Part shown: piece after piece, positions 1-64,000 of the stretch
Layout of the letters: each line of letters begins with the position of its first letter
How positions within the stretch are numbered: the first letter of the stretch is position 1
NCBI GenBank assembly: GCA_964247055.1
Contig: OZ176050.1
Coordinates: forward strand, 15,004,001-15,068,000
DNA from: Paragordius varius
Taxonomy: Eukaryota; Animalia; Nematomorpha
Length of the DNA stretch: 64,000 nt
Reading direction: 5' to 3'
Notes under the pieces: generated by a model
What the model was told of the DNA's origin: nothing
Database searches by the model: none
What the model saw: only the letters and a program-made list of their open reading frames with translations
Position numbers and translations under genes: made by a program

Positions 1-113
1 AATATCCAGCATTTTTCAATATTTTTTGTACTCGGTTCATTAATGTTATAAATAGTAAAACATAATACTCGTAACCAATATTGTTTTTCAAAATTAAACA
101 GATACTTTTTTAA

Positions 114-209
114 AACTTGAATACAACACATTCATTTTAGTCCTTCAATTCATGCGGTATAGAAGGAATAAATCTGGGGTATTTAGATACCCCAATTTGT
201 ATCAAAGTG
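114..209 (-). mobile_element. Internally deleted (96 bp) copy of the TTAA-flanked piggyBac-like MITE
   Basis: Reverse complement of both ends of the 55306-55887 element joined together; TTAA at 110-113 and 210-213. Confidence 0.7.
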
Positions 210-619
210 TTAAACCTTAATTTTTCCTATATTAGCTATTCAATAACGATGGTAATATATTAATTAATCGTTAGTAATATATGTATCTACTTCACACCTT
301 GCAATATTAAATCAAGAGTTATATTAAAAAGAATGAAGATTTTAAAGTATGGTTGTCTTTTAGAAAAAATATTTGTCTTTATATTTTTACGTTTTGTCCG
401 TATAATTTGAATTTTTACTGTAAGTGTTTTGCCATGTTTTAATCCCATTTATTTTTATTGTTTAATTTTGAACAAGATTGGAATATCCAACGACCCCAAT
501 CTGGCGAAGAATTAAAATGAATGCGTTGTATCCAATTGTAAACCCTAAAATATTTTATAATACAAGCGTGGTGCGCACATTCATCCATGTGTTAATTATT
601 TAAATTAATTTAAATTAAC

Positions 620-1631
620 ATGTTAACTATGCAAATATATTTATTATTTCTCATCAGTATAATATCTCCTTCAATATATCTGGCTAAAGATTGTTCTTAC
701 ACCAAAGTAATTAAAGGCTTTTTATGTGTATCTTAGAAATGCAATCCAACCAATCCAAACATGATAAATATTCATTTGATACCGCATACCCACGATGATG
801 CTGGTTGGCTTAAAACTGTAGATCAATATTACATTGGAAGTTTGATTAGCTAATTATACAAAAAATAAAAAAATTTGAATCCCGAATTCATATAAAAACT
901 TTTTATATAAGGTCGAAAATCAATTGATTCCGCCGGCGTGCAATACATTATCGATTCGGTTATGCATGAATTGTATCAAAACCCAACCCGGAAATTTTCG
1001 TACGTTGAAGGCAGTTTTATGCAAAGATGGTTGGCTAATCACGATACTCAACGACATCAGATTCAAAACCTTGTGGATGATGGTTAATTTAATTTTTTCT
1101 TTAAAACAATTTTCAAACTTTTTAGAAATCCCAATTTTAAAATCCAAATATTTTTTGTTTAGGTCGATTGGAAATTTTATCGGGTGGTTGGGTCATGAAT
1201 GATGAAGCATGTGCTCATTACAGTGATATCATAACACAAATGACACTAGGTTTCAAAATTTACAAGGATGCGTTTGGAGGTATTTTATTTTTTTTATTTT
1301 TAATTTTTGGTGATTTTTTCTAAAATATGAATAATTTTTGTTTTTTATCCAATTATATTTTTATTCATTGAAAAATTCAAGCATTTTAATGTTAAAATAA
1401 TGACCAGATGTATATCTCATAGTGCATACAATGTAATTTGTTTTTGTGTTAAAAATACTTAAAAAAATTAAGATTTTTTGCAATTTAGATATATATGATT
1501 GATTTATGAAATAATAAGAACTTTGGCTGTTTATTCAATTTAAAAAGAAACGCGGAAAAAATGTTTTATTATATAGGTAATTAAATACATATCCTACTTG
1601 TATAATATTTAAGCATGTCAAAAGGTAAAGT

Positions 1632-1666
<35 letters not shown>

Positions 1667-4600
1667 TAATTATTTTTTGATTAGTTCCATATATTACAAT
1701 AATTTGTTTTAATTTGCAATTAACGTATAAAATAAATATATACATTTTTTTTCAAAAGTTATATATATTAAAATCGATATATATATATATATATATATAC
1801 AAGGAATATTGATTTAGGTGTTGTTTTACAGACAACTTTAATTTTGGCTTATTATATAATATATTCAAAAATCAAAAATTTTTTAATATATTTTAAACCA
1901 TATATTAAAAAATAATTTTAAGCTGAACATATGGTACTGTTTCTAAAAAAATTATATTTATTATAAAAAAGAATAATTTTACAAGCCGTGGTAAAATGAG
2001 AGAATCTTAAGTGAATTAATATTTTATATGATATGACCACATAGAAGTGAAAATTTTACAATAAATAAGGAATATTGAGTAAAACTTAAATCTTCTAAAC
2101 TCTTTCGTAATGTTAAAATGATTGGTATGTTGTTCAGTAAAGAGAAATATTATTGATTGGGTGAAGTTTAATAAAACTAAATATACGTAAAAAATTAACC
2201 AAGTAAACAATTCATTTTTTTAAAAAAACTTTCATAATAATATGGCTGGTTACTATATATGACATATAATATCTTTCCAATGCAAATCGAACTGTACAAT
2301 CGTTCCCAAATCTTGCCGTAATATTTTACTTAAGTAATTAATACATTTATATCATGTCTTAAGTTATTTAAATCTGCATTTATATTCATATGGCGACTTG
2401 GGATATTCGTTAAAGCAATCAGTTTTATTAACTGAAATATTCTTATTTGCATTTATTTGCGGTTGGATGAACTTATATATATATATATATATATATATTG
2501 TCAGTTTGACCCCTTAAAAATTAAAGAGTTGCTATTTCTTTCAATTCCCTTCTACGTTTACCAGACTCCTTCTTTACAGTGTATCCAGTCATCTTAACAT
2601 TGGTCTTCCTTTTTTTTTCGCTTCAACTTTTCCAAAAATTAAATCCTTCTTAAATGTGACATATGTGAACTTTCTTTTTATTATACCTTTCATTAAGCGA
2701 CTCTCAATATTAAATTTTTCTCTTATTGTGTCATTCTTAACCTTGTTAGTGCATCTCATATTCAACCACATTTAAATCCTTTATTTTATCATTCTGTTTT
2801 AGTGTCGAACTATTATATGTTGCCACCGGAAAAACCATGAATTTCATCACTATCTTTTTGGTTTACACATAGTGATATCTTTACTTTTCCATAATTTAGT
2901 CAACTCGACAAATACATTTTTTTACAACGAAAAATTTTTTATATACCATTTAAACTTTAATCTTACCTTACAACAATTCAAATTCACCCTTAAATTTACT
3001 TCCTAAAATAGATTATATATTGTTTAGGATTAAAAATTATTTACATTTTATATTTGCTAGCAAATTAAATTTTGTTTAAAATTAATATATTACTGAAAAA
3101 AATTATAAACTTTGCGATAAACATATATTTATATTAATAATGAGTTATATTAGTTCGAAAACACAATTTATTTTTAGGGGGAATTTGAATTGGTTGAGGG
3201 TGAATTAAATTGTAAATGGTATATTTGAGTTTTTTTTAAATTTTACACCCTATTTTTTGCCGCCATACTAGGTATGTTTTTTTAATTTCATTTTCTTGTT
3301 TGCCAGTTTGGGTTCCATACCCAATTAATAAATATTATTCATTGCCTAATCATGGCAATCAAAAATATATTATATTTATAAAAGAGTTTTAGTTTTTGTT
3401 TGACTAGGTTTGATAAATATAAAATAAAGCTATTACAATCTTGTAAAATATAGATTCGTTAAAAAAAATTAAGAATTAAACTTTAAAAATTAAGCATTAA
3501 GTTCCCTGGAAATTTAGATTTTATGTCATCTTTAAAGAAAAAATAACTGATGATATACTAATAATTACTGCTATTTAGCCACATATTGTTGATATAATAT
3601 TAAATTCACAGTAAAACTAAAATTACAAAACGTGAAAATATAAAGGCAAATATTTTTTTTCAAAAAGACAACTCCATACATTTCAAACCTTATTTCATCC
3701 TATATAAGCTATTTAATTATAATTAATTATAATATATAAAATTGATTGTGTTACCAATATATATTTCAATAACACACTTTTTACCATTCACACAATGAGT
3801 TATATTTTGAAAAAATGGACTTTTTAAAAAAGGGGTTTTTTTTTGGGGGGGGGGGGAATATTTGTCTTTATATTTTTACATTTTGTCCATGGTATGATTT
3901 CAATTTTTACTGTGTTTTACTTTTTATGCGCCTTTTTCGATTTTTAACATAAGTAACTGATTGCTAATTTTTTATAACTATATACTATTCCCATAGAGTA
4001 TATAGAGCAAAGGGAAATAATATTGGTTTATATTAAGTTAGTTCGCTTTTTATCGTTATAACCTAATAGTAAAACTCCTTGCTATCATGGCAATATTTCA
4101 TAAAAAATTAGCAATTTATACTTTATCACACCTTAAATGTAAAAAATATTCTTTAAATATTTATAATCTTATTATAATTTTTTGTGATATAGAATGTGGA
4201 ATACCACGTACTGGTTGGCAAATTGATCCTTTCGGGCACAGTGCGGCCCAAGCTGATCTATTCACCCGTTTTGGGTTTGATGGAACTTTTTATGGACGCG
4301 TTTCTGATACGCTCAAGGATTGGCGTTCAAGGAATCGAAGCCTGGAATTTTTGTGGCATTATATGCCTGATTGTACTACATATTTAGATTTTTGAGTTTT
4401 TTAGAATTTTAAGTTAGTTATTAGTCTTAAAAGTTTGATGGGATGATTATTAAAAACAAGTTTCTAAAAAATTGGCGATATTTGAAATCTAAGCCTTGAA
4501 TTTTTGTGGCATTACATGCCACATTGTAAAATATTTGTCGGAGTTTTTTGCGGCTTTATTTAAAGTTTTAGTTTTAAATTTAAAGTTTTAGTATTTTAAA

Positions 4601-5987
4601 TTATTTTTGGTTTATATAAATGTATAGATAACCTATTTTTTAATTTTTTGACTCTTATATCTCGATTGGTAAGTCTTAACACCTATAAGGATTGGGTGTT
4701 TTTTACCTGTTATCTACATTATTCCCTAATCATTTTTAATTTAATAAATGACTTTTGCAATGGTAGTTTATTGGTTTATAAGCTTAATAATTTTCAATAA
4801 TATAACCATTATTATATACCATTAACAATTCAAATTTACCCTCAAAATGTGTTTGTCAAGATTAAAATACTTATATTTTATTTTTTTTTAAAAAAAATTT
4901 TTTTAAATTAAAATAATGCTGAAAAAATAATAAGCTATGCAATAAAAATAAATATTATATTAATAATGAGTTATATTAGTTCGAAAACACATAATTTATT
5001 TTTAAGGTGATTTTGAATTGTTCAAGGATGAATTTAAATTGTTCGAGGATGAATTTGAACTGTAAATGAATAAATATGTACTCTAAAATGATATACCATT
5101 TACAATTCAAATTCACCCTTAATATTCACCCTAACAATTCAAATTTATTCTTGAACAATTCAAATTCACCCTCAAATAAAATATATGTTTTTTGAAATAA
5201 AAAATTACCTATATTTTTTTATATTTTAAAAAAGGAAATTACGAAAATTAATATAATACGGAAAAAATAAACTATGCCATAAAGATAAATTTCATATTAA
5301 TAATGAGTTATATTAGTTCGAACACACAAAATTTATTTTTAGGAAGGATGAATTTGAATTGTTCAAGGGTTAAACTGTAAAGGAATAATATTTTTTTTAT
5401 GTATGCTAATGATATATTTATGTTTTCTTTTCTAGTTGATACATTGTATGAGACGCCAGAAAATGTTTCAAATGTAATTTCTAATACTAACATTGATACT
5501 AAAACTTGGGAATTATTTATTGGAATCCTGCCTAACTTGTATCAACCGCCTACAGGATTTTGTTTTGATATTTTTTGTAATGATGAGCCTATACAGGTAG
5601 GTTTTTACCTTTTTTAATATAATTTTGACATATAACTAACTATATTACTTTTTTATGTCGTTAAAACTAGTAATGTAAAAATATTATTTGAAAAAATTAA
5701 TGATAAAGTCTAACGGGTTTTTTCCCCTATTTTTTTATCAGTTGAAATACGGTTTTTTTGATTTCTTATAACGCTTTCTACAATGATAAATTTGTACTCT
5801 GTTTGATAAATTTATATGTTTTATAGACAATTAGGGAACTGGATTTCGCTTAGTTTTTCAGACAATCAAGTTTTAAAACACTTTATTTGGCTTAAAATTG
5901 AAAAAATATAAGCAATTTTTTTGACAAAAAGACAATGTTAATATTTTTAATCAAAAAAAAGAAATTTAACATTTTTTCGGTTTTTTA

Positions 5988-6021
<34 letters not shown>

Positions 6022-9000
6022 TGTATTTTAGGATAGGTTTTCAAAATTAATTTTTTTAGCTATTTAATTTTTAAAATTAATTTTAATTGCAAAATTGAGA
6101 GAATTACACATATATATTATAAAATTTATTAAAAATTAAGTTGAAATGCGTATATTATTAAAAAATAATTTTTAATTTTCGACTTTTATTGTAAAGTCTT
6201 TATCGAAAAAAAATTGAAAGGAATTGAATTCCAAATTTATTTTTCAAAATTTTTATTTAAATTGCTTTAAATAATTTAAAATATAAATATAATTCTCAGG
6301 ATGATATAACACTCAAAGATTACAACGTGGAAGAAAGGATTGAATCATTTTTGAACCAAATGATAAGTCAGGCGCGAATGTATGATACAAATCACCTGAT
6401 CGTCACCATGGGAAGCGATTTCCATTATCAAGCTGCGGGCAATTGGTTTGCCAATTTAGATCGACTCATTAAACATATCAATCGAAAGGTTTTTTGATAT
6501 TAAAATATTCTTTTTTAAAACTTTAAAATACTTTTTTAGCAATTAATTAGGCAACATTATTTGATTTAAAAGCTTAAAACTTCTTTTTTTAATGTGTAAA
6601 GCTTTTTTGATAATTGAAAATACAGTAAAAATTAAAATTATACGGACAAAACGTAAAAATATAAAGACAAATACTTTTTTTCTAAAAGACAACTACCATA
6701 CTTTTTGAATCTTCATTTTTTTGAATATAACTCTTTTAAAAGTGTGAATTAGTTATATATATCAATCAATCGATATTTTACCATCGTTATTAAAATAGAT
6801 AAAAAATTAAGGTTTTAAAAAGTATGGTTGTCTTTTAAAATAAAAAACATATTTGCCTTTAGAATTTTACGTTTTGTCCGTATAATTTTATTTTTTACTG
6901 CATTTCAAATTAAAAATATGCCATTTAAACCTTAAACATTTTAAATTAATCCCTAAATATTTTTGGAATATTATTTAAAGGGAAACCTTGTAAGATGAAA
7001 ATTTTTCATAAATATTCAACTATACCATAAATAACTCTTTAAAATTTCCTATCCATAATAAGATTACCCCAAAAAGGAAAACACACAAACTATATTATAT
7101 TTTTATGGGGTGAATTTGACATGTTTGTTCGAGGGTTTCTATTGAGATTAGTTATTGAAAAATATTTTATCATATCAAATCATAAAATTTTAGCGAACTA
7201 AAAATGGATCCGATATTCAATTCAATGCCCTTTACAGTACACCCGGTTGCTACCTATACGCTTTGAATGAAGCTAAAAATGGTGGTCAATCGACGACCAG
7301 CAAAACGTTTGACAAATCTCAAAAAATTAGGACAAATAAAACGCTCTTGAAAAGTATTTTACATTTACAAAAACGGACTTAAAACACAAAAAATATAAGG
7401 ACAAATGCTTCTTTTTTTCTAACTGAACCTCAAACGTTGATTTTTCTTTATAAATTTTGCAATTATAATTGTAAAATATATGTTATTGATTGCAATATAG
7501 ATATATAGATATATAATTATTACTTTGAAATTTTAAACAATGATATATCTTAAATAAATCAAGATTTAAAAATTATGGTTGTATTTTATAAAAAAATATT
7601 TGTCTTTTTATTTTTACGTTTTACCTAGATAATTTCAATTTTTACTGTATATTATAGTTTATTTTAATATGAATAAAACTATCGAGGGAGGAAATTTAAA
7701 ACTTCACCTTAATAATTAGTATGTTTTTTTATTAAATACTAACAACAATAAATATTAATTTAATTCCCACATTTTAACGGGTATTATATCAAATTTCAAC
7801 GAATTTTGATTGACGAATTTAATCAAAATCAATATAACTTTTTATGATTTTTCAAATTTAATATACCTATATATTAACCTTAGAAAATAATGGGACCGCC
7901 TTTGTACCCTTAACACGGAATTTGGCAGATCCTACAATTAATTATAGCAGCAGTTGGCCTCAAAAATTTGCGGGTGATTTTTTTCCCCTTCAAAATTATT
8001 ATACGAATGTTTGGACGGGTTATTTCACTAGTCGGCCTACCCTTAAAGGCATGATTCGAGATGCTAGTCGATTTTTACATGTAAGACTCCTTTTGTAAGA
8101 CTTAAACTATTGAGAGTTTTCTTTTTTAACACGCGTGTGGCATTTCAAACTATTTCTATGGCTCATGAGAGATAAATTTCAATTACCAATTTTTTAGCAC
8201 GAAATTTAAACATAAAATTATATATGAAAAAAAGTATCTTTTGTAATGTAACTTATATAGTTTTGAGCTGTGAAATAGTTAAAACATTCAATATTGTAAC
8301 ATAAAGGTTTATAAAAATTAGTTACCAAATTTTTTTTAACCTTAAAGAAAAAACATTGAATACGGACAAAAGATAAAAATATAAAAAAACATTGTCTTAA
8401 AAGATCACTTTACTTTTTTTTCATATAATATACCAAACTCCTTGTTTAAAATTGCAAAGTATGAAACAGAAATGTACAGTGGTGACACAATCAATTACTA
8501 AACAATTGTAATAAAATAACTTGTATGCGAAAAATTAGGGTTTTATGTCTTTTGGAAGTAATCTATAAAAAGTGCACAGTCTTTTGCAAAAAAATGTCTT
8601 TATTTTTACGTTTTGTCCGTATAATTTCAATTTTAATCTATATATATATATTTATATATATGTAGAAAGGCCAAAATTATTCCTTTTAACTGCTTTTCCC
8701 TATAAAACCCCCCTCCCCCCTTTACCTTTTTTAAAACACATTTCGCAGATTTGTCGGGCATTTGACGTACTAGCCGATCTAATGGCCAGGACTGCTCAAG
8801 TGAGAGCACTTGAGAAGGCAGTTTCTTTAACTCAACACCACGATGCTGTTACAGGAACTGCAAAGCAAGCTGTAACTTTTGATTACATGCAAAGACTGCA
8901 TGAAGCTAAACAAGGCTGTGAAGTATGTGCTAAATTTTTTGAGTTTTAAATTGATATTTTTTGATTGGAGTTAGAATTTGATTTTGTGTGATTGTTAGAG

Positions 9001-9338
9001 CAAAAAATTCGAATTATATGAATGGGCGAAAAAAGACGTAAAAATATAAAGATAAATTTTCCTTTATAAATCTTTATTTTGTTTTAAGTATAACTCATTG
9101 TTTTAAACTATGGATGATGAAATAGAGATTTACACAATATATAATACGCATTTTAAATTGAATGATTTTAAAGGTAAATGTTTAAAAAAGTATGGTGGCT
9201 GTCATTTATAAAACCATTTAGCCTTTAAATTTTTACGTGCCGCATATAATTTCAACACACTAATTATGCAATATATTTGATTTTATTTGAAATTTTGTGG
9301 GGAAATTGATTTAAGTAAGTTTCTCGTTTCCATTTTTG

Positions 9339-9370
<32 letters not shown>

Positions 9371-9952
9371 CAAAAAATCCTATGTGTATATGAGACGTTT
9401 AAATTAAATTAAATTAGATTTATATGATTGAGTTTTATTTCTATTTTAATTTAATTTGCAATATCGATTTGGTTTTTTAAATGATTTATATCCATGGTGA
9501 TTTCTTGTTATTTCAATTAAAATTTGTTTTCTAGGAATTAGAAAGTTACTCAATAATAAAAATTTAATAATTTTATTTTATTAGATAGTGTTTTGCTATT
9601 TTTTGCAAATAAAAACATATTGTTATGAATACGTATTGAAAATAACGGTTACAAAATATAGATCCATAAAATATTTTTATTGAAAATTTTTAACTATTAG
9701 TACAATTATAATTAAATTATATCTTGAATCATTGAATAGGAAGTTATTGAAGAAGCCTTACAAACCCTAAACATAGTTCATGAGAATCAAAAAGTTGAAT
9801 TTTGTCATTTACTTAATATAAGCATTTGTCCAGCCACCACAAGTTTAGGAGGCTCTCAATCTCAACAAAAGGTACTATGCCTTTTTTTCATTTTAGAAAT
9901 GGATAAAAATTTATTTATTATAAAACATCAATAAATTAATATTTTCATTCTT

Positions 9953-9983
<31 letters not shown>

Positions 9984-10205
9984 TGAAAAGTAATGTTATA
10001 ACTTTTTAGAATTTTTTTCTTTTTCAAGGGTGATAAATATTATAAATTATTCCTAGTTTAGTATATATACCCAACTGTAAAACTTAATAATCGTTAAATA
10101 TTAATGGAATCAAACATATATTTTAATATCTTTTTTTAGGGTTTATGAATTTAAGTTTGTGAAATTAAGGGTAAAATTTTAATAAGATAAAATTACAGTT
10201 AAACC

Positions 10206-10247
<42 letters not shown>

Positions 10248-13200
10248 TATAGTAAAAATTGAAAACTTTTTAAATCATGATTTATTTCGATATAACTCAT
10301 TGTTTTAATTGTCAAAGTGTGAAATAGATATATATATATATATATATATATAACTAACACAATCAATTCTTTATTTTACAATTGTAACTAAATAGCTTAT
10401 AAAAGAAAAATTAAAGTTTAACAAAGTATGGTGGTTGTCTTTTAGAAAAACATATTTGTATATTTTTACGTTTTGTCCTTTCGTATAATTATTTTAAATT
10501 TTACTGTACTTATAAAATAAATTTTAGTTAACCTTATTAATGTACAATCCATTGGCTTGGGATGTGTCCACCCATTTTGAAATACCTATCGTCTCTGGTG
10601 CAGATATAAGGCTTCTTGATGATCAAGATTCTCAAATCTCTATACAAGTTGCTTTTGTTGCTTTTTTTGTTTTTTAGATTTTTTTAAAAAAAATATTTTT
10701 AAATTATGATTTACTGGATAACTTTGTGAATAATAAATGTATGATAAAATATGGAAACCTGGGTTTTTACCAATTATAAATATCCTTTAATAACCATTAA
10801 TGTATGATATTATCATAAATTTTAAAATTAATTCTCTTTAAATAGATGAGGTTTCTTTCTTTGAAAAAATAATATTTTTCATATTTTAAACGGTATTAAT
10901 TATTTTTTTAAATATTGGACTAAATTTCTAGAAAATAGAGAGTTGCGTTTGCTATGTGTAAATTTAAAAAATAACTCTTTTCTTATACATATAAAGCCAA
11001 CATATTTTGGGTATTTTTCTTTAACTATTAGTTTGTATATGCCCTTAGTAACTTAATGTTTTAAAACGCGCTGTCAAAATATTTATATGGGAATCAATAT
11101 AAAATATTAAGCAAAAAATAATAAAAATTTTCAAAAAATGAGATTTTAATAAACTTTAGCGTTATAAACTCTATTTAATTATATATTTTTAGTTAACACA
11201 ACTTTAACTTTTGATATATCTTATTTTGTGCAGATATCCGATATACCAGAATCCGTCCTACGTATCCCTGAACGTAAAAACCACAATGGTGATTTAAGGA
11301 AACAATCACCGTCTTCATATATAAATTCTCCTCAAACTGTTGAAAGAATAGATGAATATGATCGGATTTTAACAACCTATAAATACAGAAATTTTCCCCT
11401 CTCACCCGGCGAACGAGCGCATTTCCTATCAAATTTACCAACGCAAAGTTTAATTTTTCCAGCAAAGCTACCAGCTATGAGTGTTACAGCCTACCATTTA
11501 TATTATCAACAACAAAGTAGTAATAGAGATAATAAAGATAGTATAAATCAAATTAGAAAACGGAAACAGGGGTAATAATTTTTTGGCCTAAAACAATATT
11601 TGATTCAAAGCAAGGGTGTCCGACACGCGGCATATTCAATTTAACCTAATAAAACTTAAAAAACCATAATCTTTAAAAATTATTACACAAAATCCTTGTA
11701 AATTAATATTATAACAAATTTTTTTTTATTATATATAAGAAGTTTTTCCAAACTTAAGCAACCAGCAAGCAAAAATTGGTGTACTAAATAGTAATTTTGT
11801 CTCATAATAATAACACTTTTTACAAATTTTACATATAATATTTTTGATTTCGGCTTGCTAAGTTTTTGGAATCTAAAATGTGGCCCTCGAAGCCATTTAT
11901 GTTGAACACTCTTTAAAAGGTTAGTTCAATTTCACCCTTGAATGTTCGAATTCACACTCTAACAATATAAATTCACTCTAAGAATAAATATATGTTTTCG
12001 GGAAAATATAACTAACTTATCATTAATATGAAATATATTCTTATGGCATATTTAGTTTTTTTTTCGTATTTTAAAATTAAACAAAATTTTATATTTTAAG
12101 CATATTGTAAAATAAAGGTAATTTTTAATCTTAAAAAACTAGGGTGAATTTAAATTTGAGGGTGAATTGTTTAATTGTGAATTTGAATTGTTTAAGCGTG
12201 AATTAGAATTGTAAATGGTATATATAGTTTTTTCAAAACTTTTTTATAAAAAAAATTAAGATTTTATAAAAATATTTTTCTGTTTTACATAAAAATAATT
12301 GTTTATCAATGTAATTAATATATTAATAACTCCTGTCTAATTTGATTAAATTGTCCAGTGTTGTCCTTATTTTATATATATATATATATATATATTAAAA
12401 TATATACGGACAAAACGTATTAATATGACAAATATTTTTTTTAAAAACATTCATACTTTTCAAAACTTCAATTTTTTTTATAGAAGCTATTTAGTTAAAT
12501 TGTAAAATATAGAATTGATTGTGGTATTATATAACTCTATTTCACACTTTGCTATTTAAAACAATGAGTTTTATTGATATAAATATAGATTTAAAAAGCA
12601 GGAGTGGTATTAAGAAAAAAATATTTGTCTTTATATTATTGCGGTCCGCAAAATTTCAGTTTTTACTGTACATATTGAATAATCAATAATTATTAATATT
12701 TATTGTAATGTAAAAATTAGTTTATCAGATGTGGTTGATGATCCGCAAAGTTATGTGTTGGAAAACTCAGTAACTCTTTACTTATTTACTTACTTACTTA
12801 CATTTTTATATGACAAACATATATATTGCTATTTTTTTTCTTAAAATTAAATATTAAAATTATTAACATTTAAAGTAAAGAGCAAATATATTGGTTAAAT
12901 TCCATGAAAAACTTTAAAAGTATACATTATTTTTTATATCTGTACCAACTTTAACCCAATATTATTACTCTTACATATTTAACCGTAAAAAGCGAAAAGG
13001 CAAAGCATAAAGGTTAAAATATAGTATATTTTCTACTAAGAAAAAGAAAGCCATATCTATTTATAATTTTTCGTAATGTAGTCTATCTATCGTTTAGGTA
13101 AAAAAATAAGGTAGTATACAGATGTAAAATTGATACAAATTATAAATTTATAATTTTTAATTGATATCACTTAGGCATAATAAAATAAAGTATGCATTTT

Positions 13201-16200
13201 AATGGTTGCTTATTTTACATTATAGCACACAGTAAGTAGTGTTTAATGGAAAAAACAACAAAATGTTGAATAAACAATTATTTCCTTTCTTTTTTTCATG
13301 AACTCTTATAGTGTTGCAAGCCCTATAGTTTGTGAAATAAGCAACCATTAAAAAGCTTACTGCAAATTAAGGTTTAAAAAGTTTAAGGCTGTTTCATAAA
13401 AAATCGGTTTTTACTTTTTTTGCGTTTTTTTATTGCATAATTTTCTTTATATGTTATATTTTGTGAGTAAAAGTGAGAACCACTGTATATAACTGGATCA
13501 TAAAATTTCTATGCTCTACTTATATTAAACAAACTTAGTTCTTTTAGTATAAATGCTATATTTCTACCAATGTTTAGGATAAAAAAACTTGAAATTTAAT
13601 ACATAAAATCTATAATTCAAACTTTTTTTATGCCAGAAAATTAGCATTTCAATTCATAATAGCTAGCTATAATAATTCAAACTTTTTTTAACATGATGGA
13701 TGATATATTATTTACAGTTCAATTTCGCCCTTGAAAAATTCAAATTCACTCTCTAAAAATAAAATATGTGTTTTCGAACTTATATAACTCATTATTAATA
13801 TGATGAGTTATCTTTATGGCGCATAGTTTATTATTTTTTCAGTATTATTTTAATTTAAAACAAAATTTTATCATTTCCATAAAATATAAATATTGGTAAT
13901 TTTAATTCTTAAAAAACATTTATTTTTTATTTGAGGGTGAATTTGAATTGTTCAAGGGATAGTGTGTATATATTGTTTAAGGCAATTTCAATTGGTGAAT
14001 TTGAATTGTTCAAGGCAGGTGAATTTAAATATTAAGAGTGAATTTGAATCGTTCAAGGAGGGGGAATTTAAACTGTTTAAGGGTGAATTTGAATTGTTCG
14101 AGGGATAGGGTGAATATATTGTTTAACGGTGAATTTGAATTGTTCAAGTAAATTTGAATTGTTCAAGGAGGGTGAATTTTAATTGTTCAAGGAAGGTGAA
14201 TTGGAATTGTTCAAGGCGGGTGAATTTAAACTGTTTCAAGGGTGAATTTGAATTGTAAATGATGATTTGATATCTAAAATAGATGTTACGCATTACGTTT
14301 GATCCGAAAACTAAGCTCCTTTCACGGATAGATGGGAAGGATATGGAACGGCCATTTAGCATAAATGTGCGACAGTCATATATGTGGTATGGACAACCTT
14401 ATACTCATGCAAACAAAGGATCAGGTGCTTATATATTCCTTGCAAATGCCCCTGAAGCCAATAATATATCGCGTTGGATGGGCACAGATAACACTGCTGT
14501 CCAACTTGAAATTATTAAAGTTTAGTTCTATTTTGTTCCATGATTAATTTGCTTTTTTGAATCTAACTTATAAGATTTTTTTAGTAATTTGGTTTGTGTT
14601 TACTCATTAATTAATATAAATGTCGTAAATATTGCTTGAAAAGTTTTGGTGTTTATATAGAGAAGGCATGAAAAACGATGTTAAACTTAATAGCATTTGT
14701 ATGCAGAAATAATTATTTAGTCTGGGGTTGGGTACGTAATATAAATAAAAAAACAAAAAAATTACAAATATGGTTGTCTTTAAGCCAAAAATTTCGTTTC
14801 AACTTTAAATTTTCTCCTTTTACCTGGTATCTATTTATGATGTTTGAGAAACTAAAAATCAAAAATAACTTATTATTATATTTTTTGGTTTATTCTATAA
14901 AATATTTTTAAATATAATTTGTGCACAAAAAAACTTGGTTTAATTTACTTATAACTAAAACAGGGTCCAGTATTTCAACAAGCTCGACAACGCTTTACCC
15001 CATTCCTGTATTTAGAAACTACATTGTATGTCGGAGATAATAATATAGATTACATTGTTCAGGATTGGACAGTAGGACCGCTTCCTCGAAAAGATGCGCC
15101 AAATTCAAACGCTGAAAGTCCGAAAGATTTCGTTTTAAGGTGGGAAACGGATTTGCAAACTTCAACGCAGGAACCTAAAACAGAACCTTACCAAGATCAA
15201 AGCAGCCCCAATAATCAAAATTCAACGTAAAAACATTTTCACAATTTACTAATTTGTGTAAAAATATAAATTTTGTGTTTTTTTATCTTTTTATGATTAA
15301 GTTATAAGTTTTTTTAGTCGACATATATCCTATTTTTTCAAACTTAAACCTTGGGACTGATCAAAATAACGTATAAAACTTATATTACATTTCATATTTT
15401 ATGTATGAATTTGATGTCTTATACAGCAGGGATTCTTAAACTATATGTCGCGGCCCCGTTTGGGGTCGCGTAGCAAAAATATTGGGTCGCGAGTGATAAA
15501 AATATTATTTAACAAAAAATGTTTTTTAACTTGTAAAATTATTGTTATAAAGAAAAATAACAATCATCGTAGATATACATATATCATAAAATCTTCCGAT
15601 TTGGAAAGACTGTTTATACCAGCATTTCTATTCCGATCATTTTAATAGCTTGTATAAATTAACTATGAATCAGAAGATCATATGGAAATTCATAAAATAT
15701 GTAGATTTAGTATATTGTTACCTAACAAATATATCATCAAAAAATATAAATTGATTTTACTTTTATATTTGTTGGGATTGTTAAAAAATCCGAAATCATA
15801 AATGGGGTCGGGAATTACAAAAGTTTAAGAAGCCCTGTTTTACAGTAAAAATTAAGATTATATTATGGGCAAAACGTTAAAATATAAAGAAAAATATTTT
15901 TTTTCAAAATTTAACCATAAATTTTTACAACTTGATTAATAAAAATATAAACTCATTGTAAAGTATGATATAGATACGTAAATTCGTAAATCAATGATAT
16001 ATTTTAAAATTTTAATTAAAGTTATATAGGTAAAAACTACTACAAAAGTATGGTTGTTTTTGGAAGAAAAAAACATTTGTCTTTTATATTTTGTCCGTAT
16101 AATTTCATTTTTACTGTATTTTCTCCAAATATATATATATATATATATATATATTTTATCCCATATATATATATTATACAATTATCATCGCTCAAAATGA

Positions 16201-19166
16201 AATTTTTTTTGGGTAGATCATTCAATAATTTTTACACGGATTCGAATGCGAGATTCATGGTTCCTCGCAGTGTTCCCATTCTGCCCGATAAAAAATTGCG
16301 GTCAAACACATTCATTTCAACGCAATACTATCCAATCAATTCCAAAATCTTTATTAGGGATGAAAAGGATCCACGTGCTTTGCCTAATCAAGTAAGTACA
16401 TTGTTTTAATTAATGATTTTGTTTTGATTTTTTTGTGAAAAAAAGGAATTTCGAGAAGCTAGGCTGTTTTTTTTGGAAATTTATATTGGTTTAAGACAAC
16501 ATAGTTTTTTTCGTTTTGTCCGTATATATACATTGATTACTATAGTTTAAGTATTTTGCACAAATTTTTTTATGTTTTGTCTCTTCTGTATAATTTTGAG
16601 TGTACCTCTATTATATTATTATTTAAAATAGCGTAAATTGCTCTAAAAATGTAATTTTTTACCGTATATTGTAGACAATGAATCAACGTTGTTTTTTTTC
16701 GAAAAAGATCAAGTATAAAAAACTGTTTTTATCTCTATTAACAATATTTCTTTTTGCCTGTTTTGTCTTTTGTCTAATTTCATAAATTTTTACTGTAAAA
16801 TTTATGTTTTAAAATGTGTTTATTTTGCTTTAACTATAACTCATTAGACAACAAATCAACGTTTCTTTGGCATAATAACGGACAGAGCCCAAGGGGCGTC
16901 TGCATTAGATGAGGGAAGTCTTGAAATTATGATTCATCGAAGAACGATAGCGGATGATTGGTTGGGTGTTGGTGAACCCCTCAATGAACTCGGCTCAGAT
17001 AATGAGGGTAGGAATTAAAAATTGAAAAAAAAGTTTAATGTTAAAAATGTCAAAAATTTAGTTTTTTTTAAGTTTGAGGATGTTTTCCAAAATCAAAAAA
17101 CGTCATTTTTAAAATTTATATCACGCGTTAGAAAATATGCCTTTAGAGGTTTAATTTGCTTGAAATTGTCATAAAATTTACAGTTTTTTTCTAATTCAAA
17201 ATAAAATATATGAAATTTGGTCTATATTCCGTTATGCTTATTAATTATCACGCCTCTTTATAACATTATTAATTATTTTTCGTATTTTTTATATAAAATT
17301 TTGCATAATTGTAGTCCCAAATGAAAAAACACTCTGATTAGCAATGTTAAAATCAAAATTTATTACAATTTTAGCATTTTATTTTGTTACTGTGTTTTTG
17401 TTTTTATCATTTACTACAGGTTTAATTGCCCGGGGTCGATTCCTCATTCTGTGTAAAAGTGACAAGGAAGCCTTTTATGAAGGCTTGACTCGCCTTGCTC
17501 AACAAACATATCTTAAGCCTGAAATTATGTTTGCTGATGAGTCTAAACTCGCTTCCCCTCTTAGAATTTCCACCGAACCTATGCAATCAGTAATATTTTA
17601 ATAAAATTTTTGTCAAGTCGCGTTTTTTACAGTAAAAATTGAAATTATACGTGTACGTAAGACAAAACGCCGTATAAATATAAGGACAAATTATTTTTTG
17701 CTTTAAAAGACAACCCTATACTTTTTGGAAATCTTAATTTAAACTATTAAAAACATTTTATAACAATCGTGAAATATATAATTGATGTTTTACCGATATA
17801 CATATCGCAGTTTAAATCCATGAGTTATATTGAATAAAAAAAACAAGATTCAAAAAATATGGGGTTGTTTTTTAAAATAAATTTGTCTTTATATTTTACG
17901 TTTTGTATTCAGTATAATTTAAGTTTTTACTGTATATATATATATTAATAATTTCTTTAGTTTTAAAATGTAAGACTAAAAAATTTACCCAAATCTAACA
18001 ATTTTTACTAATTTTTGCCAATTAGGTTGACTTGATCAGAAAAATTATTTAAGAAATATCACCTTTTACTATTATAAGCTTTTTTAAACATATTTTTGCA
18101 AATTATGCATTTCTAGATTTTTCAAGTGTCGCGTTTTGGCCACCCCTATTCCTATATATGTTGGTTGTCTTTTGAAACAATATATTAATCTTTTAGTTTT
18201 TAAATTTTTAATTTATTTTAACTTTATATTTAGCAATTTCAATGGCAATTCATTAAGCAATCCTTACCAAGCAATGTTCATTTGCTGAGTCTTGCTCAAT
18301 GGAATCAATGGGTTCTTATTCGTTTCGAACACATTTACAGTCCTAAAGAACATTCTCAACTCTCAAACCCTGTAACGATTGATTTTAAGGTTAGCTTTTT
18401 AAATAAAATATTTCATTTTATGAATTAAAACAAAAGCTTTTTTTGTGGTATATATAGTTAGTTTTAAGAAAAATAATTTTATAAAATACGTATGTATATA
18501 TACTAATTAAAATGGTATGTTTTTCTTTATATATATTTGAGTTAAATTCTAATATCGGACATAATCTATATTGATTTTTAATAGATTAACATGAATTATT
18601 TGACATAATTTTATAGTGATTTTTTTATATTAACATATTTCGGCCCTGATTTTTTACTTGGATTGTATAAAAATAAATAACATATACCTATTACACAATG
18701 CTTGAAATATAAGGACAAAACGTGAAAATAAGACAATATTCCTTTTTTAAAACAACCATACTAATCTACACTTGAATTTTCTAAAATATTTATTTTCTGA
18801 AATTAATAAGAAATATTATCATCTCCCCTTCCGAATTCACAGTAAAAAATAAGATTATCCAAAATTTTAAATATATTACACTTTTTTAGTTTTGTCCTGA
18901 TTTATAACAATGATAATATTTTAACTGTAAAATTGTAGGATTTGTTCAAATCTTACACGATTGGAGCAGTGTATGAAAAAACTCTTGGGGCTAATCAAGA
19001 CCCCAACAAGGTAAAACGCTTCGTTTGGCCAACTCAACCATCTCAAAGCCCACAAGATATAATTCTTCTAGAAAATTCTCATCAAAATATCAATAATAGC
19101 ACTAAAATAACCCTTTTACCTTTGGATATAAAAACATTCCTGATAAAGTTGAATGCACGCAGTTAA
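620..19166 (+). CDS. MAN2B1: Lysosomal-type alpha-mannosidase (GH38, MAN2B1-like), 21 exons, about 1,140 aa, with N-terminal signal peptide
   Basis: Exons: 620-706, 737-839, 912-1082, 1163-1279, 4193-4372, 5436-5596, 6300-6488, 7194-7281, 7884-8080, 8749-8922, 9740-9871, 10528-10647, 11234-~11519 (donor ambiguous: 11516/11519/11540), 12729-12769, 14283-14519, 14964-15226, 16217-16391, 16848-17007, 17420-17589, 18234-18389, 18939-19166. All are GT-AG and phase-compatible. Motifs: signal peptide M(LTM)[37 protein letters not shown] (Zn ligands), [18 protein letters not shown] (nucleophile Asp), MGSDF (acid/base Asp), [44 protein letters not shown]. Confidence 0.95.
2520..3330 (-). mobile_element. 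Decayed non-LTR retrotransposon (RTE-like) reverse transcriptase C-terminal remnant, interrupted by a MITE-B copy
   Basis: Minus-strand fragments [39 protein letters not shown] and [16 protein letters not shown] match the RTE pattern EIKRRI / KIWKDRDI / VFxVATYGxESW / TNEEIR / GKVEGKRxRGRPxxRWLD; stops and frameshifts are present. Confidence 0.7.
2944..3221. mobile_element. MITE family B copy (TA-flanked; TIR CCATTTACAATTCAAATTCACCC with subterminal ~21-bp tandem repeats)
   Basis: Ends taccattt... / ...tgtaaatggta. Further copies at about 4815-5070, 5092-5385, 11920-12220, 13705-14263, 20337-20530, 25642-25975, 29235-29514, 29978-30279, 37140-37698 and 53691-53930. Confidence 0.8.
3609..3912. 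mobile_element. MITE family A copy
   Basis: cagtaaaactaaaattacaaaacgtgaaaatataaaggcaaat ... atttgtctttatatttttacattttgtcc...caatttttactg. Confidence 0.75.
6623..6900. mobile_element. MITE family A (Tc1/mariner-type, TA-flanked, ~280-300 bp, long TIR CAGTAAAAATTGAAATTATACGGACAAAACGTAAAAATATAAAGACAAAT...AAAGACAACCATACTTT)
   Basis: Inverted ends of about 90-100 bp starting TA|CAGT and ending ACTG|TA. Other two-ended copies at 10250-10506, 15843-16116, 17630-17932, 20104-20576, 21526-21860, 30619-30924, 35639-35927, 36614-36890, 55008-55285 and 61619-61868, plus many partial copies (e.g. about 345-422, 7330-7648, 8340-8640, 24180-24290, 33444-33730, 51010-51263, 58040-58310). Confidence 0.85.
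13188..13362. mobile_element. MITE family C (TA-flanked, ~180-200 bp, TIR CAGTATGCATTTTAATGGTTGCTTATTT)
   Basis: Inverted ends tatgcattttaatggttgcttattt / aaataagcaaccattaaaaagcttactg; two more copies at 23453-23634 and 32292-32498. Confidence 0.8.
13705..14263. mobile_element. MITE family B copy with a strongly expanded right subterminal tandem array
   Basis: More than ten imperfect GGGTGAATTTGAATTGTTCAA units between about 13935 and 14260; ends about 20 nt before the mannosidase acceptor at 14281-14282. Confidence 0.8.
15427..15837. mobile_element. hAT (Charlie-like) MITE, 411 bp
   Basis: TIR CAGGGATTCTTAAACT / AGTTTAAGAAGCCCTG (1 mismatch); 8-bp flanks ttatacag / ttttacag (1 mismatch); subterminal GGGTCGCG motifs. 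Confidence 0.85.
17630..17932. mobile_element. MITE family A copy
   Basis: TA|CAGTAAAAATTGAAATTATACG ... GTATAATTTAAGTTTTTACTG|TA. Confidence 0.85.
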
Positions 19167-19801
19167 TTATAATATGATTATAATAATAAATGCGCTCTCT
19201 CAGTCAACAAAAATACATCGGGCCCACAAAACAAAAACCCTCATATTATCGATATATTTTATTTTTCCTTTTTACGTTTTTTTTATAAATTTAATTATAG
19301 ATTTCTTTTTTTCCGAAAATTAGCAGTATCAAAAATATAATGTGTAATATTTTTTGACGACTTTTTTATGTTTTGTTTTAGAAAATTATTTTGTTTAATA
19401 TGAGTATGTTTATATGCAATCATAGTTAATTATTAATAATATATTATTATGTTATGAGATGAAAAAATAAATAAATTTATGTTACTTTAATCGTTCTTAA
19501 TCCTCTTTGAATATGAAATTACACCTAATTTTTTAGACATATATATATAATATAAATTGGTTTTAAATGTTAAAAATTATTATTATATTAACTTTGTAAT
19601 ATCAAATAATTTACTTTTAAGTTTTTTTTGTCAATCATTATTTTTGCTATTTAAAAAATTGCACCGATATAGTTTTAATTGCTTAATGCCATAAAACAAT
19701 ATTCCTTAAATAAATCTATAAAAATATCTTTATAAATAACATTAAAATGGATTCCATGTTGAAATCATTTATTTACAATTAACATAAAATAAAAAAAATC
19801 A

Positions 19802-22576
19802 TTATAATTTGACATGTTTAAGTATGGTTTGTAATTTATCCCTACTAACGTAAGCACAATATATGGATGAAAGACCCAATCCAACCAAACTTCCCATAAA
19901 AATCTTCCTAGGACCAGCTATATAATATAATATACAGTAAAAAAATATAAAGACTTTAAGGTTTTTAATGTTTACATTTTGTGCAAATTATAGTTATTAG
20001 TTAAAAATCCTACGTTGACATCAATTTTTTCGTTTTCATGAAAATTAATTGGAATTTTAACAATTATAAGGAAAAAAACTAACTAAAATCTAATTTATAT
20101 ATATAGTAAAACTTGAAATTATACGGACAAATATGTAGAAATATAAAGACAAATATTTTTTTTATTCCAAAGGACAGCCCCATACTTTTTTTCAAAACTT
20201 GATTTTTCCCATATAATATTTATTTAATTACAACTGTAAAATATATAATTGATTGTGTTACCAATACTCATTTATGTTTCACATGCAATTAAAAGGAATC
20301 AAGTTTATAAAAGTAGAGCAGTCGTTTAAAATATATATTCCATTTACAATTCAAATTCACCCTAAAAATAATATTAATATAAAAAGTATCTTTATGGCAT
20401 AGTTTCTAATTCTTGAGTACTTTAATTTAAAACAAAATTTTATTTTTTTTAAATATATGAATATATATAATTTTCAATCTTAAAATATGTATAATTTATT
20501 TGAGGGTGAATTTGAATTGTAAATGGTATATTTGTCTTTATATTTTTATGTGTCCGTATAATATCATTTTTTACTGACCAATTTACATCTCTGTTCCCTT
20601 ATATATATATAATATATGTCTTTAAAAATATTTGTCTTTTAACATTTAAAAATTGTTTATTTTTATTATTAATCTTTATAAAAAAAAACTTTTTTCCTAC
20701 CCAATTAAAAATATGTTCATTGTGATAAATAAATTTTTAACTAAGGCACACATATTTTTACATAATAAAATTTTAAGTTAAATTTAAAATTTTTAACCTG
20801 TGCATTTATAAAGAGCTCCAGTTAGGGTAGCTGAAGCCAGGGTATTTAACTCATCGTCAGAACCGCGGACCCAAGAAAATAAAACGCCAAAACTGCTATA
20901 CATCAAGGCTAATATTACGTATAAAAAACTTTAAGATTTTTATACAAGATTTTTTTTAATTTAATGAAAATATCTGTTGATATAGCAACTTTTTACTCAT
21001 AAAAAGTGGTATATTTAACGATTTAATAATATTTTAAAAATTTAGATTCTAATACTTAAATAGCTAAAATCCATATATATATATATATATATATATATCA
21101 TAAAAAACTTTTTACACCAAACAAATATAAATAAAACTGAGAAAAATTTTAAATTACCGACAACCCCTAAAACATTAGCAGTTCCAGCACCTTGACGCGT
21201 CACATAATTCAACAGTCTATTGTAATAAAAAATTAAAAATATAGTAAAAATTGATTGAAATTATACGGACAAACATAAAAATAGGATAATATTTCTTTCT
21301 TTATGATAAAGACACACTCATACTTTACAAAAAAAACTAATGAGTAATTACAAAATAGCGAATTATTTAACAATTTACACATCAACCCTATCACTTATTT
21401 TATTTTTATGAATGTTAAAATATTTTAAAAACCAAATTTATTTAATTTAATTTTATTTACTTATCATTTTGGATTGCGATATGTATAAAAGAAACGCACG
21501 CAATTCGGAAAAACACACTCAACTACGGTGAAAATTGAAATTATATACGGACAAAACGTAAAAATATATAAAAAATATTTTTTTGTAAAAGACAACTAAA
21601 TCTTTATATATTTAAATATAACTCAGTTAAAATAGCTACGTATATTGATAACACAATAAATCATGTATTTCACAATGTAATTAAATAATATTTTAATGAG
21701 AATTTTGGTTTAAAAATAAATGGGGTTGGTTGTCTTTAAAAAAAAAATATTTGCCTTTATATATTTACAACGTATAATTCTAAATATTATAGAATTATCC
21801 AGATGAGAAAATAATTTCTTTTAATTTTATATTTTGTCCGTATAATTTCATTTTTTACTGTTAGTTTATTATAAATTTTGAAATATTATACTGTGTTCTT
21901 TGAATACTGCCTTTCATCCCAGTCAATTGAGTTTGTCGCAAACCTGTATAAAGTCCATTTATTCCACCCAAAGCACTGCCTAAAAAACATATTTTTTTAT
22001 AAATTTTTTTAAAAAAGAGATTTTTTTTATATCAGAGGTTTAAATAACATTTTGAAAAAACAAGATCACAAAACTAATAAGAAAACATTAATTTTTTGAC
22101 AGTTTTAAAACTAGTTCAGTTTCTAATTTACATTACTTTGTATGAATTAGATAAAAGGTGATGTTAATCAATTTTTACGTCTCCAAAAAAAATCATCTTA
22201 ATATTTTAATATTTACAGAAATACAGCAAAATAGATTGTTAAAAGTTAAGAAGATTAATTTCAATCTTTTAAAAAACATTTATAACACCTTAAATTAAAA
22301 TTTAAGATAAATAGCAAGAGTAAAAATAACTTATTATTGTACTAACAAACCAATTTGTAAACCTAATATAACGGAAGAACCGATTTGTGAAAATGCCAAT
22401 TCAAATCGTCCGCGTTGTTTATTCGCCCCTTCTGGCATAATAAATTCAGGTTCATGCTAAATTTTATAATTTTTTCATACTTTATATAGCAAAGCTGGAT
22501 CAAAATTGAGGTATGGTGACATCATTGTATACCCAGGCCTACTGTTTTTCGGATATTCCTCACTCATGTCGGGCAT
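19802..22576 (-). CDS. TIMM23: Mitochondrial inner membrane translocase subunit Tim23, 6 exons, 184-187 aa
   Basis: Exons (minus): 22576 or 22567-22481, 22456-22363, 21979-21892, 21216-21158, 20908-20798, 19917-19802. Translation includes SPYLNFDPALLYK|HEPEFIMPEGANKQRGRFELAFSQIG, ALGGINGLYTGLRQT, LLNYVTRQGAGTANVLG, RGSDDELNTLASATLTGALYKCT, colinear with Tim23 as I recall it. The ORF track misses it because every exon is short. Confidence 0.96.
20104..20576. mobile_element. MITE family A copy with a family B element nested in its right TIR (about 20337-20530)
   Basis: A left arm and core, then B (ccatttacaattcaaattcacccta...gggtgaatttgaattgtaaatggta), then the remaining A right arm tttgtctttatatttttatgtgtccgtataat...ttactg. 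Confidence 0.75.
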
Positions 22577-22611
22577 ACGAGATGGTTTAATGAATGTAAA
22601 ATAATAAAAGC
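22577..22611. promoter_or_regulatory. Inferred bidirectional promoter core between the TIM23 and CNOT11 start codons
   Basis: Only 35 bp (44 bp if TIM23 starts at 22567) separate two divergent, conserved housekeeping CDSs. Inferred from geometry only; no motif is claimed. Confidence 0.6.
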
Positions 22612-25600
22612 ATGTCTCTATCTCAAGCTGAAGTGAATTCTATCCTAAAGTATGAAAAAATTTATATTTAATTTTTCAGTTTATTAGCCGAGGATTATGT
22701 GGAAAATCACACGTTTGAGAATATGGCTACCTCGTTTCACCATTACTTTCAGAAAGTTGATCATTTCAAAATTGGTTCTATGCTGGTAATTTTTAAATAT
22801 TAATCGATTTTATTATCTAAAATTTCCTTTTTTGATTCTTAAATTTAGGTTATACTATTGCAACAACATGATTTAATACCTTATGCAAGTCAACGCCTTG
22901 TTTGCATATTTTTACTTTATGAAATGTACAAAGACCAACCTGTTGAATTTAATCCATTTGCCACTGTTTTTTACGTTTTATTGGTAATTTTATAGTAGTT
23001 TTATATTGTTATTACCGGAAATTTTTTATCGAAAATTTAGTTTTTTTTCAATGTGTAAAATTGTCAAACTAACATATACCGTTGTTATCTTTACAATTAT
23101 TTTATTAAATGATCTTAAAAGCTATGATGAATATTAAAAAATTTAAAGCCAATTTATTGTTGTGTTTTGTACTAAAAATAAATTTATTAAGTAAAAAAAC
23201 ATTTCTGAAATCTTTAAACCGCAAAAAAATTTAAGTAATAAAAATAAAACTAAAGAAACTAGATTTTTTTAAAAAAATGAAAACCAACCATTTCTGATCC
23301 TTCATATTTTTACCATAACTAACTGTTTTATGATTTTGAATCGAGATTTGAGAATACACTACATTTATTTTAATCATTTAGGTTCTATAAGATACATATG
23401 ATTTACTTAAAAAATCATCTTTTAATTTTATCATTTATTTGCTTTATATATACAGTGTGCATTTTAATGGTTGCTTATTTCACTATAGTAGGGGAATTTG
23501 CAACGCTACAAGAGTGTATAGAAAAAACGAAAGAGTATATAATTGTTTATTCAACATTTGGTTGTTTTTTTCCATACACTACTGTGTTGCAAATCTACTA
23601 TAGTGTGAAATAAGCAACCATTAAAATGCATACGTATATATATATATATATATATGACATTTAAATTCCCTATATGATGTATATGTGATAGACAACATCA
23701 GATGAGAATTCCAACAATAAAAATAAAGCGCGTTTAGATTTTGGTGGAACAATTCCCAAAATTACAAATGCAGAAAAATATTTTTTAGCTATGGTCCTTT
23801 CGGGAAACGGGTCTGAAGTAAGTTTTTACTTTTACTTTAATTTTTTACTTGTTCTCTTTAAATTGCGCATAAACTGTATATTAGTATGTGTTGTATTATA
23901 TATATATATATATATATATATGAATATATACATGTTAAAAGGGTTAATATTTAGTATTTTTAACTCTAAAAACTGTCTTTTTGTCGTTATATGTTGCCTA
24001 AAAAAATGAACAAATATATATATATTCTAGTTTGTTGATAAAAATCTTCTTTTTAATCTATATTATCAATAATAGAATTGTTTGCCATTAAAAAAATCCA
24101 TTAAAAAATATTTTTATCGGGTTAATAAAAAACAATAGTATTCTTGATTTTCATAATTTTATAATCATTTTTATTTTTGCATTAAAAATTGAAATTATAC
24201 TATGGACAAAACGTAAAAACATAAAGACAAATATTTCGTATTAAAATAAAACTAACCATACTTTTTAAAACCTTATTTTTTTCATATAAAATGAATTATA
24301 TCATAACAAACCTAGAATATTTAATTAATTTTGCTACCAATATACATTTTCATTTCATATTACTTGGCGATTTAAAACATATAGTTGTATCGCTAAAAAA
24401 ATCAAGGAGGGAAAAAATTATGGTTAGTTGTCTTTCTTTTGAAAAAAAACGAAATATTTGCCATTCTTTACCTTTATTTTTTTGTATAAATTCATTTTTT
24501 ATGAATATTATTTTGAATGTCAGTTATTGAAAAAAACACCAAATCAACTCATAAACTGTGATGCTACGATGAATTTCAACAGTATTGAACAAATCCCTCC
24601 ACAAACCATGTCAAACTTATTGGATTCCTTGGCTAAACTGTGGAATCAATTACCGATAACTGCAAAATCAGGACTTTCCTGTATAATTGCTGACCCTGAT
24701 TTGAGATCTAGGTGGTTTTTTTTACACATTTGTCTTGAAATAGTTTTTTTTCGAAAAAAAAATTGATGAGTTTTTGTTGGAAATTTTTAAATTATATATG
24801 ATTTGAAAAAGATTATTTTTTAGGATATTTTTTTTATAAAATAAAGAGGAAATATAATAGCTGTATTTTAAGATTAGTTTTTACCCGCTAATTATTCTAA
24901 GCTTAACTTTTGTATATACAATAAAAACTGAAATTATACTATGGACAAAACTTAAAAATGTAAGGACAAATATTTTTTTTAAAAGACAACTACCATACTT
25001 TTTAATCAATTATTTTTTTAATATAACTCATTGCATAACAGTATAAGTAAGTTATACATTGCTAGAAAATTATTAATTATTGCCAATTAGTAAATACAGC
25101 ATAGAGTATTATTGGCTAAAATAAATTTAAGCCAATAATACTGCCCTTTGTATAAGATATGGTATTTGACAATAATCAATAACTTTCTAGCAATATATAC
25201 TTACTCATACTGTATAATGTAAAGAATTGGTAACACAATCAATTACATACATTTTACAATGATTGTAATTTATTAATTTATATATCAAAGGAATAAAACT
25301 ATTTCAAAAAAAGATTTTTTGTCTTTTATTTTAAACAAAAAAGTTTTTACGGTAAAACTTATTTGCAGCAATAATTATCATTCTTTTTTTCTAAATATTT
25401 TTTTTCCAGCTTATGCTTAGATTCAGGATTTTCCTCACCTTCTTTATGTGGTGGTCTAGTTCCTCCGACCCCAACAAGCGTTACTAATCCATTGTTGTTT
25501 GGGAATAATTCTGCATTGCAAAATAGTAATTTTTAAGCGATTTTTTGAAATATTTTTAACTTACTAAGTTTTTAGTAAAATTATAAAATAGAGAGTTATA

Positions 25601-28600
25601 AAAATTGGTAACACAATCAAGTATATATATATATATATATATATCATTTACAATTCAAATTCACGCCTTGAACATTTTTATATCATATTTTAACGATTGC
25701 AATTCACCCTTGAACAGATCAAATCACCCCTTGAATAATTCAAATTCACCCGCTAAAATAAATTATGTGTTTTTGGGCAGTTTAGCTTATATATAACTGA
25801 TTATAAATACGAAATAAACTACTACATAGTTAATTATTTATTTTTCAATATTATTTTAATTGCCAACAAAATTTCATTTTTGAAAAATATATAAAAATAT
25901 AGGTAATATTTAATTTTAAAAAACACATAATTTATTTTGGGGGGTGATGAATTGTTTAAGAGATTGTAATTATTAAATGTTTTTGTAGCGAAGAAATTTA
26001 GTTTTGCAAAAAAAGTATCGTTGGTTGTTTTTTGAATGAAAAAAAAATTTTGTCGTTACGTTCTTATACCTTTTATCCGTATTTTTTTTAAAATAATTAT
26101 TGGTCAATTTTTTTTACAGCAATTTAATTGACCTTAGCGTTTTAATAAATATTGGCTTGATGAAAACTATCTCGATACATTTATTCATTTTTTCAAAAAA
26201 ATTAAAACTCAAATATAAATTTTTTTTATATATAATAACCAATTTATGACATATAAGTTAAAAATCATAAAATATTTATTTTTGCACAAAAATCTATATT
26301 ATAACAACCAATTTATATAATTTTTTTGCACAGGTAATTCAATGGACCTTATTACGTTTTAATAAAAATTGGCTTGATGAATACTATCTCGATACTATTA
26401 AATCTTTTTATCAAAAAAATTAAAACTCAAATATAAATTTCAATATATAATAACCAATTTATAAAATATTAATTAAAAATCATAAAATATTTATTTTTGC
26501 ACAAAAAACTATATTATAACAACCAATTTATATAATTTAATTCACAGGTAATTCAAATGGTCTTATGAATGCCATATCAAGTCCTTTGTTAGGGAGTCCT
26601 CTAATGATCCCCTCTTCCTGTGGAAATTGTGGAAACTGTCAGTTATGTAAAAAATTAAATTTTATTTTAAATTTTTATTAAATTTTAAATTTTTGGCTTT
26701 ATTTTATATAAATTTTTATGCAATTAAAATAGAGAGAATGACGAGTTAAAACAAACCACTTTTTATGAGTTTTATAAGAATGATTTTAAATGCGCGTTTC
26801 TTTAATTTAAATTAATAACCTACTTTTTTAGAAAAATAATTTTATTTTATAGTTAAATTTTAAATTTCAACAATTTTTCTAACTTTTTTAATATTTTCCA
26901 TAAAACCTTAAAATGATGAAATATGAATTTTAATATGTTACCAATTTACATTTCAATTCCTCTCTACTTTAAACTTATCATCACGTATTATTTTTGTACT
27001 GATTTATTTTTTGTAATTCTTATTTTTTTGTTGATTGAAATTGAAAAATAAAAGTTCCAATAGTTATTTAGTTTATAAAAATATTAATCTTTCCTGTTTC
27101 GTTCAATATTTAAAAATTTAAACAAAATTAGTTTAATTATTTTTTTCGGTAAAAATATACACCACATTTTATTTTTCTTTAAAAAATAAAAAACATTCTA
27201 AATTAAATGATATTTCGATCATCAAAACAAAACAACGAATTCCAAATTGTGAATTAATATAAAAATGTCATATAAAATGGAAATATTTTTTAACAATTAA
27301 TATAAAAATGTCATATAAAATGGAAATATTTTTTAACGCAATCTGCTATTTAAAAAAAGATTTAAATTTTTTATAAGTTAACCAACTAAATTATAAAATG
27401 TGATGGGGGTTATTTCGTTACGATTTTGCCCTCAAACTTTTTATTGCTCTAATATTATTTAAAATAAAATCATTGATAAACTTAAACTAGTAAAAACTAT
27501 TTCTCTTTATTTTGAATCCAATATCTAAAGTATACATAATTTTAAACTATTTTCAAAATAATAGTATCCAATTTTAATTTATCTATAAAACACATTTACA
27601 AGCTTACAATCTAATATAAATACTCACATATAAGTCAAGATTTGAAATTTCTTTGAAAAAAAATTTCATCTTAATAAAACACATTATGCATAAATTTTAA
27701 GGTTACAATCTAATAAAAAACACACACATATCAAGTCAAGTTTTAAATAATCTTTGAAAAAAAAAATTTAAAAAATTTCTTTATACATATATTTTAAGGT
27801 TTACAAGCTGACTTACCATCTAATAAAAAACATACATATATCAAGTCAAGATTTAAAATTATCTTTTAAAAAAAAATTTCTTAAAAATTTTAAAATGCTT
27901 TATACATAAATTTTAAGGTTACAATCTAATAAAAAACTCACATATCAAGTCAAGATTTAAAACACTCTTTTTAAACCACCATTTCTTTAAAAATGCTTTG
28001 TACATAAATTTTAAAGTTTACAAACTGATTTACAACAATCTAATAAAAAACTCAAACATATTAAGTCAAGACTTAAAATTATCTCTATCTAAAAATCTTT
28101 TAAAAATGCTTTTACAATTACAATCACAATCTAATAAAAAACTTACATGTCAAGTTAAGATTTAACTATCTTTTTAAACCACCATCTTTTTATAGGTTGT
28201 TCCAACAACACTACCCTGGGTGTACAAGCCAGCATCAGTGGTGTGGGTCCACTTTCAGGTTCTTCTGTAACGAATCGCGGAGCTCGAAACACGATTGAAG
28301 CCTTGCTGTCTGGTCCGATTAAATTGACAGATTTTGCCCTAAAACCCGAATTCTTGAAACTGTGCCCTCCTTTATATCCGGCTCAGTTGTATTACCTTAA
28401 AGTTACACAGGAGGAAGAAAATATTAATTCTACTGATAAGTCTGGTAAGTTTTGAAATTTGAGTTTTGTTTTGAGTTTATATTCGCTTTTTAAAGTGTGT
28501 TAAAGTAGCTTATATGTGTACCGTTTTTATAGTAAATTTTAAAAAACCTATATAAATATGTTTTTTTAAAAGTTTTATTAACTACTTTGAGAAGAATTAT

Positions 28601-31600
28601 ATTTCTGAGATCTTAATTCGCTTATTAAAGTGTGTTAAAGTAGCTTATTATATGTGTACCGTTTTCATATTAAATTTAAAAAAACCATATAAATATATGT
28701 TCATTTAAAATGTATAATAACATCTTTCTAAGAAATTATATTTCTGAGATCTTAATTCGCTTATTAAAGTGTGTTAAAGTAACTTATATGTGTACCGTTT
28801 TTATAGTAAATTTCAAAAAACCTATATAAAATATTTATTAACTTCTTTTTTAGGAATTTTATTTTTGAGTCTTAATTCGCTTTTTAAAGTGTGTTAAAGT
28901 AGCTTATATGTGTACCGTTTTCATAGGAAATTTTTAAAAACCTATATAAATATGTTTATTTAAAATATATATTAACTTTTTTAGAAGAATTCTATTGTTG
29001 ACATCTATTTTATGACATATTTTTGTTGTGAAACCGTGTTTACTATAAAATTTTGAACTAAAGTAAGAAAATTTAATGGTTTGAGTTTTGCAAAAACGGC
29101 GGTTGGTAATTTTCAAAATCTTGATATTTTAGTCATAAAAAGTTACCGTTTAATAAGCAAAAAATAATTTTTCAAATCTTAAAGCGACAATTTTACCTAT
29201 TAACAAGTATACCTTATTCTGTTATTGTTAAATATACCATTTACAGTACGAATTCACCCTCGAAAAATTTATATTCACCCTAAAAAAGATTAGGTGTTTT
29301 TTGAGATTAAAAATTACCTTTATTTTATAATTTTAATATATGTAATTCTGTTTAAAATTAATAAAAAGCTGATAAAATAATAAACTATAAATAAAGATAT
29401 ATTACATATTAATGATGAGTTATGATAGCCCGAAAACACTTAATTTATTTTTAGGATGAATTTGTTCAAGGGTAAGTTTGAATTGTTTAGGGGTGAATTT
29501 CAACTGTAAATGATATTTAATAAATTTTTTGATCATTTACCATATGCTTCTTGTTATTATAGAAAAACACTTAAAATTAATATTTTCACTTTAACTGATT
29601 TAAAAAAGGCTTCAAACAACACTCTAAAATCATGTTTTATGCATTCTTTTCCAAAATAAAATGATAAAAACTAAATAAAACTAAACCCTAATAATTTAAT
29701 ATAACTTGCTCATTTATAGATTCAAATATATTTAAAATCTTAACCCTAAATGGAATTACTTATTTTAAAATTTATTGAATATGATTATATATGACAACCT
29801 TATTTATTTTTCCTCTTGTGTTTGTTATGTTAATTTTTCACCATATTTTCTATTATCAAAAATATAAAATAAGTATTATAAACTATTTTTTAGGTTGCAT
29901 TTTTGAATATTCATGGGTAAATTTTAAATACTTAGCTGTGAATTTAGAATATTTAAGAAAATAGTAAATGTTTGATAAACCATTTACAGTTCAAATTCAC
30001 CCTTGAACAATTCAAATTCACCCTTAAAATAAATTATGTTTTGAACTATTATAATTCATTATTAATATGAAATATATGTTTATGGTATAGTTTATTATTT
30101 TTTCAGTATTATTTTAATTTAAAACAAAACTTTTATTTTTGAAAAATATATAAAATATAGATAATTTTTAATCGTAAAAAACATTTATTTAGGGGGAATT
30201 TGAATTGTTCGAGAGTGAATTTGAATTGCAAAAGGGTAAATTCGAATTGTTTAAGGGCAAAAATAAACCGTAAATGGTATATTATAAATTTTTATATTGG
30301 AGGACAAACCTCAAACAATGCGCAACAAAGTGAAAACGGTGTGGATATTAAAAATAGTACTATCCATACAAATGAAAATCAACAATATAAAATTCTTAAT
30401 GATATGCTTGGCCTTAATATGACATCAGAAGAAAAAAAATCTCCTGCTTTTCAAAAAAATAGCTTTAAATTAATCCCTGGTGCTTCAGAATTAATTTGGT
30501 TGAATCCAACCCTATCAGCCAATCTTAATGTCTTTTCATCTACCATAGATACTTCTAGTAATTCAAATTAAGATTATTGAGTTTTTTTTAAATTGTTTAG
30601 ATTATTCAGTTTTTTCTACAGAATAAAAACTGATATTATACTGGACAAAAGGTGAAAATAAAAAGACAAATATTTTTTTTTTCTAAAAGACAATTATACT
30701 TTTTAAATCTTGATTGATTTCAATATAACTCATTGTTTTAATTGGCATAGTGTGAAATGGATATATATAATAATACCTACACATTCAATTCTATATTTTA
30801 CAATTGTAACTATGTAGCTTATATGGTAAAAATTTAAGTTTTTAAAAGTATGGTTGTTTTTTTAGATAAAAATAATTGTTTTCATATTTTCACGTTTTTG
30901 TCCGTATAATTTCAATTTTTACTGTAAATATATTTAAATTTTTAGATTTTATACAGTTAAATTTCAATGGAAAACGAAATGTAATGGATAGAAAAAAAAT
31001 TTTATTTGATAAAACATAACCATACTTTTTTAATTTTTCATTATTAATATAGAAAGATGAAATAGAGACATATAAGGATATCATAATCAACTATATATTT
31101 TACAATTGTAATTCATTCGATTATATAGAAAAAATTAAGATTCAAAAAAGTATAAATATGGTTTTGTTGTGTTTTAGTAATAATGTGTATATCCTTTAAT
31201 TTTCTTCTGTATAATTTTGCTTTTATTTTATTCAAATATATATTATTATAGTGATATGTAATCAATTAAATATTATAATTTATTCAATTATATAGGAGAT
31301 ATTAAGGTTTTTAAAAACGTATAAATATAGTTTGGTCTTGTTTTAGTCAAAATTTTTGTCTTTATATTATAATTTCGCTTTTATTTTACCTAAATATATT
31401 ATATTATAGAAGAAATTGAAATTGACGGATTTTTGCAAAATGTTTTATTGAATAACAGCAATAACAAACCAATACTAAGTAGTCCTGGCAGTGCGGATGA
31501 TGTTTTCTATAATGTGGATATTGATGTGAATGTTGATACGTTTAATAAACTCACTTTACCTTCAACTGGATCTACATGTAAGTTTATTTAGAAAGTGTTT

Positions 31601-34189
31601 TAGAATATAAGTTTAATTCTCCTAGAATTTTAATTTTTAAAGATAAAGGATATTAAAAAAGCATGAAAATTTTGTTGATTTTGAGTGATAAACTGTGGAT
31701 TATGAGAAAATGCTTAGATTTTGACTAACTTAGTGTATATATTTAGAATGTAAAACATTTGTTTTTATAATTCGGTTAATTTTTAAGATTTTTAGAATTG
31801 ATATGTGACGTGTGTGGGTAAAAAGAAAATTTGAAATTTTTTTATGATATAAATGTACTTTATTAGAATCTATTTCAGCTATTATCAGTTATATGGTTTA
31901 TTAAAAATATTTATATATATAAGATATAATACATTTTAAAATTGGATCTTGGGGCAATATTTTTTATTTGCACGTAATAACTTTTTTTCCAAAGTTAATT
32001 TAATGTGTTCAACTTAATTGTATTATTAAGGGCCCATGTAGGCTTTAATACCCACCTTTTGCTATTTACACCCCCTAATTATAGTATTAGTGTGTTAACA
32101 TTTATAAATATTTTTCCTCAATTATCTCACGTAAAAAATGTAACTCAGAAATTGATTATTTTATCATATCAAAAGATAGGATTGTAAATTATTCAACAAT
32201 TTTAAACTAGATGGTTTTATCAAAGAAATGTTTGAATTTAAACAAAAATTATTTCTTTTAACCCTCTTTGCACAAAACAAGTCAGATTTTACACTATGAT
32301 GCATTTTAATGGTTTATTTCACATTACACTGTAATAGGTGGTCAATTTGCAACACAGGACAAGAGTGTATGGTGAAAAAAAGAAAGGAAATATTGTTTAT
32401 TCATCATTTTGTTGTTTTTTCCATTATACACTACTTCTGTATTTCAAATCGCCCTACTATAGTATGTGTAAAAAAAGCAACCATTAAAATGCATACTGTA
32501 AAACATTTTAAACGAAAAAAAAAGATTGGTTTTGTACAGTCTCATGTATACTTTATTTATCAAAAATTTATTTTTTTTGTTAAATGGGTACAAATATTTG
32601 TTAAAGAATGAAAAAAAACAAGAGCTTTATGGTATGAACAATCATAAGAATTACCATAGAGCTCTTGTTTTTTTTCCATTCTTTACCAAATATTTATACC
32701 CCCATTTAACAGAAAAAAAAAGAAATTTTTGATAAAATAAAGGAATACATGACTGTAATATAAAAAACTTTCTTTGGAATACACTTAAAATTTAACATTT
32801 TTTACCAAAAATCTTTTTGTAATTTTTAATCAATGCTTAAAAATCTTTTTAATGTATAGCTCACACTGCAGGCGTAGGCAATTCAAGTAGACATTCAACA
32901 ACATCTCAATCACATCATCATACGGCGTTTGGAAGTTCGAGTTCGAGCCTACAAAATGCGCCGCCTCCTGGAGAAACTCCAGCTTTTTTCCGCGTTGAAT
33001 GGGATTTGACTATGCAAAAAGCAACAACCAATAATCAAAATCAAAATACGTTAAATAACGCAACAATCAAGAGTCAACCTCAATTAGCTCTTGATTTGTC
33101 TTCAAAATTATCCTTTTTAGACCGAGTTTTGGGTTAGTTTTTTATAATGGGTTATTTGAGGAAATGTAATAAAATAATTGTATATAAATATATGAGAAAA
33201 GGGATTGTAAATATATGATACCTATTTTTTAATAAATGATTTAATTTTCAATTAATATTTATTCAAAATTGTGTGATATTTTTGTTAAAATATTTTTTGT
33301 TTTGTAATGAATGGTTATATACCACATAGATGTTATTTAGAAATGTCCAAAACAGTGCAAGTTAAATTTAATAAATTTTATCATTCATAATGCCATTTTA
33401 TTTAATCATTTTTATTTTATATTTACGTCAGATCATATATATTACAGTAAAAACTGAAATTATACGGACAAGACATAAAATATAAACTCAAATATTCTCT
33501 TCTAAAAGATAACCATATACTTTTTAATTCTTGATTTTTTTTTCAATATATAACTCATTGTTTTGAACTGCAAAATATGAATTGATATGTATAATAAAGA
33601 TAAAACAATAAATTATAATTTTACAATTGTAATTAAATAATTTATATGAGAAAAATTAAGATCCAAAAAAGTATGGGGTTTTCTTTTAAAAAAAAATGAT
33701 TGTCTTTAGATTTTTACGGCTTTTGTCTTATGTATAAAATTTCCAAGTTTTATATTTTAAATGCGTTGTTTAGAAAAAGGACCAAGTATATTCAGTACAA
33801 TATCACAATCAATAACCACTTTTTCTGTCCCCAATAAAGAAATGTCAAATTTGTCAACTTGTCATAGTAAAACTTGTATAACTAATGAAAAGACAATAAA
33901 TTTCAATAATAATTTCAAGGCGACTGAAATGAATATTGATAACACGAATAATTCAAATGAAACAACAACTTTAATCCATCGAGCTAAAAACTTTTTAGAT
34001 TCGGCTTTTGTAAGTTCGTTAGATGCTTTAGAAGAAACTGCCCTCCTTACAATCATATCTAATCTGATTGAAAATCAACAAAATGATATCAATAACAATA
34101 ATACTGAGCATTCTATGATAACTGATGATGGGGACAAAGTTGAAAATTTAATAATTGCACAATTAAATTTTACCCCTGATAAGGTTTTT

Positions 34190-34225
<36 letters not shown>

Positions 34226-36923
34226 TTTTTTACAGTTACTTAGTTAGTTTTATGGTTTTTTTGAAATGTAGAGTAAAATTACAATTATTTAGAGGCTAAA
34301 CTTAAAGACTATTTTAAAAATACAACCATATTTCTCAAAATTTTATACATAACTCATAGATATAAAGATTATAGAGATATAAATTGGTACTTAATTATAA
34401 CATATTATATAAAGTGGTAGTTATATGGTTTATATGGGAAAAATCAAGGTTTGCAAAAAGTATGGTTGACTTTTAAAAAATTTATTGTCTTTTGGTATTT
34501 AAGTTTCATCTCTATAATTTTTTTACTGTGTTGTACTCTTTAAAAAAACTTTTAAGGTCTTAACCACCAATTAAAAAGCGTTTAAAAAATAAAATTAAGT
34601 TGTACCGAAAAACCAGTAAATTTAAAAAAAGACTTTTTTACAAAGACAATAACATACTTTTAAACCTGATTGTGATTTTAGATTATATAAATTTAACATA
34701 TGTTACCAATTTACAGTTACCTTTATATATATACAATCCAAATCATGTGTTTTTTAATAATATATCTAGGTTTAGAAAAAGTATGGTTGTCTTTTCTTTC
34801 AAAAACTTTAATTTTTATATTTTGACTTAATTTTTACTATATAATAGGTTTCTGCTCTGGTCGAGAATAATCCAACCGTAGCAATTGATATATTAACTAA
34901 ACTTGCCAATGCATATCCCCCCAACATTTCCAACCCCAATATAATGGCGTAATTTAACCACACAAATCTTTTATATGGATTTTTAACCATTTTTACTGCT
35001 AATATTATTTAAATATGATATTTGTGGGATTTTTGATTTTTTTTACTCAATCTATAGTAATTTTTTATTTTAGATATAGACCTTATATTTTTACATCCTT
35101 TTTAAGAGTTTTTAACCGTAAAAATTGAAATTATAAAGGCAAAATATGTAACTATTGTAAAATTTATGTTAATAAAAAAATTAATTTAGTATATCAAATA
35201 TATTGTTTTCTATATAAAAATATTTCGTTTTTTACGTTTTTTATACATTTTAAAATATGGGAACATAATTTAAACATTATAAATAATTTTTTCTTTTATA
35301 TTTTTTAAAATATGGGAATATAATTTAAATTGTTTGATTTTTAGGTATCTGACAGCACTCGTAAATACTGATATATCATTGCATTCCATGGAGGTTGTTA
35401 ATATGCTTATAACGGTATAAAAATTTTAATAAATTTATTCTTTACAAAATTAATATACCCTACACTTGTTTTGATAAATTAATTATATATAATTCTGCTT
35501 TTGTATTAGGGGTGAAATTATCAATTTTTGAAACCGTTTTAAACCGCAATTGCAGTTTTTAAAACGTTTCCATTAAATTTATTTTTATAAGGATGTTTTT
35601 CACCATACATTGTTTCAATTTTAATTGCTTCTTAATTACAGTAAAAATTAAAATTATACGACAAAATGTAAAATTATTAAGACGAAATTTTTTTTCAAGA
35701 CAAACATAAACCTTAATTTACCCTATAATAAACATTTAACTACAATCGTAAAATACACAATTGATTGTGTTACTAATTTACATTTCACTAATATAATTTA
35801 AAGTTAATAACATTTAGTTATATCTAAATATCAAGATAAAAAAAGTATGGTTAATGGTTTTGTCTTTTTGAAAAAAAATATTTTTCTTTATATTTTCAAG
35901 TTTTGTCCGAATAATTTCTTTTTACTGTATATTGATTGGTTATTCGCATAAGTTTTTACAGTTTTATTTTTGTATTTTTTCGTGATTATTCAACATTTTC
36001 TTAAATTTAATTGAATGGAAGTGATGATATTCAATGCCATATATGGAAAAAAAGAAACCGGAACCAAATTAAACTTATTTAAATGCGGAATCGTACCGGA
36101 AATTAAATTTATATTATTTTAAAATTCTTTGTTAAAAATTCTTATAACTAAATTTATCATTCGAAAAGAAGAATCTTTTATAAATATAAATTAAGGACAA
36201 AATTAGAAAATTTGCTTTAAATAGTTTTTTTCAAAGCCATACATTGTAAATGCATCAATTACTTTTCATTAACTAACAAATAATCATCCAACAAAAGCGG
36301 TTGTGTCATACAAAAAAATTTTTTTTAATTTACGCAATAAGTTTAATAAGGCATTTATTATCTATATTTTCCATATTTTAATTTTATAAACCATTTTTAT
36401 TTTAATGCCATTTCGTTAGAATATCAATTTTCCACTTGATCTTTTGCACCTTTATATCTCCAACTGCATTTCTTGCTGCGAATCGATAAAGGATAAGGCG
36501 AATCAAAATCGGATAGTTCGATTAGTTTGCGTATTTTTACAATCGCTCATCCGTAATAAAATTATACATGTACAGGTTGGCCATTTAATTTATGTTTAAT
36601 AAAAAAAATTATACAGAGAAAATATAAAAATATAAAGACAAATATTTTTTTCTAACAGACAACAATCATACTTTTTTAACCTTTAATTATTTACTTATAA
36701 TTCATTGTTTAGAATTGCAAATTATAAAATAGAAACGTATATTGGTAACACAATCAATGACTTATTATAAGATTTTTAATAAATGGTTTAAATAAGATAA
36801 AATAAGGTTTGATAAAGTACAGTTATCTTATGAAAAAAAATTTTGTCTTTATATTTTTAAGTTTTGTCCGTATAATTTTAATTTTTACTGTGTGTTATAT
36901 AAAGAAATATAAAATGTAAAAAC

Positions 36924-36973
<50 letters not shown>

Positions 36974-37987
36974 TAATCCTCAATGCATTTAATATAATTT
37001 GAATAAATACTATTGGCAAAAATATATTTGAGTTTATAATTGTATATTTTATTCCTGGTTTTACAAACTAAAACGATAAATTATTTATTTTAAAAGTAAC
37101 TGATGCTTTAACTTAATTTTCAAATATATATATATATATATATATAAATTCACCCTTGAACATTCAATTCACGCTCGAACAATTCAAATTTCCCCTTAAA
37201 TAACTTATGTGTTTTTTAATGTTTAAAACTACCTAAATATTAAAATAAAATTTTGTGTAATTGTAGTAAATATAGAAACCGTAAAACAATAAGATTTATT
37301 GAGATAAAGTGCAAAAACTAAACTACATACAGTATGCGATGTTTATATACTTTTTGTGAATACAATATTTACATGTTAAACCAAGGTAAAATAACGTGTG
37401 CAGGTTAAATACAAAATTGATACAATAGTTTAACTCATATATAAAAGGTCATCAAAATGTATTCAAATCTAATATATAAATTGGTCTCATCTAAGGTTAA
37501 CTAACTTGATGTATTCTAATCTATCAGTAATATTAACATAATACTGAAAATATAATAGACTATGCCATGAGAAATAATTGATATTAATGATGAGTTAGTT
37601 ATATTAGCCCGAATACACATATTTTAGTTTTAAGGAATTTGAATTGTTTAGGGGTGTTACATTGTTCAAGAGTGTAGTTGAATTGCAAATGGTATATATA
37701 ATCTTACCTTATTTTACCAATTATAAGTTTTTATATGTTCCATAATTTATCCATATTATGTAATTATTTTATTTTTGCAGGAAATATTGATAGAAATTCA
37801 AGCATTTTGTATTGAATTCAGTCGTATTCGAGAGGCCGCTGGTCTTTTCCGGCTACTTCGAAGTTTAGAAAATGAAACGAATACCTCAAATTTTAACCAT
37901 CCTAACTTAACTAATGAGTCCCTTTTATTAGCTCATCGTGAAAATGGTGAATCCAATAATCTTTTTGACAACACTTTACATAGTTAA
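22612..37987 (+). CDS. CNOT11: CCR4-NOT complex subunit 11 (C2orf29), 16 exons, about 898 aa with lineage-specific low-complexity insertions
   Basis: Exons: 22612-22649, 22680-22785, 22849-22983, 23692-23817, 24524-24711, 25410-25525, 26548-26646, 28196-28444, 30303-30557, 31410-31577, 32860-33132, 33774-34183, 34848-34948, 35345-35414, 36420-36575, 37781-37987; phases are consistent. Motifs: [112 protein letters not shown]. Confidence 0.94.
23453..23634. mobile_element. MITE family C copy
   Basis: ta|cagtgtgcattttaatggttgcttattt ... aaataagcaaccattaaaatgcatacg|ta. Confidence 0.8.
26105..26565 (+). repeat. Tandem repeat, 214-bp period, two full units plus the start of a third, each unit boundary carrying a 3' splice-site sequence
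   Basis: AG dinucleotides at 26118-19, 26332-33 and 26546-47, exactly 214 apart; shared internal text attggcttgatgaa.actatctcgatac...aaaatcataaaatatttatttttgcacaaaa. Confidence 0.9.
27255..27340 (+). repeat. Direct repeat, two copies of about 44 bp
   Basis: ttaatataaaaatgtcatataaaatggaaatattttttaac occurs twice in tandem. Confidence 0.85.
27600..28190 (+). repeat. Minisatellite, about 6 units of 90-115 bp, running up to the CNOT11 exon 8 acceptor
   Basis: Recurrent core acaatctaataaaaaac.cacatatcaagtcaagatttaaa near 27605, 27703, 27814, 27919, 28034 and 28125. Confidence 0.85.
28478..28965 (+). repeat. Minisatellite, 4 units of about 130 bp, starting just after the CNOT11 exon 8 donor
   Basis: Recurrent ttaattcgctt.ttaaagtgtgttaaagtagcttatatgtgtaccgttttt near 28480, 28612, 28750 and 28870. 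Confidence 0.9.
30619..30924. mobile_element. MITE family A copy
   Basis: ta|cagaataaaaactgatattatactggacaaaagg ... tgtccgtataatttcaatttttactg|ta. Confidence 0.8.
32292..32498. mobile_element. MITE family C copy
   Basis: gatgcattttaatggtttattt ... agcaaccattaaaatgcatactg|ta. Confidence 0.75.
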
Positions 37988-38967
37988 ATAATATTTAAAA
38001 CTTTATTTTGCGTGTTTTTATAACAAGTATATTATGCTGTATTTTTGCTATACCTACCTATACCTTTGTTATATTATATATTAATAAATAAATACCTATC
38101 TTTATGAAAGGGTGATTAATATTATTTTTGATAATTCCATATTGAAAATGTTATCTATTTTACTAGTATGGTGTGCATTCTTGGACTTTTTAGGCGTATA
38201 TCAGTAAATAAATGTATATTATAAAAAAATGTAAATAATTTTTCAAATCCAATTTTGATTTTAGCAATAAAATTTTAATATTATATCAGTTGTTTATGTC
38301 ATTCGCTGGAGTTATATTAATTTTTGATAATGTAACATAAAATAATTAATTTTTAACAACAACTTTCAAAATTGTAGTTTAATTACAACGACAAAAAAAT
38401 TTTAAAAAAAATTATTGAAATCCTCAGAACTGAAACTGTATTTATGTTGTATTCAAATTTTAAGATGTGGGAAAAAGTCTAAATTTATTAAAATTATCTA
38501 AAATGGCTATTTTTTAAAAAAACGCACTGCCGAGTTTGCACGTTAAATTCTTTTCCCAGGCAAATGATTTTTTTGGAATCATCTTGGGTGAAATTCTAAT
38601 GTGTGAGTATTTTTGAAATTGAGATAACATTTTCTACAAATATAAAACTAAAATAAATTTGAGGGTGCTATAGTAATAATTTTTTATAATTTTCGTGAGA
38701 TTTCAAACATTTAATAGCCTATTAACGAGTATAAATTTGATAAAATATATGTATTAAGCTAATTTATTAGTATTATATAATTGCAAAATGCCATATAATT
38801 AAACAATGAGAAGTTTAATCCAAATTATAAATCACAACAAAAGCATCCTTTATCTAGTGTATCATGCACTATAATAAATTATATTTTACATATATAGACA
38901 CTTTTATAAATAAATATATTATTATGCTAAATAATGAGCTTTGCAAGCAACCACAAACTATGATTTT

Positions 38968-41900
38968 TCAAAATAGCTTAAATGTTTCATTAGTGACTTT
39001 GTCAGGTGTTATTTCAGGGACATGGTTGGCCATATACGGAACGGATATACGGGCCCCACCTATAACCACTATTTGACAATCATCACAAGAATCCAATGAA
39101 TAAAATATGGTCTCAGGAATGGGCGCCATATTATCCATATGCTCGACACGGTTAAAATAAATGCCAAAGTGTGCCAAACCGTTTGTAATATCCGATACGC
39201 GCCATTCAAGCACAGGTAATTCATGTGTGGAAAGGAAACGGGTAATATCAAAATTTGGTTCATTAATAACTTTAGATAAGGGTTGACTTTCATTTGAAGA
39301 AACTCTTATACGTTCGTCAAAATCATTGATTGCCCTTACTAAGGGTTTTAAATCCAAATAGAATGGATATAAAGAATTTTTACGTTTCTTATTTGCGAGT
39401 GTTAGGTGGTAAGGTGTATTATGTGTTTCAATCTTTACTTGTTCATCATATGACATTTGGCTTTCGGTAGTACCTTTAGGCCCTTTGTCAGTGCTGTGAT
39501 TTATGATGTTAGCTGGCTGGTTTTCAGAACCTCTCGTGTCGCAATCACAATAAGCACACATTTTAAATGCCTCCAACACGGATGATAAATGAGATGGTTC
39601 TTGGATCGCACTACAGTTTGCTATATCGTTACCAGTTAGAGGCAGATCAACATAGGGACCAATGTCGTTATCTAAAACATTCATATCATCGTTTGCATCA
39701 AATCCGATAAAATTATGGCTAATATTTGAATGTGCAGGTGACGCATGATGTGAATTATATTCTCTGGACAAAAGATGTTGTTTCATTCGTTCGATCCTGG
39801 TTAATCGGTTTCGGTTAATTCGCTCCTGATCTTGAGGAGAAAGTTTACAGAGTCTACCATGACGAGGCATTGCCTCGGAAGAAACCACAGTAGATGAAAT
39901 GGAAGGAGTGGTAACCTTACAAAAATGTTTGTTCGAAGTTGAAGGCCTTTCCAAATCTAAAAAGTGTGGTGATTTATTTAGACCGTTATTTTCGTTTGAC
40001 TTATCTGGCACCAAAACTGGCAATTGATGTGCAGGGGTCACGTTTGTTTCTTCATCCGTTGACAAATTTATTTCCATGTTATCTGAAATTGGCAGATTTT
40101 GGACCGGATCAAAATTAATACTGGGATGAAATAAATCCGAAAATGGCCTCCGAGAATAGGAATCATGATCACTTTCAGAACTGGTGTGCATAGGATGCTG
40201 GTAGGCTTGTAACATACCTTGTAACTGCCTATGTTCCCGCACACTATTTAAATGGGCATTAAATTGTTGAGTCCTAAGATTTAATAGATCAATAATTGAT
40301 CCCCTATTGCTAGTATTTCGATTGTTACTAAGGAGCTGTGAATTTTTATACGGGGCAAGTACAACAAGCATTTGTTGTGTGTGAAGATACGTGGCGGATC
40401 TAGCCCATAAATTAGATGGCCACGCTTCACTCCAACAAGTGCTTGAAGTCTTGCCACCGGAAAACGTATCATTCTCATCCTCAATAAACTCGCTCTTAAT
40501 GTCCTCATTATGGGTTGTATTGCTGTTACTTGTGCTTGTGTTATTGTTAGCTTGAAATTGTGAAGCATTCTGAGCCGCTGCATTCATACACGACCTATTG
40601 AGACGGCATGAACGGGCCAATGATGTAAAAATATTTTTCGTTTTTATTTCAACCCAATACCATGGTAATCGTATATTTGGCCCAGATGAAGGTTGTTGAG
40701 ATGAAGCAGGATTTCCATTCAATGGTTCCCGGAAAAAGAAGCCACCCGTTCTAAGAATCCAAGCGTCATGATATTTATAACCAGATGTAGAAATACCCCC
40801 TATAATAAGCCAATCACCACTTTCCCGCAAAGGAGCATGGGAATGATTAAATCGAGACGTTGGCCCCGTCTCTGTGAAGGGAATCGTCATAAGCCTTTGA
40901 TGATGTTCTGTGTTGCCATCCAATGATCGACTGCCATCTTCATGTGATGATATTGGGGATACATTGGGCGAAGAAAATAAATTAACTGCCCGAGTATGAG
41001 AGTTAGCTAGTCTAACATTATGATCTATAGGTGCTGGTGACCATGACATTTGTTGGAAATCAAACACCCACAAGGCGTTGGAAGAGTAAGGACCGGGTGA
41101 ACATAGGCCCCCAAATACTAACATGAAAAGACCCTTTTTACATTTCACGGGTTGAGCCGCTAAATTAGATGATACATTTGTAGTAGCATCTAATGGGCTT
41201 GATAAGGGAAAGTAAGCGTTTTTATCACGCAAAGAATCCCAAGAAGAATCAATCAACGACTCTTTCAGATGATTTGCATGAGAGTTTTCGTTATAGTTAA
41301 GCTCAAAGATAGCTGCGGTATGACCTGCTGTAGCGGGAGGATGTAAAAATGAGGCCCTTAAATCGGAATAATCTATATCATCGGGTGTAACTCCGCTAAT
41401 GTCTGTATTAGCTACCAATCTGGTATTATACATATTCCGGTATGATTTGTATTCCGTGTTATCGGAAAGCATTTGAGAATTTTTTTGGAAGTTAGCTAAC
41501 GGATCTATCTTGGACCATTTATTTGTGACAATATCAAACATATGCAATGTATTAAGCATACGTGGCAATTCAAACAGCGAAGATGCCAAAGCGTGACCCC
41601 CAAACAAGACAAGTTTATCCATGTTATAGGGTAGGGCAACTAAGGTAGCGGATGATCTAGGGCAAGGGATATCGTTACTATTCCTTGAATACTTGTGATC
41701 ATTGGAAAGCGATACGTTAGAATTATAAATAATTTTGGTCCATTCCATAGTCAATACATTAAGTTTCCATAAATCATTTAACTTGGAGGATGGTTCGGGT
41801 TGACCACCGAAAACGTATATGTGACCTTTGTGATAACAAGTGGCATGTTTATACCTGGGAGTAAAAATATTGGTGGATTTAGATACAACGGGATGGTTAG

Positions 41901-42252
41901 GTAGTTCATTTACAATGTAATGCGAATGAGATAAAAATGTAGGATCATATAATAGGTTCACTCCAACTGGTACACTTAATGTCCGATAATAATGACAAAA
42001 ACATTTGCAAAACTTTTGAAAATCTTTGTTATGCAATTTATGGGGATAATATTTTTTAATTAAACAGCTCCCATGATAAAATGAATTTTCAAAATCTTTC
42101 TGCTTAATTTGGAGTGCATTATAAGAAATGGCTTTCCATCTCGCACAAATGGTTGATGCAATATATTTAAGTGTAAATGAATCAACTTTAGATAAAATGT
42201 ATAACAAAATTTCATCGGGAATATCACAAAATCCCAACTCCGTGCAAGACAT
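38968..42252 (-). CDS. FBXO42: F-box/Kelch-repeat protein (FBXO42-like), single exon, 1094 aa
   Basis: Uninterrupted ORF. N-terminal F-box (IPDEILLYILSKV...ICARWK), Kelch repeats (PRYKHATC..HIYVFGG..LNDLWKL, PCPRSSATL..LVLFGGH, MLVFGG, RFNHSH..LIIGG) and a C-terminal LEWRV...PETIFYSL..IVVIGG block, arranged as I recall FBXO42. Confidence 0.85.
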   Translation of the reverse strand: MSCTELGFCDIPDEILLYILSKVDSFTLKYIASTICARWKAISYNALQIKQKDFENSFYHGSCLIKKYYPHKLHNKDFQKFCKCFCHYYRTLSVPVGVNLLYDPTFLSHSHYIVNELPNHPVVSKSTNIFTPRYKHATCYHKGHIYVFGGQPEPSSKLNDLWKLNVLTMEWTKIIYNSNVSLSNDHKYSRNSNDIPCPRSSATLVALPYNMDKLVLFGGHALASSLFELPRMLNTLHMFDIVTNKWSKIDPLANFQKNSQMLSDNTEYKSYRNMYNTRLVANTDISGVTPDDIDYSDLRASFLHPPATAGHTAAIFELNYNENSHANHLKESLIDSSWDSLRDKNAYFPLSSPLDATTNVSSNLAAQPVKCKKGLFMLVFGGLCSPGPYSSNALWVFDFQQMSWSPAPIDHNVRLANSHTRAVNLFSSPNVSPISSHEDGSRSLDGNTEHHQRLMTIPFTETGPTSRFNHSHAPLRESGDWLIIGGISTSGYKYHDAWILRTGGFFFREPLNGNPASSQQPSSGPNIRLPWYWVEIKTKNIFTSLARSCRLNRSCMNAAAQNASQFQANNNTSTSNSNTTHNEDIKSEFIEDENDTFSGGKTSSTCWSEAWPSNLWARSATYLHTQQMLVVLAPYKNSQLLSNNRNTSNRGSIIDLLNLRTQQFNAHLNSVREHRQLQGMLQAYQHPMHTSSESDHDSYSRRPFSDLFHPSINFDPVQNLPISDNMEINLSTDEETNVTPAHQLPVLVPDKSNENNGLNKSPHFLDLERPSTSNKHFCKVTTPSISSTVVSSEAMPRHGRLCKLSPQDQERINRNRLTRIERMKQHLLSREYNSHHASPAHSNISHNFIGFDANDDMNVLDNDIGPYVDLPLTGNDIANCSAIQEPSHLSSVLEAFKMCAYCDCDTRGSENQPANIINHSTDKGPKGTTESQMSYDEQVKIETHNTPYHLTLANKKRKNSLYPFYLDLKPLVRAINDFDERIRVSSNESQPLSKVINEPNFDITRFLSTHELPVLEWRVSDITNGLAHFGIYFNRVEHMDNMAPIPETIFYSLDSCDDCQIVVIGGARISVPYMANHVPEITPDKVTNETFKLF

Positions 42253-43451
42253 CTGTCAAAACGATGGCTAGATGAAGTTATAAAGATCAACTGATATATT
42301 TAGTCTGCCGAAATCGGAAGGTATAAAAAAACAATAAAATATATATACATATATATATTGATACTTTTGGTTTTACTCCTTAAGAGTGATATAAAAAGTT
42401 ATACTTTTGCTGCATGTAGATCAGATAAATGGTAATATTGCGCACTTTTTTTAAATTTTTGGCGAAAAAATATCACTAAAATATAATATAAACCACATTT
42501 AAAAACTTAAATATTTTTATAATTTTATTTTTAGATGTGAGCTTCGAAAGTCCCAAATTTTCTTCTAAAATGCCATATTACTCTTAAAATAAATGCAAAA
42601 CTGCCGAAATTGGGGATTAAAAATCTATAATATATTTTATTAAGTTGTTATTATACCACGAAGTCGGACGTATTATTATTAATTTTTATTATCATTTGTA
42701 AAAATAACTGATATGCATGATAAAAGCCATAATTTATAGGAAACATTTAAATTTCTTGCATAATAAATTATCTTCAATCGTAGTTCGAAAAAATAATACA
42801 CACAATTCTTTATTTGCTATAATTGCACAGTGTCCACGAAATACCCGATAATACTTGTATATTCCAAAAAATATAGGATGATCATGGGGCATATTACTCA
42901 CATTATATCATAAAATAACAAACTTTGCGCGCATTTTTATAAATAAAAAATAGAATTAAATTACATAATTTAATGAAAAACAAAGCAATATTTTTTAAAA
43001 TTAGAAGTTTTTCCATCTTTTAAAGTGTATTATTATCTTAAAATAAACGCAAAAATTTCGCGATCGCGTAAAATTTTAAATTAATGGTAAATTATCAATT
43101 AAAGAAATATTTTAATGTATATCATTAAAAAATTTAAGAAAAATTTTGTAAAAGCATCATACTATTTTGAGTCCTGATGGAAACGGCTTAAAACTGCTTT
43201 ATATGATTTCACCTTTTTTAAAATAACTCATTTCTATCACCTCGAAATTTTAAGTAAATCGTCAAATTCTTATATAGAAAATTTTTTTATAAAAAAAATA
43301 GCAAACAAGTCTTTTATTTCAAATTTTAAGGTAGTAAAAATTCAGCATCTTTGAAATTTATAGTTAAAATAATTTTATAATCTTAAAATGTTTTTAAATC
43401 TCCATCATCAGTTAAAATAGTATGTAGGCTTTAAGACAAAATTTTATTTAA

Positions 43452-44715
43452 TACTTCGATTTAAATTGGAGTATCTAAATACCCCAGACTAAATTTAAGT
43501 TAGGATTTATAAAAAACTACCGAAGGAAACGGTCCTAATTTAAATATATGTTTCTATAATAAAAATTATATAGCCAAAATATCCAAATAAAATTTGGTTT
43601 TGAATAAAGAGTTCCATGTCAGAGTACTTCGGCGCCATTTTTATTTTATAAAATTTTCGCAAAATATCGTTTTCATTTAATTTCAAGGGTAAAATTAAAT
43701 GTAATTTTTTATTTGAATTCGATCTAACATTAATATAAATAGAAAAAGCGGTTAATTTTATATTTTTTCAATTTTACCAAATGGGACATTGACTAAATTT
43801 TTAACTTTGGGTTTTAGCTTAAAATAAGTAAAATCAAGTATTTTTGAATAATTTTTTTTATATATTTCGGTATGTTATATGAATGCTAAATTTTGCGATG
43901 GTTTTGATTCCTTCCCTATTTTTTTAGGAATGTAATTTTAAGTAGTCCTGGGGTATCCAACTACCTTAAATTTAAATCGAAGGATTGAAATGAATGTGTT
44001 GTATTTAGGGTTGTGCTGACCAAGTCGTGACCCGGTCAATTGACCTGGTCATGACCAGGTCAGTGACAATTTATTTTTTAACCATGGTTTAAAAAACAGC
44101 TGTTTTTGAAAAATTGGTGGTAAATTTTTTATGAAAGAGAGATAGTAAGATTTTATTGTTTTTTAATATATTTTCTAAAATAAATTAAATATTTAAATAT
44201 GCTCAGTTAATATAAAATTAAACATGCATCCTTATAACATTAGCATTTAAGCATATCCAGTTATTTCGAAAAACAATACAATTAAGCACTTTGCAAAATA
44301 TGCAATTATTCCATATATGTGAACCAATAAAATGAAAAACATTTTATTTGGATATTTCAATGATGAAAGAAAGTGAAAAATAAGCTAAATAAAATTTTAT
44401 TTGAAATATCCTGTATTAAAAGCTATGTATTTCAAGATTTAGAAGCCCACAAACTTGTGGCAAATTTTATTTGAAAATAAAATTGATTAAATTAGATTGA
44501 AAATATTTGTAAATGATAAATATCAAAAAAATGTATAATACAAATTTAAGAAACAACATAATTAGTGAAACGCAAGTGTCGTTCGAACATTATTTTCACA
44601 ATCCAATATCGCATGATATTTATTTAATTAAAAAGTGGTCATGACCATGGTCTGACTGGGTCGGACCGGTTTTTGAAAAATCAGTCAAATGCTCAGCCCT
44701 AATTGTATCCCAGTG
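43452..44715 (+). mobile_element. piggyBac-like MITE (TTAA-flanked) carrying a nested hAT element
   Basis: TTAA|tacttcgatttaaattggagtatctaaatacccc... colinear with 55306-55887; the right end resumes after the hAT insert as ...ccagtg|TTAA (44716-44719). Confidence 0.8.
44006..44701. mobile_element. hAT-like MITE, 696 bp, nested in the right end of the piggyBac-like MITE
   Basis: Termini TAGGGTTGTGC / GCTCAGCCCTA; 8-bp flanks gttgtatt / attgtatc, both resembling the uninterrupted gttgtatc of the 55306 copy; subterminal TGACC repeats at both ends. Confidence 0.8.
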
Positions 44716-46921
44716 TTAATAATAAAATTTAAATTATTATTTAAGTTATAATAAAATTATATTATTTTGTGGCGCAATCCCGTTCTTGCTTAGAGAACTA
44801 GCCTATTTAAGACGAGCGAAAAAAAATTGGGACTTTTGGAGCTCACATATTATAATCTTTTAATATCTTATTTTGCTTTGTATATGCACTATATGATATA
44901 TTTCAGTAATATTTTTAGGAAAGAATGTGCGCAAATTTTCCCATTGTCTGATATGGAGCACCTACCACAAACGTGGAAAATTTTTGATCGTTCAAAACCA
45001 AAAGCACCATGGTAATCCTGATATATTCTGGTATCAAAGTTATATATGTTAGGTATTTCTTGGACATTGTGTAATAGAAACGCAAACACTTTTAGATATA
45101 ATGAAAACACTTTTTCTACGTAATTCAATGATGTTGAACATATCTCTCACCTCAGAATTTTATTTAATGGATTGTTTACTCTCAAATATGGGTCAACTTT
45201 GGTAAAAAACATATATTATCTTACATTAATTTGAAATCAACATTTATTTGAAACAAATTTTAGAGGTGATAAAAATAATCGAATTATGTGGAAAAAGTGT
45301 TTATTAATATCTTATACCATTTTATATCGATAATGATTGAAATAGTATGAAGCACGATTCAACAAAATGTTGTTATAAATTTTAAAAACATTTTAATATC
45401 AGCGCATATATCAAATTTATATCTCGCAATCTCGGTATTTTTGCGTTTATTTCTATAAAATATTAGCCCATTTTAGAAGGGCGAAATATTAGGGTCTTTC
45501 GGTGCCCACATTTGAAATTAAAATTTAAATTAATATAGTTGCTTTTTATATAAAGTTTTTATATTTTAGCTATTTTTAAAACGAGGCATTTAGCTTCCAT
45601 AAAAAAAATAATTGACAAAATATGGGGATATTTTCTCATTTGTTGCAAAAGTGATAAAAACTTTATTATGTTAGTAGTAAGGGTATATATTAAATGCATC
45701 ATATCCTGATACATTGAGAACAAAAGCATTTCATGAGAATCGCCCCTAGAATTTGGATGCGGTATAAAATATTTTTGAAATTTGGCATCAGCTTTACATT
45801 TTATAGCATAATGTACGAGCGATATTCACTTTTGTTTTATCAGGATATATAATCATTTTTTTATATCAATCTTGCCCTTAACCAAAGCACAACGAGCGTT
45901 TTGAAAATACCATTTATCGGAGTATACTTTATCAAGAGATTTTTGTACACTATGTAAATCTTATTTTAGGATGGGGTAGTTTTATATAAGACCTCCATTT
46001 TTACTTGTTTGGCTTGTGACTTTTCAGGGTATTTATATCTTCAAAGCCATTTAAAATTATTTAAAAAACATTCTTACTCTATGGGATAAATTTATTACCC
46101 TTTGCGATGATAAATTTTTTTCTAAAAAAAGTTAAATTTGTAAAAATGTTTCTTTTTTAGCGGCTATTTTTTTGATATTTGTAATTTGCTATTACAACAG
46201 GCAAATAATATTTAAAAATATTAATTACCTTAAAAAACATTTTTTATCTAATATTATCGGCCAATTTTCGAGATATTATGTTTTAAAGCTACAAACTCCG
46301 GCCTATAGAATTAAAAAAAAATCAAATTAGTTTTTTATGTTTCCTAATTAAATTCAGTAAAAACAATTATAACAATAGTTATGCTACTTTAGGCTCTAGG
46401 CGCATACAAAAAGTGTAATTAAGTGTTAATACTTCACAGTTTTTAAAGGTTTTTTTTATATCCGAGCGCGATAACAATTTTTCTTTAATAATAATCAATT
46501 ATTCATCCATATTTAAAACATGCTTTTTGGCTTTTAACCTTATTATATGAAATCTTTTTTTTAAATGCTAAAAAATTTTTCGCCGCCTTTTTTTTTATTT
46601 TTATATCGCTAATGCCACAGACAAATAAAATATTATGAAAAGTAAATAAGTAACTTTAGAAAACTCTCAAGCTACTTTTTGCCATCAAAGTTTAAATACA
46701 GTTGTTTGTTTGATCAGCATTCCTGATTCAAGGCAAAATTGTAAAAAGTATAATATTTAATAAAAAAATGATACATAAACTTTAAAACAGTAGTTTTTTA
46801 CAAAATTGAGATCTAAACAACACCGATATGTCATCGTGGGCGAAAATGTGAAAAGATCATTACAATATGTTTAAAGACTGTTTTAAAATATCTTCATGAC
46901 ACCATATGTCATACATGCCTT

Positions 46922-49900
46922 ATGCTCAGATATTTAATTTACGGTTTAGTTTTGAAATTGTCCATTTTGGCAGCACGCGAAAACTATGATTTATGCGTTA
47001 ATAAAAAAATAAAGATTAAAGTTTAAAATTTTTATATTGAAGAATGCTGTTTGTACTTTATGTAATGTAACACAAATTAATCGGTCTTTAATCAACCCGA
47101 ATTTTGAAATTAATATCAAGACATATCGCTGGATGACCCAAATTGATGAACAAAATTACCAAAATTATATCGGAATTAATATAAGCTGGACAATAAATAA
47201 TTTGGTTACGAAGTAAATTATTATATAGAAATTAGGGATGTTCAATTTGCGGTATATAATGTTTTAAATGATCCAAAAATGAACCTATTTTCACCAAAAA
47301 CAATACAATGTAATGATTTAATTAAGTTAGAGGTATGATACGCATTTAATAAAATTAGAATCTATATTATGATTGCCTTTTTATGTTTCCTAATACACAA
47401 CCTCTTATACTCTATATTGAATCTTACATATCTTATCATTACTTTAGTCAGAAATATGTATCTCTGCCCAGTATAAATGACATCTTAAGTTTAATTTTTA
47501 ATATTAATTGGTTTTTATAGCTTTTCATAGTTGGAAACCAACCCTAACCTATACTTTTTCCCATTCAACAAACCCTAATCAAAATTTATCAGTTGATTTA
47601 GACATTTCTCTTATTGTGGGACATGTACAAACGCCCCCTAAATTTTTACATACTAAATTTTTTGGTTCAATCCAAATTGTATTATGGGTACTACTAAATG
47701 CATCAACGTTTGAAACTCTATCCTATGGTCAATTACTTTTTAGTTTGCATGATACATCTAAAGCCTCTCAACTTTGGCCTGTATCTGTTAAACTAATCAA
47801 AGCGGTAAGTTTTCTTTTAGCTTTTTTATCTATAATTTGTCTTTAAATTATCCTACATTGTTGCCTAATTTAGACGGAACCAGATAGTCTTGAGAAATTT
47901 GTATTCACCTTTCAAGATCTATTTAACCCTTACATCGTGGACCAGTTAATTCACAATAAGCTCAATTCTTTATCACCAGTGTATGCCAATGACTCGTTTG
48001 GTAAATTATCGGAAAATTTTTCAAACGCATTTTCTACACGACCTAGCCCACAAAGTATTTTAGCTTTAAGGTCGTTGTATTTAAACAGCTCTACCATTTT
48101 TTTCATGACGGCCCATAAAATGCCACAGTCTCAAAATGAGCTTAATCAAAAGTCGAAGGAAACCAAAAAATGTTTAAACAATTATTGGAATGCGGCGGGA
48201 GATTGGACACCTTGGTTCACGTGCACATTTAATTTGTCGGATAATGGTACCATAACTTCTGTGGTCGGTAGTATACCTGCAATTATGTCGCTAGGCTTTC
48301 ATTTCGCTTATATGGCAAAATATTATCCTTTTACTATGGGCCAAAACAACCAAGCCTTTTTAACACACTATTTTTCCCTCTTTAATATGCAACAAAAAAG
48401 ATTTGAAGGAAAGGCTGTCTTATTTCTTATTGTTTTATCCGTACTTTTTACGCTGGTTTTAGCGAGTTGCGTTGTGTTTGGGTATTACCGTAAAATCTAC
48501 TCCAAAAAGATATGGAACGGATGTTCTGATACAAATGTAAGTTCTGAAAATGTAAATCGACATAATTATGAAACACCTCTACTAGAATCAAAAGCTAAAC
48601 CGCCGAATGTTTTAGTTTTATATCCACCATTTCTTAAAGAATCTTTAACTATGGGCGTGGAATTGATTGAAACGTTTTGTGACATTTTCCAAACGCATTT
48701 TGACTGCAAAGTACATTTGGATTTGTGGAACTTATTAGAGGTAGTAGACCCTTTTTAAAATTTTTAAAACGTTGATTAAATATCTTAAATTAGGAATATA
48801 TCATTAAGTCAAAAGGAACATTTTTTCAAGCAAACGCGACATTTTTATTCAAACGCAGCATTTTTTCGATTTTCTGGATTAAAAAATTGTTGTCTCTTTT
48901 AAAAAATTTGCGTTTGCATGAAAAAATTTTGTGTTTTCTTGAAAAAAATGTAAAGCTATTATGATATTTTTTTTAAAAAAGTTTTATTTTATAACTTAGA
49001 ATAAGTCTTCGCATCCACTTTTTTGGTTACAAGAATCTATATCCAATTCACAAGTTGTGATTTACCTTATCCCAGCATGTAAAATTGGGGACATTGAAAA
49101 AAAGGCCAAAATTAGACAGGAACTTTTTATTTTCAAGGATTATATGATGCGTTTGGCGTCTCAGGGAAAACTACCAACTATCATAAAACATAAATTATGG
49201 TCAAATTTGTTTAATGCCTCCCTTCGTCTCATAATATCGCAACAATTAACATCACAAGAAAATGAATACCGCAGTAAAGGCGACCACCTACAAATCATAT
49301 TTATCATCCTAGGTTTCCAAAATATTATTGCCGATGAAATGCCAAACGAATCTTGTTGTGTAGAAAGTAATTACATAATAAATTATTTCAAACTACTTAA
49401 AGGGCTCTGCCCAAGCTCCAAATTAATTTTGGTTGGTGAACCACAAAAACAAGCGAATTCCAGCTATATGAATCCCATTTTTTATCATTTATCAAGCGTT
49501 TTGCCAGTAAAGATAAAGGGCGAAAACATAGTTGACGAGACTAAGGATAAGCATAAAAGCTTTACAACACTCTTAACTAGGTTTAATTGGCTCTTTAACA
49601 ATATAAATATGGACACACAAGATAGACCAATAGAGGAATCCATCTTTCCAACAAACAATATAACAGGAACTGAAAATCTAGAGCTTATAAATTTAACAGA
49701 TATAGACCGTAAAATTGACAATTCCTTCCTGTATGATTTCAATTCAAGCCTGCTAACACTAAATGATGTACCCTTGTTTGAAACAATGTTGGGCAACGTG
49801 CCAGATAATACAGAAAAAACGACAGATATATCAGTTCAAAAGGGCAGTTTTAGGGCAATTGATAATAGTCAATACTTGGATATTGGTGAACACCTAAACT

Positions 49901-49956
49901 CATACATGCGATTATTTAATGTGCCGACATTCGAAAAACTCAAAAAGGGGAAATAG
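46922..49956 (+). CDS. IL-17 receptor family-like type I membrane protein with SEFIR domain, 7 exons, about 860-867 aa
   Basis: Exons: 46922-47020 (or -46996), 47043-47212, 47236-47332, 47359-47488, 47521-47804, 47874-48740, 49000-49956. Signal peptide MLRYLIYGLVLKLSILAA; Cys- and N-glycosylation-rich ectodomain (NVT, NRS, NIS, YDC, FHSWKP); transmembrane segment AVLFLIVLSVLFTLVLASCVVFGYY followed by RK; SEFIR-like boxes PNVLVLYPP...FQTHFDCKVHLDLW...FWLQESISNSQVVIYL. Confidence 0.75.
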
Positions 49957-50099
49957 TTTTATTGAGATTTATGCGATCCATATTATACTGTGAAATTTTT
50001 TTAGCTATCTTTGGTTTCATATGGATGATGGATAGAATATATCAATTCTAAAAAAACTCTATGGTAACTAACTGACTATTCAACGATGTACTTAACATA

Positions 50100-51595
50100 A
50101 TGGGGAATATCTTTACACAAGTAAATTTTTTCGTTTTTTAAGCCAATATTATTATAATTAACTCATCATTGTCTATATCATATCATAACATATTTGCAGG
50201 AAAATGTGGAAGAAAAATTCGAAATTATACTACGCAATCATAGGGTGGCCTTCGAATCCAAATGGAATTCGCATGAAAAAGGTGCGTATAGCAAATGCGA
50301 TGATTTCATTTACATTAGGCGTTTGGGGGAGGGCGGATTTGGTAAAGTCCTCCTGGGAAAGTGTAAAAGAACCAAAAAGTTTTTTGCCATAAAACTCATG
50401 TTAAAACGCGACTTGGTAGATAAACGACAAGTCAAACAAGCCTTCAATGAACGCAAAATTTTGTTTTGCAATGATTTCCGTTTCCTCATGTCACTCCACA
50501 GTTTTGCCAAAGATTATTCCACCCTTTATCTCGTGATGGAGTTTATGGATGGTGGGGAACTCTATGCCTACCTCAAACGCATGAAACGTTTTAGCGAACC
50601 GCTAGGCCGCTTTTATGCGGCACAAGTCATTCTTGGCATCAAATATCTCCATACGATGGATCTCACTTACCGTGATATGAAACCCGAAAATTTGCTGTTG
50701 GACATTCGCGGTTACCTCAAGATTGGTGATTTTGGCTTTGCTAAGAAGGTTAAAAACAAAACTTGGACTTTTTGTGGAACACCTGATTACATGGCACCCG
50801 AAGTTATCTTGAGTCTCGGTATGAATCAAGCTGTCGATTGGTGGGGCATTGGTATCCTGATATTTGAAATGTGCGCCGGCTTTGCACCCTTTGCCGACCC
50901 CCAAGAGGACAATGTATATGCCAAAATATTGGCTGGCCAATACAAAATTCCTTACCATTTTAGTCAACAAGTAGTTGGTAGTTTTTTTGTTTTACACAAT
51001 AGAAATTGGAATTATACGGATAAAACGTAAAAATATAAAGGCAAATATTTTTTTCTCGAAAGACTAACCATACTTTTTTAAGCTTATTTTTTTCTTAAAT
51101 GAACTATTCAATCCTTTTAAAATATATAATTGATTGTTACATACTTTATTTCAAACAATGAATTTCAATTAATCAATCAATTAGGATTAAAAAAGTATGG
51201 TTATCTTTTAGAAAAAAATATTTGTCTTTTAACGTTTTGTCCGTATAATTCCAATTTTTACTGTAATTTTCATGTCGTCAAAAACCATTTTCCAAATGAT
51301 TATTTTTCATATTTAAACGTGTGCGCAGGTAGAAGATTTAATTGAACAATTTCTAAGGGCAAACCCTTCGACTCGATTGGGTATGGGTGCGAATGATACA
51401 CAAAAAATAAGAAGTCATCCCTGGTTTACTAATTTGGATTGGACGCTTATATATGAGAAAAAAATTATATCGGATTTGGTCCCCGATTGTCCGACACGAT
51501 TGCAGTTGGAAAGTAAAAAACAGGCTGACATTCAAAAACATTTGGGCCCTGTGGCGAGCTCTGAGGAATTTCCTGATCTTTTTGCGGATTTTTGA
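50100..51595 (+). CDS. Divergent cAMP-dependent protein kinase catalytic subunit-like AGC kinase, 3 exons
   Basis: Exons: 50100-50120 (MGNIFTQ), 50200-50970, 51329-51595. Motifs GEGGFGKV, FAIK, YRDMKPENLL, DFGFAK, TWTFCGTPDYMAPE, AVDWWGIGILIFEM, HPWF and a terminal FxxF hydrophobic motif (FADF-stop) typical of PKA-C. Confidence 0.9.
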
Positions 51596-51951
51596 AGGAA
51601 GAAATGATAGATTGTTATTATCACAAAGGAAAATTGAGACGAAAAAAATGGATAGGCTCCCTTGATCATCAAATTGTTAATTATACGTGTTTTTAATGAC
51701 CGAATACCCTGAGAGCGTCATTTATAAAATGGCATATCCCTAACACTACTTTTATTCATTTATACAATAAATTATAGGTTGATTTATTGTTTGATTGTCT
51801 CTCTTAACTTACACAATGTATAATACAGTTGGATATTTTTTAAATGTAGTATGTATGTATATAATTGACTACGATCATATAATACAAATTATCCTTTACA
51901 ATAATAATAATAATCTTTATATAACAACATTAAAACACCTTTTGTGTCAAC

Positions 51952-54900
51952 CTACGATGGAAGTTCAAAGATATGAGGGCATTGACCATAATTCCGTTCC
52001 CAATAGGCATCGTTGAATTGCCAATCAATGTTATCGGAGTCGCGTTTAAAGTTGGGGTTCGGTCCTGAGGCGAACCACAGCGGACCCTTAACTATGTCAC
52101 AAGAACGGAGTTTATCCAAGCTCTGTAACTTGGTGCTGTGATCATTTGGATCAATGCGTAGAGCATTTAACTGTGAGGCTGACATTGATTTTACGGCTTT
52201 TGCTACGGTCCGCTGTTTTTCTTCGAGCGCATTCTTTAGCTTGGAGCTGAGATCAACTTTGCCATTTTCGTATTCCCGCATATCGGGTCGGAACCGAGAA
52301 TCGGTGCAAGGAAACTTTGAGGCATCGGGCGGTAACTCATTGAGTATCATACTGAAGAGTGAGAAGTTAAACATCTATATACAATAAAAATAAATATCGT
52401 TATGGAAATGCAATAATTAAAAAATTATGATAGAAGAGGGAACGAAACAAAAATATGTACAAGATAATTGGGGGTAAGGGATAATAAATGGAATATATTA
52501 AAATAAAAACAAACCATTGATGTTCTTTTTACATTATGATTTTTGAATTTTTCTAATTAGAAACCCAAGGCATGTTGATTTTTTTATTAAGTTTATTTAT
52601 GAATTTAAACTCTTGAACCTGTTTTGAATTGGCAGGTTTTGGCCTATAGTGCCAAAGTAGTTTTGATTGAGGTAGATCTAATACAAATTTTGCGTATTTT
52701 AAATGCTCGATCGTGGGTGGAGGAGATGTATCGTTTACTGGCATAGCACCTTCGGCGTATAACGTCTTTATGTTTAGTCAGAAAAAATATTTTTCACATA
52801 AAATGCAAACAAAAGGCATTTTTTTAAAAAGATAGCCATGCATGAATTCTATTGTTTTAAAATAACTTGTCGTTTTTTGTAATTTAAGGGATACATATGT
52901 AAATTGTTTACATTCATTCAGATAAAAATCAAAGTTATATAGTTTATGTGGGATATAACAAGGTTTTACAAAAGTATAGTTGTCTTTTTTAAAAAAATTT
53001 CCCTCTTTTAGTCATAATATTTCGTCTTTATAATTTCATTATATATCATTATAAAAATAAATGAAAAATAATACTTGGTAGGAATAAGCCTTTTTTGACA
53101 GCTAAAATATATTGATAAAAAGTATAGTTATAGATAAGTATAATGAGATTAAGGTAATATTTAATAGGGCTTACACTGCTACTCCGTCTCCGTAACATTT
53201 TATCCGTAACACTTTTACTGAGTGAATTTTCATAATTTTTGGGGGTAGTTGAGTACAGGGCTAGATTCCAATGCCCGTATAAGGCTCTAACTTTTGTATT
53301 CCTATATATACATTTAGATTTGTTAATCCATCTTATGAAATATTATATTCTCATTTAAAACTTTTAAGAATTTTGGGATCAATTAGTAAGTTCGATTCCG
53401 TATTGGTTGGTCGTCTCAAAATAAACAGTTAGAATCAAAATTTTTAAATGGAAAAATTAAAAGTTAATTGTTTTGATTCAGGTTTTGAAAAAGAGTTTTT
53501 GATACCTTTGATCTAAAATGAATCCATCGACGCGATTAACTTCTTTGCCAAACATACCCGCTGGTCGAAAATTGATAGAACAAGAATATCCATTAGTGTG
53601 GTTTTTGATATCTAGTGTACCAGTCTGTGGTATTGTTAAATTTAAAACAACTTTTGACTACAACATATTTCTATCTGGATTCATTAAATATACCATTTAC
53701 AATTCAAATTCACCCTTGAACAATTCAAATTACCCCTAAAAATAAATTATGTTTTCGGGCTAATATAACTCATCATTAATATGAAATATATTTTTACGAC
53801 ATAGTTTATTATTTTTTCAGCATTGTATTAATTTTAAACAATATTATATATTTTCAAAATATTAAAAATTAAAGCAACATATTAGGGTGAATTTGAATTG
53901 TTCAAGGGTGAATTTGAGGTGTAAATGATATAACAGTTGAAAAATGCTCCTTTGATTTTTAGGATAATCCAAACAAGTTTTATGTTATATTTTAAAAAGG
54001 TGGTGGCTTGAAAAAATAAGTTAATATAAAAACCAATGGTATATTTAATTTTATCCTATGAAAAATCTTTATTCAATGTCTGGATATACCAATGATGTTT
54101 AAAATAAATTGGAAATTTAAATTTTTGAAAAAAAAATTAGTTTAAAATTGATCAAAGCTTATAATTTTACATGTTCTATCCACAGTTTTCCCATTATAAT
54201 GTTGTGTATCGTGCAGTTTGGGTTAGTCCATGTATAACATTCATTGTGACTATGCATAAAATATGACAATAAAAATATTTCATTAAAGATCCTGAACGGG
54301 AGATTTTTTGAAAATTATATACAGTAAAATTAATATTATGCAGAAAAAACGAAATAACTTAAGGAAAGAATATCATTTTTGAAAATTAAACCAAGCTATT
54401 TAAAACCATAAACTTTTAATTACAATTTTAAAATTATGAAATGTAATGTACTTTTTTCCTATTTTATCATGATCGTATTTGAAAAATATTTGTCTTATAA
54501 TTTTTAAATTTTGTCCTTTATAAACAAAATTATGTAAAGAAATTCTAAGATAGTCACAGAAAAAACTTGAATACTTTTAATTTTAATATAAAAAATTCCA
54601 ACACTATTTTCCTTTTTATAAAACAATTTTTACTGCAAAATTTTATGAAAATTCAAAAAAATTACTTTTTAAGGTAGAGACTGATAACACCAATGGGTGT
54701 TACATCTAAAGCTTTCCCCCAAAACTTGCTTTTGGGATGGATGGAACCATGAAATTTGTACAGTTTTGATTCGGCATGGAAGGCACTGATGGGTGGGTGA
54801 TGAGACACCTGTTCACAAACCATACTGTAACCAGCTTCGGGCCTAAAAAAATTTTTTTGTTGCATATTTACAGTAAAAATTGAAATTATGCAGACAGAAC

Positions 54901-57900
54901 GTAAAACTCAAAATTAATAGACATATATTTGTCTAAAAGATAACCAACCAGACTGTATAAACCCTGATATTTCCTACATACATACATACATACATATACA
55001 TTATATACGGTAAAAATTGAAATTATACCGTCAAAAAGTGAAATATAAGGGAGAAATATTTTTATCCAAACAACAACCATACTTTTCAAACCTTAATGTT
55101 TCCCATATTAGCTACTTAGTTACAATTTTAAAATATAGAATTGATTGTGTTAGTATTATATATTTCTATTTCACACTGCTATTTAAAACAATGAGTTATA
55201 TCAAAAAAAAAGTATGGTTGTCTTTTTGAAAAAAATATTTGTTTTTATATTTTCACGTTTTGTCCGTATAATTTCATTTTTACTGTTTAAATTAAATTTA
55301 CTTAACACTTCGATTCAAATTGGGGTATCTAAATACCCCAGATTAAATTTAAATTAAAATTTTTAAAAAACTACTGAAGGAAACGGTCCCAATTTAAATT
55401 TATGCTTTTATCCTAATAAATATTAAATAAATGTGCCAAAATATCTTGGTAAAATTTTGTTTTGAAAAAAAGTTCCACCTCAAACTACTTCGACGCCATT
55501 TTTATTTTACAAAAATTTTGCAAAATATCGTCCTCATTTAATTTTAAGGGTAAAACTGAAGCTTGTTTTTTATATAAATTACATCTAATATTGATAAAAA
55601 TAGAAAAAGCGGTTTATTTTGTATTATTTTTTTAATTTTGCAATATGACACATGTCACGTTGACTAAATTTTTACCTTTCAGTTTTAGCTCAAAATAAGT
55701 AATATCAAGTATTTTTGAATAAAATTTTTTATATATTTCGGTTTATTAATGTTGTATTAGTGCAAAATTTTGCCATGGTTTCGATTGCTTCCATACTTTT
55801 AAAACTATTTGATTTTAAACAGGCCTGGGGTATCCAACTACCCCAATTTGAATCGAAGGACTAAAATGAGTGTGTTGTATCCAAGTGTTAATAACACCAC
55901 TTTACATCTGTAATATTCGTTTCCTAAAACAAGGATTTATATTCAATAATCATGTCAAAAGTACAGCGGTCTTTAAAAAATATTTGCCTTTAAATTTTTA
56001 CGTTTTGTCCGTATATAATTTTACTCTAAAAACACATAGGGCAGTTTATAATTAAGAAATCGAAGTTATTTGAAATTTATTGCATGTAAAACACTTAACG
56101 AATAGAATACCATTATCACATTTTTGTTTTCCTATTTATATAAGGTTAGGATTATAAAAAAATATTTATATTAAGCCAAAAATTTCAGATTTGAAAATGA
56201 ATATATAAAAATATTTTCTATAATTATGTATCTGTGGATTACTTACATGTCTAATTCATATGTTTCACCCAGGAGCGGATTAAAAGGCTTGCCTAAGCGT
56301 TCCCAATTCGTCGCACAACCAGAAACGGCGAAAGCAGCTATAAACTTTAAAATATAAATTTAAACCATATAGCAAAAATAAAATTCCGATTTTATCTTAT
56401 TTTTTGAGACATCTGATGGTTTAAAATATAGAATAGCCCTAATAATTTTTTAAATTATCCAATTAAAATAAATTTTAAACGGGTTAAAAACCGTTATATA
56501 AAAAATATTTTGTCAGGTTCAGTTTTATTACATAACCGTACCCCTAGTTTTTTTATTTTAAAATGGTAAAATCTTTTAAATACTGCCCACACCTTTTGCA
56601 TTTTAAACCAGTAAAGGTAGATAGATAGTATTGGTAAAATTGATAATTCATAAATTTTCTTTTCTAAGTCACTCACAAAATTTTGGCAACGATCTAGCAA
56701 AAATTGTTATATTGCTTGAAATCTAATTTTTATGATTTTATGCTGGAAATCTAATAATCCATACATTTTTTTAAATAAGGCCCGTCAGCTTTTTCAATTA
56801 AAAACAGGGGCCTGAAAAGCCATATATATTAGGAACCCCTGATATAGACACTATTTCAGACTTCAAGTTTAAAAAACTTGGCAATAGAGGAATATTAGAT
56901 ATTTATAGAAATCATATATGAATTCATAAATATAAAATCTAAGAAAAGAGATAATATATATAACTTTTACAATAAATATTTATTGGTTTATTAGAATAAA
57001 AAAATTATATGTAAACACACATGAATATATATATATATATATATATAGCAAGAAAATATGATAAAATATTTTAAATATGATAAATAACGGTAAAAATCAA
57101 GGTCAGCCTCTAAATAATAATAATAATGTGGAAATAAAAAATGTATTGCATTTTTCCACATAATTTTGACTGTGTATTAATATATTTTTTTTAAAAACAT
57201 AGTTTAAAATTTAGGGGGTTATATTTAGCTCAAAATGATAAAATAAATCAAAATAGATGAATGATTCAAGCGTCTATTTTAATAATTGTATGTTAAAAAT
57301 TATCAATTTAAGTACTTTAGAAAAAGTATTTTAACATTAAAAGATTTATTAACCCAAGTTATTAATACAAAATCAATTATTCTACAATCAAAGTTAATTT
57401 GAAATACAGGCCCTAAATATTAAAAATATCCAAAACTTGGCTTTTATACGTCATATAAACTTATTTATGAATAAAAAATTGGGTAAACGAAAAACCTGCT
57501 AACTACCCAATAAAGAAATACTTTTTAATAAAGATTTTCCAAGATTTTCTTAAATAAAAGTATCATATAGAATATTTTATTTTTTAAATAAAAAATTGGA
57601 TATATAAGAAAAACCTCCATTCTTTCGACAGGATTATCAGTGGCATCGGCTTGTTCCAACAAAAATGCATATTCCATATATTCTGTTAACCGTTGTAGAA
57701 ATGAAAGTGGTTCATTAAACACAATAGGCATAGCGATTTTGGATAAATCCTAATTTTATTTAGCACACAATACAATAATTGAAAAAAATAGTTGTATAGA
57801 CTTTAATATTCTATATAGTTCTGATATAAATTTGAAATTTGAATATTTTTTAAAAGATTAAATCAGTTTTGATAAAAAAAACTTACTTTCCCAATGCATT

Positions 57901-58455
57901 GTTTAAGAATGCTCCATACACTAATATCATCGTGTGAAGGCATTATGGCTGGTAATGTTGTTCTAAAAAATTAGATTTTATAATCTTTTACCAAAACTTT
58001 TGGGTAACCAATTTTTAAAAACTAATCAAAATTACAATAAGAATTGTAATTATACGGACAAAATGTAAAAATATAAAGACAATTTTTTTTCAAAAGACAA
58101 CCCAAACTTTTTTAAACCCTAATTTTTGTTATTAAAACAATTTGATAACAATCGTTAAATATGTCATTGATTAGGTTACCAATATACGTTTCTATTTTAT
58201 AATTTGCAATTCTAAATAATGAATTATATGTAAAAAATCAAGATTTAAAATGTATGGTTGTCTTTTAAAAAATATTTGTCTTTATATTTTTACGTTTTGT
58301 CCCTATGCACAAAAAATATGTTTTGAAGAAACAAGTAGGTAAACGCCAAGTTACCTGTGGTTTGTTTTAAGGTTTTTATTATCATTATTTTTATTAGTTT
58401 CTGGGGTCTGTAGAGGTCGGCTAGACCCAATAGCGTCTTTAAATTCGTCTTCCAT
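51952..58455 (-). CDS. Oxysterol-binding protein-related protein, short ORD-only ORP2/ORP1S type, 10 exons, 493 aa
   Basis: Exons (minus): 58455-58355, 57962-57887, 57749-57615, 56344-56247, 54842-54666, 54249-54171, 53624-53506, 53301-53175, 52765-52619, 52374-51952. Motifs: [58 protein letters not shown] fingerprint, [25 protein letters not shown]. An in-frame TGA three codons upstream of ATG 58455 supports the start. Confidence 0.93.
53691..53930. mobile_element. MITE family B copy
   Basis: taccatttacaattcaaattcacccttgaacaattc ... gggtgaatttgaattgttcaagggtgaatttgaggtgtaaatgata. Confidence 0.85.
55306..55887 (+). mobile_element. piggyBac-like MITE, 582 bp, TTAA target duplication, asymmetric ends
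   Basis: TTAA|CACTT ... AAGTG|TTAA. A perfect 20-bp subterminal inverted repeat CTTCGATTCAAATTGGGGTA (55308) / TACCCCAATTTGAATCGAAG (55839-55858) overlaps the left end but sits 24 bp inside the right end. Confidence 0.85.
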
Positions 58456-59479
58456 TTGATTTCAGGATATATATTTTTTGGAATTTTACGAATAATAAAG
58501 ATTGGAATATTTGGAAAGGTGACTGATTAGATGGAAAATAAAATTCCAAATATTTCAAACATGTAATGTTAAGAAGGTTTAAGAATTGCCACAATAAAAA
58601 ATATATCACAAAACTTTATTTAATTTGTAAACCCGCGCACAGGAATAAAAAATACTTTATATTATAAATATAAAAATTATTGGAATATTTCGCAATGTTA
58701 TATAAATAATGTATATATATATATATAAATGTAAAAATAGGAGCGTATAATAAATATTTATATTTATTGATGTAATGATGCCGCTATAACTGCTACATAT
58801 ATATGCATAATAATTAACATAAAAAAACGCAATTGCGGTATTATACGATCAAGGTATTTTTGGCGTAGGGAAAAGCCGTAGGCTATTATTAAAAAATGGA
58901 ATTTTTGCAATAATTTTTATTGATCAAAATCAATACGTAAAATTGTGTACATATATTATAAATAGCAAAATATATAATCAGATAGATATCTAGCCCTATA
59001 TATATTATATATTTAAATGACATAATTGCTGAAATTTCCCCAAGAGAGGAATTAATCCTGATTAATCACTTTAACTCAATAACAATTGGCTATTGCTAGT
59101 TGTGAAAGGTGAACAAAAAAATGTTAGCTTTTTTGGATTATTTGTAATGATGATTGTGTTAATAACATCTACAAATCTGACATAGCTTATTAATCACTAT
59201 TCCTGAAGTGTACCACATTTCAATGCAATAACTGACAACAAATTGATTTAAAGAAAATGATATATGAAAGATTTAAAATACTTTAAAACTTTTTTCATCA
59301 CAAAAGAAAGCGAAAGCGGCTTTAGTTTCAACGATCTCTCCTATATAGTTTTCCAATAAGAGGGCGTATACTAACTGAGATTTACGAAGAATATAAGAAT
59401 CTTAATAAAGTCGAGTTTTTCCGTAAAAATAAATTTTGAAAGGAAATTAATTATTTTCTTAATATTTGTCCACGGCTTA

Positions 59480-60400
59480 TACACTCATGGCCATGTCTCG
59501 TAATATTAAACTATGACAGAAAAACTATTTTTGTTTTGAAGCAATCAATTTAGAGTTCTCCGAATTCTACAGTGCCTCTCTTCGCTTTTCATTGCAAAAA
59601 GGTAATAATCAGAAGGGGAGGGCAGAAGAGTCCAGTGAATGCAGAAAATCTTATATAAAATAAGGTGGGTGCCTTTCCCTGGTGCTGTGTGCGACGGAGC
59701 ATTGTCATGTGAAAAAATCACTTTGTCATGTCTTCTGGCTTATTCCGGTCATTTTGCGATTCATGCATGGTTTAAATTAATTCGGTTAACATTTTTACTG
59801 GGTTTAAAAAATTCATAATACACAATACCGCTCTGGTCTCGCCAAACACAGAGCATGATCTCATTGTATATAAGCGATTTGATTTTGATGGTAAAAGTCA
59901 CGATTTTTCCTCTTTGAATTAACAAAATAAAGCTACTCATCACTAAGAATTCAATAAAAAAATGGTTTCCTTCGATGATGTTGAAGGAGATTTTTTTAAG
60001 CGATTTTTGAACGAAGTTCATTCTAATTTAGTTAAGGCCATTTACGAGCTTATCAGTCTCTCCCGTTGCTGTTAGAAACTACCGATTGTTTTTTGTGTTA
60101 GATATGATGGGTCTGCCAGTTGCGATTGAGTTTGAGTTTCATCATCCAATAAATATTTCACATGATCATCCTCGCATATGTAATCTACCATAGCGCCGAC
60201 TTTTTATTTAAATCATGTTTCACATGTTTTAAGCATTGGACCATGTTCTGATAAAAATAAGACGCTACCCCTTGGTTAAATCAAAATATGAGCACTTGTC
60301 GATTAATGTCAGAAAACGAAATGGATTTTCTATCGAAATAATGTCTGACTTTTTGCTGACGTCTTCTTTTAGTTAAACCAGTGATGATTTATAACTACAC
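59480..60400 (-). mobile_element. Decayed mariner (Mos1-like) transposase pseudogene
   Basis: Minus-strand fragments LLDDETQTQSQLAD (DNA-binding region), IMLCVWRDQSGIVYYEFFKP, HDNAPSH (59709-59689) and SDYYLF (about 59613-59596), with stops and frameshifts; one TIR-like end ttaggtgtagttat near 60385-60399. The other end was not identified. Confidence 0.8.
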
Positions 60401-60786
60401 CTAATATATTTTATGATTTTTAACATTGATGTTAAATTATTATGATTAAATGTGTCATAATAGGGAAAACTCTGTTGAAAAATCTTATTCGCAATGTCAG
60501 CCAATAATAGTTGACAAAATATCCAATTCTTAAACTATACTTTTAAATTTTTTGGGGTTCAGTACTTACAATGCATTACATAATATCGCCCTAGCAGTTT
60601 CAAATATTTTTCATTAAGATTGTGAGAATATTAATAAATAAAACTCATATACGTTTGTTAGTCTTTATAAGAAAATTTTACTTTTGAATTGGGTTTCCGC
60701 TTTTATCAAAACTACCCTATAAAGTTGATTCTATCTAAAACTAATAGATATGTTATCATCTTTAAGAAAATTTTTTGTTTTTTTAC

Positions 60787-61502
60787 CTTTTGCCAGGAAA
60801 AAGTCCATAAACTTCTTGTTGATGCCCTAAAAAATGTTGAGAAATGATTAATAATTTAGCCCTTAAAATATGAAAATTCCTAAATTGTATGATTACCTTC
60901 AATGGTGGATTGATAAGTGCTCGACGATTTATTTGTAGTGTTTGATGTTTGAGTACTTGTATAATAAGAGGCAGTTGCGCCTTTAAAGTATGAACAAAAA
61001 TTATAAAACAAAAAAACTCATTAAATTTTATTAAAAAAGACAGTATTTTTTTAATGCTTGATTTAAACAAAACCTAAATAATTTACAATGTAAATTAAGT
61101 AGGTTACCGAATTTCATCTTTCCATATATTTTGCAACTCAAAGTTAATATGAATTAAAATAAAGGAAGGTGAATATGGCACCTTAAAAAAATTATTTGCA
61201 TTTTAATTTTTACGCTTTGCCTTTATTGTTTCAATTTTTAGTGGAAATAAAATTATTCTACTTGTACTCGAGTTGGATGTTATATAACGATATTCATCAC
61301 TAAGCTTATATCCTTCAGAACTTTCTGAATTTGATGAGTTCTCATATGTTGTCATGTTATGACTTTTGAAATTTTTTCCAAGTTTTTTATTATCTTTATT
61401 TATGCGTTCATAAGTAGTTGAGAATTCTTTGCTTGAATTATTGGCTATTGTTTTATCTTCTTTACTTCCATTCTTATTCTGGAAAGATTGTGAAAGTCCC
61501 AT
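60787..61502 (-). CDS. Partial orphan gene, Ser/Thr/Asn-rich, beginning MGLSQS (possible N-myristoylation); 3' end unresolved
   Basis: ATG 61502 with an upstream in-frame stop and no intervening AG. Candidate exons 61502-~61260 (phase-1 donor ambiguous), 60980-60897 (ATASYYTSTQTSNTTNKSSSTYQSTIEG) and 60826-60787, with a 70-nt GT-AG intron. No recognised domain; the frame of the downstream exons is uncertain. Confidence 0.4.
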
Positions 61503-62446
61503 TTGTAAGATTATATTTTAACATTTTACTCTTGCTATTTGAGTTAAACACTTTGATTGTTGCAATACATAATTGTAATAATACATTTAATGTGGAATCA
61601 ATTTAGGGCAAACAATTACAGTCAAAATTAAAATTATACAGTCAAAACGTAAAATATAAAGACAAATATTTTAGTTAAAAGGACAATCATACTTTTTACT
61701 GAAAATTTTTCTATATAAATTATTTAATTATTGTAAATATATTGGTTTTACTAATATACTCTTCCTCAATCTTTGCAAAAAAATGAGATATATTCAAAAA
61801 AATTGAGTTTAAAAATTAAAATTACTTGTTCTTATATTTTTCCGTCCGTATAATTTCGATTTCGAGTGTATATATATACTGAAATACATATTTTCCGGAA
61901 TATGTATGGGCTGACCTCTTAATAATAACTTACAGACCCGCGTGCAACACAAATAATTATCTACGAATTATGACCAATATCAGTTATTTTAAAATTTTGA
62001 CCCCCTTTTCTGTAATTTGACGACGCTAAAGACACATTTAATAAAAATCCCTTTCAAAAATTTAAAAAATCATGATTCACCCTTTTGTACAACTATGGAC
62101 CGTAAAAAGGGACGTTAATTTTTAGTTTACCTTTTCGATTCACAGTGCATATTTGAGATTTTAGTTTGGCTACTGGCGAAGCTTACAACAAATTTCGTAG
62201 TATTCTCCTAAAATTTTTATTATTTGTATACTCTCTATGCAAAATTTGGGAAACATAGTAACTATATTAATATTAATTTACTATATATATACACATTACT
62301 AAACTAATTTACATAATATTAAATGAATAATGTCATAATTATCTACATGAATAGTTATGTAACATTAGATTACATCATATATATAAATGCATATATGTAA
62401 TCAAAAGTCAAAATATATCATAGACGAATGTATATGGAATGATAAA

Positions 62447-63760
62447 TTAAGCCCTTTCTCTCGAAAAATATCCGCCTCCCGGTTGTACCCGAGAAACATC
62501 TGGGCGTCGAAATCTTCGGACTGGCGGGGTCGTTTCAGGGATCGTTACTGTAACTTCTTCTTCTGATGTACTCCCAGCAGTTTCTGAAGTCAGAGGCGCT
62601 GTTGATGATAAATCATCTTGGGATTCCTCCACTTTACCGAGGGTCGTACTACTAGAGTAATCAGATTGGGTTTGCTTTTGTCCCTCCGTTGTACAGGTAC
62701 TTAAGGTTTCAATCTCTTTTTCTAACGTAGTTTCCGTGGTAATGGTCGGTATGGGTGGCGTCGCTGTATGCAGTGTTGATTGTTTATGCTTCAAAAGATT
62801 ATAATCCATTTCCAATTCCTCTTCTATGCCCTTGAGCAAGTTATCAACCTCCTCAGAACTTATTTTTTGGGTAAAAACTTTTTAAGGTGATCACTGCTTT
62901 TGTTAAAGAAATGAAAGTTAGGATCCGTTATATCCAGGCCCAAAAAACCAGAGTGATTAAGCATTTCGGGTAGTATGCCAGTTGGCTGGACAGTTGTGTA
63001 CTTCTAAATTGGAAAATATAATGTTTTATCTTGGATTAAAATTTAATAGATGTTTAGTTTCAAACGGCAGGATTATTGTATAAAAGGCTATAGTATTTAA
63101 CTTAAATTATGATAATATATTGTAAAAATGTAACGACAAATATTTTTTCAAAACATCGCTATACTGTGTTAAAATTGACTTTTACATTAGCACATTGTGT
63201 TAAATTGCAAAGTGAAATGGAGATGATTAGTATGCCAATTATATATTTGACAATTGTAATTAAATTTGTATGTGAAAAGAGGTTCGAAAAATAATGGTTG
63301 TCTTTTGAAAAAAAATTTGTTTTATATTTTTACGTTTACCCATATTATTTCAACTTGTCCAGTAAAAATGTCACAATTTTAAACTCTTAGTTAGGTAAGA
63401 AAAATTTGCGGTCAAATTTTAACCGTTCACAAACTCTTGTCAACTATTTTAGTAATGAAAAAAAGCATGCAGTAGCGTATGGCATAAAACATTATTAATA
63501 CATAATAGAATAAAAAAATGTTTCTTTTAAAAAACAAGCCTATATGTATAAACACATATCTATATCCCCTTGTTTATTTATAAAAAACGTTTTTTTATTC
63601 TTTTATGGACTAATATTGTTTCATGCCATACACTACTGTATCATAAAAGTACCTTCTAAAGTGGTATCCGTAAATTCCTCTGTCACTGTTGTAACTAAGG
63701 TACTCGTCGTATTTTCCACAAAAGTTTCTGTTAGATCTTCATCTGTTGTCGTTGATATAC
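62447..63760 (-). CDS. 3' part of an orphan Thr/Glu-rich, mucin-like protein; 5' exons not resolved or outside the window
   Basis: Candidate exons 63760-63653 (STTTDEDLTETFVENTTSTLVTTVTEEFTDTTLE), 63100-63066, 63003-62879 and 62858-62447 (…TTETTLEKEIETLST…PPVRRFRRPDVSRVQPGGGYFSRERA-stop). Joining the last two needs a 20-nt intron or a 1-nt frameshift. Confidence 0.55.
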
Positions 63761-64000
63761 CTAAAAAATGAAATATTGATATAATCTAAAAGATCGAAAA
63801 CAAATATTTTATATGGTCAATTTTTTTATTTTTTCTATTAACTTAAATTCACTGGTAAATTTTAATCAATTTCTTTGACACTTTTTTATTAAAAATTCTT
63901 TTATTTTCTCTTTTATTTCATGGAAATATAAAGAGAAAAGCGGAAAGTTGGAATAAAGCGCACAATCATACAAAGTTATTAATTTTGATATACAGAATAA

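Follow-up and report, generated by a model that had tools for sequence, protein, structure and literature searches.

Clusters of very short introns at gene starts have been described in parasitic flatworms. Gyrodactylus salaris has intron-length modes of ~32 and 58 bp, the shorter of which is found at intron positions 1-2 (PMC4040987). Opisthorchis felineus has three length peaks (37, 90 and about 3000 bp), and its microintrons group close to the transcription start (PMC6530080). Flatworm authors have proposed intron definition for such introns (PMC6530080, PMC4040987, PMC3254664). GT-AG introns of less than 30 nt have been published in animals for myxobolid myxozoans and Dicyema japonicum only; in a 2026 survey of 51 animal genomes, they were present in myxobolids and one dicyemid only (PMC13644364).

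The DNA analysed here, a stretch of 64 kb referred to as the window, comes from an AT-rich genome. The organism is not a platyhelminth: it is closest to Gordionus, a hairworm (Ecdysozoa), and the only strong relative of an F-box/Kelch protein was found in Gordionus sp. m RMFG-2023 (a hairworm), with 43% identity. Nematodes, the sister phylum, have short AT-rich introns with a UUUUCAG-type 3′ site, and the intron mode of C. elegans is about 47-50 nt; to our knowledge, neither a 22-32-nt class nor 5′ clustering has been reported for C. elegans. Short AT-rich introns are a feature shared by nematodes and the window, and a branch-point consensus is not obvious in either. Because the organism is not a flatworm and is related to Gordionus, the 5′ micro-intron layout described below is new for the hairworm phylum, although already published for flatworms. 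As it is already known in parasitic flatworms, the layout apparently arose a second time, in hairworms.

Six genes were rebuilt in the window, with a total of 56 introns and a median intron length above 500 nt. Seven introns measured 32 nt or less (22-32 nt, hereafter micro-introns), five measured 63-80 nt and 44 measured at least 137 nt (137-2913 nt), while no intron fell in the 33-62-nt or 81-136-nt intervals. If the 12 short introns were uniformly distributed in length, the empty gap from 32 to 63 nt would have a probability of P = 0.004, in a sample that is small for length modes (six genes from one window). The lengths of ~35 long introns are accurate to about ±50 nt, and their class is unaffected. 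All the intron lengths and orders previously given by the sequence-only reading were re-derived from the sequence. Its three discrete classes, in contrast, were reduced to two discrete short classes, since the third corresponds to a transposon-inflated tail, which is broad and continuous from 137 nt upwards and has no mode.

The 5′ bias of short introns was confirmed and lies far beyond chance in the window: all 12 short introns preceded every long intron of their own gene (exact P = 1.7e-7; within-gene permutation, P ≤ 5e-6). Moreover, 22-32-nt introns preceded 63-80-nt introns in each of the three genes having both (1/30). Micro-introns occupied intron position 1 in four genes and positions 2-4 in one gene, and all seven were located inside the first 38-493 nt of coding sequence. 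Short introns also adjoined each other, with four micro-introns in the receptor-like gene and contiguous runs in the mannosidase and CNOT11 genes. Beyond the short run, no length gradient was observed (mannosidase, rho 0.05); intron length therefore changes in a step and not along a slope. Coordinates are collected in Table 1.

Table 1. Predicted genes and selected introns of the window.
Feature	Positions	Strand	Basis or remark
Lysosomal alpha-mannosidase gene	620..19163	+	about 21 exons; junction enumeration and Pfam Glyco_hydro_38N
Mannosidase intron 1, 30 nt, GT-AG	707..736	+	only GT..AG solution keeping frame
Mannosidase intron 2, 72 nt	840..911	+	junction enumeration; contiguous profile coordinates
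Mannosidase intron 3, 80 nt	1083..1162	+	junction enumeration; contiguous profile coordinates
Mannosidase intron 4, 2913 nt	1280..4192	+	first long intron; contiguous profile coordinates
TIM23-type gene (Tim17/22/23 family)	20796..22567	-	Pfam Tim17 match, last exon, E=3e-6
TIM23 intron 1, 24 nt, GT-AG	22457..22480	-	read-through gives GTA TGA (stop)
TIM23 intron 2, 383 nt	21980..22362	-	first long intron
CNOT11 gene	22612..37984	+	about 16 exons; Pfam CNOT11 profile
CNOT11 intron 1, 30 nt, GT-AG	22650..22679	+	second allele in DNA run X1
CNOT11 intron 2, 63 nt	22786..22848	+	variation versus organism B contig
CNOT11 intron 3, 708 nt	22984..23691	+	first long intron
Orphan type-I membrane protein gene ('IL17R-like'; receptor-like)	46922..49956	+	7 exons; frame-restoring ORF chain
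Receptor-like intron 1, ambiguous	46997..47042	+	25 nt (46997-47021), 22 nt (47021-47042) or 46 nt
Receptor-like intron 2, 23 nt, GT-AG	47213..47235	+	sole GT-AG solution
Receptor-like intron 3, 26 nt, GT-AG	47333..47358	+	unique solution
Receptor-like intron 4, 32 nt, GT-AG	47489..47520	+	weaker alternatives of 20 or 50 nt
Receptor-like intron 5, 69 nt	47805..47873	+	ORF chaining
Receptor-like intron 6, 259 nt	48741..48999	+	ORF chaining
PKA-like AGC kinase gene (MGN start)	50101..51595	+	Pkinase E=1e-59
Kinase intron 1, 79 nt	50121..50199	+	sequence reading
Kinase intron 2, 358 nt	50971..51328	+	MITE inside
Short-type oxysterol-binding-protein-related gene (ORP)	51955..58454	-	Oxysterol_BP profile
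ORP intron 1, 392 nt	57963..58354	-	repeat block inside
ORP intron 2, 137 nt	57750..57886	-	shortest of long tail; junction analysis

In the mannosidase gene, exons 2-5 corresponded, in order, to positions 1-21, 23-71, 74-111 and 114-164 of the Glyco_hydro_38N profile, with contiguous Pfam coordinates over introns 2-4. Intron 1 contains an in-frame TAG and separates the signal-peptide exon from the first conserved exon. Intron 4, in which MITE copies were found at 2930-3238 and 3595-3919, is followed by 16 further introns (about 330-1550 nt), introns 4-20 all measuring at least 330 nt.

The heads of the TIM23 and CNOT11 genes are 44 nt apart. TIM23 introns measure, in order, 24, 383, 675 and about 249 nt; in CNOT11, intron 3 is followed by 12 more introns (396-1858 nt), and the last three exons corresponded to positions 21-46, 49-97 and 100-124 of the CNOT11 profile. 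The second allele of CNOT11 intron 1 in DNA run X1 carried substitutions at 22655 and 22666 and a 1-nt deletion at about 22677, while the flanking CNOT11 exons were unchanged in the same contig, suggesting that constraint on this intron is relaxed compared with its flanking exons. In the same run, the allele variants of TIM23 exon 3 were all synonymous (5 out of 5). Substitutions were also observed between the organism B contig and CNOT11 intron 2, into which the seven gaps of that contig may also fall; in CNOT11 exon 3, all seven differences from this contig were synonymous. Overall, 13 of the 14 exonic differences in natural DNA variation were synonymous. The sequencing runs containing the locus are DNA runs, and no sequence of the locus was found in the runs presumed to be RNA. 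Exon-sized PDB and Pfam queries across the TIM23 and CNOT11 micro-intron junctions, which were too short to score, gave no matches. At the junction of TIM23 intron 1, animal TIM23 N-termini presumably fit without a gap, and homology across the 24- and 30-nt introns of TIM23 and CNOT11 is likewise presumed, from the fit to human sequences.

The receptor-like gene has a spliced frame that is open from ATG to stop over 866 codons, and the predicted frame had the top coding score in all seven exons. ORF chaining is the sole basis for its four micro-introns. For intron 2, GC-AG joins of 29 and 44 nt would also keep the frame. The GC content of this intron was 13%, compared with 26% in the exons on either side. 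The predicted protein belonged to no Pfam family, gave no matches in a word search, no PDB match at E ≤ 10 and no relative among 1.84 billion representatives, and its Atlas scores were all below 0.8. The label 'IL17R-like' given earlier thus found no support in Pfam, PDB or sequence-relative searches. An IL-17 receptor/SEFIR identity was not supported, as neither the domain nor relatives were found using unjoined queries, the putative domain being split by the 259-nt intron.

Long introns were frequently associated with transposons. A MITE family of ~300 nt (30-40 copies) was present in nearly every long intron, and the window's own repeat families cover 20-25% of its length. Kinase intron 2 is composed of an ~87-nt intron and a ~269-nt MITE (50995-51263), with a TA duplication and inverted arms at 50996-51039 and 51221-51264. 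In ORP, successive exons corresponded to Oxysterol_BP positions 13-64, 57-90, 90-149, 148-177, 170-220 and 271-367, and introns measure, in order, 392, 137 and then 204-1404 nt. This gene had been presented as an exception to the short-first order; a 392-nt intron does come first, but its length is partly accounted for by a 294-nt MITE block (58016-58309), leaving about 98 nt. At least two introns of the long tail therefore consist of an intron of about 90 nt and a MITE of 270-300 nt. Several introns of 137-259 nt contain no recognisable repeat, so transposon inflation is not the whole explanation.

All 12 short introns begin with GTA or GTT and end with (T/A)AG or CAG, and their 3′ ends read WTTWAG. 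Their GC content ranged from 12 to 27%, versus 26-35% in exons, and removal of each of them restored the reading frame. If retained, the introns of 30, 30 and 24 nt, the lengths of which are multiples of three, would introduce in-frame stops, and the remaining 22-32-nt introns would cause frameshifts. The predicted short introns are very probably real.

The layout has in common with that of flatworms (Opisthorchis, Gyrodactylus, Schistosoma mansoni and tapeworms) the presence of two short modes and a broad long mode, with clustered microintrons and the shortest introns at the first positions. The sequence-only reading had warned that such a 5′ skew was known in these worms, a caveat that was correct and weightier than assumed (PMC4040987, PMC6530080). 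However, the micro class measures 22-32 nt here, partly below the 30-nt limit, versus 32-37 nt in flatworms, and the change from short to long introns has no exceptions in this window, whereas it is statistical in theirs. Predicted GT-AG introns of less than 30 nt in an animal are the point of likeness to Myxobolidae and Dicyema. The genomes of these two groups, in contrast, are compact and TE-poor, with a median intron length of 22-27 bp throughout; in the window, ultra-short introns are restricted to gene starts (7 introns out of 56), among kilobase introns and abundant repeats. A lineage with genome-wide ultra-short introns was ruled out on the basis of this proportion, the median above 500 nt and the repeat content of 20-25%.

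The best explanation, to which we assign a probability of roughly 0.6, is that these are ordinary (U2-type) GT-AG spliceosomal introns of a hairworm-type, nematomorph genome in a flatworm-like layout, with a short 5′ run followed by an abrupt switch to long introns. Each intron-bearing gene would open with a run of short introns, ~22-32 nt first and ~63-80 nt next, which would be recognisable only across the intron (intron definition); later introns, inflated by MITEs and other transposons, would probably be recognised across exons (exon definition). Two workable spliceosome geometries would most likely underlie the two short lengths, in-between lengths being disfavoured: ~63-80 nt would give room for simultaneous binding of U1 (5′ site) and U2 (branch site), while ~22-32 nt would be too short for both, so that assembly would be sequential. 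Since an insertion in a micro-intron would abolish its recognition, the 5′ run would stay clean while downstream introns grow. Exon sizes resemble those expected from the intron-/exon-definition model, with large internal exons (771 and 867 nt) adjoining short introns only and exons of about 410 nt or less flanked by long introns on both sides, but this model alone predicts neither the 22-32-nt optimum nor the 5′ anchoring. Intron lengths and order, frame restoration, repeat content and sequence variation were observed directly; actual splicing, the assignment to intron or exon definition and the steric basis of the two modes are what we infer from them. The flatworm-like explanation gives no reason for the 5′ anchoring of the run, and any such reason would be conjectural.

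A less likely account is that the 22-32-nt introns need help available at the start only, with the cap-binding complex or early-elongation RNA polymerase II recruiting snRNPs; as this help would exist only near the transcript start, micro-introns would persist only in the first few hundred nucleotides. The location of all seven micro-introns, ahead of the 63-80-nt introns, is consistent with this, and a role in transcription or processing has been suggested for the 5′ microintron clusters of flatworms (PMC6530080). However, the distance rule is not clean, with the 383-nt TIM23 intron at coding position 181 and a receptor-like micro-intron at 493, and a run lasting until the first long intron fits as well as a distance limit. 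The cap-proximal or specialised splicing mode proposed earlier would be pure conjecture.

Somewhat less probable again is a purely mutational origin with a position-blind spliceosome, in which a transcription-associated deletion bias would shrink introns near the start further and combine with the purging of insertions that disturb promoters or first-exon recognition, while MITEs would drive growth downstream. Long introns are indeed packed with MITEs, two of them returning to about 90 nt after MITE subtraction, and the proximity of the TIM23 and CNOT11 heads suggests that 5′ regions are under tight spacing. A smooth gradient, however, predicts neither the empty 33-62-nt interval nor the strict order of micro before ~63-80-nt introns, and the recurrence of two short modes in unrelated flatworms points to a machinery constraint (PMC4040987, PMC6530080). 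A model-building artefact, with true starts at downstream methionines and upstream exons made of chance frames and chance GT..AG joins, is very improbable. In its favour, frame-joining GT..AG pairs arise readily by chance in this sequence, with 168 joins (18-40 nt, at least 40 open codons on each side) counted as opposed to 5-32 in simulated sequence, and no homologue was found for the receptor-like gene. Against it, the CNOT11 and TIM23 N-terminal peptides presumably run gap-free into conserved sequence, mannosidase exon 1 encodes a typical signal peptide, needed in any lysosomal enzyme, the indel allele of the CNOT11 micro-intron leaves the exons intact, and the receptor-like gene reaches its 866-codon open frame through four consecutive junctions (one GT-AG solution for each of the middle two), with the best coding scores in all seven exons.

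If the flatworm-like layout were confirmed by RNA, hairworms would be the third animal lineage with introns below 30 nt, the first such lineage with a large, transposon-rich genome, and the second, unrelated phylum with flatworm-type micro-introns at gene starts. Such convergence would suggest that the layout is constrained by the splicing or transcription machinery and is not a peculiarity of one lineage, and would provide two systems for testing this constraint. A further reading, that hairworms have a position-dependent two-tier short-intron system, independent of that of flatworms, in which the 22-32-nt tier excludes joint occupancy by U1 and U2, is doubtful; if true, spliceosomes would have to assemble by a distinct route, linked to the cap or to early transcription, and there would be a general convergent rule for first exons in exon-defined, long-intron animal genomes.

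Default gene finders and read aligners have a minimum intron length of about 20-40 nt, and many hairworm genes would consequently be truncated or mis-started. Missed 5′ exons may also partly account for the low BUSCO scores, and for the 'gene loss', that have been reported in the hairworm phylum. The earlier expectation that annotators overlook such exons agrees with what is documented in Schistosoma and Clonorchis (PMC3254664, PMC6530080).

Most of the 168 chance-type GT..AG joins were located inside real long ORFs. The repeat block at 50985-51272, in kinase intron 2, has 33 other copies. The best matches of the kinase itself were PKA catalytic subunits, with about 50% identity, the top ones being from nematodes.

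All frame-keeping GT..AG pairs between successive coding frames were enumerated in the window, which reproduced the intron lengths and order given by the sequence-only reading. This enumeration yielded 56 predicted introns: 7 of at most 32 nt (micro-introns), none of 33–62 nt, 5 of 63–80 nt (mini-introns), none of 81–136 nt and 44 of at least 137 nt (long introns), with the length of about 35 long introns accurate to about 50 nt only, class being unaffected. The empty interval from 32 to 63 nt had a probability of 0.004, based on 12 short introns and an assumed uniform spread.

In every gene that has them, the short introns (12 in all) came ahead of the long ones (P = 1.7e-7 by exact test and ≤ 5e-6 by permutation). 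Moreover, micro-introns preceded mini-introns in the three genes having both (3 out of 3; 1/30), and were located at coding positions 38–493. The short-intron observation is thus confirmed in the sequence, and the 5′ bias, as claimed from the sequence alone, holds in the window far beyond chance. Past its short run, the mannosidase gene exhibited no length gradient (rho 0.05), so the pattern is a step.

Genes, introns and repeats in the window (positions relative to the window)
Feature	Position	Strand	Introns, in order (nt)
Lysosomal alpha-mannosidase	620–19163	+	30, 72, 80, 2913, 1063, 703, 705, then 13 of ~330–1550
TIM23 (Tim17/22/23 family; TIM23 is our reading)	20796–22567	-	24, 383, 675, ~249
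CNOT11	22612–37984	+	30, 63, 708, then 12 of 396–1858
F-box/Kelch gene	38971–42255	-	intronless
Receptor-like gene, orphan, predicted membrane protein (formerly 'IL17R-like')	46922–49956	+	25 (or 22, or 46), 23, 26, 32, 69, 259
PKA-like kinase	50101–51595	+	79, 358
ORP, short-type	51955–58454	-	392, 137, then 204–1404
MITE copies (examples)	173–428, 3595–3919, 6611–6917, 10184–10530, 36583–36976, 50985–51272, 58016–58309		
Mariner-like transposase remnant	59548–60027	-	
Second repeat family, in long introns	13947–14400, 4980–5170, 29957–30290		

Three discrete intron classes had been proposed, of which the two short groups stand, each followed by an empty interval, while the third is a tail. 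Repeat families, as detected by self-comparison, made up 20–25% of the window. The main family was a MITE (a short non-autonomous transposon) of 270–300 nt, whose long inverted ends are of Tc1/mariner type and flanked by a duplicated TA; it was present in 30–40 copies in the 64 kb and in nearly every long intron. In intron 2 of the kinase gene, about 87 nt are left once its one MITE is subtracted. The ORP gene had been described as an exception to the 5′ bias, which is true of the present length of its intron 1 but not of the roughly 98 nt that are left without its single MITE; before insertion, the first two introns were therefore the shortest of the gene. Since introns of 137–259 nt without recognisable repeats also exist, MITE inflation explains only part of the tail. 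A second repeat family, consisting of short tandem units (reading ...GAATTTGAATTGTTCAAGG...), was observed in several long introns.

Several features of the short introns indicate that they are very unlikely to be an artefact of model building, as judged from sequence. All of them started with GTA or GTT and ended with WAG or CAG, and their GC content was 12–27%, versus 26–35% in exons. The mannosidase exons matched positions 1–21, 23–71, 74–111 and 114–164 of the Glyco_hydro_38N profile, in order; as these segments are contiguous, the 72-, 80- and 2913-nt introns fall exactly between them. The ORP exons likewise covered successive segments of the Oxysterol_BP profile. The 30-nt mannosidase intron contained an in-frame TAG and was flanked by a typical signal-peptide exon on one side and the first conserved exon on the other. 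For the 24-nt TIM23 and 30-nt CNOT11 introns, the N-terminal peptides presumably run without a gap into conserved sequence, by comparison with the human proteins. Neither TIM23 exons 1 and 2, searched singly against PDB, nor the small 5′ exons of TIM23 and CNOT11, searched against Pfam, gave matches, such exon-sized queries being too short to score.

For the receptor-like gene, the coding sequence was joined in a script to track the frame. Four frame changes in succession were resolved into a single frame of 866 codons from ATG to stop, and the predicted frame had the best coding score in all seven exons. The middle two junctions had a single frame-keeping GT..AG pair, and the first and fourth had alternatives. 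When GT..AG pairs that connect open frames were scanned for blindly, chance joins were frequent and the result was too noisy for detection. Because single joins are common by chance, the evidence for this gene lies in the whole chain and not in any one junction, and support for its predicted introns is weaker than for the other short introns. The predicted protein has a signal peptide and one membrane span. With exons used individually as queries, relatives were found neither in Pfam, PDB or Atlas, nor by word search, nor among 1.84 billion representative proteins. By these searches the gene is an orphan, and its 'IL17R-like' label is to be regarded as putative.

Natural variation provides independent support for the short introns. 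A second haplotype was present at 22477–22833 in X1, a deep DNA sequencing run. This second allele differed from the window at five places in all: two of them lie in the 44 nt that separate the TIM23 and CNOT11 start codons, and the other three, two substitutions and a 1-nt deletion, in the 30-nt CNOT11 intron, with zero differences in exons. Elsewhere, TIM23 exon 3 had five variants in X1, every one of them synonymous, as were all seven differences in CNOT11 exon 3 in a run labelled as another organism (13 of the 14 exonic variants overall). The latter run contained a copy of 22757–22989 diverged by 2–5%. Contigs from X1 and from X3, another DNA run, were genomic over 20401–26400, spanning introns and repeats; no sequence matching this region was found in two other runs, X4 and X6. 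In the run search, words from the locus occurred in DNA runs X1–X3 only and were absent from the small presumed-RNA runs. Excision at the DNA level (IES-like) was rejected, as the 30-nt segment is retained in X1, which is DNA, and its ends fit splice sites.

TIM23 (-, ATG at 22567) and CNOT11 (+, ATG at 22612) are arranged head-to-head, and with 44 nt between the start codons, their 5′ UTRs must be tiny or overlapping. The first 13 bases of the TIM23 24-nt and CNOT11 30-nt introns were identical (GTATGAAAAAATT; 22457–22680 region).

A 5′ skew of tiny introns in flatworms, mentioned in the sequence-only reading, is indeed published. The intron lengths of Opisthorchis felineus show peaks at 37, 90 and ~3000 bp, and its microintrons are clustered preferentially near the transcription start, for which the authors suggest intron definition (PMC6530080). 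Gyrodactylus salaris has one mode at ~32 bp, which prevails at ordinal positions 1–2, and another at ~58 bp, which prevails from 3 up (PMC4040987). Like these flatworms, the Paragordius varius window has two short modes, with the shortest introns at gene starts; what is new is the phylum, Nematomorpha, and a shorter micro class. Animal introns below 30 bp have been published for myxobolid myxozoans and Dicyema only, and nematomorphs are not mentioned in a 2026 survey of 51 genomes (PMC13644364). The Gordionus genome paper reports 26.9% GC and 64% repeats, mainly DNA transposons; the word 'intron' is absent from it and from a four-species hairworm comparison.

Overall, the interpretation given in the sequence-only reading is partly supported. 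The most likely explanation is that hairworms independently acquired a flatworm-like intron architecture: a 5′-anchored run of short introns, with two workable lengths, would be recognised by intron definition, and the long, transposon-inflated introns that follow would be exon-defined. Just two internal exons were very large (771 and 867 nt), and both adjoined short introns, which is consistent with this intron- versus exon-definition account. The two modes may have a steric cause; this, like whatever anchors the run at the 5′ end, is inferred. The splicing mode acting close to the cap, put forward initially, is a less likely alternative, and a purely mutational account slightly less likely again.

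GC content in the window ranged from 19 to 39%, with about 24% outside coding blocks, and an Rfam search of the 64 kb returned zero matches. In a word search, every match to the kinase exon was a PKA catalytic subunit, with identities of about 50% (best in nematodes), and no close relative was found. Among 5.8 billion proteins searched, the sole strong relative of the F-box/Kelch protein was from Gordionus sp. m RMFG-2023, a horsehair worm (43% identity). Together with the nematode matches of the kinase, this points to a nematomorph-type genome well separated from Gordionus, as opposed to a flatworm. The Paragordius gene has 1095 codons and 39% GC; its Gordionus counterpart (locus L001, 10001–12565) is also intronless, and no neighbouring genes are common to the two loci. 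Finally, a candidate 20-nt GT-AG intron (62859–62878, -) was observed joining two open frames of a serine/threonine-rich gene, which covers 62450–63003, perhaps on to 63785, and may extend beyond the window.

Follow-up and report, generated by a model that had tools for sequence, protein, structure and literature searches.

Background

Can a stretch of only 24 nucleotides serve as a spliceosomal intron in an animal gene? The question is raised by a locus of the hairworm Paragordius varius, where such a segment interrupts the 5' part of a gene for the mitochondrial import protein Tim23. Animal introns of less than about 30 nt were long thought to be absent, and in a survey of 51 metazoan genomes introns below 30 bp were found only in the Myxobolidae (median 27 bp in Henneguya salminicola, 22 bp in Thelohanellus and Myxobolus) and in Dicyema japonicum, with more lineages predicted (Hadjez et al. 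2026, PMC13644364). Nematomorphs are unmentioned in the text of PMC13644364, the word 'intron' is absent from the Gordionus genome paper, and no paper on nematomorph intron sizes was found in the literature searched. We examined the TIM23 locus for the identity of the gene, the exactness of the junction, the history of the intron and the signals by which it may be spliced. The window, i.e. the whole stretch of DNA that was analysed, measures 64,000 nt, and positions are those of the window unless a contig is named.

Methods

The exons of TIM23 were searched one by one and were joined only to obtain codon positions and to check for an open frame. For the junction profile, the full-length Tim23 of Gordionus was used to gather 120 orthologues, which were then aligned; the Gordionus protein model P0001, which runs on into its own fourth intron, was set aside. 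All GT..AG pairs of 10-150 nt between the TIM23 ATG and the end of exon 2 were enumerated (n = 28). Orthologous introns were placed by mapping annotated proteins onto their own genomic loci. Natural variation was read from contigs of another DNA sample that carries the same species label; its runs X4 and X5 come from one sample and are not independent of each other.

Identity and structure of the TIM23 gene

TIM23 lies on the minus strand and consists of six exons with a total of 555 nt, giving 184 codons with a single, terminal stop. The features of the gene are as follows (all minus strand).

TIM23 exon 1: 22567-22481, minus strand, 29 codons, MSEEY...SPYLNFDPALLYK
TIM23 intron 1: 22480-22457, minus strand, predicted 24-nt GT-AG micro-intron, phase 0
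TIM23 exon 2: 22456-22363, minus strand, HEPEFIMPEGANKQRGRFELAFSQIGSSVIL plus the first base of a split Gly codon
TIM23 intron 2: 22362-21980, minus strand, 383 nt (Gordionus counterpart about 50 nt)
TIM23 exon 3: 21979-21892, minus strand
TIM23 intron 3: 21891-21217, minus strand, 675 nt, contains high-copy repeats
TIM23 exon 4: 21216-21158, minus strand
TIM23 intron 4: 21157-20909, minus strand, 249 nt
TIM23 exon 5: 20908-20798, minus strand, Tim17-family core
TIM23 intron 5: 20797-19918, minus strand, 880 nt, contains high-copy repeats
TIM23 exon 6: 19917-19802, minus strand, ends in a TAA stop

Searched singly, two exons gave colinear matches to the family model TIGR00983 (tim23), exon 2 to its positions 15-43 (E 0.003) and exon 5 to 95-129 (E 2.5e-6); exon 5 also matched PF02466 (Tim17 family, E 3e-6). 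Exon 2 alone as a query returned 75 Tim23 proteins and fragments, headed by Gordionus sp. m RMFG-2023, to whose Tim23 exon 2 is 93% identical; compared exon by exon, the identity to the Gordionus protein is 71%. The gene that holds the 24-nt segment is, by its predicted product, Tim23. Exons 1 and 2 had no match among PDB sequences, an Rfam scan of the 64-kb window returned no match, and no Tim23 derived from transcripts of this species turned up in the protein collections when these were word-searched with the Gordionus protein.

The gene is single-copy. The only other TIGR00983 match in the 110.6-Mb assembly is Tim17, the DNA of exon 1 and exon 2 is present once, and no second copy or retrocopy of TIM23 that lacks the intron was found in the assembly. 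An in-frame ATG also occurs upstream at 22576-22574 and reads AAA in the other haplotypes described below; the start codon is therefore likely to be the ATG at 22567. At the intron 5 acceptor (19916-19918), one contig of run X1 carries two 1-nt deletions and two nearby substitutions, which may represent a second haplotype or a misalignment near the end of the contig.

The 24-nt segment and its junction

Read on the minus strand, 22480-22457 is gtatgaaaaaattataaaatttag, a segment of 24 nt that begins with GT and ends with AG. Its GC content is 12.5%, against 38-39% in the flanking exons and about 24% in the whole window. The reading frame before the segment ends in ...SPYLNFDPALLYK / ...MMSPYLNFDPALLYK and the frame after it starts with HEPEFIMPEGANKQRGRFELAF. 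With the segment retained, the frame continues as V*KNYKI* (asterisks denote stops), in which TGA is the second codon and the TAG of the acceptor is the last, both in frame.

The position of the junction can be read from the protein. Residues 4-28 of exon 1 align to positions 20-44 of the 120-orthologue profile and residues 2-30 of exon 2 to positions 47-75; therefore, K29 and H1 occupy neighbouring positions, 45 and 46. The six exons follow one another colinearly and without gaps over profile positions 20-197. The SPYL and RGRFE motifs lie 27 residues apart in our model. Of 118 orthologues, 89 have this same distance, within a range of 25-29, and it would become 35 residues with the 24 nt kept in. 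The six-frame match to TIGR00983 extends into the translated intron and is uninformative on the junction.

Splicing might nevertheless use some other junction or first exon, and the enumeration supplies candidates for it, as the frame stays open in five of the 28 GT..AG pairs. However, the four pairs other than 22480..22457 remove 29-37 codons, including SPYLNFDP and/or EFIMPEG, while the profile puts both exon ends on adjacent positions. A single pair among the 28, namely 22480..22457, leaves the conserved motifs and the orthologue spacing intact, and we consider the use of another junction or first exon to be extremely unlikely. Judged by its letters and by the protein that they would encode, the 24-nt GT-AG pattern at 22480-22457 exceeds chance.

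The initial annotation had proposed this minus-strand segment at 22457-22480, with a GTA TGA stop on retention, on the grounds that its removal joins LLYK to HEPEF without a gap and that protein conservation fixes both ends. The segment and its in-frame stops were confirmed on re-reading, the gap-free join agrees with the adjacency of the exon ends in the profile, and the anchoring of both ends is borne out by that adjacency together with the enumeration and the orthologue spacing.

The same intron in other animals

The initial annotation had also suggested an alignment of Tim23 orthologues as a means of learning whether the intron position is ancestral. Mapping of annotated proteins gave a positive answer, with a phase-0 intron at the same boundary in four further animals (the slash marks the intron).

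Gordionus sp. m RMFG-2023 (CAK9297061.1 / XP_065315885.1): LLYK/NEPEF, 40 nt, phase 0
Ornithodoros (tick): AFINA/GGPEW, 137 nt, phase 0
Liolophura (chiton): AYITP/AGEPEF, 151 nt, phase 0
Lineus (nemertean): AYISP/SPGSEF, 344 nt, phase 0

The intron starts five residues past SPYLNFDP in all four species, and the remaining four intron positions of TIM23 described here are also common to them. In the sand fly TIM23, the intron at this boundary has been lost. Since the codon boundary and the phase are the same in four animals, the 24-nt segment would be a shrunken ancient intron and not a new insertion; with introns of 137-344 nt at the exact spot in tick, chiton and nemertean, it would thus be a well-anchored animal intron of less than 30 bases.

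Gordionus, the closest of the matches to exon 2, shares the boundary LLYK/(N or H)EPEF, the phase and a head-to-head arrangement of TIM23 with CNOT11. Its intron differs in being 40 nt long, and its sequence has no detectable similarity to that of the 24-nt intron. The TIM23 introns of Gordionus are mostly 40-118 nt in length, with one of 10.4 kb in addition. The shared intron positions, the gene arrangement and the Tim23 identity put the genome within the gordiid hairworms or close to them.

Natural length alleles

Contigs of the second sample cover 22437-22572 as two haplotypes. The intron of the first is gtattaaaaattataaaatttag, brought to 23 nt by a 1-nt deletion and with G replaced by T at +5, and that of the second is gtatcaaaaatttataatttag, brought to 22 nt by a 2-nt deletion, with an A-to-T change and with G replaced by C at +5; in all, two substitutions and one indel within 24 nt were counted for each variant allele. 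The GT, the TTATAA motif and the TTTAG are common to all three alleles (24, 23 and 22 nt). Retention of the 23-nt or the 22-nt version shifts the frame. Depending on the allele, the unspliced frame meets a stop at codon 31, 68 or 38, and once the segment is removed the frame is open through exon 2 in all of them.

Over the whole gene, the haplotypes show 15 exonic differences, of which 14 are synonymous and one is S9T; within exon 1, the synonymous share is three of four. In these alleles, the segment evolves as non-coding DNA, with indels that do not come in threes and with faster change than the exons, and TIM23 is under strong purifying selection. The second sample may belong to a cryptic sister species and not to the same population, which does not weaken the comparative argument.

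The conservation of exon 1 bears on a reading in which nothing is removed. An in-frame ATG is present in exon 2, so that the protein could start at an internal Met (MPEGANK...) and exon 1 would then be a short upstream ORF. Against this, exon 1 encodes the conserved SPYLNxDP at the exact spacing of the orthologues, most of its few haplotype differences are synonymous, as given above, and the orthologues of four other animals splice at the same boundary. An internal start is accordingly very unlikely, and removal of the segment remains the preferred reading.

The segment was found in all four DNA runs examined. Contigs of run X1, which is likely to be the source sample, cover it with no difference reported, and this argues against an assembly artefact. 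The in-frame stops would suit a pseudogene, or a spurious insertion of 24 nt in the assembly; yet the independent sample holds 22- and 23-nt versions of the segment, the gene is single-copy with the selective constraint described above, and all other exon junctions are intact. A pseudogene or artefact is already close to excluded, and we give it next to no weight beside a functional TIM23 with a short intron.

None of the listed runs that contain the locus is recorded as RNA, and X4 and X5, in which about the exon share of the sampled words is present, proved to be DNA of a divergent sample. Among the same-species runs, those marked 'RNA?' contained next to none of the sampled words of the locus. 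Run X3 (organism B) yielded low-depth contigs (2-6x) identical to the locus over 19700-22750, though it is labelled as a different organism; the identity suggests that the two are connected through a host, through prey or by contamination, and not that organism B is a diverged relative.

Splice signals and mechanism

Taken together, it is highly probable that 22480-22457 is a genuine U2-dependent GT-AG spliceosomal first intron of the single-copy TIM23 gene, and that it represents an ancestral phase-0 intron shrunk to 22-24 nt. We infer from the conservation of the protein and of the intron position that the segment is excised, and the mechanism is most likely canonical U2-type splicing with weak signals.

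The donors of the three alleles are GTATGA, GTATTA and GTATCA, each followed by a run of A. By eye, the donor pairs poorly with canonical U1, at roughly five of nine positions, or four of nine in the other alleles. The candidate signals for the branch and the pyrimidine tract, read from sequence alone, are the shared TTATAA and TTTAG. Neither the RTATCCTT 5' site nor the TCCTTAAC branch motif of U12-type introns is present in TIM23 intron 1, and the U1 snRNA genes of this genome retain the canonical ACUUACCUG 5' end. These U1 genes, together with degraded copies, are clustered, with 16 of 17 matches on contig C6 in the two regions below; one high-scoring copy (L041) has the variant 5' end ACTTACTTGG.

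U1 cluster: G000:C6:565000-634000
U1 cluster: G000:C6:3718000-3734000

In the mechanism that we propose, the ancestral phase-0 intron, still 137-344 nt long in other protostomes and 40 nt in Gordionus, would have been reduced to 22-24 nt in this lineage. Recognition would take place across the intron (intron definition), from a weak 5' site in which only GUAU is constant among the alleles and a nematode-like UUUAG acceptor, and the branch adenosine would probably lie within TTATAA, 6-10 nt from the 3' end. Any transcript left unspliced would run into the premature stop of its allele and be unproductive. The same pattern is reportedly found in Paramecium, where according to Jaillon and colleagues (2008) the unspliced form is said always to meet a premature stop.

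Two routes of removal that do not involve the spliceosome might be considered, namely IRE1-type cleavage and a programmed somatic DNA elimination. The size of the segment fits the former, as unconventional introns of the XBP1/HAC1 type, which are cleaved in the cytoplasm by IRE1, measure 23-26 nt; as to the latter, some relatives of hairworms, the ascarid nematodes, eliminate DNA. However, the ends are GT..AG, the position is orthologous to that of ordinary spliceosomal introns, direct reading of the sequence found no CNGCNGN loop motifs at AAA/GTATGA or TTTAG/CATGAA, and the segment is in every DNA run examined. Removal by either of these routes is scarcely plausible, and canonical splicing remains the favoured mechanism.

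CNOT11 and introns elsewhere in the genome

The neighbour of TIM23 is CNOT11, which is divergent and lies head-to-head with it, with its ATG at 22612 (plus strand) against the TIM23 ATG at 22567 (minus strand). The two start codons are only 44 nt apart (22568-22611), compared with about 560 nt in Gordionus. For the promoters and 5' UTRs this leaves an overlap with the partner gene, extreme shortness or some other source. CNOT11 also begins with a short intron.

CNOT11 first intron: 22650-22679, plus strand, 30-nt GT-AG, gtatgaaaaaatttatatttaatttttcag

This intron opens with GTATGAAAAAAT, as the TIM23 micro-intron does, and its counterpart at this codon position in Gordionus CNOT11 measures 37 nt. 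In both TIM23 and CNOT11, the micro-intron is the first intron. Past the first exons, conservation with Gordionus was too low for the later introns of CNOT11 to be placed.

Introns in general are not miniaturised in this genome: the other introns of TIM23 measure 249-880 nt and hold repeats, and those of the CCT chaperonin genes are mostly long. Inspected by eye, the CCT genes have roughly 50 gaps between colinear matches, mostly of 220-1200 nt, with no gap below 32 nt in the match table; the shortest CCT intron that was resolved is 36 nt, in frame, at about G000:C2:9804720-9804755. Micro-introns are a minority class that is unevenly spread and are not the default of this genome.

Two intervals of the locus, 20108-20617 in intron 5 and 21536-21943 around intron 3, have a summed contig depth 100 to 1000 times that of their flanks in all DNA runs, with many joints to other copies and with motifs such as tccgtataatttcaa. 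The repeats in introns 3 and 5 look like very high-copy MITE-like elements that inflate the long introns.

Several further features were observed in the window, and the Kelch ORF, which has no introns, contrasts with the finely split genes near it.

46997-47520, plus strand: several GTA...TTAG stretches of about 23-26 nt (e.g. gtatgatacgcatttaataaaattag) that resemble the TIM23 micro-intron, candidates by sequence only
38968-42252, minus strand: Kelch-repeat ORF (PF24681, PF13418), 1094 codons in one uninterrupted stretch, within the most GC-rich part of the window
50194-51030, plus strand: long exons of a protein kinase (PF00069, E 1e-59)
51952-52374, minus strand: long exons of an oxysterol-binding protein (PF01237)

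Discussion

Nematodes are the sister phylum of hairworms, and their short introns have a mode of about 47 nt, a UUUUCAG 3' site and no branch consensus. The 3' ends seen here (TTTAG, TTTTTAG and TTTTCAG) are similar to those of nematodes, but the 24-nt intron is about half the nematode minimum.

Closer in size are the introns of the myxobolids, which are likewise parasitic animals with GT-AG introns of less than 30 nt at conserved positions between conserved exons, a 5' signal cut to about GTA, As ahead of the AG and canonical snRNA machinery. In myxobolids, however, such introns are the genome-wide norm in compact genomes, whereas here TIM23 combines the micro-intron with repeat-filled introns of 249-880 nt. 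Dicyema japonicum (Lu et al. 2019, PMC6736024, cited in PMC13644364) similarly has introns below 30 nt at conserved positions, and differs in that the shortening is genome-wide and in being a spiralian and not an ecdysozoan. Ciliate introns reach a similar size, about 25 nt in Paramecium and others and 15-16 nt in Stentor (PMC5014332, PMC9505925), but in unicellular lineages in which all introns are tiny.

On the conservation described above, TIM23 intron 1 would be one strong instance of animal introns of less than 30 nt in a third lineage, one that is ecdysozoan and parasitic. Both of its ends are anchored by conservation, its counterparts in other protostomes are 40-344 nt long, and the alleles of 22, 23 and 24 nt show that its length is not strictly fixed. 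What is unusual with respect to the known cases is that a gene with so tiny an intron also has introns of several hundred bases filled with repeats, and therefore overall compaction of the genome cannot be the cause.

The finding also has a practical side. Genes of this kind would be broken by annotation pipelines that require introns to be at least about 30-40 nt long, and this bears on claims of gene loss in Nematomorpha. A wider proposal, which we put forward tentatively and regard as possible but rather less than likely, is that of a two-class intron system, in which 5'-proximal and often first introns have collapsed to 22-31 nt, near what the spliceosome can physically handle, still differ in length among members of a population and are spliced by canonical U1/U2 with minimal-signal intron definition, and in which part of the gene loss in Nematomorpha is artefactual. 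Such an artefact is possible because introns of this kind are not modelled by gene finders or by BUSCO-type tools. If the proposal is true, an artefact of annotation could lie behind part of the reported 'rampant loss of universal metazoan genes' in Nematomorpha.

Follow-up and report, generated by a model that had tools for sequence, protein, structure and literature searches.

Ultra-short introns in animals and the Paragordius varius locus

Introns shorter than 30 nt exist in animals and carry reduced GTa/AG signals (PMC13644364). They have been reported only for myxobolid myxozoans (Henneguya, Thelohanellus and Myxobolus) and for Dicyema japonicum, lineages with compact genomes in which almost every intron is tiny, and Nematomorpha go unmentioned in that account (PMC13644364). 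In our literature search, the hairworm genome papers make no mention of introns.

Here, we describe a locus at 46922–49956 on the forward strand of the window, the whole 64,000-nt stretch of Paragordius varius DNA that was analysed. We consider it fairly probable that this locus is a real, single-copy and unannotated gene of 867 codons that encodes a type I single-pass membrane protein, that four ultra-short introns are spliced from its transcript, and that the cytoplasmic part of the protein is a very divergent SEFIR. Like the introns of myxobolids and Dicyema, its candidate micro-introns are GT–AG introns of 20–32 nt in an animal and are very AT-rich. Their splice signals are similarly weak or reduced (GTTTAA, GTAAAT and GTATGA at the 5′ end, AAG and TAG at the 3′ end), runs of A lie a few bases before the AG, the remaining space is too small for a polypyrimidine tract, and the short introns are adjacent to one another in a multi-intron gene. 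Unlike in myxobolids and Dicyema, the receptor gene is also predicted to have introns of 69 and 259 nt, the genome is transposon-rich with kilobase introns, and the lineage is a protostome one.

Mechanistically, the first five exons would be separated by four ultra-short U2-type GT–AG introns, which the ordinary spliceosome would excise, as for the short introns of Dicyema and myxobolid myxozoans. A broader reading, for and against which we see the case as evenly balanced, is that a hairworm-type ecdysozoan represents a third animal lineage that splices introns of 22–26 nt, and that its genome, unlike those of myxozoans and dicyemids, is large and transposon-rich, with long introns in the same genes. 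Because in this third-lineage reading the tiny introns cluster at the 5′ ends of genes, standard annotation would miss the signal peptides and the ectodomains of surface receptors that evolve fast, a divergent IL-17-type receptor among them, and would under-call the repertoire of immune and neuromodulatory receptors in these parasites. If the junctions are real, such introns come at a practical price at the locus described here: tools for gene prediction and RNA alignment that apply the usual minimum intron sizes would truncate the protein or miss the gene, and truncation would cost the signal peptide and ~260 residues of ectodomain.

Gene model and candidate micro-intron junctions

By frame arithmetic on the sequence, exons 1–7 join into one open frame of 867 codons starting at ATG 46922, which is the first in-frame ATG, with none further upstream within the open frame. 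All seven exons and the introns between them lie on the forward strand. Exon 1 (46922–47020; 99 nt, or 75 nt with donor 46997) provides a signal-peptide-like start (MLRYLIYGLVLKLSILAA), and exon 2 (47043–47212; 170 nt) contains three N-x-S/T sequons and two Cys. Exon 3 (47236–47332; 97 nt), exon 4 (47359–47488; 130 nt) and exon 5 (47521–47804; 284 nt) follow. Intron 5 (47805–47873; 69 nt, gtaagt..tttag) and intron 6 (48741–48999; 259 nt), both in phase 0, flank exon 6 (47874–48740; 289 codons), which covers the membrane-proximal ectodomain, the membrane helix, a run of basic stop-transfer residues and the first part of a SEFIR-like segment, whereas exon 7 (49000–49956; 318 codons and the stop) covers the cytoplasmic tail. 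The first-pass annotation, made from the letters of the window, had proposed that the exons join in one frame from a signal peptide to the downstream receptor exons, and this is borne out by the signal-peptide-like start and the 867-codon frame.

Exons 1–5 are linked across four candidate micro-introns. Specifically, micro-intron 1 spans 47021–47042 (22 nt, gtttaa..gaag, 14% GC, phase 0) with an alternative of 46 nt at 46997–47042, micro-intron 2 spans 47213–47235 (23 nt, gtaaat..ttag, 13% GC, phase 2), micro-intron 3 spans 47333–47358 (26 nt, gtatga..ttag, phase 0), and micro-intron 4 spans 47489–47520 (32 nt, gtttaa..atag, 12% GC, phase 1). All four have GT–AG ends, are shorter than 35 nt and follow the phase order 0/2/0/1, and their removal restores a single open frame. 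Retention of micro-introns 1–4 brings in stops at 47024 (TAA), 47214 (TAA), 47336 (TGA) and 47518 (TAG), respectively. The coordinates, lengths, ends and phases that had been assigned to these introns match the sequence exactly; the statements that retaining any one of them produces a stop, and that an internal TAG at 47226–47228 sits within the 23-nt intron, hold as well.

Enumeration of GT–AG solutions between 15 and 300 nt at each junction shows that micro-introns 2 and 3 are each the sole solution, and these 23- and 26-nt introns are the only ones of the four to be uniquely fixed by sequence. Junction 1 admits four in-frame options (22, 25, 46 and 55 nt). The first-pass annotation had given a 22-nt intron with an alternative donor at 46997; that donor is present, but it is one choice among these four, and we take the intron to be probably 22 or 46 nt. 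Likewise, the single 32-nt fourth intron proposed earlier fits in frame and ends, but three further in-frame options exist at junction 4, namely 20 nt (47511–47530), 50 nt (47471–47520) and 74 nt (47447–47520). The intron at this junction would most simply be the 32-nt one, with 20, 50 or 74 nt possible.

To what extent such a chain could arise by chance depends on the unit that is counted. Single GT..AG links of 15–60 nt between open frames occur equally often in the real sequence and in the reversed sequence used as a control. Four links in a row, with exons no shorter than 90 nt, are on the other hand found only once in the window, and neither the opposite strand nor the reversed sequence nor any of 20 shuffles goes beyond two links; under a second-order Markov null, a four-link chain appears in 5 of 300 scans of 64-kb strands (1.7%). 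The earlier statement that four phase-matched GT–AG pairs are unlikely by chance agrees with the rarity of the chain; single links are common by chance. The 289- and 318-codon exons also follow the chain directly, in its frame and on its strand, which makes a chance origin at that very place much less likely still.

These controls bear on the possibility that open frames upstream of exon 5 or exon 6 are chained by chance, such that 46922–47520 is non-coding and the gene either starts elsewhere or consists of exons 6 and 7 standing alone. Beyond the frequency of single links and the occasional four-link chain in Markov sequence, this account can draw on a log-odds score of codon usage (training set of 590 local codons) that does not separate exons 1–5 from control open frames, on exons 1–5 having no Pfam homology, and on the locus having no RNA match in the sequencing runs searched. 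It would nevertheless leave a long gene with no start codon and no signal peptide precisely where the chain, with a hydrophobic N-terminus at its beginning, supplies both, and it does not fit the clear difference in base composition between introns (12–23% GC) and exons (25–35%). We regard a chance chain as improbable. Among the genes examined as local controls, the PKA-like and oxysterol-binding-protein genes have longer introns only, and the TIM23 exons beside a 24-nt candidate intron, which are too short for this purpose, gave no Pfam or PDB match.

Haplotype variation across the locus

The locus is covered by DNA contigs of two haplotypes at a depth that fits a single copy. Among the sequencing runs searched, the matches to the locus were unspliced DNA contigs; no RNA run matched, and a run presumed to be RNA gave nothing at the locus. 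The variant figures given here rest on the best-supported rows listed, with 112 further substitutions and 4 further indels outside those rows. In a contig of the second haplotype, which is ~8% diverged, a 1-nt deletion at 47026 falls inside the 22-nt intron and is the only gap in 326 nt. Such a deletion would be tolerated only if the stretch is untranslated, which excludes the 25- and 55-nt alternatives at junction 1 for that haplotype. In contigs from two runs, 2 nt are deleted at 47338 and A is changed to G at 47354, so that micro-intron 3 is 24 nt long in another haplotype. Additionally, intron 5 has three 1-nt deletions in the second haplotype (47813, 47815 and 47819), and a further 1-nt deletion at 49957 lies just beyond the stop codon. 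Among the variants listed, indels not divisible by three are thus confined to introns 1, 3 and 5 or to the sequence past the stop, and the sole exonic indel is an in-frame deletion of 3 nt at 49353 in exon 7. The placement of diverged-haplotype gaps within the 22-nt and 26-nt introns also counts against the chance chaining of open frames considered above.

The substitutions show a comparable picture. T>A at 46999 in exon 1 is synonymous under the 22-nt intron model, C>T at 47117 in exon 2 is synonymous, and of the five exon 4 variants (47361, 47362, 47434, 47476 and 47485), two are synonymous and three change the residue, none of them to a stop. With codons read by hand, four of the seven SNPs listed in exons 1–4 are synonymous and none creates a stop. 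Natural DNA variation supports the micro-intron model.

The same pattern weighs on the idea of a decaying pseudogene, in which the four short segments would be frame-disrupting debris with fortuitous GT..AG ends. Protein searches that recover no relatives, and sequencing runs in which no expression was seen, would suit such a decayed sequence. Against it, exons 6 and 7 run for 289 and 318 codons with no stop at a GC content of ~30%, each of the four segments has GT–AG ends, contains a stop and restores the frame exactly when removed, and the listed exonic indels respect the frame, with none in exons 1–5. We judge decay to be a very improbable explanation. The reading of the four segments as micro-introns is well supported indirectly, their splicing being predicted from the features above, and the receptor gene would be one more probable case of introns below 30 bases in the Paragordius varius genome.

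Topology and family identity of the predicted protein

Simple hydropathy reveals a hydrophobic, signal-peptide-like N-terminus and one strong membrane helix at residues ~183–205 of exon 6 (roughly 48420–48490), with a 19-residue Kyte–Doolittle value of 2.94. The helix is directly followed by the basic stretch YYRKIYSKK, and 11 sequons lie on the proposed outside. This arrangement predicts a type I single-pass protein with a signal peptide, in which the signal peptide would be followed by ~420 ectodomain residues, the single membrane helix and ~400 cytoplasmic residues. The cytoplasmic part probably represents a very divergent SEFIR (IL-17-receptor-type) signalling domain. Its putative start in exon 6 (VLVLYPP...KVHLDLW) places the domain ~45 residues beyond the membrane helix, and the first ~165 residues of exon 7 show an alternating strand/helix pattern at low confidence. 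Single-sequence AlphaFold models are unusable (pLDDT 39 for exon 6 and 33 for exon 7).

In comparison with IL-17 receptors and nematode ILCR-1 and ILCR-2, the protein shares a predicted type I single-pass topology, a predicted large glycosylated ectodomain with scattered Cys and a length of ~870 residues, as well as a predicted α/β-like cytoplasmic segment soon after the membrane helix. We take its domain order and size, that is, 867 residues with the putative domain just past the helix, to fit receptors of the IL-17RA/ILCR-1 type. It differs from those receptors in having no profile or sequence match to SEFIR, IL17R_fnIII_D1/D2, Ig_ILCR1 or ILCR1_N, and no relatives in the protein searches.

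Protein searches were run exon by exon and, for Pfam, also with the pieces on either side of the exon 6/7 junction. Even with E values as high as 10, Pfam returned no SEFIR (PF08357), IL17R_fnIII or ILCR1 for any exon or junction piece, and none of the FnIII-like modules PF16556 and PF16578 or Ig_ILCR1/ILCR1_N for the ectodomain exons; the entries that it did return, such as Comm and DUF5321, are noise. For exons 6 and 7, a PDB sequence search gave nothing relevant, with no IL-17R or Act1 chains, and two word-index protein searches gave no match, nor did an exhaustive phmmer search of exon 6 against 1.84 billion representatives. Neither an orthologue nor a paralogue was found with exon 6 or exon 7. 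With no homologue detectable, the model stands on frames, statistics and polymorphism alone, and the receptor gene is a case in which micro-introns cannot lean on homology.

A language-model feature search of exon 6 provides what the tool itself terms a lead: its ten best named clusters all carry SEFIR/IL-17R domains (SEFIR/IL17R/ILCR1). The top cluster shares 183 of 256 features, a level that, according to the tool, is reached by nine of ten true family members versus one or two of ten chance matches. Its score of 0.87 lies below the tool's line of 0.9, and the query recognition value of 2115 lies below 2300. The corresponding search of exon 7 yielded weak P-loop-like rows only (best 0.81).

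These scores and the empty profile and sequence searches speak for an alternative in which the gene and its micro-introns are real and the protein is an orphan specific to the lineage, a single-pass receptor or adhesion protein outside the IL-17R/SEFIR family. Set against this are the agreement of the ten named exon 6 clusters, the resemblance in domain order and size noted above, and the position of intron 6, which splits the putative SEFIR into two pieces, neither of them long enough by itself for a profile match. We treat an orphan protein as a possible but rather unlikely identity. Returning to the SEFIR assignment, the earlier label of an IL-17-receptor-like gene agrees with the predicted type I topology and the exon 6 clusters but finds no match in the Pfam, PDB, word-index or phmmer searches, and it serves as a lead only. 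The protein may have an IL-17-like signalling function, and if a SEFIR receptor is present in this lineage, its interest for comparing IL-17-type signalling across Ecdysozoa would be modest.

The length of intron 6 is accounted for in part by a high-copy palindromic element by which it has been enlarged, with arms at 48817–48847 and 48900–48930. In the bin 48757–48943 within this intron, contigs are ~100- to 200-fold as deep as in the flanks. Scans of the window for Rfam families and tRNAs gave no match. A kinase that neighbours the locus in the window has its closest proteins in nematodes, arthropods and molluscs.

Gene model and proposed micro-introns

Direct reading of region 46500–49500, with the exon/intron model verified by script, confirms that four short GT–AG segments on the + strand, namely micro-intron 1 (47021–47042, 22 nt), micro-intron 2 (47213–47235, 23 nt), micro-intron 3 (47333–47358, 26 nt) and micro-intron 4 (47489–47520, 32 nt), join exons of 99, 170, 97, 130 and 284 nt into a single frame starting from the ATG at 46922. 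The positions, lengths, exon sizes and single frame described in the first-pass annotation are all borne out, as is its claim that any one segment, if retained, introduces a stop (TAA at 47024, TAA at 47214, TGA at 47336 and TAG at 47518, one per micro-intron). The internal TAG at 47226–47228 and the alternative donor at 46997, which it also described, are both present. Downstream, the frame runs on across intron 5 (47805–47873, +, 69 nt), which has the classical ends gtaagt..tttag, into exon 6 (47874–48740, +, 289 codons), which is followed by intron 6 (48741–48999, +, 259 nt) and the last exon, exon 7 (+, 318 codons), with its stop at 49954–49956. The receptor gene totals 867 codons.

Enumeration of every in-frame GT–AG pair of 15–300 nt per junction yields exactly one solution each for exon 2 to exon 3 (23 nt) and exon 3 to exon 4 (26 nt). 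Thus, at least two introns shorter than 30 nt are obligatory, provided that the exons are coding. Four in-frame solutions exist at junction 1 (22, 25, 46 and 55 nt) and another four at junction 4 (20, 32, 50 and 74 nt), leaving 22 and 32 nt as candidate lengths of the first and fourth micro-introns. With splicing predicted from the DNA, the micro-intron model as a whole is probable, and the 23- and 26-nt introns taken alone are more probable still.

Chance expectation and haplotype variation

The proposal that four phase-matched GT–AG pairs are unlikely by chance holds for a chain of consecutive links; single links are at chance level. Specifically, single links, i.e. GT..AG segments of 15–60 nt bridging two open frames, each 30 codons or longer, are not commoner in the window than in the reversed window, so an isolated phase-matched pair means little. 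In contrast, a four-link chain whose exons all reach 90 nt occurs only once in the window, and the longest chain in the controls (other strand, reversed sequence and 20 shuffles) has at most two links. Under a second-order Markov null, four links appear in 5 and three or more in 32 of 300 64-kb strand scans, indicating that such a chain is uncommon, yet can arise by chance. Additionally, the chain lies directly upstream of two very long exons on the same strand and in frame with it, and these exons have no start codon or signal peptide unless joined to the chain. We estimate that this position makes a chance origin there roughly another hundredfold less probable.

The runs covering the receptor locus are DNA only; their contigs, at single-copy depth, read straight through the introns without splicing. 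A presumed RNA run under the same species label has no contig over the locus. The DNA contigs carry a second haplotype that is ~8% diverged, for example by 28 substitutions in 326 nt from exon 1 to exon 2. The variant counts refer to the listed variants, and a further 112 substitutions and 4 indels lie outside these. The listed indels are deletions of 1 nt at 47026 in intron 1, 2 nt at 47338 in intron 3, 1 nt each at 47813, 47815 and 47819 in intron 5, 3 nt at 49353 in exon 7, which keeps the frame, and 1 nt at 49957, the first base past the stop. The three independent frame-breaking events among the listed indels all fall within introns, which account for 14% of the length of the gene (chance ~0.003). 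For the second haplotype, the deletion at 47026 further rules out lengths of 25 and 55 nt at junction 1. Read in the model frame, four of the seven listed substitutions in exons 1–4 are silent, and no stop arises from any of the seven (codons read by eye). Taken together, the indel and substitution pattern among the listed variants gives good support for the intron model.

The two haplotypes extend over 46700–52300 with a local difference of ~8% (27–28 substitutions per ~330 nt), far above the published 0.55% heterozygosity of Gordionus montsenyensis; the sample behind the DNA runs may be pooled or may come from a different species.

Layout and putative identity of the receptor protein

The predicted protein is a type I single-pass receptor in layout, with a hydrophobic, signal-peptide-like stretch at the N-terminus, a proposed outside part containing 11 N-x-S/T sequons and seven Cys, and one strong membrane helix at exon 6 residues 183–205 (Kyte–Doolittle 2.94), followed by YYRKIYSKK.

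The first-pass label of IL-17-receptor-like divides the evidence. In searches run exon by exon, Pfam matched neither SEFIR nor IL17R, nor any further relevant family, in the exons or in pieces flanking the exon 6/7 junction, PDB sequence searches gave no relevant match, and word-index protein searches with exons 6 and 7 gave no match. An exhaustive phmmer search with exon 6, covering 1.84 billion representatives at E up to 0.001, was likewise empty. In single-sequence AlphaFold models, pLDDT is 39 for exon 6 and 33 for exon 7. A language-model feature search with exon 6, on the other hand, returned ten best named clusters that all carry SEFIR, mostly plus IL17R_fnIII or ILCR1, and that include IL-17RB, IL-17RD and nematode ILCR-1-type proteins. 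The top score of 0.87, with 183 of 256 features in common, is below the 0.9 line of this search and comes with a low query recognition value; according to the search tool, the 183-feature level is reached by 9 of 10 true family members versus 1–2 of 10 chance matches. On visual inspection, the sequence on either side of the exon 6/7 junction (VLVLYPP..., KVHLDLW, ...W..., VVIYLI) looks like the opening strands and helices of SEFIR domains, and a split of the putative domain by intron 6 would explain why profiles miss it. The protein is a putative SEFIR/IL-17R member, an assignment we hold to be reasonably likely, and calling it an IL-17 receptor is a sensible lead that the sequence searches do not back.

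Comparison with other introns, neighboring genes and repeats

Among 51 animal genomes surveyed, introns shorter than 30 nt were reported only in myxobolid myxozoans and Dicyema, with signals reduced to GTa and AG and a few A residues before the AG (PMC13644364, 2026). The four micro-introns match this reduced-signal description, but the receptor gene differs in lying in a transposon-rich genome and in combining tiny and long introns within one gene. The window, with 24–30% GC and many MITEs, resembles the published Gordionus genome (26.9% GC, 64% repeats, mostly DNA transposons); neither that paper nor a further hairworm genomics paper mentions introns. What distinguishes the receptor gene is that its four tiny introns are consecutive at the 5' end, that it has no detectable relatives, and that its model is backed by polymorphism instead of homology.

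Unlike the receptor gene with its tiny introns, the GH38 alpha-mannosidase gene (4042–19163, +) and the oxysterol-binding-protein gene (53481–57749, −) have many small exons separated by introns of hundreds to thousands of bases. A 24-nt GT–AG candidate intron, gtatgaaaaaattataaaatttag, lies at 22457–22480 (−), and the 53- and 40-codon pieces beside it have no Pfam or PDB match alone. A single 1095-codon open frame at 38971–42255 (−), for a large F-box/Kelch protein, begins F-box-like, contains Kelch repeats and lies within the only GC-richer stretch of the window (39% versus ~25%).

Intron 6 contains a palindromic element (within 48810–48950) whose arms, 48817–48847 and 48900–48930, are 84% complementary. 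Contig depth at this palindrome is ~100 to 200 times that of flanking single-copy DNA, indicating that a high-copy MITE-like insert inflated an otherwise short intron. The receptor gene adjoins a PKA-catalytic-like kinase gene (50203–50975 and 51320–51592, +), which shares only ~50% identity with PKA catalytic subunits of animals, has its best matches in nematodes, spiders/arachnids, crustaceans and molluscs, and looks like a divergent PKA paralogue. These matches place the source animal among the protostomes. Most of the kinase gene's single intron is occupied by a MITE at 50996–51264 with 44-nt terminal inverted repeats and a contig depth >1000 times that of its flanks; the end motif of this MITE, gtccgtataatttcaa..ttttactat, is found again at, for example, 8610–8665, 20079–20128 and 21217–21266.
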